Part shown: positions 1-64,000 of the stretch, one piece after another
How positions within the stretch are numbered: the stretch's first letter is position 1
Layout: every line of letters starts with the position of its first letter
Origin: Desulfobacterales bacterium
GTDB lineage: Bacteria > Desulfobacterota > Desulfobacteria > Desulfobacterales > UBA5852
Direction: 5' to 3'
Length of the DNA: 64,000 nt
Assembly: GCA_963674755.2 (NCBI GenBank)
Contig: CAXXVS010000002.1
Span: 1,344,001-1,408,000 of the forward strand
The notes under the pieces: generated by a model
Told to the model about the DNA's origin: nothing
The model's database searches: none
Seen by the model: the letters and a program-made list of their open reading frames with translations, nothing else
Translations under genes and position numbers: made by a program

Positions 1-74
1 CACTACCCCTCAATGCCGCCGGCAGCGGTATTGTCACGTTTCAATCTGTTTAAGCTTTCAGTGAAAGGTAGTCT

Positions 75-647
75 ATGAAAATTTACACCGGAGGCGGCGA
101 TCGCGGCCGCACCAGCCTGTTCAGCGGCGAGCGCATTGCCAAGGACGATGGACGCGTGGAGGCCTACGGCGACGTGGACGAACTGAATTCCCTGCTGGGT
201 GCGGTGATCGCCGCCCTGCCCGAAGGCTGCAATGAGCTGGACGCTGAACTGAAACAGATCCAAAGCGACCTCTTCCGCATCGGGGCCCGCCTGGCCACGG
301 CGGGGGACGACCCGTCCTTTGCCGCCACCCGATATTTCCCCGGGGATCGGGCCCGGTTCCTGGAAGAGGCCATCGATCGGATGGATGAAACCCTGCCCCG
401 CCTGGGCCAGTTCATTCTTCCCGGGGGCCACCCGGCGGCCTGCTGGAGCCATGTGGCCCGCTGCGTCTGCCGACGCGCGGAGCGCCACGCCGTGGGCGTC
501 CTGCGGGATATGGACGCCGGAGACGACGCCCACGACGGTACTTTGACCTATCTCAATCGTCTGTCCGACTATTTGTTCGTGCTGGCGCGCTATTGCAACC
601 ACGTTGCCCACACGCCCGATGTGCCCTGGGAACAACCCCGGCCATGA
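75..647 (+). CDS. pduO: PduO-type cob(I)alamin adenosyltransferase
   Basis: KIYTGGGDRGRT N-terminus, AYGDVDELNS, RCVCRRAER and YLNRLSDYLFVLARY motifs. Confidence 0.92.
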   Translation: MKIYTGGGDRGRTSLFSGERIAKDDGRVEAYGDVDELNSLLGAVIAALPEGCNELDAELKQIQSDLFRIGARLATAGDDPSFAATRYFPGDRARFLEEAIDRMDETLPRLGQFILPGGHPAACWSHVARCVCRRAERHAVGVLRDMDAGDDAHDGTLTYLNRLSDYLFVLARYCNHVAHTPDVPWEQPRP

Positions 648-1321
648 CGACGGTGTTCGTGCCCGCCAACGCGCCATACACCAGCTGCATCACCCGCCGC
701 CAGTGGCTCACAGGCGACGTATTCACCCTGGGGCTGGCCCGCCCGCCGGCGTTCGCGTTTACCGCCGGCCAGCGGGTGCGGTTCCACTTGCAGGGGCAGG
801 AGCGCGATTACTCGCTGATTCCCGGCCCTCACCCCGATGAACTGGAACTCCTGATCCGTGCGGTGGCCGAAGGCCTCGTGTCTTCCCATCTCAGCCGCTG
901 CCCGCTGGCGACGACGCTTGATTTCAGCGGACCCGGCGGCCATTTCATCTATCGCCCCTCCCCCCGGCAGGCGGTTTTCATTGCCACCGGCACCGGGATT
1001 GCCCCTTTTGCGGCCATGTGCCACCGCGGGGTCCGGGGATTTATCATGCTGCATGGTGTGCGTGCGGCCGGCGACCTCTATTATCGCGAGATCGTCGAAT
1101 CGGCCGCCGTCCAATTTGTCCCCTGTCTGACCGGCCCGCTTGCGCCGCCGTCTCCCGCCAGTGTCTTTGCAGGACGCGTAACCCAGTATCTGCGGACCGA
1201 ACTGCCTCCCGGCGCATATGATTTCTATCTCGCCGGCCGCCGCGAAATGATCGCCGATGCCATGGCCATCGTCGATGAGCGCTTCCCCACCTCCCGCGTC
1301 TATACGGAAATTTTCTTCTGA
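644..1321 (+). CDS. Ferredoxin-NADP reductase-like FAD/NAD(P)-binding oxidoreductase
   Basis: GQ..RDYS, ATGTGIAPF and GRVT motifs, C-terminal EIFF; ATG at 644 overlaps the upstream stop (ATGA). Confidence 0.85.
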   Translation: MTTVFVPANAPYTSCITRRQWLTGDVFTLGLARPPAFAFTAGQRVRFHLQGQERDYSLIPGPHPDELELLIRAVAEGLVSSHLSRCPLATTLDFSGPGGHFIYRPSPRQAVFIATGTGIAPFAAMCHRGVRGFIMLHGVRAAGDLYYREIVESAAVQFVPCLTGPLAPPSPASVFAGRVTQYLRTELPPGAYDFYLAGRREMIADAMAIVDERFPTSRVYTEIFF

Positions 1322-1464
1322 CAGCGCCAGGCCCCACGCCTTGACAAAACCCGGGGTTCCCTATTAAGTGCTCTATTCGATTGAACGCTCCTGTTGGAAC
1401 GGATCAGCCCGTCAAACAGGAAAAAAACGGTTTTGCAAGGAACCCTCACGAAGGAGAAGCGTGC

Positions 1465-2844
1465 ATGAATGCTCGACAAATCATATTGCCCCATGCCGAA
1501 ATGCCGCGCCAATGGTACAATATTTTAGCGGATATCAAGATGAACCCCCCCCTGGGACCGGACGGCAAGCCCGTCTCCCCGGAGGCCCTGGCCCCGGTGT
1601 TCCCCATGAACCTCATCGAGCAGGAAGTCAGTGCCGAGCGCTGGATCGACATTCCGGAACCGGTTCTGGATGTGCTCAGCATCTGGCGGCCCTCCCCCCT
1701 CACCCGGGCCTATGCATTTGAAAAGGCGCTGGGCACCCCCGCCAAGATCTATTACAAAAACGAAGGGGTGAGCCCGCCCGGAAGCCACAAGCCCAACACC
1801 GCCGTTCCCCAGGCTTATTATAATAAGGTTTTTGGTATCGAGCGCCTGACCACCGAAACCGGCGCCGGCCAATGGGGCAGCGCCCTGTCGTTTGCCTGTT
1901 CCCAGTTCGGTCTGGAATGCCGCGTCTACATGGTGCGCATCAGCTTCGACCAGAAACCTTACCGCAAAGCCATGATGGAAACCTGGGGCGGCCGCTGCGT
2001 CCCCAGCCCCAGCAGCGAAACCAAGGCCGGCCGCGACGCCCTGGCCAAGGACCCCGACACCCCCGGCAGCCTGGGGATCGCCATCAGCGAAGCCATCGAG
2101 GTCGCGGTTTCCGACACCAGCGGCAAGACCCGCTACTCTTTGGGCAGCGTGCTGAACCACGTCATGCTGCACCAGACCGTCATCGGTCTGGAGGCCAAGA
2201 AGCAATTCGACCTGATCGGCGACTATCCGGATATCGTCGTCGGGTGTGCCGGCGGCGGCAGCAACTTCGCCGGCCTGGCCTTTCCCTTTGTCTACGACAA
2301 GATCCACGGCCGCGACATCGCCATCTACCCGGTGGAGCCCAAGGCCTGCCCCACCATGACCCGGGCCCCTTTTGTCTATGACTACGGCGACACGGCCGGC
2401 TACACGCCCCTTCTGCCCATGTACAGCCTGGGACACGATTTTGTGCCGCCGCCGATCCATGCCGGCGGCCTGCGCTACCACGGCATGGCCCCCACGGTGA
2501 GCCAACTGGTCACGGAAGGCATCTGCGAACCCAAAGCCGTGACCCAGACGGAAGCCTATCAGGCCGGCGTGCTGTGGGCCCGCACCGAAGGCTACATTCC
2601 AGCCCCGGAAACCACCAACGCCATCGCCCAGGTGGTCAAGGAAGCCCGCCAGGCTAAGGAGGAGGGACGCGCCAAGACCATCGTCATGACCTGGAGCGGA
2701 CACGGTCTGCTGGATCTGGGGGCCTATGACCGCTATTTTTCCGGCGAACTGAACGACATCGCCATGTCGGACGAGGATCTGCGCCAATCCCAGGCGGTGT
2801 TCGCCGACTATCCGAAGCCGCAGTCGTTGAAGAGCATCCCTTGA
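1465..2844 (+). CDS. trpB2: TrpB2 (tryptophan synthase beta-like PLP enzyme)
   Basis: [11 protein letters not shown] lysine, [15 protein letters not shown] and [19 protein letters not shown] before ATG 1465; no adjacent trpA. Confidence 0.93.
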
Positions 2845-2937
2845 ATCAATCATAACGGCATCCGGTGGTGGGAGGACCTGCACGCCCCTGCCGGATGCCA
2901 CCCTGCAGACGCTTCGGAGCGACAGGCCAAAAGACTT

Positions 2938-3216
2938 ATGGACACGATCCCAAAAGAAAGACAAATCCGCTGCCCGCGCCTGGGCGGCCCGGTTCCGTTC
3001 GCCTATTGCGACACAACGGGCGAAAACGGAAAGCCCTGCTTCAAGATCGCGGATTGCTGGTGGACGTACTTCGATGTGATGGGCTATCTCAACAAACGCT
3101 TGAGCGCCGAGGAACGCAATGATCTTCTGGGGCGCCGCCCCCCGCCCAAACTGAACAGCATCCTCGACATAATCCAGCAGGCCCGCCAAAATGCCCTGTC
3201 GGACGAAAAGGAATAA
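2938..3216 (+). CDS. Small Cys-containing hypothetical protein
   Basis: CPRLGG..C..C..CW pattern; fills the gap after trpB2 on the same strand. Confidence 0.7.
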   Translation: MDTIPKERQIRCPRLGGPVPFAYCDTTGENGKPCFKIADCWWTYFDVMGYLNKRLSAEERNDLLGRRPPPKLNSILDIIQQARQNALSDEKE

Positions 3217-3585
3217 TTCTGCCGTCGTTGGACCAACGGCCTGTGCAGATTCCCTGGGCCATGTGCCGGACATCCTCCCCTCTGGGGACGGCCGGATAAG
3301 TCCGCTCCGTGTCAACGCTTCTGCGATAGTCCCAATGCGTAAGGATTGAACGCCCCTTTCCGGACACACGCCTGAAACGATCATACGCGACCATGTCGGA
3401 AGGACCTGTAGCCTGTTTTGGATTTCATCGAGTGCTGTGCTAAAGAGGGGATGATTCCGAAGGGGATGCCCGTCGCGCTAAAACCATCACCTGAGCATCA
3501 GGGTGAGAAAGCATGCGTGATCGCTTGGGAATGCTTCAATTTAAGGCATCTTTGAGATGCTGTCAAAAAGCGGGGAGAGCACTTC

Positions 3586-4068
3586 ATGACCGATCGCATA
3601 GCGGAGATCCGCGCCGCGCTGGCCGCCGCAGCGGAAGACACCCAGGGGTTCTACGCAACGCTTACCTCCGATCAGCTCCAATGTGTGGTTTACACGGAAG
3701 AAGTCCACTGGACCGCACGCCAGGTCCTGGCCCATCTGGTCACCATCGAGAAGTCCATGCACGCCCTTTTCCGGAATATCCTGTCGGGCGGACCGGGATC
3801 GTCCGCCGATTTCGACGTGCTGCGGTTCAACCGCAGCCAGCCCCAGAAGCTCGATCACCTTGCCATGCCCGAACTCCTCGACCGCTTCAAGGCGGTCCGC
3901 CAGGAGACCATGGCCATTGTGGCGGCCATGTCCGAAGAGGACCTCGACCGGGAGGGCCGGCACGTCTTCCTGGGCCATGACCGGCTGGAGCGCTTTATCC
4001 GCTGGGCCTACGAGCACGCCCGGCTGCACGAGGACGATGTGCGCCGAGCGCTCGCCCGGACCGTTTGA
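3586..4068 (+). CDS. DinB/YfiT-like four-helix protein
   Basis: WTARQVLAHL ... HARLH metal-ligand pattern; GGAG RBS. Confidence 0.8.
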   Translation: MTDRIAEIRAALAAAAEDTQGFYATLTSDQLQCVVYTEEVHWTARQVLAHLVTIEKSMHALFRNILSGGPGSSADFDVLRFNRSQPQKLDHLAMPELLDRFKAVRQETMAIVAAMSEEDLDREGRHVFLGHDRLERFIRWAYEHARLHEDDVRRALARTV

Positions 4069-4135
4069 CGCGCCCGGAGACGCTTGACGTCCCTTTTTTC
4101 ACACGCGCTGCACAGTCTCTGCTAAGGCCGGGATG

Positions 4136-5425
4136 TCAGCCCAAATAAAACCTCAGGATGAGGAAATAGAGGCAGCCGCCTCCCAAAAGCGCGGCCAGGG
4201 GCACCCGCATGTGGCGGTAGACGGGCAGCAGCGGGGTCTCGAAATAGGCGTTAGAGAGCAACAGGCAGAGGTGCAGGGGCGACAACAGGACGCCCGTAAA
4301 ACCGCTCACCAGGGCCAGCGCCAGATAAGGCAGCATCAGATGCCCCTGCCCCAAGGTGTGGATCAGGGAAATCAGGATGGGGAAAGTGGTCCCCACGAAA
4401 GCGATGGTAATGCCCCCCACGAGGCCCACGATAAACGGCAGTATTACGACCACGGCCATCAGCGGTATATTCCAGTGCAGAATCTCCCGGCTGAGCTGGC
4501 TCACCGCGCCGCTGTCTTCCAGGATCCCCTTGAACACCAGAATCCCCGTAACCATGTAGATCATCTTGAAAAGGGCGGGTTGCACCACGATGGCCCAGCG
4601 GGATTTGGCCGGCATGCGATTCAGGTGCCACACCCACCCGACGCCCACCAGCAGGGCCGCAATCAAGCCGGCCTCTTTGGCCAGCGCGCGGGATTCCGGG
4701 GGCAGGAGGTCGAAGAGCAATTCTCCCAGGCCCAGTCCGCCTACGATCACGATCAGGACCGGCGTCAACTCCTTTAGAAAGGGTCCCACGGCCCGTGGCG
4801 GGCCGTCCTCCACAGCCATAACCGTGCCCCGTAGCGGCCAGTAGCCAACGGCAATGGCAATCAGGGTCAAGGGCAGCGTATAGAAGACCAGGTGCCAAAG
4901 ATCGATCTCCGCCAGTGCAGTTGTCAGCAGAATACCTGGATAAAGGGGCCACCAGTATTCCCATATATGGCGGTACCAGTAGTTGATGTAGCTCAAGGTG
5001 GCGCCTGTCAAATCATGGGATTGGCCGATTGCTTTCACCATCGGCGCTGAGAAAATCGCTCCCCCCGGCATGGGAAGCAGGCCGATCAGGGCCGGAAACA
5101 CCGCCAGATTCAACTTGGGCCAGCGCACCAGTCCCTGGTAGGCCGCCAACAGGCGTTCCATCTGCCCGGATTTCTCCAAACTGTGGCTCAGCACCAGGAT
5201 CAGGCTGATCACAACAGTCAGGCTAATGGTTTTGGTCAGCAGCACGGATTTCAGAAAGGACTGCAGAATGCGCAAGGGGTCCATGCCGAAGACCAGCCCC
5301 AGGCTCACGGCTCCCAGCATGAAGGCATGCCCCAGAGCCCATTTGCGCTTTATGACGAATAAAATCAGGATGAATGCCAGCAGGATGCGAAGCGTTGCCG
5401 GAAGGTTCGTGATCAGCGGGGGCAT
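4136..5425 (-). CDS. DUF401-like multi-pass membrane protein
   Basis: About 11 hydrophobic segments; GLLPMPGGAIFSAP, NYWYRHIWEYWWPLYPG, SPLHLC. Confidence 0.8.
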   Translation of the reverse strand: MPPLITNLPATLRILLAFILILFVIKRKWALGHAFMLGAVSLGLVFGMDPLRILQSFLKSVLLTKTISLTVVISLILVLSHSLEKSGQMERLLAAYQGLVRWPKLNLAVFPALIGLLPMPGGAIFSAPMVKAIGQSHDLTGATLSYINYWYRHIWEYWWPLYPGILLTTALAEIDLWHLVFYTLPLTLIAIAVGYWPLRGTVMAVEDGPPRAVGPFLKELTPVLIVIVGGLGLGELLFDLLPPESRALAKEAGLIAALLVGVGWVWHLNRMPAKSRWAIVVQPALFKMIYMVTGILVFKGILEDSGAVSQLSREILHWNIPLMAVVVILPFIVGLVGGITIAFVGTTFPILISLIHTLGQGHLMLPYLALALVSGFTGVLLSPLHLCLLLSNAYFETPLLPVYRHMRVPLAALLGGGCLYFLILRFYLG

Positions 5426-5563
5426 GGGGTGATGGACATCCTTTTGGGGAGAAGGTTGCAACGGTTATTGGCATTAGCGATAGCGGTCGCGCCGGCCTAT
5501 TCTTTCCGCAGCATGCACCGCAGGACGCAGTGCATGGCGTTTAGGATGACGGCCACAGGGGTG

Positions 5564-5860
5564 TCAGCCATCGGTCAGCATTTCCTGGACCAATAGAGTC
5601 CATTCTTCCGTCAACGGAATGGCAGGACGCGGTCGGCCGGCGCGGCGGTACCAGTAATCGGCATTCCAGAGCACGCCTTCTTCGCGGTGCAGATAGGCAT
5701 GCACGGCGCTGCCCTGGACCGTGGGGATGGTCTGGGCGATGGCGTGGGCCCGGTCCCAGTCCCCCTTGCGATCCCACCACAGGGCGACCAGGGTTTGGGA
5801 CAAGCCCGCTTGCGGCAGGTCGTGCGTACCGATATGCGCCACGAAATCATCGAGGGTCAT
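5564..5860 (-). CDS. Hypothetical protein
   Basis: GGAGG RBS; ordered sequence GDWDRAH..HAYLHREEG..NADYWY. Confidence 0.75.
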   Translation of the reverse strand: MTLDDFVAHIGTHDLPQAGLSQTLVALWWDRKGDWDRAHAIAQTIPTVQGSAVHAYLHREEGVLWNADYWYRRAGRPRPAIPLTEEWTLLVQEMLTDG

Positions 5861-5930
5861 GTCAACCTCCGGTGGTATGTGCGTGATAGGGTGAGGAAAG
5901 GCGGTCGGCGGGCCCCCAACCCGGCCGTTT

Positions 5931-6971
5931 TCAAACCGGCGCCAGGAGTTTCTCCAGACGTTTGATGTTCGCTGCGGCGCCCACCACGACCAGGGTATCG
6001 TGGCCCTCCAGCAGGGTCTGGGAGTCCGGGTTGAACACCATCTTGCCGTCTCCCTTTTTAATGGAAATGATGATCACGTTGAATTTAGGACGGATCTCGG
6101 CCTCATAGAGGGTGCGATGGACAACGGGGGAATGGGTCTTGATGGTGATCTCCTCCACCTCCACGTCCATCGAATCATCGGAAAAGGCCATTTCGAGGAA
6201 TTCGATCACCGTTGGGCGCAAAATGGCATGGGCCATGCGCCGGGCGCCGAGGTCGTAGGGCGAGACGACCTTGTTGGCCCCGGCGGCCGTCAGCGTCCGT
6301 TTGGCCGAGTTCATGACGGCCCTGGCCACGATGAAGATCGTGGGGTTCATCTGGCGAGCCAGCAATACCAGAAACACATTGTCGGCATCCGACCCCACCA
6401 CCGTTATCAGCCCCCGGGCCCGTTCGATGCCGGCCCGCATCAGGAGGGATTCATCCGTGGCCGGACCCACGAGATAGAGAATGCCGTCCTCATCCATCAC
6501 CGCGACGCGTGCCGCGTTTTGTTCGATGACGACCACATCCAGATAGCGTTGAATCAGGAAGCGCGCCAGGGCGCGCCCCATCCGGCCGTACCCGCAGATG
6601 ATATAATGATTTTTGAGCTTGTTGATTTGTCGATCCAATTTTCTTCTCCCCAGGACGTGCCGAATGCGGCCTTCCACCAGAAACGGGATGAAGTTGCCCA
6701 CCACGTAAAGGAAATAGCCGACCCCCAGAAAGATCAGTACCAGGGTAAACAGGCGTCCGGCCGGGCCGACGGGATGGACTTCCCCATAGCCCACGGTAGC
6801 GACGGTAATGACGGTCATGTAAAGTGCGTCAATGAAGCTCCACCCTTCGATGGCCATGTACCCCCACGAGCCGATGGCCAGCAGCACAAAAAACAGGGCA
6901 ATCGACAAGATGGTCTGTTTCTTTTGGCCCAAGAATCGATCTCTCCCTGGCAGATGGCAGCTGTAAGGCAC
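5931..6971 (-). CDS. Two-TM potassium channel with RCK (TrkA-N/TrkA-C) domains
   Basis: TVGYG selectivity filter, CGYGRMG Rossmann motif, C-terminal TrkA-C; start uncertain. Confidence 0.9.
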   Translation of the reverse strand: MPYSCHLPGRDRFLGQKKQTILSIALFFVLLAIGSWGYMAIEGWSFIDALYMTVITVATVGYGEVHPVGPAGRLFTLVLIFLGVGYFLYVVGNFIPFLVEGRIRHVLGRRKLDRQINKLKNHYIICGYGRMGRALARFLIQRYLDVVVIEQNAARVAVMDEDGILYLVGPATDESLLMRAGIERARGLITVVGSDADNVFLVLLARQMNPTIFIVARAVMNSAKRTLTAAGANKVVSPYDLGARRMAHAILRPTVIEFLEMAFSDDSMDVEVEEITIKTHSPVVHRTLYEAEIRPKFNVIIISIKKGDGKMVFNPDSQTLLEGHDTLVVVGAAANIKRLEKLLAPV

Positions 6972-7182
6972 CGCGGTTCAGAACGCTTCCGGTGCGTGAG
7001 ATAACTTGACGCGTCTCGGAACAGATGTAATTTAACATGCCAGCTCCTAAAAAAACAGTAAAGACCGTTAAAACATCGACCATGGAACAGGGAATCACAA
7101 GCCTCGATCCTGATAGACGCCATAGGGCGGGAGAGGGCTGCCTGCAGCATTGACTTGGACAGGACCACTGGAGGAACAACCG

Positions 7183-7365
7183 ATGCCAACACGGGCAGCA
7201 TTGGAGAAACAGCGCGCCGAACTGGAGGCGGAGATTGCTGAAGCGCGACGGCGTCTGCCGGCCCACTCGGTGCAACCGATGGTCATGCAGATGCTGTTGG
7301 ACCTGGAAGACGCGTATGGCAAAATTCTGCAGGACATTGCAGCACTTAGGCGGAATGGGCCGTGA
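7183..7365 (+). CDS. Small helical hypothetical protein
   Basis: GGAGG RBS before ATG 7183; coiled-coil-like sequence with LPAHSV. Confidence 0.65.
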   Translation: MPTRAALEKQRAELEAEIAEARRRLPAHSVQPMVMQMLLDLEDAYGKILQDIAALRRNGP

Positions 7366-7430
7366 TAACCAATTGTAATGGATGGAAAAACGAACCAGCG
7401 ACAGGTCGTAACCTAAATGGGAGAAAAAAC

Positions 7431-8267
7431 GTGCTGCAAATCGGAAGTTATAATACCCTCATTGTCCAGCGCCGCGTCGATTTCGGACTTTACCTGAACC
7501 CCAAGGAAGAAGAAGTCCTCCTGCCGTCTAAATACGTCCCCCCAAACATCGGCGTCGGCGATGCCCTGCGGGTATTTGTCTACACCGATTCCGAGGACCG
7601 TCCGGTGGCCACGACCCTCACGCCGAAGGCCGTGGTCGGCGAAGTGGCCTGCCTTGCGGTGAAGGACACCTCCCCCATCGGCAGTTTTATGGACTGGGGT
7701 CTCGAAAAAGATCTTCTCGTGCCAAAGGCCGAGCAGGAAACCCGCCTGCGTGCGGGCCAGCGCTCCGTGGTCAAGGTCCTGCTGGACCGGAAGACCAACC
7801 GGGTCTTCGGCAGCACCCGGATCGCCCGTCATTGCCGCAAGGCCCAGGACGGATTCAAAGCCGGGCAGCAGGTCCGTCTGATGATCTACCGGTTCACCAA
7901 GCTCGGCACCTTGGCCGTGGTGGACGATGCCTTCATCGGCCTGATCTATCACTCGGAAACCTATGAACTGCTCAAGATCGGCGAGTGCCGCCCGGGCTAT
8001 ATCCGCGCCCTGCGCCCGGACGGCAAAATCGACCTGACCCTCAAGAAGCCGGGTTCGGCCTCCCTTTCCGGTTCCGCCCGGCGCATCATGGAAGCCCTGC
8101 GTAAATCCGGCGGCGTTATCCCTTTACATGACAAAAGCCGCCCCGAGGACATCACCGCCCTGCTGGCCATGAGCAAAAAAGAATTCAAACGGGCCGTGGG
8201 CGGGCTGTATAAAAAACGGCTCATTGACATCACCGATCAAGGGATCGCCCTTAAAAATCCAACTTGA
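7431..8267 (+). CDS. cvfB: CvfB/YitL-family S1-domain RNA-binding protein
   Basis: FVYTDSEDRPVAT, FMDWGLEKDLLVP, SKKEFKRAVGGLYK; GTG start after GGAGA. Confidence 0.88.
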   Translation: MLQIGSYNTLIVQRRVDFGLYLNPKEEEVLLPSKYVPPNIGVGDALRVFVYTDSEDRPVATTLTPKAVVGEVACLAVKDTSPIGSFMDWGLEKDLLVPKAEQETRLRAGQRSVVKVLLDRKTNRVFGSTRIARHCRKAQDGFKAGQQVRLMIYRFTKLGTLAVVDDAFIGLIYHSETYELLKIGECRPGYIRALRPDGKIDLTLKKPGSASLSGSARRIMEALRKSGGVIPLHDKSRPEDITALLAMSKKEFKRAVGGLYKKRLIDITDQGIALKNPT

Positions 8268-8306
8268 CCAAAACGCTGCTGACCGCCAAGCACCGTGACA
8301 ACCGCA

Positions 8307-8501
8307 TCAAGGCCAGGTGACGCGCAAGTTCCGCAGAATGCGGCTCACCACCATGCCATGCTCGGCCAGGAAGATGGATAACTCCTCCAAGGCGTCTTCA
8401 TCGATGTCGACACCCCCCGCTGCAATGAGATCCGCCAGACGCGCCGCCGCATCCAGGAGACGGTCATAGGCATCGGCATCTTGTTTGGTCATGGGAGACA
8501 T
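8307..8501 (-). CDS. Short YebG-like protein lacking the N-terminal segment
   Basis: KQDADAYDRLLDAAARLA aligns with KKDAEAYDKMLDAAEQLA of the neighbouring gene. Confidence 0.65.
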   Translation of the reverse strand: MSPMTKQDADAYDRLLDAAARLADLIAAGGVDIDEDALEELSIFLAEHGMVVSRILRNLRVTWP

Positions 8502-8665
8502 GGTTCGTCGCTCGTCACCACGCTATACCGGCAGTACCGGATTGTGAATCCTCAGTAAATCGACAACCGCTTCTTTCACTTCGGGCGTCCCACCTTGCGG
8601 GAGACGCAGCAACACCCTCTCGAAGGGTGACAAAAACGCTGCGGGGTGTCCCGGAAGCGTGAAGA

Positions 8666-9013
8666 TTACTTGTTGCGCCGTCGGGCCGCCGGGGATCTGG
8701 TGGGTTTCTTTTCAGAAGACGGAGAGGCGTCGTCCCCACCGGATGCGCCGTCGGTTTCCGATGGGGGGGCAATCGGCTTGATGCCCTTGAGGATCCTAAC
8801 CACTTCGGGGCCGTTTTTAGCGAGCAGAATCGCAACCGCGTCGATGGCCTCATCCGCAATAGACACGTCGAGTGCACTGGATTTGATGAAACCGGCCAGC
8901 TGCTCGGCAGCATCGAGCATTTTATCATAGGCCTCGGCGTCTTTTTTGACCGAAAACACCTGGTCGAGCTCTACGCCGTTGCGAACCACCACGTATCGCG
9001 TAATCACCGCCAT
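8666..9013 (-). CDS. yebG: YebG family protein
   Basis: MAVITRYVVVRNG..F..KKDAEAYDKMLD signature; AAGGAG RBS. Confidence 0.8.
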   Translation of the reverse strand: MAVITRYVVVRNGVELDQVFSVKKDAEAYDKMLDAAEQLAGFIKSSALDVSIADEAIDAVAILLAKNGPEVVRILKGIKPIAPPSETDGASGGDDASPSSEKKPTRSPAARRRNK

Positions 9014-9117
9014 AATCGTCGATCTCCTTGCTGTAATGTAAAAAAGGCTGCATTCACAAACGGGACATCAGTCCCGGCCGGTCCGCATGGCATGTCGCCG
9101 CCAAACGACCGTGATGC

Positions 9118-11499
9118 TCAAGGCTGCAAAACGAGTTCGGACCGGGCATGGGCGGCAATGGCCGCCCGGCTGAACCACCAGTAGGTCGTCCCGCCGTCCA
9201 GAAAAGGCGCCATCTGATCCTTGGCATGGGGATGAAACACCCTGCCGCTGACCCCGCCGGGTATCACGGCCAGCACCTTTTCGGCATCGCTCAAATCGGC
9301 CACCATGCGCAGGCTGGCGGATAACGTGACCGCAAAGGGTTGCTTGAACTCATACCCGCCGCGGCGCAATGTTTCGCCGGATCCGGATACGGGGTGTTCG
9401 CCGCCCCCCAGCAGGCTTTGGCCGAACCCCTCGCGCCGGATAGGGCTGACAAAGGTGATGGTATGCACCCGCCCCCATTGCCAGCGGTCTGGATCGTCTC
9501 CCAGACGGCTTGTGAGATCCGGCTGCACCTCCTGGGCGGCCCTGTAAAGCATAGCTTGCCACGTTTCCCGGACCCCGGCGGTGTTGATATCGTCAAACCA
9601 GGGCGATTGTCCGGCGATCACCATGGCCTGAAAGCGCTCCTGCCAGAAATACCACACGGAGAGCATACGGCGGGCCAGTGTTTCTCCCAATTCATCGGCA
9701 AATACATTGTAGGCCCAGCGGTCGTAAAGGGCATGGAAAACCGTCGGTGCCACCTGATCGGCGTCGTCTTCGCAGTCCCAGGCGGTCAGAAGTTCTCCCA
9801 TCGCCCGGGTATCGGCATGGGCCTTCAGCACCGGCCCCATGATCGGCACCATGATTTCCGCCATGACATTGCGGGTATCGCGTTGGAAGCGGTAGTGATC
9901 CGCCGCCGTAATGGCCGCATGTCCGCTCATCAGCTCTTTTAGCCGGCGGTAGCGGTAGGAAGAGGCGAAATAGGAGGAATAGTAATAAGGGTAATCCGCG
10001 CGCACCGTCTTGTGGTTGCAGGTGCCCAGCCAGCCTTCCACCGGGTTTTCGGCCTGGGGCATGGCCTCGAAGGGAATCCAGCCGTTCCAGTTGTCCCGGT
10101 CGTCACGCACCACGTACGGGACGGTGCCTCCGCCGCCGGTCCGATTGGGCAGGACACCGGAAACCTGCCAGCCGATATTGCCCTCGCGGTCGGCAAAAAC
10201 AAAGTTGAGCTGAATGGTGCTCCAGTCCCGCAAGGCCTCCCGGAAGGTATGGGCCGATGGGGCCCGCATGATGCGGGTGAAGTCACTGTCGGGCCGCATG
10301 GATTCCGCCGCAGCCCAGCGCAGGGACAGCACCTTGCCTGTTTCCAGTTGGGGGAAGACATCCGAAATGACCGGGCCGCGCCGGGTAAGTCTGATGAGCA
10401 GCTTTTCCTGGCGGAAACCCTCCGGGGCTGCGTCGTCTTTATAGCGCAGGGTCTCTTCGATCACTTCGAAAGGGATGGATCGGCCGCCCTCCAGATAGTG
10501 CCCGGCCTTGGAGGGATCGGGGGTTTCCACGTAAAGATCCTGGACGTCCCCGTAGGCATTGGTGATGCCGGCCGCCAGATGGTCACTGCGGAAGACCGGC
10601 ATGGCCGGCAGCCCCGGGATGTGGGCACCAACGATGGTGAGTTGGGGGGTTATCAGGCCGCAGGGATACCAGGGTCCGGGCAAAATCCTGGCATCCAGGT
10701 GGGGGTCATTCGCCAGAATAGGCTTGCCGCCCGGCGACTTGGCCGGCCCGCAAACCCAATTGTTGCTGCCCACCCCAAGGGGTCCGTCTTCCAGGTATCC
10801 CGCAATGGTCCGATCTCCAAGCAGATCGATGCCTGGGGGACCCAAACCTGTCATGGAATGCGCCGGACGATCTTCATCCGGGTTGACATTCAGCGGCAGC
10901 AGGGCTTCGGCGCGGGCGGGCCCCAGCCGCTCGACGAGCATCTGGGTGATGATCTCGGTCTTGATGTTAGCCGATGTGCTCCAGCTCATATAATACATGA
11001 CAGACAGCGCATCGACCATGGTCCAAGGGGCGGGTTGCATTCCAGCCAGGCGGAATTCCAGCGGATGATCGTCGGCCGGCCCTTCGATGAAAGCGTTCAC
11101 CCCGGCGATATAGTGCCGGAAGAGCACCGTGGCATCATCCTGCAGCAGGCGGGCATGGCGCTCGGCAAGCCGTCGGATGCCGATGGTGCGCACGCGCCGG
11201 TCCAACGGCAGTCCTTTCGCGCCCACCAGCTCGGCAATGCGGCCGCTGGCCACCAGACGGGTCAGCTCCATTTGAAAAAGGCGGTCCTGGGCCGTGACAA
11301 ATCCCATGGCCTCAAAAGCATCCGGCCAATTGGCGGCAAAAATATAAGGCATGCCCTTCTCGTCGCGCACGACTTTGACGGGCGCCTGCAAGCCCGTCAG
11401 GGACAGCCGGCCGGAATCCTGGTAGCTGTTCCAACTGGCGCAGGCCATCAGGGAGGCCGCCATGGCAATCAATACCAGTTCACGCAAGGGTCTGTACAT
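9118..11499 (-). CDS. Penicillin acylase family Ntn-hydrolase, probable lipoprotein
   Basis: GFVTAQDRLFQM, GSNNW nucleophile site, LANDPHL; LMAC lipobox. Confidence 0.92.
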   Translation of the reverse strand: MYRPLRELVLIAMAASLMACASWNSYQDSGRLSLTGLQAPVKVVRDEKGMPYIFAANWPDAFEAMGFVTAQDRLFQMELTRLVASGRIAELVGAKGLPLDRRVRTIGIRRLAERHARLLQDDATVLFRHYIAGVNAFIEGPADDHPLEFRLAGMQPAPWTMVDALSVMYYMSWSTSANIKTEIITQMLVERLGPARAEALLPLNVNPDEDRPAHSMTGLGPPGIDLLGDRTIAGYLEDGPLGVGSNNWVCGPAKSPGGKPILANDPHLDARILPGPWYPCGLITPQLTIVGAHIPGLPAMPVFRSDHLAAGITNAYGDVQDLYVETPDPSKAGHYLEGGRSIPFEVIEETLRYKDDAAPEGFRQEKLLIRLTRRGPVISDVFPQLETGKVLSLRWAAAESMRPDSDFTRIMRAPSAHTFREALRDWSTIQLNFVFADREGNIGWQVSGVLPNRTGGGGTVPYVVRDDRDNWNGWIPFEAMPQAENPVEGWLGTCNHKTVRADYPYYYSSYFASSYRYRRLKELMSGHAAITAADHYRFQRDTRNVMAEIMVPIMGPVLKAHADTRAMGELLTAWDCEDDADQVAPTVFHALYDRWAYNVFADELGETLARRMLSVWYFWQERFQAMVIAGQSPWFDDINTAGVRETWQAMLYRAAQEVQPDLTSRLGDDPDRWQWGRVHTITFVSPIRREGFGQSLLGGGEHPVSGSGETLRRGGYEFKQPFAVTLSASLRMVADLSDAEKVLAVIPGGVSGRVFHPHAKDQMAPFLDGGTTYWWFSRAAIAAHARSELVLQP

Positions 11500-11560
11500 G
11501 TGAAATTCTCTCCTGATCGGGTGATGCCTTTGAGAAATGGAGAGCGTAGCGCGCTTCGGA

Positions 11561-11989
11561 TTAGCCCTCATCCTGCTCGTGTGAACCGGATGCCCGGTCG
11601 TCATGGTGTTCGTCAGGGGGCGCCGCTTGCTTGAAATAGCGATTGGTTTCCGGAAGGAGGAGATAAATAAAAGCGGCCGTAAATAAGGCCACGTTGGCGG
11701 CTGACAGAACCATGGCGACGGTGTTGCGGCCGGCAAACAAAACAGTGAAAAAACCGCCGTAAAAGACAACGAAAACGCTCGCCAACATCGCGATCACGCG
11801 GGCCCAGCGTTTGCTTTGGTAAAGATAGTAGCAAACAATTCCGCCGGCGATGGCAAACTTGAAAAAGGCGTTGGGGTCATAGAAGAGATAGGTCGCCAAT
11901 AGAAAACATCCCCAGCCTGCGAAGGTCAGAAGGACCGCCCGTTGGACCGGGCGGGGCATTTGGTCAAGCTCCGGAAGGGGGATCAGCAT
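11561..11989 (-). CDS. Four-TM hypothetical membrane protein
   Basis: Four hydrophobic helices; AAGGAG RBS. Confidence 0.7.
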   Translation of the reverse strand: MLIPLPELDQMPRPVQRAVLLTFAGWGCFLLATYLFYDPNAFFKFAIAGGIVCYYLYQSKRWARVIAMLASVFVVFYGGFFTVLFAGRNTVAMVLSAANVALFTAAFIYLLLPETNRYFKQAAPPDEHHDDRASGSHEQDEG

Positions 11990-12118
11990 CGGGGGGGCTC
12001 CTTTCGGATCGGGAAACAGCGCGGCGGTTCGCGGAATTGGAAGGCCGCAGGACAACGGGCCGATGATCAGGCGGCACTATACACGTTCTGATCCGCCGCC
12101 GCCAGATGAAATTCCGCT

Positions 12119-12925
12119 TTAATTCACCTGTAGATAACGCCGTGCGCCGGCGTAGCGGTCCTGGAAATACCGGCTGGAAAGCGACGCGGTGCGGATAGTC
12201 TTGCCCTCTCCCGGGGCATGGATGAACCGCCCCCGGCCGCTGTAGATGCCCACATGGGTCACACGGTCGCGCTTTCCGGTGGCGAAAAAGACCAAATCCC
12301 CTTTTTCAAGCGCCTCCCGCGGCACAGGCTGCCCGGTCCGGAACTGGGATCGGGAATTGCGCGGCAGTTCCAGGCCGTTCAAACGATAGACGGTCATGGT
12401 GAGCCCGCTGCAATCGAACCCCTGCCGGGCTGACGCCCCGCCCCAGCGGTAGGGCGTGCCGATAAACCGCCGGGCCGTTTGAACAAGGCTTTCCTGCAGG
12501 CGCTCCCGTTCGTCGGACTGCCGCCCGCGGGGATAGGGTTGAACCACGTAAAAGTCTTCGATCAGACCCCTTTGCTGGAGGGCCAGAGCGCGCCGGCGGG
12601 CCTGGGCCTTGGTCTCAAAGCGATCGAAGCGTACTTTGCAAAGACCGTCGGTGTCGATGAAATAGTAGGTATCCAGCCCGTAGGCGGCTAACCGATCGGC
12701 ATAGTCGGAGGCCCGCTCGACCGTGGAAAAGGCGCCTACCTGGATGGTAAAGGCAATCACCGGCAGGGCGGCGGCCTCCTCGGGCGTCCGTTCCACCACC
12801 GGGGGGATACGTACCTCTTCCGGCATGTGGAGCGCACTGCGGCAGCCGGCCAGCATCACCAAAAGAATGACCCACCCCATGCATCCAAGGGCGCGAACCG
12901 TTGTTTCACTAGCGGGATACCGCAT
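12119..12925 (-). CDS. SPOR + NlpC/P60 peptidoglycan endopeptidase lipoprotein
   Basis: LAGC lipobox, IQVGAF SPOR domain, GTPYRWGG/FDCSGL/HVGIY/FIHA catalytic motifs; start uncertain. Confidence 0.9.
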   Translation of the reverse strand: MRYPASETTVRALGCMGWVILLVMLAGCRSALHMPEEVRIPPVVERTPEEAAALPVIAFTIQVGAFSTVERASDYADRLAAYGLDTYYFIDTDGLCKVRFDRFETKAQARRRALALQQRGLIEDFYVVQPYPRGRQSDERERLQESLVQTARRFIGTPYRWGGASARQGFDCSGLTMTVYRLNGLELPRNSRSQFRTGQPVPREALEKGDLVFFATGKRDRVTHVGIYSGRGRFIHAPGEGKTIRTASLSSRYFQDRYAGARRYLQVN

Positions 12926-12938
12926 CAGCTGCCTCGTC

Positions 12939-13259
12939 CTATCGCCCGCCCGCAAGAGTGGCATCATTCGGTTCCATCGACGGTGCCCCTCCCCTGTCCT
13001 CCGTCAACTGCCGGGCCGCAAGCATCAGGTCGTGGGCGTCCAGGGAAGCGAGGGGAACAGGCCGGCGCAGAAAAAAATGATACGGCAAAAATTTATGCAT
13101 GGTTGCCAGGAAGTGAGCCTGGCAGGTGAAATCTTCCTTGGCATAGGTCGTTACGGCCCGAAAGGTTTGCTTTGAAAACAGGAAGCAGATGTAGCGCGCT
13201 TCATCCTCCAGACAGCCGAAAAATCCTTTTTGGTAGGCTTTGTAGCCGATAAGCTGCAT
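12939..13259 (-). CDS. Hypothetical protein
   Basis: AAGGAA RBS; co-oriented with neighbours. Confidence 0.6.
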   Translation of the reverse strand: MQLIGYKAYQKGFFGCLEDEARYICFLFSKQTFRAVTTYAKEDFTCQAHFLATMHKFLPYHFFLRRPVPLASLDAHDLMLAARQLTEDRGGAPSMEPNDATLAGGR

Positions 13260-13309
13260 CCTGCATTCCTTTGAAAGACCTGCGGGGGGTCGAACGGGCC
13301 CGTGGCCCC

Positions 13310-13540
13310 CTATTGGGCCTCATCCAACTGATCGAGGCGCTGGGACTGCTGGGTCTGGATATGTTCCAGGTCCTCTTTCATTTCCTTCATACGATCCACT
13401 TGTTTTTTGCCTGCCAGCTCTTCGACCGTGTCGTCCACCTGATTCCGGGTTTCCGTTCCCTCACATCCGGATACCACCAGGAGGCAGGACAGCGTCATGG
13501 CAATGACTAAAAGCCGAATCACCCCGCAGCATCGTTTCAT
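13310..13540 (-). CDS. Small lipoprotein
   Basis: AGGAGG RBS, signal peptide with VSGC lipobox. Confidence 0.7.
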   Translation of the reverse strand: MKRCCGVIRLLVIAMTLSCLLVVSGCEGTETRNQVDDTVEELAGKKQVDRMKEMKEDLEHIQTQQSQRLDQLDEAQ

Positions 13541-13611
13541 GTTTCCTCCTTGACCGGCCGGACGGTTGCGGGATGGTTTCCCTTAGCCGTCACAAGGTTG
13601 TGATCCAGGCC

Positions 13612-13830
13612 TCATTCGGGATGAGGCCAGACGTCTTCGCGTGTTTCCGCCCAATAGCAGAAGCGATCCCATTCGAATTCACGTTGGGAAAAGGGACAAC
13701 GCAGTTTGACCTTGCGCGCGGCCACCGCGACGACTTCCCAGTCCCCGTGTCGGGGACCGTCTTCAATATAGATTTTCTGCCCCACTTCAAGGGGGTATGA
13801 ACGAAAGACAACGACTTGCGCCTTGTCCAT
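13612..13830 (-). CDS. Small hypothetical protein
   Basis: GGAAGG RBS before MDKAQ; ordered sequence YPLEVGQKIYIEDGPRHGDWEV. Confidence 0.65.
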   Translation of the reverse strand: MDKAQVVVFRSYPLEVGQKIYIEDGPRHGDWEVVAVAARKVKLRCPFSQREFEWDRFCYWAETREDVWPHPE

Positions 13831-14434
13831 TGGACACCTTCCAATCCGTTCGGCCCGCTTTTCGAACACGGGCATGATTCTTTTCCGGGCGGTGGTCGCA
13901 GCCATCGACTGCTCTGCCGGAAAAAAAGGCTGACAATCCACGCACCTTCCAAACCCAATATCAGTCTGCCATTTTTCGCCTCTCCTTGCAACGGGGCCGG
14001 TCGTCCTGTCGTCGGAGCGTGCTTATACCGCATACGGACAAGGCCTGCACCGTATACCAAATGGAAAATCGACGCAGGCAAGGCCCTACACTGTTCCGTG
14101 AGTTAATTAACGAACGTTTTCAGTGGGTTATCACGCATAGAAGACATTCGCCGTCTGGGGTGAAGCTATTCTCCTACAACGCTTCCCTGGGTCTGGTGGA
14201 CTGATTGTTTCGGCATCCCCCATGCCGTGGGCATTTAGCGCAACCCGGCAGGTTGGCATACCCTTTGTATCGTTTCCCTGCGGAAGATTGATCACAGCCC
14301 CAATTCCTCCCGTCCGTCTGCTGTCACCCAGCATGGCGACCTATCGGCGGGCCGGACAAGGCCACCCGGCGCCGCCGGCCCACTGGGAGGACCGAGGCCG
14401 TTTGAAAAGACGGGTACAACCATCAGGAGGGACG

Positions 14435-14647
14435 ATGGCAACCGCTAGCGCAACGCATGACAGTATTCGCATGATTGTCTGGATGGGATTGCTGATGAGC
14501 CTACTGAACGCCGGGAATCTCTCCCTGGCCGTTCACCGCTTAAGCCTGCCGGCGCTTCTGGTTCTCTTGGCCGTTGTGCTCCTGTCGGCCGTCCGCCGTC
14601 GTCTGATCACGAAAGTCAGCGAGTTGATGACGTTTCCGGTTTTCTGA
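14435..14647 (+). CDS. Small two-TM membrane protein (70 aa)
   Basis: AGGAGG RBS before ATG 14435; two hydrophobic stretches. Confidence 0.55.
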   Translation: MATASATHDSIRMIVWMGLLMSLLNAGNLSLAVHRLSLPALLVLLAVVLLSAVRRRLITKVSELMTFPVF

Positions 14648-14738
14648 CACCGCGGCCTTCACGGCTTTTCGAAAACCGTCCCGGCCGCACCGCTGTCAGC
14701 GTCGGGCGGCCTTACAGGTAGGGCGGGCGACCACCGTT

Positions 14739-15992
<1,254 letters not shown>

Positions 15993-16006
15993 TTAGGTCC
16001 GGCCTG

Positions 16007-17527
16007 TTAACGGTGGTTCGCGGACGAATCCCAGCGCGGTATGGCCCAACAAAACAGGAGACAAAGTACCGCCGCCCCCAACACCGTCCAGAACACCGCA
16101 CTAACCCCCTGCTGGACCGTCTCCTGGATCCCGACCCGCAACGCTTCCGGCAGGAGGGCCAGCACCTCGGGCTGCAGCAGCCCCGCCATCTGATCCGGCC
16201 CCATGTCCTTAAGCTGCGGCGGCAGTTTGGCCAGTAGTCCGCCGTCCTGAATGGCCTGGGTCAGCGCACTGAAACGGGCGGCAATGAAACTGCCGCCGAT
16301 GCCGACCCCCACCGTTCCCCCCAAGGTGCGGGCAAACTGATTGGATGAGGTCGCGACGCCCAAATCGTGGATCGGTACGGCGGCCTGCACCACCAGCAAG
16401 GTCGCCAGGGCCACGAAACCCATTCCGATGCCGACAACGAAAAAACTGACAAAACAATACCAGCCGGCGGTTTGCGCGGAAAAGGTCAGGGTCAGGGCGC
16501 ACCCGGCCACGAGGCATACAGCCCCCGCCAGGGCGGCCGACCGGTGGCCCGTACGATCGATGACCCGTCCCAGCGCCAGGGATCCCACGGACCATCCCAG
16601 ACTGAGCGAGAGCATGGCCACACCCACCTGCAGGGGGGTTTTGCCCTGGACGCCCTGAATGAATAAGGGCGCATAGGCGAACATGGAAAAAATAGCGAAA
16701 CTGCTAAAAAATACGGCGGCATTGCCGGCACTGAAGCCGCGCTTGCGGAAATGCTGGATGGGCAGAATCGGATCCCGGGCGCGGCTTTCCACCCGGATGA
16801 AAAGCGCGGAACCGACGGCAAAGAGGGCCAGCAGACCCAGGATGCGCGGGGATGACCAGGCATAGGTCCGGCCGCCCAGGAGAAACGCGAACAGAAAAGC
16901 CAGGATGGCCGTCGTGAGCGTCGCCACCCCCAACAGGTCCAGGGAAACGGTCTCCTTGCGCGGTCGCAGATCCACCAGATAGGTGCCGATCCCCCACAGG
17001 GAAACCGCCCCCAGAGGAACGTTGATAAAGAAAATCCAGCGCCATGAAAAATAGGTGACGATGAAGCCGCCCAAGGTGGGCCCCAGGACGCTGGCAATGC
17101 CCCATATGGAACTGGCCAGTGAAAGGGTGCGACCCCGGGTTTCCGGAGTGGAGACATCCGCCAGCACGATGTAGACCAGGGCAAAGATTCCCCCGGCACC
17201 GACACCCTGGATAATCCGGGCGCCGATCAGGGTCACCATGTTCACGGCGCATCCGGCGGCCGCCGAGGAGAGGCAGAACAGCACGATGGCAATGACGAAA
17301 AGATGCCGGTTGCGGAAAAGATCGGCCAACTTGCCAAAAATCGGCAACGATACCGCCCGGGCCAGGAAATAGGCTGAATAGACCCAGCTGTAAAGCGGCA
17401 TCCCGCCCAAATCAGCCACGATGGTGGGCATGGCGGCCGACATGACCAGGGCGTCCAGTGCGCCTAAAAAAAGGGCCAGAAGAGCGGCCCCGATCACGGT
17501 GATGCGTTGGCCCGGCGATATCGGCAT
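16007..17527 (-). CDS. MFS transporter, 14-TM DHA2 type
   Basis: GKLAD, WRWIFFINVPLG, 14 hydrophobic segments. Confidence 0.92.
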   Translation of the reverse strand: MPISPGQRITVIGAALLALFLGALDALVMSAAMPTIVADLGGMPLYSWVYSAYFLARAVSLPIFGKLADLFRNRHLFVIAIVLFCLSSAAAGCAVNMVTLIGARIIQGVGAGGIFALVYIVLADVSTPETRGRTLSLASSIWGIASVLGPTLGGFIVTYFSWRWIFFINVPLGAVSLWGIGTYLVDLRPRKETVSLDLLGVATLTTAILAFLFAFLLGGRTYAWSSPRILGLLALFAVGSALFIRVESRARDPILPIQHFRKRGFSAGNAAVFFSSFAIFSMFAYAPLFIQGVQGKTPLQVGVAMLSLSLGWSVGSLALGRVIDRTGHRSAALAGAVCLVAGCALTLTFSAQTAGWYCFVSFFVVGIGMGFVALATLLVVQAAVPIHDLGVATSSNQFARTLGGTVGVGIGGSFIAARFSALTQAIQDGGLLAKLPPQLKDMGPDQMAGLLQPEVLALLPEALRVGIQETVQQGVSAVFWTVLGAAVLCLLFCWAIPRWDSSANHR

Positions 17528-17769
17528 AAAGAATCCTTATTGGGGAGCAAAAGAGCCCTCATGGGCGTCGCAATGCCGTAACAGACGACATTTCCCCGGC
17601 ATTACGGCGTGAACTTCTACCAGAAGTCGCATCGATTGCCAAATCCCGGCCACCACATGCCAAACGACGATCATGCCGCCCCTTTTCCTCGTGCCTGCAG
17701 AATGCTATGCTGACAATTACGCACCCTTTTGTGAAGGGGTATTATTGGCATCCACAGGAATCCGCACGC

Positions 17770-19053
17770 ATGTCGCTGATGAATTTTTTTTCCGGCCCGA
17801 CCCCGGAAAAACTCGAAAGCCGGGGCGACACCCTTTGTGCTTCCGGCCATTGGGGTCCGGCCAGACAGTGCTATGAACGCGCTCTCGCTAAACTTGAGAA
17901 ATCGACCCGTCCGAATCCTCACCACTGCCGCCGGCTGCACCAAAAAATCCGGCAGGCCCGCGAAGATCTGGCCCGGGAGCATCGGCGGACGGCCATGGCC
18001 TATCTCGAGGGCGGCCATTCTAAGGAGGCCCGCGAAGCCCTGCTGCTGGCAATGGACATCAGCGAGGATGTCAGCTTCCGGGAGGCCGTAGCCCAACAGA
18101 TTTCGGCCATGGACGGTCCGCCGGCATCCGTGCGGGAGGCTCCTTCTGTTGAACTGCCGGAACCCGCCGCCGCTGTCGATGGGAATGACCCGGAACATGA
18201 TGACCCGGACCACCCGGCCCCGTCACCGGAGGAATATTTCCAGGCTCTCTGCCATACGTTGCCGGAGGATGTGGCCCGTGCTTACCGACACTACGGCCTC
18301 GAATTCAGGGACGGCTACATCGCACTGAACAAGGGCGATTTCGCGACCGCTGCCGGCCATCTGGAAGAAGCCATGGACGTCCACCCGGAACCGGGCAGCT
18401 ATATTCCCTTGGAACTTGCGACGGCCTACTTAAACCTGGGCTGCCTGGAGAAGGCTCACAGCCTGCTGGAACAGGTCCGCCGTCATCATCCCGAAGCCTT
18501 GCCGGCCTATCAGCTTTTGTGCGAAATCTACTGGGATCAGGGCGAATCCGCCAAAGCGGAAGCGCTTTTAGCATCGCTTCCGCCTCACCTGGCAGAATCG
18601 CGGGCCGTCATGCAGCTGAAGGGCGAAACCCTCTACCGCACCGGTCGCCACGCCGAGGCCCGGGATTTCTGTCGCGGCATCCTGGACGCCTACGGCTGGC
18701 ATGAGGGCACGGTCCAGCAACTTGCAAAGGCCCACGAGGCGCTCAACGAGCTGTCGGATGCACGCCGCCTCTACGGCGACCTCATGACACGCTGTCGAAG
18801 TTGCGGCTCAAGGGCGCCCCTTCCAATCACCCACAAGTATGCCGAACTCTCTTTTGCTGAAGGAGACCGGGAAACCGACCTTCTCGAAATCTATCTGGAC
18901 CTGGCACGCCAAAATCCGGCGGAGGCCGCCCTCTATTTCGAACGCATCAGCCGGATCTATTTTGACCGGGGCGATACGGCCGAAGGGGAGCGTTTCCGCG
19001 CATTCGCCCGGCGGGCCCGGAATGAAACCACTTTCCCTGACCCTGAAGGATAA
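17770..19053 (+). CDS. Tetratricopeptide-repeat protein
   Basis: Repeated TPR-like helices, one CRSC motif. Confidence 0.75.
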   Translation: MSLMNFFSGPTPEKLESRGDTLCASGHWGPARQCYERALAKLEKSTRPNPHHCRRLHQKIRQAREDLAREHRRTAMAYLEGGHSKEAREALLLAMDISEDVSFREAVAQQISAMDGPPASVREAPSVELPEPAAAVDGNDPEHDDPDHPAPSPEEYFQALCHTLPEDVARAYRHYGLEFRDGYIALNKGDFATAAGHLEEAMDVHPEPGSYIPLELATAYLNLGCLEKAHSLLEQVRRHHPEALPAYQLLCEIYWDQGESAKAEALLASLPPHLAESRAVMQLKGETLYRTGRHAEARDFCRGILDAYGWHEGTVQQLAKAHEALNELSDARRLYGDLMTRCRSCGSRAPLPITHKYAELSFAEGDRETDLLEIYLDLARQNPAEAALYFERISRIYFDRGDTAEGERFRAFARRARNETTFPDPEG

Positions 19054-19056
19054 TGC

Positions 19057-19719
19057 ATGGCGATGTCCGCACAAGGCCTCATTCAGCGCTGGAAAAAACA
19101 GATCCTCATCGTTGTACTCCTGGTGGCCGCAATCATTGCCGCCAGCTATTACGTCTACGGGTTGCTTGACACCGGAAAACTCAGTCCGATCGCCCTTCTG
19201 GTCATGGCGGCCGCCATATCGATCGGCCTTCCCATGCTGCGATCGAATTTCTTTCCCAGTCGGCGGGATTGCGAAACTGAATACGCGTTCCATGAACAGC
19301 GTCTGGAAAAAGAAATCACCCAGGCCATCAGCGACGGCATCGGCCAGGAGGCCTTGAACCAAATTTTTGCGGCGCCGGGTCAATACCGCGATGCCGCCGA
19401 AGAGGCCATCGGCCGCATGCTGGTCCGCGATGATACCGGCCGCCATCCCGAAGTCCATTTTGCCCTTCTAATGGCGCTATCCCGTTATCATGAAAAGAGC
19501 GGGGATCCCTCATCCGGCATTCCCGTGCTCCGCAAGGCCCTGGAGATCAAGCCGCAGCATTTCGTTGCCCGCATGCATCTGGCCGGCAACTACGAATGGC
19601 TCGGCAGGGCGGAAGAAGCCCGCCGGCAATACGAAACGCTTTTGGAAAACCCTCAGAATCTCTCGGCGGCCATGAAAAAGATCGTGGCGGCCAAGATCAA
19701 AACTCTCCTGAACAATTAA
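19057..19719 (+). CDS. Membrane-anchored TPR protein
   Basis: Two N-terminal TM helices, then TPRs (LRKALEIKP, LAGNYEWLGRAEEA). Confidence 0.75.
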   Translation: MAMSAQGLIQRWKKQILIVVLLVAAIIAASYYVYGLLDTGKLSPIALLVMAAAISIGLPMLRSNFFPSRRDCETEYAFHEQRLEKEITQAISDGIGQEALNQIFAAPGQYRDAAEEAIGRMLVRDDTGRHPEVHFALLMALSRYHEKSGDPSSGIPVLRKALEIKPQHFVARMHLAGNYEWLGRAEEARRQYETLLENPQNLSAAMKKIVAAKIKTLLNN

Positions 19720-19873
19720 TGCCAATCCCCTCCGGCGGGGAAACGGGCGAGTCCTCTTCCATCCGGTTGCCGGGCCGCCTGATCACGTATCGCTCATCAA
19801 CCTTAGCGGGCAACACATTCCATGCGAACATGGCAATCATACTATAGCAGCCCCCCCAAGAGGACGACACGCG

Positions 19874-20104
19874 ATGCACCACATTTGCCGGCTCGCTAAG
19901 ATTCCCCGATGGATACGGCGCCTGCTCGGCGCCATCCTGAGCATCTTCGGTGTTCTTCTTTTTTTAACACCGATACCGGGCGGTATCGTGCTCAGTGCCT
20001 TCGGCGGCATGCTGGTTATCGAGGATTTGAAAGAAGGCGCCAACGAAGCGATGGAGCCAAAAGACTTTTTTGAGATAGGTTCTAGTCAGGAAGCGATGCC
20101 CTAA
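19874..20104 (+). CDS. Small membrane protein
   Basis: GAGGA RBS; hydrophobic hairpin with TPIPGG. Confidence 0.5.
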   Translation: MHHICRLAKIPRWIRRLLGAILSIFGVLLFLTPIPGGIVLSAFGGMLVIEDLKEGANEAMEPKDFFEIGSSQEAMP

Positions 20105-20586
20105 GCCGCAAAAAGATAAAAACCGATCACTTTGGTATTGGGGTCGGCCGGATCGGTGGGTGCGAATTCGGCCCCCAGGTCGGCACCATCGACCCTGCGG
20201 ACTACGGTTTCCTGGCGAACGTGGGACCGCTTGCGGTCATCCAGCTTGAATTCCACGATGATCCGGTCCCCGATGCGAACCGTATTGTCGTTGGCGAGCC
20301 GCATTTTAACACCGGACCGGGATAGATCCAGAATCGCCACGGCTCCCCTTCCCAAATGGCGTCCGCCCGGCGCCTGACGATACTGCCCTTGCAGGCGCAC
20401 CGTCTTGCGAAAATAGCGGCGCCGCTCCAACTGGGCTGTATAGGCGTGCCCGCAGGGGCATTTGACCCGGATGCGGACAACACGGGACATGGTCATATAG
20501 GGTGATGCATCGATCGTACGGCTACGTTCGCATGCCGGGCAGGCCAAAGTGGCCTTGTTGTCTTGGGTAATAAAGAGTTTATCCAT
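20101..20586 (-). CDS. Zn-ribbon + PilZ domain protein
   Basis: CPAC..CPCG, then RRYFR and DLSRSG c-di-GMP motifs; GAGGTGG RBS. Confidence 0.85.
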   Translation of the reverse strand: MDKLFITQDNKATLACPACERSRTIDASPYMTMSRVVRIRVKCPCGHAYTAQLERRRYFRKTVRLQGQYRQAPGGRHLGRGAVAILDLSRSGVKMRLANDNTVRIGDRIIVEFKLDDRKRSHVRQETVVRRVDGADLGAEFAPTDPADPNTKVIGFYLFAA

Positions 20587-20734
20587 GATACCACCTCTGT
20601 GCACTGACATCCTTTTTTCTTCGGCCGCTGGGGCCGGGTGATGCGGAATACGCCCAATGCCGGCGTGCGCCCTACAAGATGGGGACGGCCTCACTCTGGT
20701 GGCGCTATTTCCCGCGAACTGCTGTTAAATGCTG

Positions 20735-20761
20735 TTATCGCCTATTCCGCCATAGACTTGA
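20735..20761 (-). promoter_or_regulatory. Sigma28 (FliA)-like promoter
   Basis: TCAA-N15-GGCGATAA on the minus strand upstream of the PilZ gene (consensus TAAA-N15-GCCGATAA). Confidence 0.5.
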
Positions 20762-20938
20762 GCCCCGCCGCCCCTTTGTAAAGAGGCCCCGCCTAAAAAA
20801 TAGAGCACAGCCCCTCGGGAGGACGTCTATCCGATTGCATGGCATACAATGCTGGTATTTGCGGGAAAGCGAGGCGTGTCGCAGGGTGCGCGGGGTGAGC
20901 ATTACGGGAGCTTGACGGGTGGGAGGAGGCTATACGCC

Positions 20939-21577
20939 TTATTCGAATTGCGCCTTGAAGGCCTGAAAAGCGGCCTTAAGCGCTGCCGTTTCCCCTTGCA
21001 GCGCTGACAGCTCGGCTTCGAGGATGGCAATCCGCTCCCCAAGCGGGGCTTGACCTTCCGGGAGGCTTTCCTCCGTTGCGGATGGCGGCGGCGACCCGTC
21101 CCCCAGCAGATGGGTAAAGCGTGCTTCCTTGTGGCCGGGAAGCCGTCCCATGCGTTCGGCAAGTCCCCAATCAGCAAGCTTTTCCAGGGTTTCAGCGACC
21201 GCCTCCAAATGTTCAAAAGCGTACAGGCGCCCACTGCGGGAGCGAATTTCACCGGCGGTCTGGGGCCCCCTGAGCATCAATACGCACAGGGCCGCAATCT
21301 CACGCGGGACCAGATTGTGTTCCCGCGACAAGTATTCTTCATATTTGGGCACACGTCCGACCCGGCTCTGATTGACAAGCCCTTTTTCTTCCAGGCCGTC
21401 CAGGGTCGCCTGCACTTCCGATTCACTGTAGGCCGCCACCGGGTCTCGATTGGATTTCTGATTGCAGGCGTTTGTAAGGGCATTGACAGAAAGGGGGTAG
21501 TATTCCGGCGTGGCCAGGGCTTTTTCCATGAGGCTTCCCAGAATCCGTATTTCAATCGTGTTCAGTGGCGCTGCCAT
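20939..21577 (-). CDS. yceH: YceH/DUF480 family protein
   Basis: EKALATPEYYPLSVNAL..ACNQKSNRDP, LMLRGPQTAGE. Confidence 0.9.
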   Translation of the reverse strand: MAAPLNTIEIRILGSLMEKALATPEYYPLSVNALTNACNQKSNRDPVAAYSESEVQATLDGLEEKGLVNQSRVGRVPKYEEYLSREHNLVPREIAALCVLMLRGPQTAGEIRSRSGRLYAFEHLEAVAETLEKLADWGLAERMGRLPGHKEARFTHLLGDGSPPPSATEESLPEGQAPLGERIAILEAELSALQGETAALKAAFQAFKAQFE

Positions 21578-21819
21578 AGCAGAAACCTCCTCCCGATGTC
21601 TGGGGATGGCATGACGTCCCCCCGCCATTGGAACGTATCTCGAAAAATCGAAGCGCCCCTGACCGCGTTTCCAGCGATACGGGATACCGCATCTGGTTTT
21701 TATGAATAAGGGGCATAGCGCGCCGGCTCAAAATGCTCACATCTGTCGTGTACGCTCCGCTTTGTCACCGCCTCGCGCCTTGTCAGAAACCCTAATCTTA
21801 ATTTTGAGATGCGTTCCAA

Positions 21820-24120
21820 TCAGGCCTGGACGACGCGATTGCGTCCGGACCTTTTGGCCGTATAGAGCGCCTGGTCGGCGCGACGGATCATGGCTTCGAG
21901 TGTTAAATCATTCTCGTTAAGACCGGCCAGACCGATACTAACGGTAAAGCGGATAGACGGTGCGCCGTCTTCCCCCTCAAGAGCGCTGTTGCTCACGCGC
22001 TCTCTCAGACGCTCCGCCACCCGGGCGGCATTGGCGGCATCGGTTTCCGGCAACACGGCGGAAAATTCTTCGCCGCCTGTCCGTCCGAAAATATCCGTGA
22101 CACGAAATACGCTCTGGCAGGTCTGCACAAACGTCCTCAGCACGGCGTCTCCCACAGGATGGCCATGGGTATCGTTGATCTTCTTGAAATGATCCATGTC
22201 CATCAAGAGCACCGCAAGGGAGTGGCCATAGCGCCGGTGCCGCAGAAATTCCTGCCGCGCCTTCTGGAAAAAGCGGCGGCGGTTAAACGCGCCGGTCAGG
22301 GGATCGGTGGTGGCCAGCCGGCGCAGCTCCGCCTCCATATGCCGCCGCCCGGTGATGTCGTTGCCGACGCTCAAGATTTCGGCGATGCGCCCCTCGTCGT
22401 CCGTAATGGCGCGATTGGTCCAGTAGATCCAGACCCGGCGTCCGTCCCGGGTGATATTTTCGTTTTCGTTGTTGCGAAAGCGGTCAGGGTCGTTGCGGAT
22501 CGCCTCCATCAGGTGGCCAAGGTCACGCTTGGATATGCTCTCGCTTTCCGGAACAATGGTCCCCACGACGTTTTTCCCGATCAGCGCTTCGGCTTCGTAC
22601 CCAAAAAACTTCAAGCCGTAGGGATTCATGAAGACAATGCGCCCCTTGGCGTCCCACCGCAAAATAATGCTGTTGACGCTATTCACGAGATTCCGGTAGT
22701 TTTTTTGGCCGGCCCGCAGGGCCGCCTCCATGTCGCGGCGTTCGGAAATTTCAGTTTGCAGGCGACGGTTGGTCGCAATCAATTCCGATGTCCGCTCCTG
22801 GACCCGCGCCTCCAATTCGTCACGTGCTTTCCGAAGGGCCTCTTCGGTCCTGATTTTTTCGCGCAGCAAATCGTCCACCTCGGATTTGATGACGCTGATG
22901 GCATCATAGACCGGGCCCAGCGGGCTCTCTGTATGAATGCCTTCCGACAGGGCCAATCCGTCGCGCTCCCAGTCGATGCGGCCGATGAATTCCATCAGAT
23001 GCTCGACGCCACCTCCCGCATCCCCTGTTTTGCGATCTTTCACAAGGGGCTGACCATCGCTTCGGCCGTTTGCGGATGCGGTTTTCTTTTTGCGGGCCAC
23101 AAGGCTCAGCGCGTCATCAAAATCCTTGGACACATAGGTTTTGAAGGGCAGCGTGAATTTCGAAAAGCTGGCCACGGCGGCCATGAACTGATTGAGTCCG
23201 TAAATAATATAGGCCTCAAAGGGCACCTTCCCGTGCCAGGCTGAAATCGCGTCTATATAGCATTTGCGCGCCCGCCGCTCCACGCCCTGCAAGTTACGTG
23301 CGCCGACAATGAGATAAAGGGGGCCATGCACCGCGGCCAAAGCGTTATAGATACGATCCCGCAGGGCGATCAGATCGGGCAAATGCTGGTCACGCAGAAC
23401 GCCCCGGGAAACCGAGTGCAGGATGTGCCCGTCCACCACCTCCAATCGCGTCCCATAGCCGCCCCTCTCAAAGCCCCAATCTTCACGACGGAGGATGATG
23501 TGCGGGGAACCGTCACGGGCCTTGAATTGGCTGATGAAGGTTCCTTCGGGCCACAGCGCGGATGACGAAAGACCGGTGGCTTTGTGCAGAAGATCGCAGG
23601 CCATGAAAACGGCATCCGTGTAATGACTGGCGATATGGACATCGATCTGGATGATGTTGAGCCGCTTGCCCAGTTTGGTGCTCATGCGCAGCATGGGGGA
23701 GAGGCCGTAGAAAATGACGCCGGCCATCCGGTCGCGCGCGAGCATGCGGCGGATGAAGCAGCGCCGTCCCTCCAAAGTCGTGCCTTCAAGATAGGTGTAG
23801 TCCAGGATATGGATATAGGGGCGATCACCGATTTCCTTCTCGATGAGCGCCTCGGTGAAATCGAAGGCTTTGCGCACCCCTGAGAGGGTGGCCCGTCCCT
23901 GGTTGTGGGTCAGCAGAATCGATCCGCCGATGATTTCCGCGGAGATCCGAAAGCCCGGTTCGAAGGTCACCTGCTGCCACTCCGCCCGCCGCCGCACCGG
24001 CAATCCGGTTATCGGGCAAATGAGTTGGAAAGCATCATCCGCCGCAGAACCCGGTCCGATGCCACCCGAGGCTTTATGGTGCGTTTGAACAGATGCCATT
24101 CCTTTGGCAACATGGTTCAT
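21820..24120 (-). CDS. PAS-GGDEF diguanylate cyclase with a large N-terminal sensor region
   Basis: TDPLTG, DMDHFKKINDTHGH, RVTD I-site, GGEEF; one PAS/PAC; start uncertain. Confidence 0.92.
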   Translation of the reverse strand: MNHVAKGMASVQTHHKASGGIGPGSAADDAFQLICPITGLPVRRRAEWQQVTFEPGFRISAEIIGGSILLTHNQGRATLSGVRKAFDFTEALIEKEIGDRPYIHILDYTYLEGTTLEGRRCFIRRMLARDRMAGVIFYGLSPMLRMSTKLGKRLNIIQIDVHIASHYTDAVFMACDLLHKATGLSSSALWPEGTFISQFKARDGSPHIILRREDWGFERGGYGTRLEVVDGHILHSVSRGVLRDQHLPDLIALRDRIYNALAAVHGPLYLIVGARNLQGVERRARKCYIDAISAWHGKVPFEAYIIYGLNQFMAAVASFSKFTLPFKTYVSKDFDDALSLVARKKKTASANGRSDGQPLVKDRKTGDAGGGVEHLMEFIGRIDWERDGLALSEGIHTESPLGPVYDAISVIKSEVDDLLREKIRTEEALRKARDELEARVQERTSELIATNRRLQTEISERRDMEAALRAGQKNYRNLVNSVNSIILRWDAKGRIVFMNPYGLKFFGYEAEALIGKNVVGTIVPESESISKRDLGHLMEAIRNDPDRFRNNENENITRDGRRVWIYWTNRAITDDEGRIAEILSVGNDITGRRHMEAELRRLATTDPLTGAFNRRRFFQKARQEFLRHRRYGHSLAVLLMDMDHFKKINDTHGHPVGDAVLRTFVQTCQSVFRVTDIFGRTGGEEFSAVLPETDAANAARVAERLRERVSNSALEGEDGAPSIRFTVSIGLAGLNENDLTLEAMIRRADQALYTAKRSGRNRVVQA

Positions 24121-24384
24121 TCCAATATCGCTTTCAATTTTCGAATGTCGGTTGGTAACGGCGTCTCTGCAAACGGCCCCCCGCCGGGGGGTATCAAAAC
24201 CGGCAATTTCCAATCTTACCAACTACATCCTACCATAATTCAGGGCATGGCTCCAGCACTGGAAACGCGCTTTGGCAAAATTGGAGAGCGGCTTAAAGCC
24301 CGATTGAAGGCTTGACCCGTCTAAAGGTTCACAGTCTATGAACGGTGTATCACCGCTGACCCCACCCAACCAAAGGAGAATGCC

Positions 24385-24876
24385 ATGCCCTCTTTGCAAG
24401 CCAAACGCAACGTGCAAACCGGTATTATGCATCTAAACGCTGCCCCGCGCGATGTCTTCCCGCTGCTGTGTCCGCAACGCGAATACGACTGGATCGCGCC
24501 CTGGCAGTGCCGGATGATTTTTTCGGAAACCGGATTTGCCGAGGACAACGCGGTATTTTACACGGATTTTCGCCCCGATCGGGGGCCGGAATGGTGGGTC
24601 GTCAGCCGCTACGAACCCGTCCGTGCCATCGCTTTTGTCCGGTTTTCCCCCGGCATCCGTATCACCCGCCTGGACATTCAGCTGGCGGCCGACGGGCCGG
24701 GCCGCACCATCGCCACCTGGACCCAGACCATGACCGCCCTGAGCCCGGAGGGCAACGCCTATCTTGATCGTTATGGTAATTCGGCCTATACCCATGAAAC
24801 CGAAACGCTCGAACGCCTGCTCAACCACTACCTGGAAACCGGCCGCCCCTTGACCTTGTCCGAACCGGCACCGTAA
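24385..24876 (+). CDS. SRPBCC-like hypothetical protein
   Basis: AAPRDVFPLLCP..EYDW; AAGGAG RBS. Confidence 0.7.
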   Translation: MPSLQAKRNVQTGIMHLNAAPRDVFPLLCPQREYDWIAPWQCRMIFSETGFAEDNAVFYTDFRPDRGPEWWVVSRYEPVRAIAFVRFSPGIRITRLDIQLAADGPGRTIATWTQTMTALSPEGNAYLDRYGNSAYTHETETLERLLNHYLETGRPLTLSEPAP

Positions 24877-24951
24877 GGTATTGTGCCACCGGACGAACGC
24901 GTTCACCCGCCGCTGGACCGGATTCCATTCGATTCTGAGGCATTGAGGACC

Positions 24952-25482
24952 ATGACGACGATCAGCCGACTGGCAAGGCGATTCAAGCTCTCCCGCAGCG
25001 CCCTGCTCTACTATGACCGCATCGGTCTGCTGCGGCCCTCGAGCCGCAGCCCGTCCAACTATCGACTCTACACCGAGGCCGACCGTCAGCGGCTGGAAGC
25101 CATCTGCCGCTACCGGCAGATCGGCCTTTCCCTGAAGACCATCGGGCGCATTCTGAACGCCTCCCGGGAAGGCGCCGGGACGGCCCTCAGGCAGCGCCTG
25201 CGAGACATCGAAGACCAAATCGAGGCCCTACGCCGCCAGCAGGAGGGGATACGCCGCCTTCTGGGTCAGGCCTCCCCCGATGACATGGCGCAGGGCCTGA
25301 CCCGCGAAAAGTGGACCGCCCTTCTGCGAGCCTCCGGCATGACAGACGCCGATATGCTTCAATGGCATGTGGGATTTGAACGCCTGTTCCCTAACGACCA
25401 TCAACTATTTTTGGAATCGTTGGGGATCCCGCCGGATGACATCGACGCTATTCGAACTTTTTCGCAAACGCGAAAAAGTTAA
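24952..25482 (+). CDS. MerR family transcriptional regulator
   Basis: TISRLA..LLYYDRIGLLRP..NYRLY HTH. Confidence 0.9.
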   Translation: MTTISRLARRFKLSRSALLYYDRIGLLRPSSRSPSNYRLYTEADRQRLEAICRYRQIGLSLKTIGRILNASREGAGTALRQRLRDIEDQIEALRRQQEGIRRLLGQASPDDMAQGLTREKWTALLRASGMTDADMLQWHVGFERLFPNDHQLFLESLGIPPDDIDAIRTFSQTRKS

Positions 25483-25541
25483 TCCAAAATCACATATATA
25501 TTATGTCAACATATTGTATTTTTTAGGCTTAATATGTAATT

Positions 25542-26033
25542 TTAAACTGACAGCCGGGCGGCCAGACGGGCCACCCGTGCCCCAAGGTGGCGGGCATTTT
25601 CCCGGGTCGCGTCATCAGGCGCTCCTACGCAGGCCGTGCCATAATGCCCGGTGGCGGATAGCGGGTCGCCCACGATGATCATGCCGTAGATCAACAGGGC
25701 CTGAATGATGGAGAATATCGTGGTTTCCTTCCCCCCGGTGGCATCCCCCGCCGTCGCAAAGGCGGCACCCACCTTGTTTTCCATTTTTTTGCGAATCCCC
25801 ACGAAATCGTCGAACACACATTTGAGCTGGGCCGCCATGGTGCCGAAATAAACCGGCGACCCGGCGATGATGCCGGCCGCCTCGACAAAGTCCTCCTTGG
25901 CAACCTCATCCGTCTTCTTCAGGATGGGCGTCGCGCCCTCCACGCGCGCCACGCCTTCGGCGATCGCCTCCGCCAGGCGACGGGTATTACCCCCCTTGGA
26001 ATAGTACAGAACCAGAATCTTCATGTGGTGCAT
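25542..26033 (-). CDS. WrbA-like flavodoxin family protein
   Basis: YYSKGGNT, GSPVYFG, GGKETT. Confidence 0.88.
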   Translation of the reverse strand: MHHMKILVLYYSKGGNTRRLAEAIAEGVARVEGATPILKKTDEVAKEDFVEAAGIIAGSPVYFGTMAAQLKCVFDDFVGIRKKMENKVGAAFATAGDATGGKETTIFSIIQALLIYGMIIVGDPLSATGHYGTACVGAPDDATRENARHLGARVARLAARLSV

Positions 26034-26150
26034 CTCCTTTGGTATTGATCAAAGCTCCCCTTCGTATGCCGCGGTTTTAGAAGCAAGCCTCCCCCCTGTC
26101 AACCTGAACCGGTTCTTTTGCGCACCACAGGCGCCATGGGTCAGGTGGAC

Positions 26151-26177
26151 TAATGCTAGCGCAAAAAGGGGCGATAA
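26151..26177 (+). promoter_or_regulatory. Sigma28 (FliA)-like promoter
   Basis: TAAT-N15-GGCGATAA, about 40 bp upstream of ATG 26217. Confidence 0.5.
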
Positions 26178-26216
26178 AAGGTTTCAGGAAGAATTCCTAT
26201 TTAAGCGGAGGTCAGA

Positions 26217-27053
26217 ATGACACCATCCATTACATCAGCCAACACGCTTGGACAGCCCCCTTTCATCCCAACTAATATAGCCGGCCAGGAAGTCCGGGTA
26301 TCGGAAAGCATCCGTCTGGCCGCCGTGGCGGAACGCAGCCAGGATATCACCCTCACGACCAAAGAAGGGGATACCGTGACCCTGTCCCTGGGCCAAAGCA
26401 CCGTGGCGGTCTATGGCCGGGACGGCCGTTGGTCGCAAATGCGGCAATCGGCCGAGAATTCCACTGGAGACCGGATAGACGTTGAAAGTCTGGCCGTGGA
26501 AACCCGTGAATGGTTCGGTATGGAATCCAGCCGGGAGTTCACTTTGTCTGTCGATGGCGATTTGAACGCAGCGGAAAAACGGGACATTCGCAAAGCATTG
26601 CAGCAGATCCACCACCTAATGGGGCGCGCCTTCAATGCCGATTCAGCCGCCGCCACGATTTCCGGTCTGGACACCCTGGACGGTATCGCGGTGGACATCC
26701 AACAGTCCCGGACCATCCTGGCAGCCCGCACCACCAGCGTCGCAGCTCTCACCTATGGCGCGGACGGTGAAGCAACGCCGGCTGCGGATAACACCTCGAC
26801 ATCGGAGCGGCCGATCTGGCAGACCGCTGCGGATGAAGCTGTCAGCCTGGTGAAAGGTACCGGAATCGCACCGTCGCATTTTGCCCATCCCCTGCGGCAG
26901 CTTTTCCGTCATTGGGCCGGACAGATGCGCCGGCACCACCGGACCTTCGAACCCATGGTGCGAATGGTGGCGGATTCCGTTTTCGCGCAACTCGGGATTG
27001 TTGCGCCAGCCGAATCATCGCCCCGGTTGAAGGCATCGGCATCCCATTATTAA
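26217..27053 (+). CDS. Hypothetical protein (DUF5610-like)
   Basis: LTTKEGDTVTL and FTLSVDGDLN..E motifs; GGAGG RBS. Confidence 0.65.
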   Translation: MTPSITSANTLGQPPFIPTNIAGQEVRVSESIRLAAVAERSQDITLTTKEGDTVTLSLGQSTVAVYGRDGRWSQMRQSAENSTGDRIDVESLAVETREWFGMESSREFTLSVDGDLNAAEKRDIRKALQQIHHLMGRAFNADSAAATISGLDTLDGIAVDIQQSRTILAARTTSVAALTYGADGEATPAADNTSTSERPIWQTAADEAVSLVKGTGIAPSHFAHPLRQLFRHWAGQMRRHHRTFEPMVRMVADSVFAQLGIVAPAESSPRLKASASHY

Positions 27054-27072
27054 GGTTCGCAGGCGATGGGTA

Positions 27073-27921
27073 TCAATCCTGTGAGGACTGGTGAATGTCG
27101 ATGATCTTGGCATGGCGGCCGTAGTCCACGGTTTTGTAGCGGGTGATTTTCTGCAGCTTGCCGGTGATGTCGGCGATGCGCTCTACCTGCTCGAGGATTT
27201 GTTCGGCCAGTTCGTAGTGCTTGTCTTCCCGGTTGAGGTCCACCAGCATCAGTTCGGCATAGCCCGAAATCACCTGGAGAGGCTGATTGAGTTCATGGCA
27301 AACCGCACCGGCGGTTTCCAGGACGCCGATAAATTTCTCTTTCTGGGCCCGTTCCCGGGCGGCGCGATTCTTTTCCGTCAGGTCCAGCATCACGCCGACG
27401 CTGCCTGATTTTTCGGGCCCCTCACCGGCCACCGGAGCGGTATTGAAAAGAAAGTCCCGACGACGCCCGTCGGCACACGGGATTTCCGCTTCGAAAGCGT
27501 TTTTCGAGACGCGGTTGCGCTTCAGGCAGGTCACCAGCTCGTCCGGAAGGCTCCCCGCCAGCTCCTCAGCCCGGCTGCCGATAATGCGATCCCGCGTCAA
27601 GCCGACGATATCCCGCGCAAAGGCCTGGTTGCAGCCCCGGAAAACACCGTCCACGTCCTTGAAGAAAATAGGATTGGGAATCGTGTTGATGAGGGCGTCC
27701 ATCAGGTGGAGATAGCTGCGCAGTTTCTCTTCGGTACGCTCGCGAAGATCGGCCTCCCCCTGATGATGGTGTTCAAGATCCTGGTAATATTGATGTTTAG
27801 ATTGGGCGGTACGGCTCAATCGCAACAAACGCGCCCGCAGGCGTCCGTTATCCCGATAAAGCCAGCCAGCCGCCGCCAACGCCAGTATCAGCCCCACTAT
27901 GAACAAAATCTGAATCGACAT
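27073..27921 (-). CDS. TM-PAS-HisKA protein lacking an ATPase domain
   Basis: One TM, PAS (NPIFFKD..CNQAF), H-box HELNQPL; protein ends about 65 aa later. Confidence 0.8.
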   Translation of the reverse strand: MSIQILFIVGLILALAAAGWLYRDNGRLRARLLRLSRTAQSKHQYYQDLEHHHQGEADLRERTEEKLRSYLHLMDALINTIPNPIFFKDVDGVFRGCNQAFARDIVGLTRDRIIGSRAEELAGSLPDELVTCLKRNRVSKNAFEAEIPCADGRRRDFLFNTAPVAGEGPEKSGSVGVMLDLTEKNRAARERAQKEKFIGVLETAGAVCHELNQPLQVISGYAELMLVDLNREDKHYELAEQILEQVERIADITGKLQKITRYKTVDYGRHAKIIDIHQSSQD

Positions 27922-28286
27922 ACCGTCGCACCCTATCCCCATGGGAACGGTCGGTTCCGGCCCGTCCTGCGCCACGCCCCCCCCCTCTGTCCAGCCCATC
28001 ATCGCTATCAGAATGGGAAGGCCTTGTAAACGATATCTCCCTAAACTAAATCCTAAAAATGCTTTGATTCAATCTGCCGGAAACCCCCGGCGTAGATTCC
28101 GATCGCTTGACAGCTAAAGTCAGAGGCCGAACGTACCGGTCTTGAAGGAAGACACGTCGTTGAGATGCAGACAGGCCTCAGGCCGTCGATGGACACAGGG
28201 GACGGCTTTTCCAAAGGCGGGACGACCGACTATCGCTCCCGCCTTTGCCGTTTTACCGATAGAGACCCACGGACCGTGCGCCTCTG

Positions 28287-30797
28287 TCAGCGGGGTCGTA
28301 CACGGGCGGTCGGGGTAGCCTTCAGGGGATCGTCGGGCCAATAATGCTTGGGATAGCGCCCCTTCAAGTCTTTCTTGACTTCCGGGTAGCTGTTTTGCCA
28401 GAAGCCGGCCAGATCCTGGGTGATCTGGGCCGGGCGTCCCGCAGGCGACAACAGGTGGATGACGAGGGGCTGGCGTCCCCCGGCTATGGCCGGAGTCTCC
28501 CGGGTACCGAACATCTCTTGCAGGCGAACCGCCAGCACCGGTGCTTCTCCGCTGTAGTCGATGGGGCGCCGGGATCCGCTGGGAACATCCAGGTGGGTTG
28601 GGGCCAGTTGATCCAGGCGCTGCTGTTGGGACCATGTCAGGTGATTTTTCAGGGCGATCGCCAACCCCGCCGGTTTGAGATCCCGGAGACGTGAAATCCC
28701 TGCCAGAAAAGGCCCCAGCCAGGCCGAAAGGGTTTCGCTCAGCCGGGTATCGGAGACGTCCGGCCAGTCGTCCCGCGCATCCATCACCCTACGGAGGAAC
28801 ATCACTCGCGCCTGCCAACTTCGCAGTGCTTTGTTCCAGGGGAGGCAATCCAGACCCGTCTGACGGATGCCGTTCAAAAAAGCGTCTTCCCGGTCTTCCG
28901 GCGCCACTTCGGCCAGCGGTTCGGTTTTGAGGGCCAGGACACCTATCTTCAAGGACCGCTCTGCCGTCACGGCCTGACGCGCGGCATCCCATTCCACCCG
29001 CTTTTCCCAGTAAAGCTGATGGCCCAGCCGATGATAAAGCTCTTCGATAGGAATGGCGGCGGCAAGGAAAATACGTGCTTCACGCTTCTCACCGTCCAGA
29101 GTTGCCGCCACCAGATAGTCGGACGCCGCCAAGGGCTGCCCGGGATTCATAAAAGCGCCCCGCCCCCCGGACAGGCGAAAACGGCCGGAAGACCCCGGTC
29201 GACGCTGGGCGACGCGATCGGGATAAGCCCAAACAAGGTGATGGCCCGCTTTGTTTTCCTCCCATTGTTGACGCCCCTCACCAACGCGGCGGCCAAGGTC
29301 GTCGGCCACCTGCACGACCCTGCGGCAGGCGCGTCGATCCACATGGCCGAGCGGGATTTGAGGGAACTCCCCCCGGCGGAACCGGCGCAGGGCCGCGAGC
29401 CGCAAATCGAGGTCCACATCGTACCCGCCGGCCTCGAAGCGCAGGATGTCCTTTTCACCCAGCAAGGCCGCCAGTTCGCATGCCTGTACGCCTTCCCCGT
29501 TAGCGTGTGCCATGAGGATCATGTGAGACAAACGCGGGTGCAGGGGCAGCTCGGCCATCCGTCGTCCGTGCGCCGTAATCCGGCCGTCCCTCTCCAGGGC
29601 GCCTAAAAGCGCCAGAAGCGTCTTGGCCTGGGCCAGGGCGGCCGGCGGCGGCGGGTCGATCCAGCGCAGGGCGTCTGCCGTTCGGAGGCCCCACAGGGCC
29701 AGTTCCAGCGCCAGGGGCGCCAAATCGGCTTCCATGATGGCAGGTCGGGCATGGGGTACCAGACCGGCATGCTGCCCACGGGACCATAACCGATAGCAAA
29801 ATCCCGGGGCGGTGCGACCGGCCCGCCCGCGGCGCTGGTCGGCCGCGGCCCGGGTCACGGGCAGCGTCACTAAACGGGTCAGGCCGCTGCCGACATCGAA
29901 ACGGGGAACCCGGCTCAGGCCGCTGTCCACCACGACGCGGATTCCTTCGATGGTCAAACTGGTCTCGGCAATGGAAGTGGCCAGCACGATCTTGCGACGG
30001 CCGGCCGGCGCCGGTCGAATGGCGCGCTTCTGTACCTCAAACGGCAGATTGCCGTATAGGGGGGCAACCTCCCAGCGCGGATCGAGGTGCATCGCATCCA
30101 GGCGTTCGGCCGTCTGACGGATCTCCGGCGCACCGGGCAGAAAAACGAGCACGCTGCCGCGATCTTCCGATATGGCGTGCATAACCGAAGCCGCAACCGC
30201 TGCTGCCAGCGGCTCCTGGGCTTTGCAGTCGCGGTAGTGGGTTTCCACCGGGAAGGACTGACCCGGGCAGGTCAGGATCGGCGCCTGGCCCAACAGCCCC
30301 GCCACCGGAGTGGTTTCGATGGTAGCGGACATGACGAGCAGCCGCAGGGTTTCATTATACCCCTCCTGGATGTCACGGCACAGTGCCAGGCCCAGATCCG
30401 CTGCGAGGCTGCGTTCGTGAAACTCGTCGAAAACGACGAGCCCCGCTCCGGATAACCCGGGATCCGTCTGCAGCATGCGGATGAGCACCCCCTCGGTGAC
30501 CACCTCGATGCGTGTTTCCGACCCCACGCGACTTTCCATACGAATCCGATAACCCACCGTTTGGCCCACCGGCTCGCCCAATAGCTCCGCCATGCGAAAC
30601 GCCGCCGCCCGGGCGGCCAGACGCCGGGGCTCAAGCATGATGATGCGTTTGGCTTGCAACCAGGGTTCATCCAGAAGCGCCAACGGGGCACCGGTGGTCT
30701 TGCCGGCGCCGGGCGGGGCTTGCAAAACCACCCCGCGATGCTGCCGGAGGGATTCACGAAGACGATCGAAAATGGCGGTAATCGGCAAGGACGGCAT
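28287..30797 (-). CDS. hrpB: ATP-dependent RNA helicase HrpB
   Basis: GAGKTT, DEFHER, SAT, QRRGRAGR, C-terminal GRYPKHYWP. Confidence 0.96.
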   Translation of the reverse strand: MPSLPITAIFDRLRESLRQHRGVVLQAPPGAGKTTGAPLALLDEPWLQAKRIIMLEPRRLAARAAAFRMAELLGEPVGQTVGYRIRMESRVGSETRIEVVTEGVLIRMLQTDPGLSGAGLVVFDEFHERSLAADLGLALCRDIQEGYNETLRLLVMSATIETTPVAGLLGQAPILTCPGQSFPVETHYRDCKAQEPLAAAVAASVMHAISEDRGSVLVFLPGAPEIRQTAERLDAMHLDPRWEVAPLYGNLPFEVQKRAIRPAPAGRRKIVLATSIAETSLTIEGIRVVVDSGLSRVPRFDVGSGLTRLVTLPVTRAAADQRRGRAGRTAPGFCYRLWSRGQHAGLVPHARPAIMEADLAPLALELALWGLRTADALRWIDPPPPAALAQAKTLLALLGALERDGRITAHGRRMAELPLHPRLSHMILMAHANGEGVQACELAALLGEKDILRFEAGGYDVDLDLRLAALRRFRRGEFPQIPLGHVDRRACRRVVQVADDLGRRVGEGRQQWEENKAGHHLVWAYPDRVAQRRPGSSGRFRLSGGRGAFMNPGQPLAASDYLVAATLDGEKREARIFLAAAIPIEELYHRLGHQLYWEKRVEWDAARQAVTAERSLKIGVLALKTEPLAEVAPEDREDAFLNGIRQTGLDCLPWNKALRSWQARVMFLRRVMDARDDWPDVSDTRLSETLSAWLGPFLAGISRLRDLKPAGLAIALKNHLTWSQQQRLDQLAPTHLDVPSGSRRPIDYSGEAPVLAVRLQEMFGTRETPAIAGGRQPLVIHLLSPAGRPAQITQDLAGFWQNSYPEVKKDLKGRYPKHYWPDDPLKATPTARVRPR

Positions 30798-30889
30798 GGC
30801 AACCTATCGATCCGCAAGGCGATAATTGCGGGAGAAAATGTTTTTCGGCAACGCTTGTAAGGCCTGTTGCGCTGACCGCCAAATCGCCT

Positions 30890-31510
30890 TTAGGGATTGA
30901 GTTTTTCGAGTTCCAGCGCACACCATTCCAGATCCGGCCGCACATTGATGTCGGACACCTGGACGGCACGCAGGATGCCGGCTTTGTCGATCACGAACAG
31001 GGCGCGTTCGGCAACGCCGTCGGAGCGGAGGACCCCGTAGCGGTCGGCCACCTTGCCATGGGGCCAGAAATCGGAAAGCACGGGGAACCAGAGGTCGCCC
31101 ATCTGTTGGGTCCAGGCGTAAAGGGTGGGGATATTGTCCACGGTAATTCCCAGCAAAATAGCATCGTTTTCCTCAAAAAGGTTCTGAACGATGTTGTAGC
31201 CGGGCCATTGATCGGAGCAAACCGGTGTCCAGGCGGCGGGTACAAAGGAAATCACCACATTTTTCCGGCCACGGAACTGACTCAGGGTGATCGGTTCGCC
31301 GGATACCGACGGCAGCGTAAAATCCGGGAGCGGCTCTCCCACCCGGACTTTGAGCGTACTATCGATCGGTTTCAGATGGCCGGGGTTGTATATGTTGTCC
31401 TTAAAGGCCGCGGGAAATCCCCCCGCAGATGCACCCCAGATGAGACCGAACAGAATGCCGACAAGTATAATGCCACCCCAAGTACGCATGAGGACCGCCT
31501 TTCTTTCCAT
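30890..31510 (-). CDS. Peroxiredoxin (AhpC/TSA family) with N-terminal signal peptide or anchor
   Basis: PAAWTPVC peroxidatic motif, SDFWPHG, ERALFVID. Confidence 0.87.
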   Translation of the reverse strand: MERKAVLMRTWGGIILVGILFGLIWGASAGGFPAAFKDNIYNPGHLKPIDSTLKVRVGEPLPDFTLPSVSGEPITLSQFRGRKNVVISFVPAAWTPVCSDQWPGYNIVQNLFEENDAILLGITVDNIPTLYAWTQQMGDLWFPVLSDFWPHGKVADRYGVLRSDGVAERALFVIDKAGILRAVQVSDINVRPDLEWCALELEKLNP

Positions 31511-31733
31511 TGCACCGAGCTGTTTTTGTCTTGTTGTTTTAACGATTTACACTACGACTCCGCATTAGATGATGGCTTTCTCCGTAGACCATGCCACGAA
31601 CGATTGCAATCTATAACCGGCCTGGCTTCGGCGAGCTGCTCCCATCCGCGCAGCCTCGTCCCATTTGCCCGCCGTCATTTTATCTGCTACAAAACACCGA
31701 CATTCACCCCATGCCATAGGAAAACCATCGCGA

Positions 31734-32222
31734 ATGGATCCCGAATACCACATCCTGACCATGCTCGTGGAAAACGAACCCGGGGTGACGGCCCGGGTTT
31801 CGGGGCTGTTTGCCAGCCGCAACTACAATATCGAAACGATTTGCGGCGCCCCCACCGCCAATCCCAGCATGTCCCGCATCACCATCACCACCCGCACCAA
31901 CCCGGAGCAGCTGGAGCAGATCATGAAGCAGCTGCGGCGCCTGGTGAACGTGATCAAGGTGCGCGACATGACCGGGGAGCAAGCCGTCCGGCGGGAGATG
32001 GCCCTCTTCTGCGTCAAGGCCCCTCCAGCCGACCGGCCTGAAATCCGCAGCATTGTGGAGACTTTCCGCGGCCGCATCGTTGACACCGGCAAAACCCATT
32101 TCATTATCGAGGTCACGGGCAGCCACGACAAAATCAATGCCTTCGCCCGCCTGCTGGAACCCTTGGGCATCAAAAAACTGGCCCGTTCCGGCATCCTGGC
32201 CCTCTACCGCGAAGCCGACTGA
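31734..32222 (+). CDS. ilvN: Acetolactate synthase small (regulatory) subunit
   Basis: LVENEPGV..F..RNYNIE ACT domain, KQLRRLVNV, LARSG. Confidence 0.9.
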   Translation: MDPEYHILTMLVENEPGVTARVSGLFASRNYNIETICGAPTANPSMSRITITTRTNPEQLEQIMKQLRRLVNVIKVRDMTGEQAVRREMALFCVKAPPADRPEIRSIVETFRGRIVDTGKTHFIIEVTGSHDKINAFARLLEPLGIKKLARSGILALYREAD

Positions 32223-32409
32223 CGCCCACCCCCGGCTCTTGGAGAAACGGCACGGTTTCGACAGTTTCCGTGCGCAACTTCACCCACATCGGACACGGCC
32301 GCCCCACTCCGTTTCGTAAAACCTTTGTAAAACAGCCGCCCCGTATTCCCCCCGCCGATGAATTGGCATAAAAGAGCCCCACATTATGTAGCATCAAAGG
32401 GAGCCTTGC

Positions 32410-33018
32410 ATGACCATTCATGATACTCTGATCATTCGGACGCTGATGCGCTGGCTGGCGCTGTTTTTCTTCCTGTGCACGGGATGGAAATCCGAAGGCC
32501 ATAAACCGGAGGAAGCGCGTTATGTCGTCATTGCAGCGCCCCACACCTCCAACTGGGATTTTATCTATACCCTCGCCCTATCCTTCATTTACCGGATCAA
32601 CCCCCGGATCATGATGAAAGATGCCTGGTTTCGCTGGCCCCTGGGCCCGCTGTTTCGATGGCTGGGAGCCTTGCCCATCGACCGCACCCAATCCCGCAAC
32701 GTGGTAGCCCAGTCCGTGGAGGCTTTCCAGGATGCAGACCGCATGGTTCTCGTGGTTCCGCCGGCGGGCACCCGGCGCAAGGTCCAGTACTGGAAGACCG
32801 GCTTCTACCACATTGCCTGCGGAGCGGGGGTGCCCATCGCCCTCGGTTTTCTGGATTACAGTCGCAAAGTAGGCGGCTTCGGACCGCTGTTCCATCCCAC
32901 CGGCGAGATTGAGCGCGACATGGCGGCCATCGGCGACTTCTACCGGCCCATTAGCGGCAAATACCCTTCCCAGGAAAGCCATATTCTGGTCCGTACCGAG
33001 TTGAAGCCGCCCTGCTGA
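32410..33018 (+). CDS. PlsC-like lysophospholipid acyltransferase
   Basis: HTSNWD (HX4D), PAGTR, WKTGFY. Confidence 0.88.
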   Translation: MTIHDTLIIRTLMRWLALFFFLCTGWKSEGHKPEEARYVVIAAPHTSNWDFIYTLALSFIYRINPRIMMKDAWFRWPLGPLFRWLGALPIDRTQSRNVVAQSVEAFQDADRMVLVVPPAGTRRKVQYWKTGFYHIACGAGVPIALGFLDYSRKVGGFGPLFHPTGEIERDMAAIGDFYRPISGKYPSQESHILVRTELKPPC

Positions 33019-33066
33019 AAGGCCTGCGCCCGACTGACCGTCACGCCCGCAGCCGTTTTTGGTGGA

Positions 33067-33178
33067 AATCGAAATCGGTATCGTGTTTTCGATCTTGCCT
33101 CCCCGACAGTCCGCCTATCTTTGCGGCCCTTGCGCTTTCAGAGGGCCTGAACAGCATTTTCCGATTCCGATTTCGATT
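33067..33178. repeat. Intergenic 17-bp inverted repeat
   Basis: AATCGAAATCGGTATCG (33067-33083) against CGATTCCGATTTCGATT (33162-33178), 16/17 complementary, between convergent genes. Confidence 0.6.
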
Positions 33179-33191
33179 GGATGAGCGGTGG

Positions 33192-33410
33192 TCAGGCCTG
33201 CAGGCCCCGAATCCACTTCAATAACAGGACCACGGCCGGCGCCAGGTGGAAGATGAGATCGAAGATATCCAGGGGCCTTGTCAGGGTTCCGTTCTTCAGC
33301 ATGATCAGTTTCTCCAGAACGTGGGGCATGGGCCGAAACGGCGCCAGCAGCATAAAAACGGTCAGCACCACCAGCGGCAGGTAGGGAATTTGGTCGAGAA
33401 ATTTCAGCAC
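33192..33410 (-). CDS. Small membrane protein
   Basis: GTG start; LAPFRPMPHVLEKL..DIFDLIFH. Confidence 0.7.
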   Translation of the reverse strand: MLKFLDQIPYLPLVVLTVFMLLAPFRPMPHVLEKLIMLKNGTLTRPLDIFDLIFHLAPAVVLLLKWIRGLQA

Positions 33411-33423
33411 GGCAGGCTTCCTT

Positions 33424-34173
33424 TCAGGCTGGAATGGTTTCCATGGCGGCAAAGCGAGGCTCGTGGAGGGGGATCAGGATGTCCGCCATGGCCTTGACCT
33501 CCTTCATGATATCGTAGGCGCGGTAAGTGTCGACCGGGGTTCCCGGAGGGATCACGTCCATTTCCATGGCCCGGATCTCCTTGGGCGGGAAGAAATTCTC
33601 CTCGATCACGCAGAACCCGGTGATGACGGCCTGTCCGGCGGCCGTCGCCACGATCACGGTCATACCGCCCTCGGTGTGCACCGGCGTGTGCATGACCCGG
33701 ATGCCGGGCAGCAGTTCACCGTCTTCGTGCACGATGTGCAGCTGGCCGTTGGCCTCGACATCTTCGATGTAGTCTTCCAGATAGCGAAAATCCAGCGGAT
33801 GGGGATCGTGCACGTGGGCGAGTTCTTTTTCATGGACGTAGATGACGGCATTGACGCATTTATAGTCGTTCTCGCAGTGGTCGTTGTGCAGGTGGGTGTG
33901 GATCACCACATCGATGGATTCCGGCGTCAGGCCCCAACGTGCCAGGCCCTCCTCGAAGGTATAGATTTTGCCGCCGATGGCCGCTTCCCGGTCCGCTGAC
34001 TGGATAGGGCTCATCTCGCCGGTGTCCACCAGAATCCGCTGGTCGCCGCCTTCCAGGTACCAGGCGTAGATCGGGATCACATAAGGCTTGCCGTAGTCGT
34101 GCTGGTACGTCATCATGCCTTTGTCAAAGGCCTTGGTACCCAGGACGATGGGATGGATCTTGTATTGGGTCAT
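33424..34173 (-). CDS. Metallo-beta-lactamase fold hydrolase, N-acyl-homoserine lactonase family
   Basis: LVDTG, HTHLHNDH, TPVHT, IPLHE; GGAGG RBS. Confidence 0.85.
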   Translation of the reverse strand: MTQYKIHPIVLGTKAFDKGMMTYQHDYGKPYVIPIYAWYLEGGDQRILVDTGEMSPIQSADREAAIGGKIYTFEEGLARWGLTPESIDVVIHTHLHNDHCENDYKCVNAVIYVHEKELAHVHDPHPLDFRYLEDYIEDVEANGQLHIVHEDGELLPGIRVMHTPVHTEGGMTVIVATAAGQAVITGFCVIEENFFPPKEIRAMEMDVIPPGTPVDTYRAYDIMKEVKAMADILIPLHEPRFAAMETIPA

Positions 34174-34527
34174 ATGGCGTCCTCCCCGGGAGTGAGAAAG
34201 GGTTTGCCGTACCATTCGTCCTGCCGGCATATAGGACTGATTGCACCGACACGGCCGACTTGGCGGTATGGTCGTATATCCTTCCTTTTAAAGCAACTGA
34301 AGGGCGGTCGTCAAACCCTGCCTGGGCTGCGCCAACCGCTAAAAGCGCTTTAGCCGTCACCCGACCACGGCTTCAGAAGTCAGTGGATATGAGATTTTTC
34401 TTCAATTTTTCGCATTGGACTGCTAAATTCAACCCGTATCACGGCTGACTTCGTCGGCATGCGGTCGACCATCCACATAGGGATGACAAAAACCAACCCA
34501 GAGCGACAGTTGCGGGAAAGGGCATTG

Positions 34528-36075
34528 ATGGCGGACAACGAAGGATGGCGTATCGTTCTGATCGACGACGAGGAAGGCATTCGACGCGTAACCCGCATTA
34601 CCCTCGAGGATGCCGGCTACACGGTTCATACGGCCGACAATGGGGAGAGCGGACTTGCCCTTTGCGCTGAGGTTCATCCCCAGATCGTCATCACCGATGT
34701 CCGCATGCCGCGCATGGACGGCCTGACCGTCCTTAAAAAAATCAAACAGACCTATCCCGATACCGAGGTTATCGTGGCCACCGCCTTCGGTGAGATGGAC
34801 CTCGCCATCCGCGCCCTGCAGCTGGACGCATCGGATTTCATCACCAAGCCCCTGCACAGCGACGCCCTTTCCATCGCTCTGGAACGGGCCAAGGCGCGCT
34901 GCAACGACCGCAAGCAGCTCAGGGATTACACCACCTTCCTGGAAGAAGGCTGGAATGATACCACCCGGGAGCTCATTGCGGCCTTTACCTTCCAGAACAG
35001 TCTTATTGAGAGCTCCCTGGACGGCATTATCGGCTGCGATGCCGAAGACGTGGTGGTCACCTTCAACCGGAGCGCCGGGGAGATGCTGGGATATGGCAAG
35101 GCGGAGGTGCTGCGTCAGGAACGCCTGAGCCGGTTTCTGCTGCCGGAGGATGAAGCGCGCCTTAAAGCGGCCCTGCAGGAAAAGGATCGCGGTGACGGAG
35201 GCCGGCTCCCTCTTTTCGAAACCAGCCTGTGCGGTAAAAACGGGCAGCGCATCCCGGTTCAAATGGCGGTAGCGCGTATCGTCATCCCTGAGGAAAGCCC
35301 CGGAACCGTGTGCTTCATCCGGGACCTGCGCGAAATCCGACGCCTGGAACGGGAGGTCGAGGATCAGGCCCGCATCCTGCACCAGGATAAAATGATGTCG
35401 CTAGGCCGCCTGGCGGCCAGCGTGGTCCACGAAATCAACAATCCCCTGGCCGGCATTCTGAACTACTGCCGTCTGATGCTCCGGATTCTCAAGCGGGGGG
35501 AGATTTCCGCCGAACAGCTCGAAAAATTCACCCGCTATCTGGATCTGGTGGAGAAGGAGACCAGCCGCTGCTCCCAGATTGTCTCCGGCCTGCTGACCTT
35601 TTCGCGCAAATCGCCGGCCGCCTTCGGCCCGGTGGCAGTGGACGACCTGATGCAGCGTTGCATCCTGCTCTGCCAGCACAAGCTCGAACTGAACAATATC
35701 CAGTTAGAGCTGGATATCGCCGCCGGTCTGCCTGCCATCAGAGGCGATCTCAACCAATTGCAGCAATGCATCATCAACCTTGTTTTCAACGCGGCCGACG
35801 CCATGCCCCAAGGGGGCTCCTTGACGCTTGCCGCGGCCCGCGGCCAGGCCTCATCGGAGGTTTGCCTGAGGGTGACCGACACCGGCGCCGGCATACCGGA
35901 AAAGGACCTGCCCCATATCTTCGAGCCTTTTTATACCACCAAAGACGAGGGCTACGGGGTCGGACTCGGGCTTTCCACCGTCTACGGCATCATTCAAAAT
36001 CACCAGGGCAGCGTGCAGGTGGACAGCCAGTTGGGCAAGGGCACAACCTTTGTCCTGCGCCTGCCGTCAATCTGA
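34528..36075 (+). CDS. Hybrid histidine kinase REC-PAS-HisKA-HATPase
   Basis: IDDE/TDVRMP/TKP receiver, HEINNPL, NAADA, DTGAG, GLGL. Confidence 0.93.
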   Translation: MADNEGWRIVLIDDEEGIRRVTRITLEDAGYTVHTADNGESGLALCAEVHPQIVITDVRMPRMDGLTVLKKIKQTYPDTEVIVATAFGEMDLAIRALQLDASDFITKPLHSDALSIALERAKARCNDRKQLRDYTTFLEEGWNDTTRELIAAFTFQNSLIESSLDGIIGCDAEDVVVTFNRSAGEMLGYGKAEVLRQERLSRFLLPEDEARLKAALQEKDRGDGGRLPLFETSLCGKNGQRIPVQMAVARIVIPEESPGTVCFIRDLREIRRLEREVEDQARILHQDKMMSLGRLAASVVHEINNPLAGILNYCRLMLRILKRGEISAEQLEKFTRYLDLVEKETSRCSQIVSGLLTFSRKSPAAFGPVAVDDLMQRCILLCQHKLELNNIQLELDIAAGLPAIRGDLNQLQQCIINLVFNAADAMPQGGSLTLAAARGQASSEVCLRVTDTGAGIPEKDLPHIFEPFYTTKDEGYGVGLGLSTVYGIIQNHQGSVQVDSQLGKGTTFVLRLPSI

Positions 36076-36114
36076 ATCCCGGACGGGGAAACACATCTTT
36101 CCTTTCGATCCAAG

Positions 36115-36143
36115 TGTTGCAATGCAACATTATGTTGCGCAAC
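36115..36143. promoter_or_regulatory. Overlapping palindromes, likely enhancer (UAS) for a sigma54 activator
   Basis: TGTTGCA-A-TGCAACA (36115-36129), GCAACAT-T-ATGTTGC (36124-36138), GTTGCGCAAC (36134-36143). Confidence 0.65.
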
Positions 36144-36301
36144 TCCTGCTACACCGCAACGGGTTGTTTTTATCAGGATTGCCTTTGGCATCAATACATT
36201 GCATGCCATCTTGACCATCTGACCTGATTTTCCTTTGCACCACCCCTTATTCATACCTATCCTATTGTTTTTATTATTTTTATATCTTCATAAAGATATC
36301 T

Positions 36302-36316
36302 TGGCACATTTTATGC
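36302..36316 (+). promoter_or_regulatory. Sigma54 (-24/-12) promoter of the hdr operon
   Basis: TGGCAC-ATTTT-ATGC with exact GG-N10-GC spacing, preceded by an AT-rich tract. Confidence 0.7.
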
Positions 36317-36440
36317 CTAGGTTTCTGCTAAAACATCCGGCGACGCCTATCAGTCCATTTTACAACGTCAGCACATTACCGCCACCACGTTTTATGTCCT
36401 TTGCACTTTCGTCGGAGCGCCTTTCAACATAGCAGGTTGC

Positions 36441-36995
36441 ATGACGCACAGTTCGCTTTCAGCGCGTCCGATCCTATTCAAGGGAGTTGCCTTGTCTGCC
36501 AGTCGCACCAAAAAGCGGGTCCTGATCGTCGACGATGACAAGAATCAGGCCCTCTTGTTGCGTTCGCTGATGCAGGCCAATGGATACAAACCCTTGCTGG
36601 CCGGAAGCAAACCCGAAGGCGTCAAGATGGCCGAGCGGGAAAAACCCAGCTGCATCATCCTGAACTGCATGATGTGCGGCGAAGAGGGCTTCTGCCTCTA
36701 TCGGCATTTCAAATCCGAGATCGCCTTCCGGGACGTGCCGGTCATCATGCTGTCATCGGTAAGCCGCGATATTCTTTTCCGCTTCCGTTCCCAGGCCGGC
36801 GCTTTTGGAGGCCGTGAGGCCCCCGAGCCGGAGGCGTTTCTCCAAACCCCCCCGGATATCGGCGAGTTGGTGGACACAGTGGCGCGTTTGACCGGATCCA
36901 GGGCATCCCCTTTGATCGAATCGACGTCCGGCGACGAAGCGCTTGAACCATCTTCTTCCAATCCGTCCAGGGATCCGTCAACGTCTTCACCTTGA
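36441..36995 (+). CDS. Single-domain pseudo-receiver protein
   Basis: VLIVDDD intact, phospho-Asp position is Asn (IILNCMM), KP replaced by TP; start uncertain. Confidence 0.75.
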   Translation: MTHSSLSARPILFKGVALSASRTKKRVLIVDDDKNQALLLRSLMQANGYKPLLAGSKPEGVKMAEREKPSCIILNCMMCGEEGFCLYRHFKSEIAFRDVPVIMLSSVSRDILFRFRSQAGAFGGREAPEPEAFLQTPPDIGELVDTVARLTGSRASPLIESTSGDEALEPSSSNPSRDPSTSSP

Positions 36996-37090
36996 CACTT
37001 CACACACGGACCCAGGGTGAAACAAAACCATAGCCATGGGAGTAGCGCCAGGAATTACCGCGTTCCCCGCCCCAATCAGGAGAGAGGTCT

Positions 37091-40000
37091 ATGGCACTAA
37101 AAATCGGTTTTTACATCTGCCATTGTGGGATCAACATCGCCTACAAAGTCCGGGTGGAGGAAGTGGCCGACTTTGTACGTCAGCTGCCCAATGTCGTGGT
37201 GTCCCGGGATTACAAGTTCATGTGTTCGGACCCGGGACAGGAAATGATCGAGAAAGATATCGGCGAATACGGTCTCAACCGGGTAGTGGTGGCCTCCTGC
37301 TCCCCGCGTATGCATGAAAAGACCTTCCAGGGGGCTTGCAAACGGGCCGGGATCAACCCTTACCTCTTCCAAATGGCCTCGGTGCGCGAACAGGTCTCAT
37401 GGGTGACCCTGGACGAGGACGAGGCCACCCTGAAGGCCAAAACACTGGCGGCGGCGGCCATTAACCGGGTACGCTACCACCACGAACTGGAAAGCCGCCG
37501 CGTGTCGGTGCATCCTGACATCATGGTGGTGGGCGGCGGCATCGCCGGCATGCAGGCCGCGCTGGACATCGGCGCTTCAGGGCACCAGACCTATCTCGTC
37601 GAAAAAAGTACCACCATCGGCGGTCACATGCTGCAGTTCGACAAGACCTTCCCCACCCTGGACTGCGCCGCCTGCATCGGGACTCCCAAGATGGTGGAGG
37701 TGGCCCAAAATCCCAACATCCACCTCCTCTCCTACAGCGAGGTCAAGGAAGTCTCCGGCTATATCGGCAACTATACCGTCAAGATCGAACGCAAGCCGCG
37801 CTACATCAAGGAGGGTGTCTGCACCGGCTGCGGGGAGTGCACCAAGGCCTGCCCGGTTACCCTGCCCAGCGAATGGGACGAAGGCCTCGGCGATCGCAAG
37901 GCCATCTACCGCGCCTTCCCCCAGGCCGTGCCGATCACCTTTTGCATCGACAAAAAGGACCGGGCGCCCTGCGTGGGGGCCTGCCCGGCCCACGCCAACG
38001 TCCAGGGCTATGTCCAGCTCATCAAGATGGGCAAGTACAAGGAAGCCCTGCAGCTCATCATGGAGAAAATCCCCCTGCCCGGCGTCCTGGGACGGGTTTG
38101 CCCGCACCCCTGTGAAAGTCAGTGCCGGCGCCAGGACGTAGATGCGCCCATCGCCATCCGCGATCTGAAGCGCTTCGCCGCCGACCAGGTGGACATGGAA
38201 ACCCTGGAGCTGCCTCCCATCGAAGAGAAGGAACAGAAGGTGGCGGTCATCGGATCCGGCCCGGCCGGTCTGACCGCGGCCTTCGATCTGCGCAAGGCCG
38301 GCTACCAGGTGACCCTTTTCGAAGCCCAGGACCAGTTGGGCGGCATGCTGCGGGTGGGCATTCCGGACTACCGGCTGCCGCCGGAAGTGCTGGATGGCGA
38401 AATCGGCTATATCCTGCGGCTGGGCGTCGATACCCGCACCGGCGTGCGTTTTGGCGCTGACATCACCTTGGAATCCCTGCAAGCCGACGGCTACGATGCC
38501 GTATTTCTGGGCATCGGGGCCCAGGAATGCATGAAACTGGGCATCCCCGGCGAAGCCGAGTGTGAGCAGGTGGTGGATGCGGTCTGCTTCCTGCGGGATG
38601 CCAATCTGGAACGCAAACCCAGCCCGGGTCGTAATGTGGTGGTGATCGGCGGCGGCAACGTGGCCATCGACGCGGTGCGGGTGGCCAAACGCCTGGGGGC
38701 CGAGAAGGTCACCCTGGTCTATCGCCGCACCGAGGCCGAGATGCCGGCCGAAGAGGAAGAGATCAAGGGCGCCCGAGAAGAAGGCATTGCTTTTCACTTT
38801 CTCACCTCGCCCCTGGAAGTTATCCAGAAAAACGGCGCGGTCGTTGGCATCCGCTGTATCACCAACGAACTGGGTGCGCCCGACGCCAGCGGACGAAGAC
38901 GCCCGGTACCCGTTGAAGGCAGCGAATTTGTCATCGAATGCGATGCCGTCATCCCGGCCATCGGCCAGCGGGTGGATCTCTCCTGGCAGGATCCCACCTG
39001 CACCCTGGACTGCACGCCCCGCAATCTGATCGTAGCCGATCCGGTCACGCAGCAGACCAGCCAGTCCCACGTCTTTGCGGCCGGGGATGCGGTAAGCGGC
39101 CCGGCCACCGTGGTGGAAGCCGTCGGCGCGACCCACCGGGCGGTGGAAAACATGATCCGCCATTTGGAAGGCCGCCCGGAAGGCAAGGCCGAGGCCCGCT
39201 CGGACAAAGCGTCCGCCAAGGCCCTCCCCGGCGCCAAGCCGTCCGCGGAATGCACCTGGAGCGATATTCCAGTGGACTGTGCCCCGCTGGCCCGCGAGCA
39301 CATCACGCATCTTGACTGGGCCGTGCGGGTAGCCGGTTTCGAGGAGGAATCCATTGGTCTTTCCGAAGACCAGGCCCGCCGCGAAGCAGAACGCTGCCTC
39401 AACTGCGGGGTCTGCTCGGAATGCATGGAATGCGTCAAGGTCTGCGAGGCCAAAGCCATCGATCACACCCAGGAGCCCGAAGAAATCGAAGTCAAAGTGG
39501 GCAGCATCATTCTGGCCACAGGTTACGACCTGCTCGATCCGACCCCCATGAAGCAGTATGGCTACGGCCGCCTGACGAATGTCTTTACGAGCCTGGAGTT
39601 CGAACGTCTGAGCAATGCCACCGGTCCCACAGGGGGCAAGATTCTGATGCGTGAGCCCGACGGCAGCTTCGTCCGTCCGCCCGAAAGCGTGGCCCTCGTA
39701 CACTGTGTGGGCAGCCGGGACGTCAACTACCACGAATACTGTTCCCGGGTCTGCTGCATGTATGCCCTCAAATACTCCCACCTGATCAAGGAAAAGGTCG
39801 GCCATCATACCAAGGTCTACGACTTCTACATCGACATGCGTTGCTTCGGGGAAGGCTACGAGGAGTTTTACCGCCGCTGCCAGGAGGAAGGCACTACCTT
39901 CATCCGCGGCAAGGTGGCCGAGATCAGCGATCAGGCCCAGTCGCCGGAGGAAGAGGGCAAGCTGGTGGCGATTGCCGAAGACACCCTGCTGGGCAAGCGT

Positions 40001-40528
40001 CTGCGCCTCCCGGTGGACATGGTTGTTCTGTGCTCGGCCATCCAGGCCCGCAGCGACGCCGTGGACGTGGGTCGCATCTTCGGGGTCAATATCGGCTCGG
40101 ACGGGTTTTTCCTCGAAGAGCACCCCAAACTGGGCCCCCTCAACACGGCTACGGACGGCGTCTTTCTGGCCGGGGTGTGCCAGTCGCCCAAAGACATCCC
40201 GGACACGGTCTCCCAGGCCTCGGGGGCCGCGGCCAAGGCCCTCTCCCTGGCCACGCGGGGCGAGGTGGCCGTACCGTCGGCCATATCCTGGATCGATCCG
40301 GACATCTGTGCCGGCTGCCAGACCTGTATCGGCCTGTGCCCCTATGGCGCCATCGAATTCGACGAGCGTCGGGGCGTCTCGGTGGTCAATGAAGCGGTCT
40401 GCAAGGGCTGCGGGAGCTGCTCGGGGTTCTGCCCGAGCGGCGCCGCGCAGGTGGCCCATTTCAACAAGCAACAGGTTTTTGCGGAATTCGAGGGCCTGAT
40501 GGATGCCCTAAAGGTGGTCGGGCAATAG
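37091..40528 (+). CDS. hdrA: HdrL-type heterodisulfide reductase subunit A with inserted GltD/NfnB-like module
   Basis: CHCG, GGGIAG, DKTFPTLDCAAC, CVGSRD..CSRVCC, C-terminal 2x[4Fe-4S]; internal GRVCPHPCE, GSGPAG, GGGNVA, YRR. Confidence 0.92.
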   Translation: MALKIGFYICHCGINIAYKVRVEEVADFVRQLPNVVVSRDYKFMCSDPGQEMIEKDIGEYGLNRVVVASCSPRMHEKTFQGACKRAGINPYLFQMASVREQVSWVTLDEDEATLKAKTLAAAAINRVRYHHELESRRVSVHPDIMVVGGGIAGMQAALDIGASGHQTYLVEKSTTIGGHMLQFDKTFPTLDCAACIGTPKMVEVAQNPNIHLLSYSEVKEVSGYIGNYTVKIERKPRYIKEGVCTGCGECTKACPVTLPSEWDEGLGDRKAIYRAFPQAVPITFCIDKKDRAPCVGACPAHANVQGYVQLIKMGKYKEALQLIMEKIPLPGVLGRVCPHPCESQCRRQDVDAPIAIRDLKRFAADQVDMETLELPPIEEKEQKVAVIGSGPAGLTAAFDLRKAGYQVTLFEAQDQLGGMLRVGIPDYRLPPEVLDGEIGYILRLGVDTRTGVRFGADITLESLQADGYDAVFLGIGAQECMKLGIPGEAECEQVVDAVCFLRDANLERKPSPGRNVVVIGGGNVAIDAVRVAKRLGAEKVTLVYRRTEAEMPAEEEEIKGAREEGIAFHFLTSPLEVIQKNGAVVGIRCITNELGAPDASGRRRPVPVEGSEFVIECDAVIPAIGQRVDLSWQDPTCTLDCTPRNLIVADPVTQQTSQSHVFAAGDAVSGPATVVEAVGATHRAVENMIRHLEGRPEGKAEARSDKASAKALPGAKPSAECTWSDIPVDCAPLAREHITHLDWAVRVAGFEEESIGLSEDQARREAERCLNCGVCSECMECVKVCEAKAIDHTQEPEEIEVKVGSIILATGYDLLDPTPMKQYGYGRLTNVFTSLEFERLSNATGPTGGKILMREPDGSFVRPPESVALVHCVGSRDVNYHEYCSRVCCMYALKYSHLIKEKVGHHTKVYDFYIDMRCFGEGYEEFYRRCQEEGTTFIRGKVAEISDQAQSPEEEGKLVAIAEDTLLGKRLRLPVDMVVLCSAIQARSDAVDVGRIFGVNIGSDGFFLEEHPKLGPLNTATDGVFLAGVCQSPKDIPDTVSQASGAAAKALSLATRGEVAVPSAISWIDPDICAGCQTCIGLCPYGAIEFDERRGVSVVNEAVCKGCGSCSGFCPSGAAQVAHFNKQQVFAEFEGLMDALKVVGQ

Positions 40529-40564
40529 CCCGGCCCTGTCACGCCTATCGAAGCGGAGGAAAAC

Positions 40565-40987
40565 ATGGAAGATTTCGAACCCGTCGTTGTCGCTTTTGTC
40601 TGCAACTGGTGTACCTACACGGCCGCCGACCTGGCCGGCACGTCGCGCCTGAGCTACCCCAAGAATGTCCGGCTGATCCGGGTCATGTGCACGGGCATGG
40701 TGGACCCCCAGTACGTGATCAAGGCCCTCCTGGAAGGGGCCGACGGCGTCCTGGTGAGCGGCTGCCACCCCGGCGACTGCCATTACATCAACGGCAATTA
40801 CAAGGCCCGCAGGCGCATCAAGCTGCTCAAGGAAATTCTGCCCCAGTTCGGTTTCGAGCCCGAACGCCTGCGGCTGACCTGGATCGGCGCCAGTGACGGC
40901 ATCGAGTTCGCCGAAGTCATGCGGGAGCTCGTCGAGGAACTCAAGGCCCTGGGACCGAGCCAGGCCAAACTGTCAAAGGCGGTTTAA
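40565..40987 (+). CDS. mvhD: MvhD/FlpD [2Fe-2S] subunit
   Basis: CNWCTY, RVMCTG, GCHPGDCHY. Confidence 0.93.
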   Translation: MEDFEPVVVAFVCNWCTYTAADLAGTSRLSYPKNVRLIRVMCTGMVDPQYVIKALLEGADGVLVSGCHPGDCHYINGNYKARRRIKLLKEILPQFGFEPERLRLTWIGASDGIEFAEVMRELVEELKALGPSQAKLSKAV

Positions 40988-41049
40988 CCGGACGGGCTGG
41001 AACGGCGGTCTCACCCGACCGCGCTTACAATTGCGAGCATGGAGGAGCC

Positions 41050-42189
41050 ATGGCGATCACCGCAACCATTGACGTCAGTCAGCAGGATCTGCTGGCAAGT
41101 TTGAAGACATTTGCTACCACCCTTCTCGAACAGGAGGCCATCCAAGCCATCTTGGTCCCCCAGCGGCTTCCCACGAAAGGCATGGTGATGCCCACCCTGG
41201 TGACCGATCCGGCGCACCTGGACGGGCTGGATCCCCTCTCCCCGGCCTTTCCCATGAACGGGGCCAAGGTGCTGGCCAAGCTGACCCGCCGCCCCTCCGG
41301 GGGCAAGATCGCGGCCCTCCTGCGCCCTTGTGAAATGCGCGCCTTCATTGAGCTCGTCAAGCTCAAGCAGGCCCGCACCGAGGACGTCGTATTGATCGGC
41401 CTGGACTGTCTGGGGGCCTTGCGCAACACCGATTATTTCCGCTTCGCGGGCGACGATGCCGAGGCGGCCACACGCCGCTTCACCGAGGCCATGCTGTCCG
41501 GTCAGAACGGCGCCCTGGACGGTATCGAGCTGACCGCCGCCTGCCAGGCCTGTGAAGCCTCGATCCCCACCGTGGCGGACATCGCCATCGGTTTGTGGGG
41601 CGTCGACACCAACCGGCACCTGCTGGTGGAAGCGCAAACCCCGGCCGGGGAGCAACTCTTGCAGCAGATGGGGCTGCCGGCCGGCGAAGTCCCGGCCAAA
41701 CGCCAGGAAGCGCTTAAAAAGCTGCGTGAAACCCGCACGGCCCACCGGGACGAGATGTTTGCCGCCACGGCGGCGGCCACCGACAGCATCGAGAAACTCA
41801 ACGCCTATCTGGCCAATTGCGTCAACTGCTACAATTGCCGGGTGGCCTGTCCGGTCTGCTACTGCAAGGAATGCGTGTTCGTGACGGATGTCTTCAATCA
41901 CGAACCGGCCCAGTATCTGCGCTGGGCCCAGCGTAAGGGGGCCGTCAAAATGCCCACGGACACGGTTTTTTATCACCTGACACGCCTCACCCACATGAGC
42001 ACCGCCTGCGTGGGCTGCGGCCAGTGCTCCAACGCCTGTCCCAACGATATTCCGGTGATGGAGCTCTTCCGGCTGGTGGCCCATCGCACCCAGGACGCCT
42101 TTGCCTACGAAGCCGGCCGGGATGTGACGGAAAAGCCGCCGCTGTCGGAGTTCAAGGAGGATGAATTCCAGGAAGTGGTGGGACTCTAA
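41050..42189 (+). CDS. FdhB/FrhB-like iron-sulfur protein
   Basis: LRPCE, GLDC, ACQAC, CVNCYNCRVACPVCYCKEC, CVGCGQCSNACP. Confidence 0.82.
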   Translation: MAITATIDVSQQDLLASLKTFATTLLEQEAIQAILVPQRLPTKGMVMPTLVTDPAHLDGLDPLSPAFPMNGAKVLAKLTRRPSGGKIAALLRPCEMRAFIELVKLKQARTEDVVLIGLDCLGALRNTDYFRFAGDDAEAATRRFTEAMLSGQNGALDGIELTAACQACEASIPTVADIAIGLWGVDTNRHLLVEAQTPAGEQLLQQMGLPAGEVPAKRQEALKKLRETRTAHRDEMFAATAAATDSIEKLNAYLANCVNCYNCRVACPVCYCKECVFVTDVFNHEPAQYLRWAQRKGAVKMPTDTVFYHLTRLTHMSTACVGCGQCSNACPNDIPVMELFRLVAHRTQDAFAYEAGRDVTEKPPLSEFKEDEFQEVVGL

Positions 42190-42304
42190 GCGCGCATTTC
42201 CCCTGGCGCAACCGGCGCGGGGACCGGGCGTGGCAGCACCCTCGCCTGGTGTGAATACCGGCACTTCCCGCGCCGGACGGCAACAACCGGTGGAGAGAGC
42301 ATCT

Positions 42305-45300
42305 ATGCAGACGAAAATCGGCAAGGCACTTGTGATCGGCGCCGGCATCAGCGGTATTCGTGCCGCCCTGGACCTTGCAGAATTCGGCTACGGGGTCACC
42401 CTCGTCGAGCGCGCGCCGCATATCGGCGGCATCTTGAGCCAGTTGGACTACCAATTCCCGACCGACCGCTGCGGCATGTGCAAAATGCTGCCGCTGGTGG
42501 AGCGGGATGCCGGCTCCCAGTTCTGCCTGCGCAAGGGCTTGTTCCACGACAATATCGATATCCGTCTTTCCACGCAGCTGGCCTCGGTGGAAGGCGAACC
42601 CGGCCAGTTCAAAGTCACCCTGCGCCAGGAGAACAATCCGGTGGACCCGGGACTATGCATCGGCTGCGGCAAATGCGTAGACGTCTGCCCGGTGGAAACA
42701 GAAGACCGCTTCAACGCCGGCCTGGCCAAACGCAAGGCCATCTATCTGCCGGTACCCCATGCGATCCCCAATGCCTACCGCATCGATCCCGCGGTCTGCA
42801 ACCAGTGCGGCGCCTGCCAGAAGGCCTGCCCCACCGGAGCGATTCAGCTGAAAGACGAAGGCCGACAGAATTTCAAAATTCTGGTGGTGGATGACGAGCT
42901 GATCGTGCGCGACTCCCTCAAGGAATGGCTCGAAGTGGAGGGAGGGTTTGCGGTGAGCATGGCCGAGAGCGGTGCCCAAGCCTTGGAGCATATCAAGAAT
43001 GAGGGCTGCCAGCTCATGCTGCTCGACATCAAGATGCCTGGTATGGACGGGGTGGAGGTTCTCCAGAAGGCCAAGGACCTCTTTCCGGAACTGCCCGTGG
43101 TGATGATGACGGCTTACGCCACCGTAGAAACCGCGGTGGAGGCCATGAAGATCGGGGCCCTGGACTACCTTATCAAGCCCTTCGACCCGGATGCTCTGAT
43201 TCCCAAGATCATCCAAATCTATCAGGCCCTGAGCACGCCGGCCGGCCCCGAGTTGGAGGTGGGGGCCATCGTGGTCAGCGGTGGCACCAGCTACTATGAC
43301 CCCGCTCAGGGCAAAGACACCCACGGCTATGCCACCCTGCCGGATGTCGTGACGAGCATCGAATTCGAGCGCCTGCTCAGTGGCACCGGGCCCTCGGCCG
43401 GCAAGCTGGTACGGCCCTCGGACGGGCGTCCCGTGCGTTCCATCGCCTGGCTCCAGTGCGTGGGCTCGCGGGATATCCAGAGCGACGCCGATTTTTGTTC
43501 CACCATCTGCTGCATGTACGCCATCAAGGAGGCCATGGTGGCGCGTCGGCGGGCCGCCGAAGCCGGGGCTTCCATCGACACCGCGATCTACTACATGGAC
43601 ATGCGCACCTTCGGCAAGTCCTTCCAGCGCTACCGGGACCGTTCAGAAGCCGAAGGGGTGGCCTTCAAACGCGGGCGCGTGCATACCGTGGTTCCGGACC
43701 AAACGACCGACGATCTTCAAATCCGCTGGGTGCAGACCGACGGCACGGTACAGGTCGACCATGCCGATCTGGTGGTCCTGAGCATCGGCCAGCGGCCGGC
43801 CGAGGGCGCCCAGGCCCTCATGGAAACCCTGGGCATCGGGGAGAATCCCTGGGGCTTTGCCCGCACCGAACCCTTCTCCCTGACCCGCACCGCGCGTCCC
43901 GGTATCGTAGCCTCGGGCTCGTTTGCCGGTTTGAAGGATATCAGCGAATCCGTCATTCAGGCCAGTGCGGCCGCTCTGGCCGCCTCCCAGACCATTCACA
44001 GCGCCGGCGGCAGCATCGGCATCAAAGAATCCGAAGCCCCGGCCTACGAGAACGTCAGCCGGCAGCTTCCGCGCACCCTGGTGGCGGTCTGCACCTGCGA
44101 CGGTGCCGTTGCCGAACGGATCGACCGCCAAGCCCTGGAGGCCCACCTGACCCGTGATCCCGCCGTGGATCAGGTCCATTTCCAGGAACGCCTTTGCACG
44201 GCCGAGGGCTGGACCGATCTCGAAAAAACGATCCGGCGCCAGCGGCCCAACCGGCTCCTGATCGGCGCCTGTCTGCCCTATGGCTTCGTGCGTAAGCTGA
44301 AACAACTGGGCCGCGATGTTGCCCTGGATCCGCGCCTCATGGAGGTGGTGGACATCCGCACGCACACGCTGGCCGCAGAACCGGACGATGCGTCGACAGG
44401 GCCCGACCTCCCGGCAGCCCTCATCAAACGAACCCTGGCCATGGGTGTCACCCGGTTGCAGCATGCCTCGCCGCTGCCGGTGGCCACGGTACCGGTGTTC
44501 CAACGCGCTCTGGTGGTGGGCGGCGGCATTGCCGGCATGACGGCAGCCCTGTCCATCGCCGACCACGGTTTCGGAGTGGACCTGGTGGAACAGGGCGACC
44601 AACTCGGCGGGAACCTGCACTGGCTGCGCCACACGATCGACGGCGAAGAAACCACCCCCTTGCTCGAAACGACTTGCAGCCGGGTGGAAGGCCATCCCCA
44701 AATCGAGGTCCACACGGCCACCCGCATCGTGGCCGCTTTCGGTCAGGCCGGCGCCTTCTATACCACCCTCGAAGACAGCGAGGGCAAGGCCCGCCAGATC
44801 ACCCACGGGGCTGCTATTCTGGCCACCGGGGGCACTGAGGCCACCACGACCAGCTACGGTTACGGCGCCAGCGAGCGGATCATCACCCAGAAAATCCTGG
44901 AAACCCGGCTCCACGACGGCACCCTCGACCCGAAAGATCTCAAAAGCGTGGTCATGATCCAGTGCGTGGACTCGCGGGAGGAACCCCGCAACTACTGCAG
45001 CCGGGTATGCTGCCCGACCACCCTCAAGCATGCCCTGGCCCTCAAAGCGGCCAACCCCGCGTTGCCCATCGTGGTCTTCTACCGCGACATGATGGCCACC
45101 GGTTTCCTGGAAACCTATTTCACCCAGGCCCGCAAGGCCGGGGTGATCTTCATCCCCTACCGTCTGGACAATAAGCCGCAGGTCACGGCGGCCGGCGACG
45201 GGGGAACGATCGAGGTTGCCGGCCAGGAACCGTTTCTCGATCGACCGGTCACCATTGCAGCGGACCTGCTGGTGCTGGCGACCGGCATCGTACCGGCCCT

Positions 45301-45751
45301 GGCCCCGGAACTGGCCGAAGCCTACGGGGTCGATCGCGACCAGGATGCCTTTTTCCAGCAAGCCGAATCCAAGTGGCGGCCGGTGGATGCCCTCAAGGAA
45401 GGCGTCTTCGCCTGCGGGATCTGCCTGTCCCCGCGCAATGTGGAGGAATCCATCGCCACGGCGGAAGCCGCCGCCGAACGGGCCCTGCGCATCGTGGCCA
45501 GCGAGCGGGTGGCGGCGGGCAGCATCATCGCCGGCGTCCATGAAAGCCTATGCGCGCTGTGCGAACGCTGCATCGAGGCCTGTCCCTACGGCGCCCGGCT
45601 GCTGGATCCGGATGAAGACCGCATCGTGGTCAATCCGGTCATGTGCCAGGGCTGCGGGGCCTGTGCCGCCGTCTGTCCCAATGATGCCGCCTATGTAGAA
45701 GGATTCGATGCCGATCGGCTGTTGGACGTGATCGATGCGGCCCTTAATTAG
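42305..45751 (+). CDS. Tandem HdrA-like flavoprotein with an inserted response-regulator receiver domain
   Basis: Two FAD modules (GAGISG..QCVGSRD..CSTICC; GGGIAG..QCVDSR..CSRVCC), ferredoxin domains, receiver at about 42872-43230; ATG 42305 follows GGAGAG. Confidence 0.9.
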   Translation: MQTKIGKALVIGAGISGIRAALDLAEFGYGVTLVERAPHIGGILSQLDYQFPTDRCGMCKMLPLVERDAGSQFCLRKGLFHDNIDIRLSTQLASVEGEPGQFKVTLRQENNPVDPGLCIGCGKCVDVCPVETEDRFNAGLAKRKAIYLPVPHAIPNAYRIDPAVCNQCGACQKACPTGAIQLKDEGRQNFKILVVDDELIVRDSLKEWLEVEGGFAVSMAESGAQALEHIKNEGCQLMLLDIKMPGMDGVEVLQKAKDLFPELPVVMMTAYATVETAVEAMKIGALDYLIKPFDPDALIPKIIQIYQALSTPAGPELEVGAIVVSGGTSYYDPAQGKDTHGYATLPDVVTSIEFERLLSGTGPSAGKLVRPSDGRPVRSIAWLQCVGSRDIQSDADFCSTICCMYAIKEAMVARRRAAEAGASIDTAIYYMDMRTFGKSFQRYRDRSEAEGVAFKRGRVHTVVPDQTTDDLQIRWVQTDGTVQVDHADLVVLSIGQRPAEGAQALMETLGIGENPWGFARTEPFSLTRTARPGIVASGSFAGLKDISESVIQASAAALAASQTIHSAGGSIGIKESEAPAYENVSRQLPRTLVAVCTCDGAVAERIDRQALEAHLTRDPAVDQVHFQERLCTAEGWTDLEKTIRRQRPNRLLIGACLPYGFVRKLKQLGRDVALDPRLMEVVDIRTHTLAAEPDDASTGPDLPAALIKRTLAMGVTRLQHASPLPVATVPVFQRALVVGGGIAGMTAALSIADHGFGVDLVEQGDQLGGNLHWLRHTIDGEETTPLLETTCSRVEGHPQIEVHTATRIVAAFGQAGAFYTTLEDSEGKARQITHGAAILATGGTEATTTSYGYGASERIITQKILETRLHDGTLDPKDLKSVVMIQCVDSREEPRNYCSRVCCPTTLKHALALKAANPALPIVVFYRDMMATGFLETYFTQARKAGVIFIPYRLDNKPQVTAAGDGGTIEVAGQEPFLDRPVTIAADLLVLATGIVPALAPELAEAYGVDRDQDAFFQQAESKWRPVDALKEGVFACGICLSPRNVEESIATAEAAAERALRIVASERVAAGSIIAGVHESLCALCERCIEACPYGARLLDPDEDRIVVNPVMCQGCGACAAVCPNDAAYVEGFDADRLLDVIDAALN

Positions 45752-45780
45752 ATTATCAAGTTATGAAAACTTACCCAAAT

Positions 45781-45925
45781 AGTGTCCGTCCAGAGATGGT
45801 AGATTTTGGTTCCTGGCAAGGCCGCAGCCGACGGGTGCCCGCAGGCGTAGCCCGGCTACGCCGAGGACCGACAGGAGGCGAGAACGCCGCCAGGGATCGA
45901 AAGATGCCATCTCTGGATGGACACT
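45781..45925. repeat. 145-bp palindromic MITE/REP-like element
   Basis: 19-bp terminal inverted repeats (18/19) AGTGTCCGTCCAGAGATGG / CCATCTCTGGATGGACACT; inner hairpin GGCGTAGCCCGGCTACGCC. Confidence 0.72.
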
Positions 45926-45939
45926 GAAAAGGAGCTGCC

Positions 45940-46524
45940 ATGACTCTCTCGCCCCCCTCCCGCCGGGAAAGCGGGGCCCATCCCGCCCCGGAGGCCCTGG
46001 AGCCCATCCAGGAGAAGATCAGGGCCTGCATCCAGTGCGGGACCTGCACCGCCTCCTGCCCGAACGAATTTGCCATGGATCTCACGCCTCGCCATCTATG
46101 GCGCATGGTGCTCATGGGGGAAACCGAGGCCATCTTCGCCAGCCAGACCTTCACCCTCTGCTCGGCCTGCTACTCCTGCACGCTACGCTGCCCGCGTGGT
46201 CTGCCGCTGACCGAGGCCATGCACGACCTCAAGCAGATGGCCTATCGCGGCCGCATGGCACGCTACAAACCCAGCACCGCCTTTTACGGCCACTTTATGG
46301 ACACCATTCGCCGCCACGGCCGGATCCGGGAAACCGAATTCATCTCCCGCTACTTCATGACCATGGCACCCAGCAAGCCGTTGCTCCCGCTCGGCTATAG
46401 CGGGCTCGGATGGCGGCTGCTGCGTAAAGGAAAAATGGCCATCGAATACCCTTTTGCGGCCCCGGGCAAGCGTTCCCTGGAAAAGGTCTTTCAAAAAGCT
46501 GAAAGCATGGAGGCATCCGAATGA
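45940..46524 (+). CDS. hdrC: Heterodisulfide reductase subunit C-like
   Basis: CIQCGTCTASCP and CSACYSCTLRCP; AAGGAG RBS. Confidence 0.88.
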   Translation: MTLSPPSRRESGAHPAPEALEPIQEKIRACIQCGTCTASCPNEFAMDLTPRHLWRMVLMGETEAIFASQTFTLCSACYSCTLRCPRGLPLTEAMHDLKQMAYRGRMARYKPSTAFYGHFMDTIRRHGRIRETEFISRYFMTMAPSKPLLPLGYSGLGWRLLRKGKMAIEYPFAAPGKRSLEKVFQKAESMEASE

Positions 46525-47402
46525 GCTACCTCTACTATCCCGGCTGTTCGCTGACCGGAACCGCGCGGGAGTACGACCTGGCCACCCGCGCCGTGATGGA
46601 CGCCATGGGTGTCCCGCTCACCGAATTGGAGGAGTGGACCTGCTGCGGGGCCAGTGCCGCCGAAGCCTGCTCCGAGTTGCTGGCCCTGGCCCTGCCGGCT
46701 ATCAATCTGGCGATCGCCGAGAAAATGGACGGCAAGCAGGACGTCCTGGTGCCCTGCAGTGCCTGCTATCTCAATTTAAAAAAAGCCAACGAGACCCTGC
46801 GGCAGGACGGCAAGACCCGGGAACGGGTCAACAGCGTCCTGGCCGAAAAGGAACTAACCCTGAAGGGGTCGGTGGGGGTGCGGCACCTTCTGGACGTGCT
46901 GGCCACCGACCTGGGGGCGGAGACGGTGCGCCGGAAGGTCAAGGTAGACCTGTCGCATCTGACCATCGCCCCCTATTACGGCTGCCAGTGCCTGCGACCC
47001 TATGCGGTGTTCGACGACCCTGAAGAGCCCCGCAGCATGGAACCGCTGATCCGGGCCACGGGGGCCCGGGTGCATCCCTGGCAGATGGGGGCCAAATGCT
47101 GCGGCGCCTCCCACATGAATACCAAGATGGAAGTGGCCCTGGAACTGGTGCACGCCATCCTGCAGGCCGCCCGTGGCGCCGATGCCATCGTGACGGTCTG
47201 CCCCATGTGCCAGATGAACCTGGAGGCCTATCAGGACAAGATCAACCGGCGCTACGGCGACGTATCCTCGGTGACGATTCTCTATTTGCCCCAGTTGATC
47301 GGCATGGCCTTCGGGATTTCCGACGAAGACCTGGGCCTGGGCCTGAACCTGGCCATCGACGACCGTTTTCTTAGCAAACACAAGACAGCCGTCCCGGCCT
47401 GA
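46521..47402 (+). CDS. hdrB: Heterodisulfide reductase subunit B-like
   Basis: YYPGC, two CCG motifs, CSAC, YYGC, CPMC; ATGA overlap with hdrC. Confidence 0.92.
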   Translation: MSYLYYPGCSLTGTAREYDLATRAVMDAMGVPLTELEEWTCCGASAAEACSELLALALPAINLAIAEKMDGKQDVLVPCSACYLNLKKANETLRQDGKTRERVNSVLAEKELTLKGSVGVRHLLDVLATDLGAETVRRKVKVDLSHLTIAPYYGCQCLRPYAVFDDPEEPRSMEPLIRATGARVHPWQMGAKCCGASHMNTKMEVALELVHAILQAARGADAIVTVCPMCQMNLEAYQDKINRRYGDVSSVTILYLPQLIGMAFGISDEDLGLGLNLAIDDRFLSKHKTAVPA

Positions 47403-47524
47403 GTGTGCAGCGGCTCATATGGGAGTCGAGATGAAAAGAGAATTCCTGCATAATCGAAAAAGGTATCAAGGAAAACTTGGTGGGCGTCCAATGCTGGATT
47501 TCAGAAGCTGCGGCATGTTTCCCT

Positions 47525-47711
47525 TTGTCCCCGCGCCGAGTATCGGCGATGGGGCCGCAGAAAAACGCGCGGACCTGTTTGAGTCCGCCGCAGGCCGGCG
47601 AGTTTCCGCGTGCTCCGGCCTCGACGAGGACGCGCAGGACAGCCCCGTAAGGGCCGCGGGATACGGGCGTCTCCTTCTGGCTCGCTTTCTTCCACGTGGA
47701 AGAAAATGAAC
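47525..47711. repeat. Structured intergenic element with nested hairpins
   Basis: CGCCG-caggc-CGGCG, GCCC-cgtaa-GGGC and a perfect 20-bp palindrome TTTCTTCCACGTGGAAGAAA (47686-47705); boundaries approximate. Confidence 0.5.
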
Positions 47712-47799
47712 AGAAAGGCATGGGCAAAAGACAAAACCTATCCTGTCCCTCCATTTGAGGGGACGTTCACGGTTTAAACGAAGCATAAAGGAGATCATC

Positions 47800-49098
47800 A
47801 TGGGCGAAGCAGCCATCCAAATCGAACCTGAACGGTCCAGTGCCTTCCTATATCACGTGAAGGAGATGCTGCCGGAGGGTGGCAATCTGGACCTCTGTCT
47901 GACCTGCGGAGCCTGCGCGTCGGGGTGCCCGGCCACCGGCCTGCACGGCATGGACCCGCGCAAATTCCTGCGCATGGCCGCCCTGGGTCTGGACGAGGAG
48001 ATCACCAGCACGCCATGGGTCTGGATGTGCAGCATGTGCCAGCGCTGCATCTATGTCTGCCCCATGAAAATCGACATTCCGGCCCTGGTTTACCAGGCGC
48101 GGGCCGCCTGGCCGCGCGAAGAGCGCCCCAAGGGCATCCTGGGATCCTGCGACATGGCCCTGCGCAACGAAAGCTGCAGTGCCATGGGCGCTTCGCCGGA
48201 AGATTTCCAGTTTGTGGTGGAGGACGTTCTGGAGGAAGTCCGTGAAAGCCAGCCCGGCTTCGAAGACCTGCAGGCTCCCGTCGACAAGCAGGGGGCCCAC
48301 TTCTTCCTGAACCAGAACTCCCGGGAACCGGTCACCGAGCCGGATGAAATGGTCCCGCTCTGGAAGATCCTGCACCATGTCGGGGCGGACTGGACTTATG
48401 GCAGCAAAGGCTGGGGGGGAGAAAACTACTGCATGTTCCTGGCCGACGACGAGAACTGGAAACACGTGGTGGCCACCAGCATCGGGCAGGCCAACGACCT
48501 GGGGTGCAAGGTCTACCTCAACACCGAGTGAGGGCACGTCACGTACGCTGTCCGGGCCGGACAGAAAAAATTCAACATCGCCACCGATCTTGAAATTGCC
48601 AGTATCTACCAATACTACGCCCGCTGGATTCGGGAAGGCAAACTCAACGTCAACAGCGACTGGAATAAAGATCTGAAAATCAAGTTCACGGTGCAGGATC
48701 CCTGCCAGATCGTGCGCAAGAGCTACGGCGATCCCGTGGCCGACGATCTGCGCTACGTCGTCAAGACCCTGGTGGGGGAAGATAATTTCATCGACATGTA
48801 TCCCAACAAATCCAATAACTACTGCTGCGGGGGCGGAGGTGGCTTTTTGCAGTCGGGCTACAACGAAGAACGACGAGAATACGGCCGTCTCAAACTGGAC
48901 CAGATTCTGGCCACCGGGGCTGACTACTGCATCGCGGCCTGTCACAACTGCCATGCCCAGATCCACGATCTGGCCGAACATTTCGAGGCCGCCTATCACA
49001 CCGTGCACCTGTGGACGCTGATTTGCCTGTCTTTGGGGATTTTGGGTGAAAATGAACGGGAGTACCTCGGGCCGGATTTGGCCGAAGTCGGTTTATAG
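47800..49098 (+). CDS. HdrD/DsrK/GlpC-like Fe-S oxidoreductase, selenoprotein (Sec244), 432 aa
   Basis: 2x[4Fe-4S] N-terminus; in-frame TGA at 48529-48531 within N-T-E-U-G-H; frame stays open into DPC..CCGGGG..CHNC; AAGGAG RBS before ATG 47800. Confidence 0.9.
48532..48564 (+). promoter_or_regulatory. Bacterial SECIS-like hairpin
   Basis: CTGTCCG-GGC-CGGACAG (48548-48564): 7-bp stem, G-starting loop 23 nt after the UGA. Confidence 0.75.
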
Positions 49099-49289
49099 AG
49101 GAGGAAGAGATGCATGCCGTACCATCTGCGGTGAGTCACTGCCCCGTTCATTAGGCAGATCCGCAGATGATCCGCCAACGTCCGGCTGTCATGGCATAAT
49201 GAAACGGCGTGCCACCGCATCTCCCTCAATGGCACGACCGGGCTTTGTTTTGATCCCGCGGACGGTCGCTGAAAGAAAAAACAATTATT

Positions 49290-51644
49290 ATGGTGCACCT
49301 TTTCCGGCAACTGCGCAACACCCTGGTGTTCAAACTCGTCCTGGCGGTGGGTCTGACCCTTCTGGTGAGCATTGCGGTCTGGGCCTATTTCAACATCCGC
49401 TACGAGAACACCAAGCTCACCCAGCACATTCTCAGTGAAACCGCCCGCTTCGGCAACACGATCAAGCTGGGCACCCACTATGCCATGATGACCAACGCCC
49501 GGGACGACATCAACCAGATCATCCTCAACATCGCCCGCCAGGAAGATATCGAAACGATCCGTATCTACAACAAAGCCGGCCAGATCAAATATTCCAATCG
49601 GCCGGAGGAGGTCGACCGGATCACCAATATCAAGGCCGAAGCCTGCGACGTCTGTCACCGCTGGGATCCGCCCCTGGAAACCCTGGCTCCCGAACAGGGG
49701 ACCCGCTTTTTTACCGGCCCGTCCGGCCAGCGGGTCATCGGGGTCATTACGCCCATCCTCAACGAACCGGGATGTTCGGAAGCCTGCCACTTCCATCCCG
49801 TCGGCAAAAAGGTCCTGGGGGCGCTGGACGTGGTCTTGTCCCTGGGAAAGGCCCAGGCCGAAATGCAGCGTTTCAAACGCGGCATTCTTCTGCTGGGGGC
49901 CTTTGTCTTTCTGGTCACCTCGGCCATCATCATGGTGGTGATGCTGCGCTTCGTCAATCGGCCCATCCGCCACCTGATCGACGAAACCCGCCTCATCGCC
50001 GAAGGCGATTACATCACCAAAGTTCCGGTGGACGGCGAGGACGAGATCAACCAGCTGGCCATGGCGGTCAACCGCATGGGGGATGAAATCGCCCGCAGTC
50101 AGGCGGATCTGCGCCGGCAGCGCAACGAGTACCAGAACCTCTTTGAGAACGTCCCCTGCGAAATCGCCGTGCTCGACCGGGAGTTCCGTCTGGTGAACTT
50201 CAACCGCAACTATGCCGCCAAATTCAATCCGGCTCCCGGGGATTATTGTTACAAGGCTTACAAAGGGCGCGAAACGAAATGCGAAAAGTGCCTGGTGGAA
50301 AAGACCTTCCAGGGCGCCGGGCCCCAACTGGGTGAGGAAACGGGTTGCGACAAGGATGGCCGGCCCGCCCACTGGCTGGTGGTCACCTCTCCCCTGGCGG
50401 ATGATACCGGGCAGGTTACCGGCGCCATGGAAATGAACCTGGATCTAACGGACATGAAGGTCCTGGAGGACAAGCTGCGCCGCTCGGAAATGAAATACCG
50501 GGCCTTCTTCAATAACATGCCCAATCCCGTTTTCGTGCTGGACGCGGCGGACCTCACCATCCTGGATTGCAACGCCAGCGTAAAAGCCGTGTATGCGTAT
50601 GAAAAATATGATATACTGGGCACATCGTTTCTCAATTTTTTCGTGGACGAGGAACAACAGGCTTTTGCCAAGGCGATTCCCACCTTGCCCTTCTTGAGCC
50701 GAGTCCGGCAAGTCAACAAATCGGGAACCCCGCTCTTCGTCAACATCCATATCTCCCCCGCTGATGACGAAGGCCGCAAGGTATTCCTCGTAACCACCAG
50801 CGATATCACCAAACGTCTCGAAGTCGAACAACAGCTCATACAGGCCAGCAAAATGGCAACCCTGGGAGAAATGGCGACCGGTGTGGCGCACGAATTGAAT
50901 CAACCCCTGTCGGTCATCAAAACGGCCAGCAGCTTTTTCATGAAGAAGGTTCGCAACCAAGAGCCGATCCAAGACGATATCATGCTGACCTTGACCGAGG
51001 AAATCGACAGTCACATCAACCGCGCCACCAAGATTATCAACCACATGCGCGAATTCGGGCGCAAGTCCGACATGGATATCGTCCCCGTTCAGATCAACGC
51101 GGTCATCAAGCGGGCCTTTGAAATCTTCAGCCAGCAACTTAAAGTGCGTGGCATCGATGTCCATTGGGAATTAGGGCAACATTTGCCGGCCATCGAAGCA
51201 GATCCCAGCTGTCTTGAACAGGTTTTCATCAATCTGCTGGTCAACGCGCGGGATGCCATCGAGTCGGATTGGGACGATGGTGCCGGACAGCTGCTGGAAC
51301 GGCCTTCCGACTATCCGGCCAAAGCGATTTTTATTCGCACCCGATGTCAGGACGACCACGTCATCGCAGAGGTGGAAGACAGCGGTAAGGGCATACCGGA
51401 GGGGATTCGCGACAAGATTTTCGAGCCTTTTTTCACCACCAAGGAAGTCGGCAAAGGGACTGGGCTGGGTCTTTCCATCAGCTATGGGATCGTCAAGGAC
51501 TGCCGTGGCGACATCCGGGTCGATTCCCTTCCCGGTCGGGGGGCACGGTTCATCATAAGCTTTCCCGCATCCTGCCCGGGAAATACCGGCAGCATCCTAC
51601 TGGCACGCAACCGCATGAACAATGAAGCATCAACTCCGGGATAA
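49290..51644 (+). CDS. Membrane sensor histidine kinase (periplasmic haem-c motifs, HAMP, 2 PAS, HisKA, HATPase)
   Basis: Two TMs flanking CDVCH and CSEACH, DEINQLA HAMP, HELNQPL, NARDA, GTGLGL. Confidence 0.92.
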
Positions 51645-53364
51645 CGTCATGTTTCTGCGATACGATCAGATCGGCGAAATATTCGACCTCCTGTCGCTGG
51701 GGGTCATCGTGCTATCGCCCGATCGCAAAATCGTATCACTCAATCGTACTGCCGAAACCCTAACGGGCAAACGGGCACAAGATGTCCTGGGCGAGAACTG
51801 CTTCGACATCTTTCTGGACTACCTATGCGGCGGCATATGCAAATATCAAGAAAAACCGGGGTTGGAAATCGAAACGTCCGTGTCCGAAATCGATTTCATC
51901 GCACCCAACCAGAAGCAATGCAGCCTGACCAAGATTGAATCCCCGCTTTTCGGTGCCGATCACCGCCTGCTGGGATGCATCGAGGTTTTTCAGGACCACT
52001 CCGCCTTCCGCGATCTCATCAAACGCATTCGATTCGAGGACCTTCGCCTTAAAATCATTCTGGACAATCTCGACATCGGGATTTTGACCGTCGACCGGGG
52101 CGACCATATCTCCTTTTTCAATACCATGGCGGAAAAAATTACGGGCTTTGCCCGCACCGATCTTCTGGGGAAATCATGCGCCAGGGTATTCGGCCCGCGC
52201 TTCAGCAAGGAGTTCCAGCCGCCTCCGAACCAACTGGAGGACGGCAACGGCCATTTCCGGGTCGAAACCGACCTGTCCACGCGCGAGGGTCAGCGCATCC
52301 CTGTCAGAACCAACTATGTCCCCTTGAAGAATGAGGAGGGCGAAGTGGTGGGGGGATTGACCACCATTTCCGATCTCTCCCTCCAATACCATTATAAAAG
52401 CGCCATTCGGGGGCAGTACACCTTCTATGACATGGTGGGCCGCCACCCTGAAATGCAGAAGATCTTTGAAATTATTCCGGTCATCGCGTCCAGCGATGCC
52501 ACCGTACTCATCGAAGGGCCCACCGGCACCGGTAAAGATCTGCTGGCCAAAATCATCCACAACGCCAGCGAGCGTGCGAACCGGAAAATGATCAAGGTGA
52601 ACTGCGCTTCTCTGCCCGACAATCTGCTGGAGTCGGAAATGTTCGGGTATGTCAAGGGGGCCTTTACCGGAGCCGAACGTGACAAGCCAGGCCGCTTTCA
52701 AATGGCCGACGGCGGCAGCATTTTCTTGGACGAGATTGGTGATCTGCCGCTGCCCTTGCAGGCTAAACTGCTGCGCGTCATTGAGGACCGTGAATTCTAC
52801 CCTCTCGGCAGCCGCCAAACGACCCAGGTGGATGTGCGCATTATTTCAGCCACCAACCAGAACCTGAAGCAGCTTGTGGAGGCCAAAAAATTCCGCGAAG
52901 ATCTTTACTACCGCCTCAATGTGATGCGCCTTGAGCTACCGTCCCTGAAGGAACGCAAAAGCGACCTGCCGCTGCTGATCGAACACATTCTCAAGCGCAT
53001 CTGCACCCACAAAGGCACCACCATCAACCACATCGACGAGTCGGCCATGGAGGTGCTCCTCAATTATGACTATCCCGGCAACGTCCGCGAACTCGAAAAC
53101 ATTCTTGAGCATGCCCTCATCATCTGTCGCGGCGATATGATCGAGAGAAAGCACTTTCCGCTCTGGCTTCTCAAGGATGCCCCCCAGGAACCCTCGGACG
53201 ACGGCAGCATCGGATACGTTGGGCGGGTATGGGATGAAAAGGAACGGATCATCGATGCGCTCCGTCGCTGTCGATGGAACAAAAGCCAAACAGCACGCGC
53301 TCTGAATATGGACCGCACCACCCTGTGGCGCAAGATGAAAAAATACCGGATCGGCGAAAACTGA
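51622..53364 (+). CDS. Sigma54-dependent activator PAS-PAS-AAA+-Fis HTH, no receiver domain
   Basis: GPTGTGKD, GAFTGA, FLDEIG, FREDLYYRLNV, YPGNVRELEN, DRTTLWRK; start may be 51649. Confidence 0.94.
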   Translation: MKHQLRDNVMFLRYDQIGEIFDLLSLGVIVLSPDRKIVSLNRTAETLTGKRAQDVLGENCFDIFLDYLCGGICKYQEKPGLEIETSVSEIDFIAPNQKQCSLTKIESPLFGADHRLLGCIEVFQDHSAFRDLIKRIRFEDLRLKIILDNLDIGILTVDRGDHISFFNTMAEKITGFARTDLLGKSCARVFGPRFSKEFQPPPNQLEDGNGHFRVETDLSTREGQRIPVRTNYVPLKNEEGEVVGGLTTISDLSLQYHYKSAIRGQYTFYDMVGRHPEMQKIFEIIPVIASSDATVLIEGPTGTGKDLLAKIIHNASERANRKMIKVNCASLPDNLLESEMFGYVKGAFTGAERDKPGRFQMADGGSIFLDEIGDLPLPLQAKLLRVIEDREFYPLGSRQTTQVDVRIISATNQNLKQLVEAKKFREDLYYRLNVMRLELPSLKERKSDLPLLIEHILKRICTHKGTTINHIDESAMEVLLNYDYPGNVRELENILEHALIICRGDMIERKHFPLWLLKDAPQEPSDDGSIGYVGRVWDEKERIIDALRRCRWNKSQTARALNMDRTTLWRKMKKYRIGEN

Positions 53365-53408
53365 AACCGCCTGCCCCGTCTGTGGGCCCACCGGTGGGAA
53401 CGCTAACC

Positions 53409-54923
53409 ATGGCAAAGGAAAAAATACTCATCGTCGACGATGAAGAGGGTATCCGCAAAGTTCTGGGGATCTCCCTGACCGACCGGGGCTATACTGTCCT
53501 GAGGTCCGAGAACGCTGTGGAGGCCTTGCAGGTCTTTAACGCCGAGCAGCCGGATATCGTCCTGACCGACATCAAAATGCCCGGGATGGACGGCATCGAA
53601 CTCCTACGTCGTCTCAAGCGGACCAATCCCGATACGGAAGTCGTGGTCATCACCGGCCACGGCGACATGGACCTGGCCATCAGGAGTCTCAAATACGAAG
53701 CCACAGACTTTATTACCAAACCCATCGACGATGCCCATTTGGATCGGGCCCTGCAAAAATCCAGAGAACGCATCGCCCTGCGCAATCAGTTGCGGCAATA
53801 CACCGAAAACCTGGAAAGCCTTCTTCAGCAGAAATCCGAACGTCTTGCCCTACAAACGGAGAACGGTACCCAACCGAACCTGTTTGACCGTCTGCCGGGA
53901 TATGTTACCGTCCACAATGCACACTATCAGATTACCTCCGCCAACCACCGCTTTAAAGAAGACTTCGCCTTTGATCCCCCATCCGGCGCGTTTTGTTATG
54001 AAGTGGTCCGGGGACGCACCGCCCCCTGCGAAGACTGCCCGGTGGCGCTCACTTTCGCGAATGGCAAATCCCACCAATGCGAACTGACCTACAAAACCCC
54101 TTCCGGCCAGGATTGCCATCTCTTCGCCTGGACGACGCCCCTGCGGGAAACCAGCGACAAAATCGGCGCCGTGATAATGATGGCCACCGATATCTCCCCT
54201 ATTCTGGACATGCGCGACCATCTGTCCTCCCTGGGGCTGATGATCGGCTCGGTCTCCCACAGCATCAAGGGCTTGCTGACCGGCTTGGACGGCGGGGTTT
54301 ACATGCTGGACAGGGGGTTTGCCAAGGACGACGCCGATCAGATCGGAGAGGGGCTCGATATTGTCAAAATAATGGTGGGGCGCATCAAGAACATGGTCCT
54401 GGACGTCCTGTATTACGCCAAGGAACGGGACCTGGCGCTTGCTTCCTGCCGGATTTTGGACCTGGCCGAAGAAACGGCCGCTGTGGTGCGGCCACGCATC
54501 GCGTCATCGGGCATCGATCTGATCTGTGATTTCGCCGATGACCTGAACGATTTGGAATTTCAAGTCGATCCGGATCAGCTGCGGGCCGCTCTGGTCAACA
54601 TCCTCGAAAACGCGCTGGATGCCTGCCGGGAGAAGAGCGATCCGACCGGTCCGCAGATTGCCTTCCGGGTCTATCCTGAGGACCGCTACGTGGTTTTCGC
54701 CATCGCCGACAACGGGGTCGGCATAAGCGAGGAAGTTCAATCCCGCATCTTTAACCTGTTCTTTTCCTCCAAGGCCACCCAGGGGACCGGCATCGGGCTT
54801 TTCATTACCCGCAAGATCATCCGTCAGCACGGCGGCGAGATTATCGTAACCTCCCAGCCCGGTGAAGGCACCCTCTTCCTGGTCCGTATCCCCCTGGACG
54901 CTCCGCCGCCGCAAAATCCATAG
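53409..54923 (+). CDS. Hybrid histidine kinase REC-PAS-HisKA-HATPase
   Basis: VDDE/TDIKMP/TKP receiver, H-box SHSIKG, NALDA, DNGVG, GTGIGL. Confidence 0.9.
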   Translation: MAKEKILIVDDEEGIRKVLGISLTDRGYTVLRSENAVEALQVFNAEQPDIVLTDIKMPGMDGIELLRRLKRTNPDTEVVVITGHGDMDLAIRSLKYEATDFITKPIDDAHLDRALQKSRERIALRNQLRQYTENLESLLQQKSERLALQTENGTQPNLFDRLPGYVTVHNAHYQITSANHRFKEDFAFDPPSGAFCYEVVRGRTAPCEDCPVALTFANGKSHQCELTYKTPSGQDCHLFAWTTPLRETSDKIGAVIMMATDISPILDMRDHLSSLGLMIGSVSHSIKGLLTGLDGGVYMLDRGFAKDDADQIGEGLDIVKIMVGRIKNMVLDVLYYAKERDLALASCRILDLAEETAAVVRPRIASSGIDLICDFADDLNDLEFQVDPDQLRAALVNILENALDACREKSDPTGPQIAFRVYPEDRYVVFAIADNGVGISEEVQSRIFNLFFSSKATQGTGIGLFITRKIIRQHGGEIIVTSQPGEGTLFLVRIPLDAPPPQNP

Positions 54924-55105
54924 GAAAGTGCCGTCCCGCAACGTTCCCCAGTAGCCTTCCCCCAATTCGTGGTTACTGTATTGTTAGGCCGCCAACCTTC
55001 AACACCCTATAACACGCCAACGGACGGCCCCGTGCCTCCAACGGTCATTTTTAAACACTGGAATGGTGTGGCGGCCACCCCATTTTCCTGCCTTTTGACA
55101 CCGTT

Positions 55106-55411
55106 TTACATCGTCAGATACCTAAAGATGAAAGTGCCGTCGTTGATGTCGATGGTCAGGTTGGCGCCCCGGGCGTCGGCGAACACCTGCCAGGGCGGAC
55201 GGTCTTTGGAGCCGCAGTCATAATCCGGGAAGCCCTGTCCGGTTTGGCCGTTGTACCAGGCCAACTGCATGGCATTGCGGTTGATTTCGAGGGCCTTGTT
55301 CTTGGCCCGGTCCCGGGCCGTGTTGAAATCCAGATCGGGATCGTCAATCGTCAGCTTTATGGTTTCATGGGCGGTTTCGCCCGGTTTGGTGTGGATCTCC
55401 ATTTTTGTCAT
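55106..55411 (-). CDS. AF1514-like small protein
   Basis: AMQLAWY..FP..C..PPW..A.ARGANLTIDIN.G.FIF pattern; GAAAGG RBS. Confidence 0.7.
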   Translation of the reverse strand: MTKMEIHTKPGETAHETIKLTIDDPDLDFNTARDRAKNKALEINRNAMQLAWYNGQTGQGFPDYDCGSKDRPPWQVFADARGANLTIDINDGTFIFRYLTM

Positions 55412-55583
55412 CCTTTCCGGAAGGCGCAACATCGGTTTGGGCCGCCGTCTGGTGGACACCGGCGACCGTTGCGAGGATAGGATAAGGACGTCGGCCACGC
55501 CTGGCAAATTTTCGCTGCCGATCAAAGCGCGTATAGACCGTGCCGAATCGAGCCGGCGGTCGCACGCCCTTGTGGAAGGCGCC

Positions 55584-56317
55584 TCACGCCGCGGTGGTGG
55601 AAAGGTGTCGCGCGATTTTCTGGCGCACCATTTCCGCGGTCTCCTCCACGCTCAGCCGGGCAAACTGTCCATAGGGGATCTCTTCCAAAACCTCGACCCG
55701 GATGGCGTGCCGACCGTGGAAATTGAGACTGTGTTTGGGCAGGGCATTCCTGGTGCCGCTGATGGCCACGGCCAGGATCGGCAGCTTCATTTGATGGGCC
55801 AGGATAAAGGCACCCGGCTTGAACGGTTTCAATTGCCCGGTCCTGGAACGGGTGCCTTCGGGGAAAAAGAACAGCGAGCATTTCCGGGCAAGGGCTTTTT
55901 GGCAGGCCGCCATCATCTGGCGGATGCTTTCCTTGTCCCCCCGTTTGAGCCCGATATAGCGGTTGAGGACCATATTCCAGCCGATGAAGGGCAGACGGAA
56001 CACCTCGGCCTTGGACACCCATTTGAAGGGGAAAAACAGACGGAAAGCCACCAGGATGTCAAGCTGGCTCTGGTGGTTGGAAACCACGATATAGGTCGCA
56101 GCGCGCCGGATTTTTTCGCGCCCGGCCGCAGTCACGGACCAGGCCGGCATAACCCACAGGTAAAGGCAGGCCCAGAAGGAGGTGAACAAATGCAGTCCGA
56201 CCAACCGCCGGTCGAAGGGCGTTGTCAGCAGCCAGATGATCAGGGCCAGGACAAAAAAAAAGCGGAGGATACTGCCATGAAGGCCAGAAACAGGATGGAA
56301 ATCAGTCGATTGGTCAT
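55584..56317 (-). pseudogene. PlsC-like 1-acyl-glycerol-3-phosphate acyltransferase frameshifted in a T9 tract
   Basis: NHQSQLD and FPEGTR intact; ATG 56317 is out of frame and one extra T at 56253-56261 restores a continuous N-terminal TM segment. Confidence 0.7.
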
Positions 56318-56482
56318 GGGCAGTCGCTGGGTATGGGTCGAAACGGTTCCGTAAGACGGCGATTCATATGTCCGCCGCATCACAAGCAATGGTCAGGTCA
56401 GTCTCTATTGAATTTGACAGCGACTGTCAATGCCCGATGGCGGCAAACCATTGCGATTGCCATCCGTTCATGGGTACCGCAT

Positions 56483-56770
56483 TTATTGCCCGCAGCATTT
56501 TTTATACTTTTTACCGCTGCCGCAGGGGCAGAGGTCGTTGCGGCCCACCTTATCCTCGGCAACCCTGGTTTTGACGGGGTTCTGCAACATTTCCAGATCG
56601 GTGAGATTCTCGGGTTTGTCGGGCGCCAGCTCGATTTCGCAATCCCAGCCATGGGCTTCGCACTTGGTGCGCATTTCTTCGCGCTTTTTTTCGGTTTGCA
56701 CGGAAATTTTGGCCGGGTTCTTTTCGGTGCCCAAGCGCGCCTTCTTTTTGCCGTCAAATATTTTTTCCAT
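56483..56770 (-). CDS. SEC-C motif metal-binding protein
   Basis: [10 protein letters not shown]-terminus; [18 protein letters not shown]. Confidence 0.88.
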
Positions 56771-56912
56771 TGGTCATCCCTGTGTTTTGATTTGGCTTTC
56801 CTGGTGGTCGGCCGCCGCACCGCACTCGGCCATGAAACAGCGGGTGGTCGCGAAGGGCACCCATCGTGCCGTCACCGTCCCCTCCGGGACGTTCCTGATC
56901 CGCGAATGGAGA

Positions 56913-57605
56913 TTAAGCCTTATTGTCCAGATATTCAAGGATGTCGTTCATCAGGCCGTTAATGGTGAGATATCGCTCGGGGGGGGCCGACAAGATTTCC
57001 TGCTCGGTCTGGATATACGCACCGTCGGTCAATTCATCCCGGCAATGGGTCACGATCGCCTGCGCTGAATCCGGCGTTGTTTCAAGGTGGAACTGAAGCC
57101 CGATCACATGGTTACCGATCTGAAAGGCCTGGTTCTGACATCCGGTGCTTTGGGCAAGTTGGACCGCCTGGGGCGGCAAGTCGAAGGTCTCACCATGCCA
57201 ATGGAACACGGTTGTCTCTTCCGGAAATTTGAAGGACGCTTCGTTGGATGACGCTACCGCCTGGACCGGAAACCAGCCGATTTCCTTGACCGCATTGGGA
57301 AATACCTTGGCTCCCATTGCACTGGCGATAAGCTGGGCCCCCAGGCAAATCCCCAAGGTGGGTGTTCCTGACGCGACAACGCTTCGTATGAAGGCCTTTT
57401 CGTCAACGAGCCAAGGGTATTCAAGTTCATCATTGACACTCATGGGGCCGCCCATGACCACCAGGAGATCAATCTCGTCAACCTCGGGCAACGCTTCAGA
57501 CAGATGGAACCGGGTGCTGGTGATGTCGTAACCGGCCGTTTGCAGCCATGTTTCGATACTGCCCAGGCCTTCAAACGGAACATGCTGTAAATAGTGGGCG
57601 CGCAT
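56913..57605 (-). CDS. Type 1 glutamine amidotransferase (GMP synthase-like)
   Basis: MGGPMS, GICLGAQ, FHWHGETF, LQFHLE. Confidence 0.9.
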   Translation of the reverse strand: MRAHYLQHVPFEGLGSIETWLQTAGYDITSTRFHLSEALPEVDEIDLLVVMGGPMSVNDELEYPWLVDEKAFIRSVVASGTPTLGICLGAQLIASAMGAKVFPNAVKEIGWFPVQAVASSNEASFKFPEETTVFHWHGETFDLPPQAVQLAQSTGCQNQAFQIGNHVIGLQFHLETTPDSAQAIVTHCRDELTDGAYIQTEQEILSAPPERYLTINGLMNDILEYLDNKA

Positions 57606-57615
57606 TTCTTCTCCT

Positions 57616-57745
57616 TTATTTCAAACACAAAACCGCTCCTGCAATTTCGAGTGGCGCTTCCCGGGGAAGATGATGACCGGCACCGGGAATCACCCGGCGC
57701 TCATACCGGCCGGTGGAAAAACGATGGTGATCCGCCGCCCCCCTA
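57616..57745 (-). pseudogene. C-terminal remnant of an alpha/beta hydrolase
   Basis: RYERRVIPGAGHHLPREAPLEIAGAV resembles the catalytic-His end of alpha/beta hydrolases; the upstream part is occupied by another gene. Confidence 0.55.
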
Positions 57746-58729
57746 TCAATAAGGGCCGCGGATTTGACTGTGAATGCTACGTCGGTACATATCGGCCAGC
57801 ACCTGGTGGAGCGCAGGGGGCAGCGCCGGGATCTCCGAAACCGCGGCATTTTCCCTTACCTGTTCCGGAGAGCTGGCCCCCGGGATGACCACCGAGACGG
57901 CATCGTGGTCGATGATCCAGCGCAGCGCCAACTGAGCCATGGACATCCCGCCCGGCCGGACCTCTTTGATCATGTCTGCCAATGCGACACCCGTTTCGAA
58001 GGGCAGGCCGGCAAAGGTTTCTCCCACGTTAAAGAACCGGCCGTCGCGGTTGTAATGGCGGTGGTCCGTTATTACGAACGTCGTGTCTTTGGTGAATTTC
58101 CCGCTGAGCAGACCGCTGGCCAGGGGCAGGCGCACGATGATGCCAATCCCCCTGGCCTTGGCCTTGGGAAGCAGCTCCGAAGCGATTTTCTGGCGGAAGA
58201 TATTGAAGATGACCTGCAGGGAAAACAGCTCCTCTTGTTCCATGCAGAGCAGGCCTTCCGCGATCGATTCCACACTGGCACCAAATTCTTTGATCAGACC
58301 GTCCTGTCTGAGTTTTCGCAACCAGTCGAAGACCTCGCCTTTCCGCAAAACCTCCGGCGGGATGCAGTGCAGCTGCAGAAGATCAAGCCGTTCGACGTGG
58401 AGTCTTTTGAGCGACGCCTCGACCGAGCGGCGCATGATGTCTTCCGAATACTTATCCGGATAAACATCATCCCCACGGCCGAACTTGGTCGCTACCGTTA
58501 CAGGGCTTGAACACGTTTTGAGAAATCGTCCAATCAGGGCCTCGCTCCGGCCGGCCCCATACACATTGGCGGTGTCGAAGAAGTTGACGCCGTTTTCAAC
58601 GGCCGTTGCCATAATGGCAAGCGCGGTCTCTTCCGGCATATCCCCGAAATCGCCACCGAACTGCCAGCAGCCCAGACCGACCTCGCCAATGCGGTAGCCG
58701 TCTTTACCCATTTGTCGTAGTTTCATCAT
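57746..58729 (-). CDS. Aldo/keto reductase
   Basis: GLGCWQFGG, FFDTANVYG, ATK, LLQLH, PLASGLLSGK, VIPGA. Confidence 0.92.
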   Translation of the reverse strand: MMKLRQMGKDGYRIGEVGLGCWQFGGDFGDMPEETALAIMATAVENGVNFFDTANVYGAGRSEALIGRFLKTCSSPVTVATKFGRGDDVYPDKYSEDIMRRSVEASLKRLHVERLDLLQLHCIPPEVLRKGEVFDWLRKLRQDGLIKEFGASVESIAEGLLCMEQEELFSLQVIFNIFRQKIASELLPKAKARGIGIIVRLPLASGLLSGKFTKDTTFVITDHRHYNRDGRFFNVGETFAGLPFETGVALADMIKEVRPGGMSMAQLALRWIIDHDAVSVVIPGASSPEQVRENAAVSEIPALPPALHQVLADMYRRSIHSQIRGPY

Positions 58730-58798
58730 CACCCCTCTATTGTTCATCGGCCGAAGCCACGCCAGGTAATTTATTATCAGGCTTCCATAAGCCTCATA

Positions 58799-59395
58799 TT
58801 AATCGAACAATTTAGCCAACTCGGAGTCGATTCTGCTTTTTATCCGGGTTATTCTCTCGTTATTCACCGTTTCGCATTTATAGAACGACAAGTATCGCAA
58901 GCGGCAGTTGCGGGCGCATGCCCCCAACAACGCGAACCGCAATATCCGTTTGATGGGCCGCCACAGGACAAGGTAATCCACCCACCAGGGCGCGCCAAGG
59001 GTCGTTACGACAACAGCTTTCCGTAAGCCATCGAGTCTGGGGCGAATGGGGCCCAAATCACTGGCATGATCGTACGCGACGCCTGGTACCCATATCCTGT
59101 CGAACCAGCCCTTCAGGATGGCCGGAAAGCCAAACCACCACGTCGGAAACACCATGACCAGCGCCTCGGCCTTCTCAAGCCGCCGGACCTCATGGGCAAC
59201 GCCTGTCGCATCATAGTGATCCGCGTAATACCGTCTTCTTTCACTGTCGGATAAAACGGGATCGAATTGCGTTGCGTATAAATTCTCAACGACTATCGTA
59301 TGGCCGAAGCTTTCAAGTCTGCGGATAATGTGATCGGCCAGGGCCGTGCACAGGCTGTTTTCCAGGGGATGGGCGGTAACCACAAGGATATTCAT
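58799..59395 (-). CDS. Flavodoxin-fold NAD(P)H:quinone oxidoreductase (MdaB/KefF-like)
   Basis: AHP..S, FPTWWFGFPAILKGWFDR; start uncertain. Confidence 0.88.
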   Translation of the reverse strand: MNILVVTAHPLENSLCTALADHIIRRLESFGHTIVVENLYATQFDPVLSDSERRRYYADHYDATGVAHEVRRLEKAEALVMVFPTWWFGFPAILKGWFDRIWVPGVAYDHASDLGPIRPRLDGLRKAVVVTTLGAPWWVDYLVLWRPIKRILRFALLGACARNCRLRYLSFYKCETVNNERITRIKSRIDSELAKLFD

Positions 59396-59436
59396 AGAAG
59401 CCATTGCCATGCATATCATCAGGGATAATCGATGAA

Positions 59437-60114
59437 TCACTCGATGATCTTATACTTCTTTCGCGCTTCATCTTTGCGCATCCCATTGAAATGCCACCAT
59501 TCGTAACTCAATGGGATAAAGCCGGCTTGCTGCATCACTTGCGACAACAACGCACGGTTTTCTTTCTGGGCCGCGTTGAGATCGAACAATTTCAGTTTGG
59601 CATATCCCCAGTAAATCGACAAATCGCTTTTGTAAAACGGCGTAAATCCCATATCGATTTCGTTGCCATCGCCATCGACGATGGTGACATCGACCGCAAT
59701 ACCATAATTGTGCATGGAACCCTTTTGGGGGCCGGCTACGAATTTTTCGAACCGGGTGCCTTTCATCTTATCGTACATGCGCCGGGAAATGCTCCTCGGG
59801 CGGGCGGCGTCCATGATTAGAATGGAATAGGAAGGGAACACCGTCTTGATATGTTTCTGCGCTTTTGACAACTTTTGCGCAACTTCCCTTCGAAGGTACG
59901 CCTTATTGAGCCCGCCATAAAAATCCTCCCGGAAATAATTCTTATCCGGATCGGAGTTTACAAGATCGACGTTTATGGATTTGTCGACGGTTTGCACGTC
60001 AATAAGCCCTGCTTCAACAAACTTCTTTTCAATATCATTGGCCTGGCAATAGGGGCTTGCCAACAATATAAGTAAAACGCTTATTATTATCAAATAGTAT
60101 TCAGTAATTTGCAT
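59437..60114 (-). CDS. D-Ala-D-Ala dipeptidase (VanX/DdpX, M15 family), exported
   Basis: DAARP, SMHNYGIAVDVT, EWWHF; N-terminal signal peptide. Confidence 0.88.
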   Translation of the reverse strand: MQITEYYLIIISVLLILLASPYCQANDIEKKFVEAGLIDVQTVDKSINVDLVNSDPDKNYFREDFYGGLNKAYLRREVAQKLSKAQKHIKTVFPSYSILIMDAARPRSISRRMYDKMKGTRFEKFVAGPQKGSMHNYGIAVDVTIVDGDGNEIDMGFTPFYKSDLSIYWGYAKLKLFDLNAAQKENRALLSQVMQQAGFIPLSYEWWHFNGMRKDEARKKYKIIE

Positions 60115-60160
60115 GGCGCGTTATAACCTGTGATCTCCCAATGGACGGTGCTCAGCGGAG

Positions 60161-60655
60161 TCAATAAGAGCGAATTCTAAGACGACACCTCGAATAAAGC
60201 AGAATGATTGCACCGGCCATAATTGCAAGGTCGGCAATATTGAAAATACCCGTACGAAAAGATCCAATGCCAACATTGAGAAAATCCACAACGGAACCGT
60301 TATGCATTATGCGGTCAATCAGGTTACCGACGCCGCCGGCAATAAATAATGAGACCGCCAGGACTACGGGAAAATCTAGAGATTTTGATACTAGAGCAAA
60401 AGCCGAAGCGCCCAGAAGAACGAAACAAGTACCAACCGTAAATATTGAATGCCGCAAAACTTGGGGGAGTGAATGGCCTAAGCTGAGAAATGCCCCACAA
60501 TTATAGGTGAGTTGAAGACGCAACGTATCACCGAGACATGAAAATGTCTTCATTTCAGGGAGGTGTAAAACAGCAATTGATTTAGTTACCTGGTCACAGC
60601 CAACGCAAGAAATCAATACGATAAATAACAGAACCAATCTTTTTGATAATTTCAT
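60161..60655 (-). CDS. lspA: Lipoprotein signal peptidase II
   Basis: DQVTK, NCGAF, GNLIDR, VVDF, FNIAD. Confidence 0.92.
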   Translation of the reverse strand: MKLSKRLVLLFIVLISCVGCDQVTKSIAVLHLPEMKTFSCLGDTLRLQLTYNCGAFLSLGHSLPQVLRHSIFTVGTCFVLLGASAFALVSKSLDFPVVLAVSLFIAGGVGNLIDRIMHNGSVVDFLNVGIGSFRTGIFNIADLAIMAGAIILLYSRCRLRIRSY

Positions 60656-60720
60656 AAAGTCGCGATGCTTTTTGACCGTTAAGGATTTAATCAGCAACCC
60701 ACTTTGAGGGTCAACTGAAT

Positions 60721-61236
60721 TTAAAGGTCCGAGTTTCTCGGATGGTTTGATATAAAGTGGGATTCAAGTTTGAATTCCGTTATTTCTAACGAACCTTTTC
60801 TGTCCCAATCATTCAGCAATCCGATAACCTTTAAATGAATTTCGTGAAAAACACCTCTATTACCACAGTCGCATGAAAGAGATTGCACTATATCTTCAAA
60901 AAAACTTTGTTGAATAGGCTGATCGATAGAAAAGCAATCTTCTTCTATTCCCTCCGAAGCACCGACAAAGGTCAATCCGCCGATTCCCAAGTAAGGTGGA
61001 TTCTCGTTTCCGATTAGTTGTTTTTTACTTTTCCATATATTTATTTGGAACGGATGATTATTAAGCTCATCAGGGTATCTGACACGCCCATTTATTAAAA
61101 TATTATCATGGCGACTTATAGAATCCGCATCTTGACCAACGATACTCCGAATAATCGAGTATGATTCCACGGGGCACATAAGCGTCCATTCGATTTGGCC
61201 GAATCGTGAAGCGGGCTTTTCAAAATGAGCCGTCAT
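60721..61236 (-). CDS. Hypothetical protein (AT-rich)
   Basis: 171-codon ORF in AT-rich DNA with AAGGAG RBS. Confidence 0.65.
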   Translation of the reverse strand: MTAHFEKPASRFGQIEWTLMCPVESYSIIRSIVGQDADSISRHDNILINGRVRYPDELNNHPFQINIWKSKKQLIGNENPPYLGIGGLTFVGASEGIEEDCFSIDQPIQQSFFEDIVQSLSCDCGNRGVFHEIHLKVIGLLNDWDRKGSLEITEFKLESHFISNHPRNSDL

Positions 61237-61509
61237 TTATTGATACTCCTTGTTGAATAGTGCCACAGAACATTACGATTGCGGCTTATCGAGCATAAAA
61301 TGTCTTATGAGAAGCATCACACAGCTATTGATCAGGTACGCAAAGGGCGCACCCCAAATAGGCAGATTTTAAGGCCGGCTTTACTAATGCAGGAATACGG
61401 ACCGAACTACCATGTGGTTGGCAAATTGTAAAGATTGATAGGGAGGTCTGGATACCCCCTGCCAGGGTGGCTTGCCGCGGGGAACGCCGCAAACATAAAT
61501 CAGATGGTA

Positions 61510-62259
61510 TTAACCGTAAAGCTTACCCAGAAAATAATTCATCTGGCGATACCACCAGGGCCAGTCGTGATTGACGTCGTGGCCCCAGTAATCGATCCAG
61601 GCCGGGATGCCCTTGGCGCGGCAGACGGCATCCAACTGGCGGGTGTCTTCCAGCTCTTCTTCTTCCCAGGCTCCCTGCCCCACGCAGGCGATCAATTTCC
61701 CTTCCCGGTAGCGGTCCAGATACCAGGGATCCGTCAAGCCGGTCAGGTAGGCCAGGGGCGAATTGAAATAGACGGCCGGTACGTCGCAGGCTTGCAGACC
61801 GAACTCGGGGCGGTCCAGGCGGTAGAGGCCGCTCAGGGCAATGGTACCGGCAAAGATATCCGGATGCTTGAGGTAGAAATTGACGGCGTGATAGGCGCCC
61901 ATGCTGCAGCCGTTGGCCATGATGCGCGCCTCGGGCTGGTGGCAGTGGTCCCGCACAAAGGGGACCACCTCCGCCATGATGTAGCGGTCGTAGGCTTCGT
62001 AGCGGGCGTTGCGCTCGGCCGGCGGCACCTCGAAGCGGTACCAGGACTGGGCATCCACACTGTCCACGCAAAACAGTTTGATCTGGCCGGCTTCGAGAAA
62101 CCCGGCAATGGCATCGATCATGCCCAGGCCTTCGTAGTCGAAGTAGCGCCCCCGGGAACAGGGGAAGACGATGAACGGCGCCCCCCAGTGCCCGTATACG
62201 TTGAGGGACATCTCCTGCTGGAGATGAGAGCTGAACCAGGTATGCGTTTCACGATGCAT
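61510..62259 (-). CDS. Esterase family alpha/beta hydrolase
   Basis: YGHWG, GCSMG nucleophile elbow, HDWPWW. Confidence 0.88.
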   Translation of the reverse strand: MHRETHTWFSSHLQQEMSLNVYGHWGAPFIVFPCSRGRYFDYEGLGMIDAIAGFLEAGQIKLFCVDSVDAQSWYRFEVPPAERNARYEAYDRYIMAEVVPFVRDHCHQPEARIMANGCSMGAYHAVNFYLKHPDIFAGTIALSGLYRLDRPEFGLQACDVPAVYFNSPLAYLTGLTDPWYLDRYREGKLIACVGQGAWEEEELEDTRQLDAVCRAKGIPAWIDYWGHDVNHDWPWWYRQMNYFLGKLYG

Positions 62260-62261
62260 GA

Positions 62262-63434
62262 TTAAGCCGCTCCATGGCCGGGGGCGTGGATGAACCGGAC
62301 GATGGCGTCGATCTCGTCCATATCGGGGGAGCGGAAGATGTAGCCGATATCCCCCAGGGCGCTGCTGAAGACCCCGGGCACACTGGCCGCCTGGACGATC
62401 TGGGCCCCATAGCGGTTCATGATCGCCTCGTGTGAATGGCGGTAGGACAGGTTGTTTTTGCGGCTGGCATAGCAGCAGTGATACTTGCGGGTATAGTCCA
62501 GATCAACATTGCCATCGACCAGGAGCCGGGCCCAGACCCGATAGATATCGATGTCGCAGGCGTAGTTGAACATGTCTGTTGTGAAGCCCCCGGGTGGCCG
62601 CATGTTGATTTCCAGTCCGATATACTTCCCTTCCGGAGTGTGGAAGAACTCGATGTGGAAAAAGCGCTCCCGGGCCTCGAAAGCTTTCACGCACTTGCGT
62701 CCCAGGGTTTCCAGCTCCGCCGGAATTTCCCGCAGGGACTCGTAGTGGATGTGGCGTCCCTCGTTGACCGTCTCCATGATGCCCTGGCTGAAGCGGTGGG
62801 AGGTGTAAAAGACCAGGCGGCCGTCACGGGCGGCCAGCCCGTCAAAGGAATAGATCGTGCCGGCCACAAAGGCTTCCAGGATGTAGTCCGCATCGGGCTT
62901 CTTCTCGAAGAAGCGGACCAGATCCGCATCGCTGTCCAGCCGGAAGGTATCCAGGGCTCCCACCCCGGCATCGGGTTTGGCCACCACCGGATAGCCGGTT
63001 CTGTCGACCAAGACGCGGGCTTCTTCTAGGGAGCGGACCACCCCGCCTTCGGCCACCGGCACGCCGGCCTTCCGAAAGGCGGCCTTCATCCTGGATTTGT
63101 GCCGGATGGTGTCGATCTGATGGCCCCGGATGCCCGGGATGTTGAAGTCATCCCGGATGCGGGCTTCGGTTTTCAGCCAGTATTCGTTGAGGGACTCGAA
63201 GCGGTCGAGCTTGCCGTAACCATGGGTGAAATACCCGCAGGCCCGCACCAGGGCATCGTAGTCGTGCATGTCCGGCACATGGTAATACGCACTCAGGGCC
63301 TGACGCACCTCGGGCGCCAGGTCATTTTCCACAGCATCGCCGATGCCCAATACGGTGGCGCCGGCCTGTTTCAATTGAGCGCAAAAGCGGTGGTAATGGT
63401 GGGGAAAATGAGGGGACAGATAGACGACGTTCAT
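62262..63434 (-). CDS. ATP-grasp domain protein
   Basis: SPHFP, GYPVVAKPDAGVGA, FFHIEFF, EINMRPPGG; 2 bp from the esterase start. Confidence 0.88.
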   Translation of the reverse strand: MNVVYLSPHFPHHYHRFCAQLKQAGATVLGIGDAVENDLAPEVRQALSAYYHVPDMHDYDALVRACGYFTHGYGKLDRFESLNEYWLKTEARIRDDFNIPGIRGHQIDTIRHKSRMKAAFRKAGVPVAEGGVVRSLEEARVLVDRTGYPVVAKPDAGVGALDTFRLDSDADLVRFFEKKPDADYILEAFVAGTIYSFDGLAARDGRLVFYTSHRFSQGIMETVNEGRHIHYESLREIPAELETLGRKCVKAFEARERFFHIEFFHTPEGKYIGLEINMRPPGGFTTDMFNYACDIDIYRVWARLLVDGNVDLDYTRKYHCCYASRKNNLSYRHSHEAIMNRYGAQIVQAASVPGVFSSALGDIGYIFRSPDMDEIDAIVRFIHAPGHGAA

Positions 63435-63675
63435 TCAGGCTCCCTGGCGGCATATAGGGGTAAAGACCGAAACGGCCCGCGGGGTGACCACCGCTGAAGA
63501 GAAACCATAAGCATCCGGAGGAGACCTGCAAAGGGGCCCGGAGGATCCATAAGCCCAACAGCCATTATAGGACGCACCCGGGGCGCAACGGAATGGTTCC
63601 CTTTTGGAAAAGAAGATTACCTGTGGAATGGGAAAGCCCGGATTAGCCGAAGACGCAGCCGTCTCACCGGCAGCG

Positions 63676-63999
63676 TCAATAGAGAAACTCGACGCCAAAC
63701 CCTTTGGCATCCAGACGCACGATTTTACCGCGGCGCTTGATCTCGCTCCGATCCTCGGCGAAAGGACCCGCCACCACGATATCCTGCCCCACGAGAAATT
63801 GGGTCTTGCTTTGGATATAAGTCCCACCGGCACTGAGATTCTTGATGCGACCTTCAAAGAGCTGGCGATTGGCGGCAAAATAGGTGTTTTCCGAGCATTG
63901 CGTCCGTGTATACCTTCGCGTCTGTTGGTTCTGGGACCGCCGGAGGCGTCTTTCAACAATATCGGCACTTCGCCGTATTCTGGTGTTGCCAGGCTTAGG
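63676..63999 (-). CDS. PilZ domain protein, 5'-partial, absent from the ORF track
   Basis: Manual translation is open from the window end: RRYTR..KNLSAGG..GKIVRLDAKGFGVEFLY-stop. Confidence 0.8.
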   Translation of the reverse strand, partial: PKPGNTRIRRSADIVERRLRRSQNQQTRRYTRTQCSENTYFAANRQLFEGRIKNLSAGGTYIQSKTQFLVGQDIVVAGPFAEDRSEIKRRGKIVRLDAKGFGVEFLY

Positions 64000-64000
64000 T

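Follow-up and report, generated by a model that had tools for sequence, protein, structure and literature searches.

A receiver domain inside HdrA and its probable partner kinase: a predicted kinase cascade that may end on an enzyme in Desulfobacterales

Bifurcating Hdr complexes hold a central place in the energy conservation of anaerobes, and the hdr locus analysed here raises the question of which kinase would phosphorylate a receiver domain that lies inside the HdrA enzyme. In the window, i.e. the whole 64-kb stretch of DNA analysed, all features of the locus are on the + strand. Domain profiles assigned HdrL, an HdrA with an inserted GltD-like NAD(P)H module (37091..40528), MvhD/FlpD (40565..40987), an FdhB/FrhB-like iron-sulfur protein (41050..42189), a double, type II-like HdrA (42305..45751), HdrC (45940..46524) and HdrB (46521..47402). 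A preliminary description of this DNA had stated that the hdr genes are bracketed by two REC-PAS kinases and one membrane kinase, that the activator carries PAS domains and no receiver, that a stand-alone receiver lacks the phospho-Asp, and that an intact receiver lies within HdrA. The domain scan and residue checks agreed on every count, with the kinases HK1 (34528..36075), HK2 (49290..51644, the membrane kinase) and HK3 (53409..54923), the activator (51622..53364), the stand-alone receiver (36441..36995) and the receiver inside HdrA (42872..43219, residues ~190-305). Since the whole genome contains 175 receiver domains and 109 kinase cores, the absence of ordinary regulators within one locus is weak evidence alone.

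Comparable gene sets have been described. The hdr locus VIII of Desulfobacterium autotrophicum HRM2 shares the tandem hdrL/hdrA, mvhD, fdhB and hdrACB-like operon (Strittmatter et al. 2009, PMC2702500). Among the numbered genes of the hdr loci, the legend of Fig. 4 of that paper names a response regulator, a histidine kinase and a CheY-like regulator, and the key of Fig. S3a includes a response-regulator receiver domain among the Hdr protein domains; the accessible text of the paper contains no receiver discussion, kinase assignment or proposal of enzyme regulation. A receiver among Hdr domains was thus already in the 2009 supplementary key, and what is new here is the kinase-receiver wiring. 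Syntrophobacter fumaroxidans HdrABC/HdrL likewise shares HdrL, MvhD, an Fe-S beta-subunit-like protein and HdrABC; it was detected with sulfate and proposed to act in DsrC-linked confurcation, and the terms "response regulator" and "kinase" are absent from the main text of the report (PMC5947623). Our literature searches found no report on the control of electron-bifurcating Hdr complexes by two-component phosphorylation, and nothing relevant in the literature on enzyme-output regulators.

By its domain type, the HdrA encoded here is predicted to be a bifurcating type II enzyme. It contains two thioredoxin-reductase domains with the E356/K409 equivalents in both halves (E355/K408 in the first, the matching Glu and K908 in the second), and shares these features, the inserted ferredoxin domain and the clustering with mvhD and fdhB with the type II enzyme of methane-metabolising archaea (Lyu et al. 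2025, PMC12054007). Whereas the main text of that study is without the words "receiver" or "response regulator", the HdrA here carries an inserted receiver. In comparison with the solved HdrA structures (PDB 8RVY, 5ODC and 7BKD), the insertion was located where the chain passes from the ferredoxin domain back into the first FAD domain; in 8RVV chain A, this site falls between residues 309 and 311. In the AlphaFold2 model of HdrA (mean pLDDT 83.8 across the chain), residues 191-310 are arranged in the (beta/alpha)x5 order of a five-strand, five-helix receiver fold; the model and the fold search confirmed the identity of the domains and are uninformative on contacts.

The inserted domain matched Pfam with an E-value of 1.5e-30 and retains D196, D197, D241 (the phospho-site, 43025-43027), T269 and K291. 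These five catalytic residues were intact in 120/120 database homologues, in which the conservation of the receiver (76%) exceeded that of the flanking ferredoxin domain (71%) and of mid HdrA (64%). The phospho-Asp, Thr, Tyr and Lys were kept in all 115 receiver-HdrA proteins from the fetched loci, with the switch residues Thr269 and Tyr288 invariant. As judged from these alignments, the HdrA receiver is under strong selection. Receiver-HdrA was present in 140 of 301 genomes of the order, and the design is therefore common in this group, whose members are likely sulfate reducers.

The HdrA receiver is the only one among the 175 of the genome to bear an R-x-S-L-x-x-W signature in helix 1, and this signature connects it with a particular type of kinase. 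In the receiver tree, the HdrA receivers formed one clade (support 0.863) with 26/26 sampled receivers of ordinary sigma-54 regulators bearing R-x-S-L-x-x-W, and no further one among 172 own-genome receivers fell inside it. In the matching kinase tree, the cores of HK1, a REC-PAS-HisKA-HATPase kinase, formed a clade (0.982) with 26/26 sampled kinases adjoining such regulators, with no further member among 84 own-genome kinases. HK1 itself has an ATP-binding domain, a canonical His box and an intact N-terminal receiver (Asp-Asp, phospho-Asp, Thr and Lys), the phospho-Asp of which was kept in 22/22 orthologues. Furthermore, we scored the His boxes of 59 partner kinases of HdrA-type-receiver regulators against those of 25 own-genome orthodox kinases, bearing in mind that the ordinary kinase/regulator pairs defining the match are mutually related and hence not independent, and obtained medians of 64 versus 38 to HK1, 32 versus 32 to HK2 and 11 versus 12 to HK3. 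Within the 25 own-genome pairs alone, the correlation between His box and helix 1 was weak (rho 0.15). One own-genome kinase equals the partners' median score to HK1 (64), and the HK1 core was the best of the three for 21/24 pairs without the strict receiver signature, so that cross-talk is possible; a "best of three" partner test was dropped as not discriminating, and the trees and score distributions were used instead. By descent, HK1 belongs to the kinase type that partners HdrA-type receivers, and the trees together with the co-occurrence described below make it probable that HK1 is the phosphodonor of the HdrA receiver, with D241 as the target. The earlier proposal that the kinases act on HdrA was thus supported for HK1, while nothing tied HK3 to HdrA.

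Among the 301 genomes of the order, 129 encode both HK1 and receiver-HdrA, 11 receiver-HdrA only, 18 HK1 only and 143 neither (phi 0.81, which is overstated, as the sampled genomes are kin). Outside the order, HK1 and receiver-HdrA were both found in the identical 3 of 290 genomes, and the two genes were at most 26 kb apart in 81/83 same-contig pairs. At least one of the three kinases was present in 89/100 fetched 20-kb receiver-HdrA loci, in support of the preliminary interpretation. No HK1-like core was found in two receiver-HdrA genomes (410 and 330 contigs), three receiver-HdrA genomes gave HK1-like core matches of only 45-47%, and in one genome the HK1-like gene was 411 kb from receiver-HdrA. 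Two natural experiments favour the match of HK1 with this receiver type: in a genome in which no receiver-HdrA was found, HK1 is encoded 2.3 kb away from an ordinary regulator carrying an HdrA-type receiver, and a second protein with such a receiver, USP-REC-USP, adjoins HK1-type genes in seven loci. The partner of HK1 in relatives may instead be an ordinary regulator or the USP protein. An ordinary kinase and receiver-sigma-54 pair with a related receiver occurred in 9/100 receiver-HdrA loci. A search of the sequence collection for related loci, covering 4/64 parts, yielded 15 receiver-HdrA loci, and its other matches were mostly ordinary regulators, which were later used for the partner test.

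As for the input of HK1, HK2 contains two hydrophobic segments, HAMP, two PAS, HisKA and HATPase domains and no receiver. Its extracytoplasmic domain carries two Cys/His motifs (CxxCH and Cx3CH; both kept in 117/119 HK2) and gave a weak match, below the cut-off, to PF21563, and is a putative dihaem (c-type) sensor. The receivers of HK1 and HK3 formed a single clade (0.942) and were mutual best helix-1 matches within the genome, a gene for an HK1/HK3-type receiver-kinase was located within 2.2 kb of the HK2 gene in 112/120 cases, and in 24 single-chain kinases, mostly from other phyla, a sensor of HK2 type is fused to a core of HK1 type. These observations incline us, if only slightly, to the view that HK2 phosphorylates the receivers of both HK1 and HK3. 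HK2 adjoins HK3 rather than HK1 in most loci, and receiver-less HK1-type cores occur with multi-PAS input in six loci and with GAF input in two, as would be expected if HK1 acted on HdrA under the control of its PAS domain or of a different upstream kinase and HK2 fed only HK3; however, the common clade and helix-1 match of the two receivers and the single-chain fusions argue against this arrangement, which we regard as unlikely. HK2 was also present in 48 genomes without a receiver-HdrA match, a number that reflects partly a paralogous cassette and partly split assemblies. The presence test by the sensor domain overlooks HK2 cores with other N-termini, found in 12 loci and at least 4/5 genomes, so that the phi of 0.58 for HK2 understates its accompaniment of HdrA. 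A further expectation, that HK2 would be missing where HK1 lacks its receiver, was set aside, as the five genomes gave a mixed picture: three had no HK2-level core, and one each had a core at 58% and at 50%.

The preliminary description had proposed a relay from the membrane kinase through the receivers of the hybrid kinases to that of HdrA. This scheme found no support in that form: one receiver does not hand its phosphoryl group to another, no HPt family was matched by Pfam in the 16 proteins scanned and both hybrid receivers are N-terminal, unlike a classical His-Asp-His-Asp phosphorelay, so that these receivers are better read as input switches. On balance, we favour a reading in which HK2 would phosphorylate the receivers of HK1 and HK3 and turn HK1 on or off through its N-terminal receiver, and HK1 would in turn phosphorylate D241 of HdrA, the endpoint being an enzyme and not a transcription factor. 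This scheme is built on the observed domains, conservation, co-occurrence and matching family trees. CheB and PleD are also receiver-enzyme fusions, with signalling enzymes as outputs and a terminal receiver, whereas the HdrA receiver is internal, within a core energy-metabolism enzyme. A cascade like that predicted for HK2 and HK1 is known from LvrA-LvrB-LvrC, in which, according to the accessible text, an upstream kinase activates a second kinase via its N-terminal receiver and the latter phosphorylates a downstream receiver protein (PMC13269768); HK2 feeding HK1's own receiver would probably be a cascade of this type. By this analogy, we infer that HK1 is a Rec-controlled kinase whose autokinase activity would be set by receiver phosphorylation. 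As described there, LvrB differs from HK1, in which a PAS domain separates the receiver from the core; the Lvr endpoint is an anti-sigma factor, whereas a flavin/Fe-S enzyme is the predicted endpoint here (PMC13269768).

Phosphorylation may then alter electron exit at the ferredoxin domain or the assembly of the HdrL-MvhD-FdhB-HdrABC complex, an effect for and against which we see an even case. The strength of inference accordingly falls from the HK1-D241 step, through the action of HK2 on the receivers of HK1 and HK3, to this last effect. Only tentatively do we suggest the full picture, in which a dedicated cascade of dihaem HK2 and receiver-controlled HK1 would gate bifurcation at the HdrA ferredoxin hinge in roughly half of the genomes sampled from the order, the receiver having been captured from a sigma-54 regulator together with its kinase. 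A probable partner, HK1, and a probable input, HK2, turn a domain oddity into a three-protein phosphotransfer question and a candidate example of a transcriptional two-component pair rewired onto an enzyme. The receiver might instead be a feedback element, so that the redox or assembly state of the enzyme sets a phosphoryl drain from HK1 and the output lies elsewhere; its attachment to the ferredoxin domain could couple the receiver to redox state, and its reuse in the USP protein marks it as a portable module. Nevertheless, the genome encodes no other HdrA-type receiver to compete for HK1, and the invariant Thr269 and Tyr288 are as expected of an output switch, which leaves the feedback explanation with a rather small probability.

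HK3 stands apart. Pfam matched its HATPase domain and gave no match for HisKA, and the residue after the phospho-His in 98 orthologues was Gly (76), Ser (10), Ala (9) or Asn (2), and in only one case (Asp) the acidic residue of a canonical HisKA. The likely role of HK3 is in a branch with a DVU0259-like stand-alone receiver, which has decayed at the hdr locus. The stand-alone receiver of the window has Asn at the phospho-Asp site and Thr at the conserved Lys site, and scored 55.9 bits against NF045717 (DVU0259 family), under the curated cut-off of 160. Its relatives at Hdr loci kept the Asp in 36/64 cases, and the loss of the phospho-site is, by this comparison, lineage-specific. An intact DVU0259-like receiver is encoded elsewhere in the same genome. 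Furthermore, HK2, HK3-type kinases, the stand-alone receiver, USP and the activator form a cassette that is also found beside Tmc/Hmc-like genes, in 12/40 HK2-centred loci, where the stand-alone receiver is intact (Asp and Lys in 23/23). The proposal of a self-contained system is thus only partly right, as these signalling components are shared with a second setting. A closed arrangement, with the two hybrid kinases passing the signal of the membrane kinase on to HdrA together, would agree with the joint presence of HK2 and HK3 in 64/100 receiver-HdrA loci, usually directly after hdrA or hdrCB, and with a stand-alone receiver that is dead in its own genome. However, the His box of HK3 is unlike those of the partners of HdrA-type receivers, with an acidic residue in just 1/98 orthologues, and intact stand-alone receivers occur at the Tmc/Hmc-like loci and elsewhere in the genome, making such convergence improbable.

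Least probable of all is a general redox-operon cassette for regulators elsewhere, with the HdrA receiver served by unlinked kinases or small donors (acetyl phosphate) or being a structural remnant of a captured sigma-54 regulator, which would suit the many receivers and kinases of the genome and the kinase clusters flanking other redox loci, including an own-genome HdrA paralogue without a receiver that is followed by a receiver, a kinase and a receiver-kinase, but not the invariant catalytic and helix-1 residues, the matching trees or the tight HK1 co-occurrence inside and outside the order.

Finally, a separate PAS/sigma-54 layer, also foreseen in the preliminary description, gained support. 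The activator has a PAS-PAS-AAA-HTH architecture, and activators of this type contain C-x8-C-x3-C in PAS in 38/38 and a GAFTGA loop in 37/38 cases. OrpR of Desulfovibrio vulgaris, as described in the accessible text (PMC8359166), shares the PAS-type sigma-54 activator design, the cysteine motif and an acidic residue two positions after the first Cys, whereas the activator here has two PAS domains and the hdr operon as its predicted target. The window contained no match to the strict TTGC sigma-54 pattern; a looser -24/-12 motif (GG-N10-GC), read from the sequence at 36302..36316 upstream of the hdr operon, was found in 35/52 related loci against 0.2 expected. The activator likely senses redox via a putative iron-sulfur cluster and likely drives the hdr operon from this sigma-54 promoter. 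Between hdrB and HK2, an HdrD-like protein (47800..49098) is encoded by one reading frame, with the in-frame TGA at 48529-48531 likely read as selenocysteine, and the same split was seen in relatives.

We re-read the genes and domains from position 34528 onward, and this bore out the gene content claimed in the preliminary description. The order on the forward strand is HK1 (a REC-PAS-HisKA-HATPase kinase, 34528-36075), a stand-alone receiver (36441-36995), hdrL, mvhD, an fdhB-like gene, HdrA (42305-45751; 1148 residues), hdrC, hdrB, an HdrD-like gene, the membrane kinase HK2 (49290-51644), a PAS-PAS sigma-54-type activator (51622-53364) and the REC-PAS-kinase HK3 (53409-54923). The stand-alone receiver indeed lacks the phospho-Asp, having Asn at the phospho-site and Thr in place of the conserved Lys, and no HPt family gave a match in the 16 proteins scanned. 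With 109 kinase cores encoded in the genome, and 175 receiver domains spread over 170 frames, the absence of a regulator at the locus needs outside support. The HdrD-like gene (47800-49098) forms a single frame that is interrupted at a Cys-like position by a TGA codon in phase (48529-48531), presumably read as selenocysteine, and has a close, identically split paralogue in the source genome (G000 C2:1424394-1425713). Homologue matches with names came mostly from Desulfobacterales and related Deltaproteobacteria, the group in which the host presumably falls. On the reverse strand lie a PAS protein with a His-box-like segment, apparently without an ATP-binding domain (27073-28002), and, divergent from HK1, a metallo-beta-lactamase-fold protein (33424-34230), whose AHL-lactonase-like matches were weak and below cut-off and which was not seen in related loci L001-L016.

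Clusters of this type are already in print (locus VIII of PMC2702500; PMC5947623). A response-regulator receiver domain appears among the Hdr domains in the key to Fig. S3a in the supplement of PMC2702500, so that the receiver-Hdr fusion was probably drawn in 2009; the portion of that paper's text available to us holds no discussion of the receiver. In the open-access literature, most supplements aside, no paper describing control of HdrA by a kinase was found, including the accessible parts of PMC4046663 and PMC6491731, and the terms sought on this subject did not occur in PMC3333781. New here is the wiring, with HK1 as the likely partner of HdrA, HK2 as a probable input, and HK3 and the stand-alone receiver as a likely side branch.

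The receiver inside HdrA (approximately residues 190-305, phospho-site D241) is real and maintained. It is cleanly inserted between residues 309 and 311 of the solved HdrA 8RVV chain A, directly after the inserted ferredoxin domain, and the equivalents of E356 and K409 are kept in both thioredoxin-reductase halves. An AlphaFold2 model of HdrA (98 sequences; mean pLDDT 83.8, pTM 0.82) predicted the receiver fold, with HdrA 8RVY as the best structural match. A homologue search with residues 100-400 found 1176 proteins among 8000 scored candidates, the lower of which may include receiver-less ones; among the 120 listed homologues, D196, D197, D241, T269 and K291 were invariant, and mean identity was 76% in the receiver, above that of the ferredoxin part (71%) and of the stretch of HdrA after it (64%). 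D241, T269, Y288 and K291 were present in 115/115 HdrA copies of the fetched loci, helix-1 R202 and S204 in 114 of 115 (one copy is truncated) and W208 in 104, counts to be read knowing that strongly decayed receivers would escape the query. An effect of HdrA phosphorylation on the enzyme is hypothetical.

Loci chosen solely by likeness to the HdrA receiver (L016-L080) mostly contained ordinary kinase and receiver-sigma-54 pairs. The helix-1 signature R-x-S-L-x-x-W was present in 52 of the 76 pairs in all fetched loci, and HK1 was closest to the adjoining kinase in 52/52; because it was also closest for 21 of the 24 pairs without the signature, rank alone proves little. Median His-box similarities of 59 partner kinases versus 25 orthodox kinases of the source genome were 64 versus 38 to HK1, 32 versus 32 to HK2 and 11 versus 12 to HK3, so that this specificity scoring separated the partners for HK1 and not for HK2 or HK3; one own-genome kinase also reaches 64 to HK1. 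A tree of 152 kinase cores took in 26 randomly drawn partners and, from the genome's 109 cores, the 84 whose His box could be read. Within it, 17 HK1 sequences nested in a clade (support 0.982) that contained every one of the 26 partners but no further own-genome kinase. Furthermore, in a tree of 279 receivers, those of HdrA and of USP proteins formed a clade (0.975) inside a wider one (0.863) with all 26 signature regulators that were sampled and no other of the 172 own-genome receivers; among the genome's 175 receivers only that of HdrA carries the signature. Against this match by descent, the signature pairs all belong to one family; own-genome kinase-receiver pairs alone gave a weak correlation (rho 0.15). 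These sequence comparisons point to HK1 as the likely partner of the HdrA receiver.

A query across the ferredoxin-receiver-HdrA junction matched 142 of the 301 genomes of the order, or 140 after two (G132, G233) that matched only via a USP-receiver protein were dropped, and 20 kb was fetched around 100 matches chosen for contig room. At least one of the three kinases was found in 89 loci, so that the predicted co-occurrence of kinases with receiver-HdrA held: HK2 was present in 74, HK3 in 73, both in 64 and HK1 in 23, the cut often stopping short of HK1. Counts in the same loci were 66 for the stand-alone receiver, 34 for the activator and 94 for hdrL. Over the 301 genomes, HK1 was matched in 147 (with receiver-HdrA 129, HK1 only 18, receiver-HdrA only 11, neither 143; phi 0.81) and the HK2 sensor in 170 (122, 48, 18 and 113, respectively; phi 0.58). 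Outside the order, receiver-HdrA was found in 3 of 290 genomes of the phylum sample, and HK1 in the same 3. HK1 lay within 26 kb of HdrA in 81 of 83 same-contig pairs picked from the two match tables, and within 12 kb in 57. Because the genomes are kin, all these figures overstate independence.

When 10 of the 11 receiver-HdrA genomes without an HK1 match were searched again with looser criteria, a short HK1 was recovered in G079 (60%) and G034 (56%, 411 kb away), best matches were 45-47% in G140, G196 and G291, and none was obtained in G152 and G276 (assemblies of 410 and 330 contigs). The locus of G166 contains an HK1 whose frame is broken; in G168 and G289 a GAF kinase directly after hdrB shows a His box of HK1 type, and G268 has a similar-sized frame. 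Receiver-less GAF-domain kinases with this His box lie directly after hdrB on the opposite strand at L114:13078-14379 and L164:5437-6714. Fifteen of the 18 HK1-only genomes were searched again, with accounts limited to six: receiver-HdrA is interrupted by a contig end in G143, hdrA is at a contig edge in G083 and G010, USP-REC-USP adjoins HK1 in G132 and G233, and in G191 an ordinary receiver-sigma-54 regulator, which shares 58% identity with HdrA over its receiver, lies 2.3 kb from HK1. USP-receiver-USP proteins, their receivers 65-69% identical to that of HdrA, are encoded beside HK1-type kinases in a set of fetched loci (L014:10502-11821; L138, L146, L154, L210, L254, L255).

The preliminary description had the phosphoryl group pass from HK2 through the hybrid kinase receivers to HdrA. 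By well-established two-component chemistry, a receiver cannot pass a phosphoryl group to another receiver, and the N-terminal receivers of HK1 and HK3 are thus better read as inputs; of the proposed relay, the HK1-HdrA pairing is likely by trees and co-occurrence, while the receiver-to-receiver steps fall and HK3 probably moves to a side branch. Such input receivers resemble the LvrA-LvrB-LvrC system, as far as the accessible part of PMC13269768 describes it. In the path that we favour, HK2 would act on the N-terminal receiver of HK1, and HK1 on that of HdrA. The HK1 and HK3 receivers are mutual best helix-1 matches in the genome and form a clade (0.942) with receiver-kinases flanking HK2 elsewhere, the gene of such a kinase lying within 2.2 kb of an HK2-core gene in 112/120 cases. 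The outer domain of HK2 has two Cys/His motifs in 117/119 copies. Twenty-four kinases, mostly from other phyla, unite an HK2-type sensor and an HK1-type core in a single chain, typically beside a signature regulator, which suggests that the two-step path replaced one kinase. The HK2-HK1 link is weaker than that of HK1 to HdrA, because some HK1-type cores have multi-PAS or GAF inputs and lack a receiver, and loss of HK2 in genomes with such forms gave a mixed outcome when checked; HK2 is a probable input to HK1. Single membrane kinases with the two-motif sensor and HK1-type core adjoin receiver-sigma-54 regulators in Acidobacteriota, Gemmatimonadota and others (L017, L019, L020, L024-L026, L030, L034 and others). 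One PAS of HK2 (119/119 copies) and one of HK3 also contain the motif C-(Y)-x7-10-C-x-x-C, which might bind a metal or an Fe-S cluster.

The system is not, as had been supposed, self-contained. We read 40 HK2-centred loci of 150 listed matches, of which 20 came from genomes that lacked a junction match and 20 were second or unlinked copies; 12 of the 40 contained a cassette of TmcB-like gene, USP, stand-alone receiver, long HK3, HK2 and receiver-kinase, and a further 5 HK2 with activator and USP; a comparable group of kinases and regulators with a USP, next to the Hmc genes, is described in the accessible part of PMC5109826. The stand-alone receiver kept Asp and Lys in 23/23 copies from these HK2-centred loci; upstream of hdr, Asp was kept in 36/64 and both in 30/64, and its decay at the present locus is, by these residues, lineage-specific. 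An intact DVU0259-like receiver lies beside a TmcB-like gene elsewhere in the source genome, and an acidic residue follows the His of HK3 in 1/98 copies. HK3 and the stand-alone receiver are probably a side branch shared with other redox operons. An ordinary kinase and receiver-sigma-54 pair with a related receiver was present in 9/100 hdr loci. In the source genome, a receiver and two kinases also come after a receiver-less HdrA paralogue. A second Hdr-type locus, which lies about 15 kb outside the window (G000 C2:1422525-1436426), encodes in order a sigma-54 activator, a split HdrD-like protein, an HdrA of 1010 residues that lacks the receiver, MvhD, a receiver, a kinase and a receiver-kinase.

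Finally, the separate PAS/sigma54 transcriptional layer was upheld. A sigma-54-type motif, GG-N10-GC, lies at 36302-36316, and a like motif precedes the stand-alone receiver in 35/52 loci versus 0.2 expected from shuffles. The first PAS of the activator holds C60-x8-C69-x3-C73 with Asp62, a C-x8-C-x3-C spacing kept in 38/38 homologues, and their counterparts in OrpR, a redox sensor with an Fe-S cluster, are C52, C61 and C65, with position 54 for Asp62, according to the part of PMC8359166 available. Judged by this likeness, the activator layer can plausibly sense redox without a kinase. Upstream of the promoter, palindromic and repeated GTTGC/GCAAC motifs (36113-36165) form a candidate binding region for the activator.

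Follow-up and report, generated by a model that had tools for sequence, protein, structure and literature searches.

A complete response regulator receiver (REC) domain lies in frame within the first of two fused heterodisulfide reductase A (HdrA) modules encoded in the window, the 64,000-nucleotide stretch of Desulfobacterales DNA that we analyzed. Its catalytic residues are conserved, histidine kinase genes lie nearby, and in a sister clade where those kinases are missing the catalytic residues have been lost. This pattern suggests that signaling may act as a switch on the enzyme as well as on its gene.

A receiver within a fused double HdrA

The gene, hdrA(REC), and the domains that it encodes are as follows.

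42305..45751, + strand: hdrA(REC), fused double (type II) HdrA-like flavoprotein with inserted receiver (open reading frame and translation, Pfam and NCBIfam domains, Foldseek)
42635..42865, + strand: inserted 2x[4Fe-4S] ferredoxin domain of module 1, residues 111 to 187 (Fer4/Fer4_7 at 113 to 185; aligns to 8rvv_A up to residue 309)
42866..43243, + strand: receiver insertion, residues 188 to 313 (PF00072, conserved residues, modeled fold, clean alignment gap)
43244..44014, + strand: resumed thioredoxin-reductase (TrxR)-like FAD domain of module 1, residues 314 to 570, with CxGSRD...C..CC cluster motif and E355/K408 pair (aligns to 8rvv_A 311 to 513)
44066..45748, + strand: module 2 (phmmer stretches 589 to 756, matching chain residues 1 to 164, and 969 to 1148, matching 465 to 643; Pfam Pyr_redox_2 at 735 to 853 and Fer4_10 at 1079 to 1125)

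Translation from the ATG at 42305 yields a protein of 1148 amino acids (P0001); position 42161 opens a longer frame, and homologue alignments begin at residue 1 of the 42305 start. Pfam Pyr_redox/FAD families were matched at residues 5 to 41 and 735 to 853, marking TrxR-like FAD folds with the GxGxxG motif. The AlphaFold2 model of P0001 has a mean pLDDT of 78.6 and a pTM of 0.78, and the top Foldseek matches were HdrA chains (8rvy_A, 8rvu_A, and 5odc_A; E = 4e-42 to 9e-41), with TM scores, normalized to the target, of 0.73 to 0.91 for HdrA chains. Four phmmer stretches place two units on one HdrA chain, and segment mapping agrees, which makes P0001 a type II HdrA in an hdrL/fdhB-like operon rather than the plain HdrA of an HdrABC-MvhD complex that the first-pass annotation had supposed. 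The N-terminal unit is without the N-terminal Fe-S and C-terminal ferredoxin domains. Module 2 consists of an HdrA N-terminal-type Cys domain (588 to 722), a second TrxR-like FAD domain that lacks the ferredoxin insertion (730 to 1070), and a C-terminal 2x[4Fe-4S] ferredoxin (1075 to 1148); its K908 is kept in ≥90% of aligned rows, the Glu partner less often.

The HdrA motifs on both sides of the receiver are intact, as the first-pass annotation had claimed. The eight ferredoxin-domain cysteines of module 1 (C118, C121, C124, C128, C165, C168, C171, and C175) are invariant among 50 sequences, and C385, C398, C402, C403, E355, and K408 are invariant in the homologue alignment. The module 1 cluster cysteines and the E355/K408 pair match the corresponding residues of 8rvv_A in a phmmer alignment, with positions mapped by hand.

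The top sequence and fold matches, HdrAs of the methanogen HdrABC-MvhAGD complexes and their relatives (5ODC, 7BKB, and 8RVU/8RVY), share with P0001 the TrxR-like FAD fold, the inserted and C-terminal 2x[4Fe-4S] ferredoxins, the N-terminal Cys domain, and the CxGSRD..C..CC motif with a Glu/Lys pair next to the flavin. P0001 differs in comprising two fused HdrA units with complementary domain loss and in carrying a receiver after the inserted ferredoxin. Its scores against the curated CoB-CoM HdrA equivalogs fell below their cutoffs (NF040770, 642.6 against 1100; NF041778, 522.4 against 1400), and we therefore class it as HdrA-like, outside the methanogen equivalog families. CoM-S-S-CoB is, we presume, an unlikely substrate in a sulfate-reducer-type bacterium.

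The available text of PMC12054007, which covers archaea only, describes type II HdrAs with two TrxR domains and type III HdrAs with GltD inserted in methane-metabolizing archaea, and numbers the Glu/Lys pair at the flavin E356/K409. Its type II proteins resemble P0001 in having a class A6-like N-terminal unit fused to a second unit, and an F420-dehydrogenase/FdhB-like neighbor; "receiver" and "response regulator" have no occurrences in that text. The only solved fused double HdrA that we found is BamE, of the class II benzoyl-CoA reductase of Geobacter metallireducens (bioRxiv 10.64898/2026.04.10.717634), a fused HdrA dimer that we liken to P0001 by description and not by sequence or structure. 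According to the accessible part of that preprint, the N-terminal TrxR1 flavin of BamE bifurcates, and the clusters of its ferredoxin-type domains lead to the low-potential acceptor; BamE differs in its domain permutation, partners (BamBC and BamGHI), and substrate and has no receiver, a word with no occurrences there.

The receiver of P0001 matches Response_reg (PF00072) at residues 192 to 301 (nucleotides 42878 to 43207; E = 1.4e-30; 106.1 bits against a cutoff of 30.2) over profile positions 1 to 109 of 111, flanked by the Fer4 matches at 113 to 185 and the resumed FAD/TrxR domain. The motifs begin at residues 175 (CPTGAIQLKDEG), 196 (DDELIV), 239 (LLDIKMPG), 267 (MMTAYA), 289 (LIKPF), and 316 (ELEVGAIVVSGG). 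LLDIKMPG therefore places the phospho-acceptor at D241 (codon 43025 to 43027), MMTAYA supplies T269, and LIKPF supplies K291-P292; together with D196/D197, these are the residues and landmarks that the first-pass annotation had listed, and all are exact in the translation. In receivers generally, the functional residues are an acidic DD pocket, an acceptor Asp, a Thr/Ser, a Lys, and an aromatic switch. D196, D197, D241, T269, and K291 were present in all 119 listed homologues covering the site (59 to 90% identity), and all 120 listed sequences that cover the switch position have Y288; the full-length 50%-identity cluster representatives retained all the catalytic residues and Y288 in seven of eight cases. 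D241 and K291, on whose conservation the first-pass reading depended, are thus kept among these homologues.

The mean majority fraction was 0.81 for the receiver and 0.74 to 0.88 for the redox domains, a level of conservation that puts the receiver on a par with the catalytic part of the protein. The best-conserved receiver helices were α4 (0.98), at the output face, and α1 (0.84), the kinase-docking helix of receivers. AlphaFold2 predicted a canonical (βα)5 fold at residues 191 to 310, in which strands 191 to 195, 216 to 220, 237 to 241, 265 to 269, and 287 to 290 alternate with five helices, with block pLDDT mostly 80 to 89.

Aligned to a solved HdrA with phmmer, residues 6 to 184 matched 8rvv_A 141 to 309 and residues 312 to 518 matched 8rvv_A 311 to 513, which puts the receiver in the place of just one canonical HdrA residue. 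MAFFT alignment with six receiver-less double HdrAs gave a single clean gap of about 126 residues, and the receiver enters where the inserted 2x[4Fe-4S] ferredoxin of module 1 ends. The nearest receivers by sequence are of the NtrC family (ZraR, AtoC, FleR, and NtrC1). At least two further architectures, P0158 (three receivers and an HdrA) and P0261, also join receivers to an HdrA-like protein.

The operon and its signaling genes

hdrA(REC) lies in the order hdrL-mvhD-fdhB-like-hdrA(REC)-hdrCB, followed downstream by genes for a membrane histidine kinase, a receiver-less sigma-54 activator, and a REC-kinase hybrid. The surrounding features are as follows.

34459..36075, + strand: second REC-PAS-HisKA-HATPase hybrid kinase, upstream (Pfam; homologues near the operon in loci L004, L007, and L010)
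36115..36129 and 36134..36143: palindromes TGTTGCAATGCAACA and GTTGCGCAAC, respectively, farther upstream than TGGCACATTTTATGC (sequence)
36302..36316, + strand: candidate sigma-54-type −24/−12 element TGGCACATTTTATGC, in the AT-rich intergenic region upstream of the operon (pattern scan and sequence)
36441..36995, + strand: single-domain pseudo-receiver with Asn at the acceptor position (CIILNC) (PF00072, E = 3e-11; sequence)
37091..40528, + strand: HdrL, a type III HdrA with inserted GltD/NfnB-like NAD(P)H module (Pfam Fer4_20, Pyr_redox_2)
40565..40987, + strand: MvhD-like [2Fe-2S] adaptor (PF02662, E = 7e-56)
41050..42189, + strand: FrhB/FdhB-like flavo-iron-sulfur subunit (PF04432 and Fer4 families; syntenic in orthologous loci)
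45940..47402, + strand: HdrC (45940 to 46524) and HdrB (46521 to 47402) (Fer4_17; two CCG domains)
47755..49098, + strand: HdrD-like gene (HdrC and HdrB fused) with one in-frame TGA at 48529 to 48531 (Fer4_8 and CCG domains on the two halves)
49290..51644, + strand: membrane histidine kinase with transmembrane segment, periplasmic domain, transmembrane segment, HAMP, PAS, HisKA, and HATPase (Pfam; hydrophobic segments 10 to 36 and 196 to 224)
51622..53364, + strand: sigma-54 activator with PAS input (Sigma54_activat, PAS, HTH_8)
53274..54923, + strand: REC-PAS-kinase hybrid, RECHK_dn (Response_reg at 51 to 160, HATPase_c)

The fused double HdrA probably works with HdrL, MvhD, the FdhB-like subunit, and HdrCB as a soluble bifurcating or confurcating complex. 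HdrL has NCBIfam HdrA2 positions 1 to 303 and 293 to 657 on either side of a PRK12771 module (residues 289 to 805) and corresponds to the type III HdrA described in the available text of PMC12054007. The HdrD-like read-through translation contains a single stop, U259, probably a selenocysteine, and the pair of adjacent frames recurs in L005, L083, L085, and L113.

The periplasmic domain of the membrane kinase carries two CxxCH-type motifs, CDVCH (nucleotides 49644 to 49658) and CSEACH (49773 to 49790), which are kept in seven of eight kinase orthologues, the L002 frame reading otherwise at the first; the domain is putatively a heme c domain. Pfam found no PF00072 receiver in the sigma-54 activator. 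RECHK_dn likely starts at the M of MAKEK near 53412, and its His box, SHxIKGLL, is conserved. The −24/−12 consensus used for TGGCACATTTTATGC is what we take to be that of sigma-54.

An operon of the same type, hdr locus VIII (hdrL/hdrA4, fdhB, hdrCB), is present in Desulfobacterium autotrophicum HRM2, with neighbors labeled response regulator, histidine kinase, and CheY-like regulator (PMC2702500). The key to Fig. S3a of that 2009 genome paper names a "response regulator receiver domaine" among the Hdr Pfam domains, the key text alone not giving its placement in HdrA4; in the main text, as far as available, the sole mention of "response regulator" found is the figure-legend label of a neighboring gene. 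NCBI and UniRef names of orthologues are already "response regulator." Our literature search on a receiver inside HdrA found no paper discussing or testing such a domain. Given the earlier naming, the novelty is more limited than the first-pass annotation had tentatively proposed.

Receiver state and kinases across loci

We fetched 156 loci, 119 of which had a usable HdrA frame. Kinase orthologues were called at ≥40% identity and ≥60% coverage, and intact-receiver loci were counted where at least 5 kb of downstream DNA was present. Of 27 such intact-receiver loci, 22 had the membrane kinase orthologue and 23 the REC-kinase hybrid; the five without the membrane kinase orthologue nearby were L010, L096, L103, L123, and L153. 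In a sister clade with degenerate receivers, that orthologue was found in none of six loci, though hdrL-mvhD-fdhB-hdrA-hdrCB was retained. Receiver-less loci had the kinase in 1 of 31, the exception (L115) being an orthologue cut by a contig end, which gives 0 of 30 judgeable loci. The kinase-receiver pair thus shows conserved genomic linkage (22/27 versus 0/6 versus 1/31). Conservation of α1 and of the DHp α1 helix across nine loci did not show how the two kinases and the two receivers are paired.

In a tree built without the receiver columns, all intact and degenerate forms fell in one clade (support, 99), with the degenerate forms as a single subclade (support, 100). The degenerate clade comprises 13 loci by locus classification and 14 tree rows, L088 also being counted. 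Its receivers keep the inserted fold at the same site with the catalytic residues replaced (e.g., DPDGH and TPDAK), at 22 to 38% receiver identity; Pfam scores were 23.0 bits in L081, below the 30.2 cutoff, and 31.5 in L085, just above it. Since this fold persists without the chemistry, the domain also has a phosphorylation-independent role. Very few independent events, namely a single decayed clade and a lone receiver-less orthologue (L104), underlie the association with kinases, so its statistical weight is small.

The degenerate clade is without the whole regulatory module together (kinase, hybrid, and PAS-sigma-54 activator) and has in its place a classical divergent kinase and a REC-containing sigma-54 regulator. 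Kinase action on the HdrA receiver and kinase action on transcription are therefore inseparable by comparison. Because the sigma-54 activator of the window has no receiver, the HdrA receiver is the only conserved, acceptor-intact receiver on a nonkinase output.

Possible roles of the receiver

We lean slightly toward the reading in which the D241 receiver would truly accept phosphate and so let co-encoded kinases control the low-potential branch of the enzyme or its assembly. An NtrC-like receiver would have been inserted once in evolution, where the ferredoxin domain returns to the module 1 FAD domain. We infer that D241 is phosphorylated by a co-encoded kinase, either the membrane CxxCH kinase or the REC-kinase hybrid behind it, and that a T269/Y288-coupled change of the α4-β5-α5 face follows. 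The altered face would move the neighboring ferredoxin domain or change how accessible it is, or else affect complex assembly, and the enzyme would be switched after translation, with transcription controlled separately by the receiver-less PAS/sigma-54 activator.

The first-pass annotation had listed as established the proposal that movement of the inserted ferredoxin gates electron flow. The part of PMC13518236 available gives instead the N-terminal domain with VhuD as the mobile gating elements of HdrA and the inserted ferredoxin as the path by which low-potential electrons leave the bifurcating FAD, which places our receiver at the low-potential exit and not at the published hinge. A more specific proposal, of which we are doubtful, is that a heme-c-type periplasmic sensor kinase, directly or via the hybrid, phosphorylates the receiver at this exit; the extracytoplasmic redox state would in this way act on the enzyme itself, switching electron flow at the ferredoxin level or deciding whether the complex bifurcates or confurcates.

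Response regulators whose output is an enzyme include CheB, PleD/WspR, and RpfG. They share with P0001 a receiver covalently joined to an enzyme whose activity phosphorylation is expected to control; here, however, the receiver sits in the middle of the fold of a redox flavoprotein rather than at the N terminus, and an Fe-S flavoenzyme from energy metabolism serves as the output. Receivers so joined generally regulate their enzyme. This counts against an unlikely alternative in which the HdrA receiver is a phosphate sink or reverse signal, competing for phosphoryl groups within the network of kinases and REC-kinases, its redox- or conformation-dependent accessibility reporting the cytoplasmic redox state to a transcription-setting pathway while the enzyme goes unregulated. 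Such a role would suit a locus with two to three kinases, several receivers, no receiver-bearing DNA-binding regulator, and a candidate sigma-54-type promoter upstream of the operon; the linkage of the hybrid, as tight as that of the membrane kinase, and the loss of the whole signaling module together in the degenerate clade point the same way. However, with PAS inputs but no receiver in the sigma-54 activator, a sink would have no obvious phospho-dependent transcriptional endpoint to modulate, and the near-invariant α4 fits an output face touching a fixed partner.

The invariance of the five catalytic residues and Y288 in the main clade would be unexpected for a pure scaffold, and their decay coincides with kinase absence. 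We accordingly consider it improbable that the fold serves chiefly for structure or docking (of HdrL, ferredoxin, or a different subunit at the low-potential exit, for example), with phosphorylation mattering little or not at all, even though the degenerate subclade keeps the fold with those residues replaced. The NAD(P)H module of HdrL lies at about the same HdrA position, which makes the site a permissive docking or insertion point.

We reject a chimeric assembly or annotation join of a response regulator gene with hdrA, for which we found nothing in favor and which is hardly credible, because the architecture recurs in 119 of the best 120 protein clusters, 56 loci that we fetched from both genomes and metagenomes, and 9 of the 400 genomes sampled from the phylum, and because public-run contigs from three studies bridge the junctions. 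X1 record 2 covers 42472 to 43534 and X5 record 17 covers 42305 to 43412, each with 0 differences, and X3 records 9 and 10 each span one of the junctions; the source sample may be among the bridging runs.

Flavin-based electron bifurcation lies at the heart of how anaerobes conserve energy, and its regulation, as far as we found in the literature, has been considered only as control of gene expression and as conformational gating within the complex itself. Control by the periplasmic sensor kinase through D241, if true, would be the first two-component control of bifurcation itself rather than of gene expression. The receiver is conserved, looks phosphorylatable, and comes with sensor kinases of its own, and the hypothesis that a sensory signal sets electron routing posttranslationally is thus testable by mutation. 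D241 and the two kinases are the obvious handles, and intact, decayed, and absent receivers within one operon family are ready natural comparators. The family is common in sediment Desulfobacterota of the sulfate-reducer type and thus bears on carbon and sulfur cycling.

Architecture of a fused double HdrA carrying a receiver

The reading frame of P0001, the window's fused double HdrA with an inserted receiver (REC), runs from an ATG at 42305 to 45751 (+) and encodes 1148 residues (ORF and translation). A longer alternative frame begins at 42161, but homologues match the 42305 form from its first residue onward. Every sequence landmark quoted in the first-pass annotation was found at the position given for it. 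Pfam domains were combined with phmmer matches to 8rvv_A, a solved HdrA chain.

Domains of P0001 (residue numbers)
5-41 and 735-853: FAD/pyridine-nucleotide-disulfide oxidoreductase signatures (Pfam)
6-184: start of FAD domain and inserted ferredoxin domain, equivalent to 8rvv_A 141-309 (phmmer against solved structures)
113-185: two ferredoxin-type 4Fe-4S motifs (Pfam)
192-301: Response_reg (Pfam, E 1.4e-30; score 106 bits, cut-off 30.2)
312-518: FAD domain resumed, equivalent to 8rvv_A 311-513 (phmmer against solved structures)
589-756: N-terminal Cys domain and start of second FAD domain, equivalent to 8rvv_A 1-164 (phmmer)
969-1148: end of FAD domain and C-terminal ferredoxin, equivalent to 8rvv_A 465-643 (phmmer)
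1076-1128: C-terminal dicluster domain (Pfam)

Since the four phmmer stretches fall on one HdrA chain, P0001 can be described as two fused HdrA units that have lost complementary domains; the phmmer boundaries imply that the receiver stands in place of just one canonical HdrA residue. When P0001 was aligned by MAFFT with six double HdrAs that lack a receiver, the insertion again appeared as one gap, of about 126 residues. In the AlphaFold2 model (mean pLDDT 78.6, pTM 0.78), residues 191-310 form a textbook (beta-alpha)5 receiver, and the best fold matches of the model were the HdrA chains 8rvy_A, 8rvu_A, 5odc_A and 7bkb_A. In the neighboring HdrL, the GltD/NfnB-like NAD(P)H module is inserted near residue 300, which corresponds roughly to the site of the receiver in P0001. 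To judge from the sequences, HdrA seems to take up insertions repeatedly at this boundary of the inserted ferredoxin domain.

Against the curated methanogen HdrA equivalogs, P0001 was HdrA-like and scored under their cut-offs. It fits the type II class of archaeal HdrAs, and the window's HdrL fits "type III" (PMC12054007); that account of the archaeal classes makes no mention of receivers. A locus of the same kind is described in the Desulfobacterium autotrophicum genome paper (PMC2702500), where the key to Fig. S3a includes a response-regulator receiver domain in its list of Hdr domains. In the main text as available, the sole match to "response regulator" is the figure-legend label of a neighboring gene. 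Orthologues bear the database names "response regulator," "FAD-dependent oxidoreductase," and "heterodisulfide reductase subunit A." Among cultured organisms, Desulfonema magnum carries an orthologue, WP_207680659.1. A literature search covering the running text of papers found no paper discussing, analyzing, or testing a receiver inside HdrA. The first-pass annotation knew of no characterized example; within the scope of that search this holds for analysis and testing, but the domain itself was already present in the 2009 figure key and in database names. We rate P0001 as a junction of two known kinds of protein, the enzyme-linked response regulator and the type II HdrA.

Conservation and spread of the inserted receiver

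PF00072 was present in 119 of the 120 best protein clusters returned (59-100% identity, query counted), the sole exception being P0017, a public protein cluster of 868 residues that had no PF00072 match at 76% query coverage. In the alignment of these clusters, D196, D197, D241, T269, and K291 occurred in all 119 sequences covering the site, which answers favorably the question of D241 and K291 conservation raised in the first-pass annotation, and Y288, P292, and F293 occurred in 120/120. The mean majority fraction was 0.81 in the receiver versus 0.74-0.88 in the redox domains, and helix alpha4 of the receiver was almost invariant (0.98). Intact catalytic residues, intact switch residues, and an alpha4 that hardly varies together speak for a functional receiver.

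Both junctions were spanned with 0 or 1 differences by run contigs of three studies, one of them possibly the source sample. When 400 other genomes, sampled evenly across the phylum, were searched with eight candidates scored per genome, at least nine of them, from seven families, had the whole junction at E 1e-66 or better. The same domain order was seen in eight full-length representatives from a library clustered at 50% identity. An assembly or annotation artefact was ruled out by the protein clusters, the genome sample, the fetched loci, and the junction-spanning contigs; uniqueness to one assembly, which the first-pass annotation had named as refuting its reading, is the opposite of what was found.

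Two public metagenome proteins combine receivers with HdrA in other orders. P0158 (1217 aa) has three N-terminal receivers followed by a complete HdrA, and in P0261 (1011 aa) an HdrA-like core is preceded by an N-terminal receiver together with a GcvH-like domain.

Operon neighbors and the fate of the receiver

Genes around P0001 (window coordinates; strand where recorded)
34459-36075: REC-PAS-HisKA-HATPase hybrid, upstream
36441-36995 (+): single-domain receiver-like protein with Asn at the acceptor position (CIILNC), head of the operon
37091-40528 (+): HdrL, an HdrA with an inserted GltD/NfnB-like NAD(P)H module, upstream
40565-40987: MvhD, upstream
41050-42189: FrhB/FdhB-like subunit, upstream
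45940-47402: HdrC and HdrB, downstream
47755-49098 (+): HdrD-like gene (HdrC and HdrB fused) with one in-frame TGA, downstream
49290-51644: membrane histidine kinase, downstream
51622-53364: sigma-54 activator with PAS domains and without a receiver, downstream
53274-54923: REC-PAS-kinase hybrid, downstream

The product of the first operon gene is probably a pseudo-receiver. The TGA at 48529-48531 splits the HdrD-like gene where its first CCG domain begins (NTE-U-GHV), and the same two adjacent frames occur in four fetched loci (L005, L083, L085, and L113); this codon probably encodes selenocysteine. In the membrane kinase, two hydrophobic segments flank a periplasmic domain of about 160 residues containing CDVCH (residues 119-123; 49644-49658, +) and CSEACH (residues 162-167; 49773-49790, +); the cytoplasmic core spans about residues 230-784. 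Both motifs are kept in seven of the eight kinase orthologues, the frame of locus L002 differing at the first, and the domain is a possible c-type haem redox sensor.

The AT-rich stretch ahead of the operon contains a sigma-54-type -24/-12 element, TGGCACATTTTATGC, at 36302-36316 (+). The loose sigma-54 pattern matched 25 times against 15.8 expected, a count reached in 2 of 100 shuffles; the match count carries little meaning, and interest is limited to the intergenic site at 36302. Some 170 bases upstream of this element are two GTTGC-type palindromes, TGTTGCAATGCAACA and GTTGCGCAAC (36115-36143, +), which may be sites for the PAS/sigma-54 activator encoded downstream. No RNA dataset was listed as containing the P0001 gene.

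The comparison started from 79 species-genome loci and 77 metagenome loci. We kept those with a plus-strand HdrA frame of at least 70% of the query (119 loci) and classed each by the five catalytic receiver residues in its HdrA frame. Receivers with all five (DDDTK) were called intact, and those that kept the fold with these residues changed were called degenerate.

Receiver state and downstream kinases (kinase orthologue, relative of the kinase at 49290-51644; hybrid, relative of the REC-kinase at 53274-54923)
Intact (DDDTK): 56 loci; 27 with at least 5 kb downstream; kinase orthologue 22; hybrid 23
Degenerate receiver: 13 loci; 6 with at least 5 kb downstream; kinase orthologue 0; hybrid 0
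No receiver: 48 loci; 31 with at least 5 kb downstream; kinase orthologue 1; hybrid 1
Incomplete alignment: 2 loci; 1 with at least 5 kb downstream; kinase orthologue 0; hybrid 0

The kinase was missing from five of the 27 intact-receiver loci (L010, L096, L103, L123, and L153). L115 is the sole locus in the receiver-less class with both kinase and hybrid; its HdrA frame, 56% identical to P0001, is cut by a contig end, so that its classing as receiver-less is only nominal.

The degenerate loci, all from metagenomes (L080-L088, L092, L100, L113, L127, and L144; 14 when L088 is counted), retain hdrL-mvhD-fdhB-hdrA-hdrCB. Their receivers show patterns such as DPDGH and TPDAK at 22-38% identity, and the two members scanned gave Pfam scores of 23.0 and 31.5 bits. 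In place of the window's kinases they have a divergently transcribed pair, a PAS-HisKA-HATPase-REC kinase with a REC-bearing sigma-54 activator of the classical type. In several of them an intact receiver is also encoded as a separate gene ahead of the HdrD-like one (e.g., L083, 15942-16400).

A FastTree tree was built with the receiver columns removed from 60 rows: the window, 28 of 55 intact loci chosen at random, all 14 degenerate loci, three close receiver-less loci, and 14 of 54 distant receiver-less loci as the outgroup. Receiver-bearing forms made one clade (support 99) with receiver-less L118 and L122 as its sister, and the degenerate forms made a single sub-clade within it (support 100). 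Receiver-less L104 was nested beside an intact orthologue (support 89). In its HdrA frame (3101-6166, +; 52% identity) the missing segment coincides exactly with the receiver insertion, which may reflect a precise loss of secondary origin or else a variant of the assembly. The simplest history consistent with these sequences would be one gain, one decay, and one loss.

Decay of the receiver where the kinases are absent argues for its use by those kinases, or by one of them; with so few events, this association is suggestive rather than statistical. A comparison of kinase-receiver pairing across the window and eight loci found similar conservation of alpha1, the alpha4-alpha5 face, and the DHp helix for both kinases and both receivers, favoring neither kinase as the partner.

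A proposed role at the low-potential exit

In canonical HdrA, the inserted ferredoxin domain is the low-potential route out of the bifurcating FAD (PMC13518236). The first-pass annotation had taken movement of this domain to gate electron flow; the available part of that paper instead assigns gating to HdrA's mobile N-terminal domain with VhuD. In BamE, also a fused HdrA dimer, the bifurcating flavin is placed in the N-terminal unit, according to the accessible portion of the report (bioRxiv 10.64898/2026.04.10.717634). The N-terminal unit of P0001 has E355 and K408, both without variation among homologues, at the positions of the flavin-side Glu/Lys pair, and by analogy this is probably the bifurcating unit. 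We therefore place the receiver at the low-potential exit of this probable bifurcating unit.

The decayed clade shows that the receiver fold has a further role, independent of phosphorylation. In the intact forms, we propose, phosphorylation of the receiver would alter access to the low-potential branch or, alternatively, would alter assembly of the complex.
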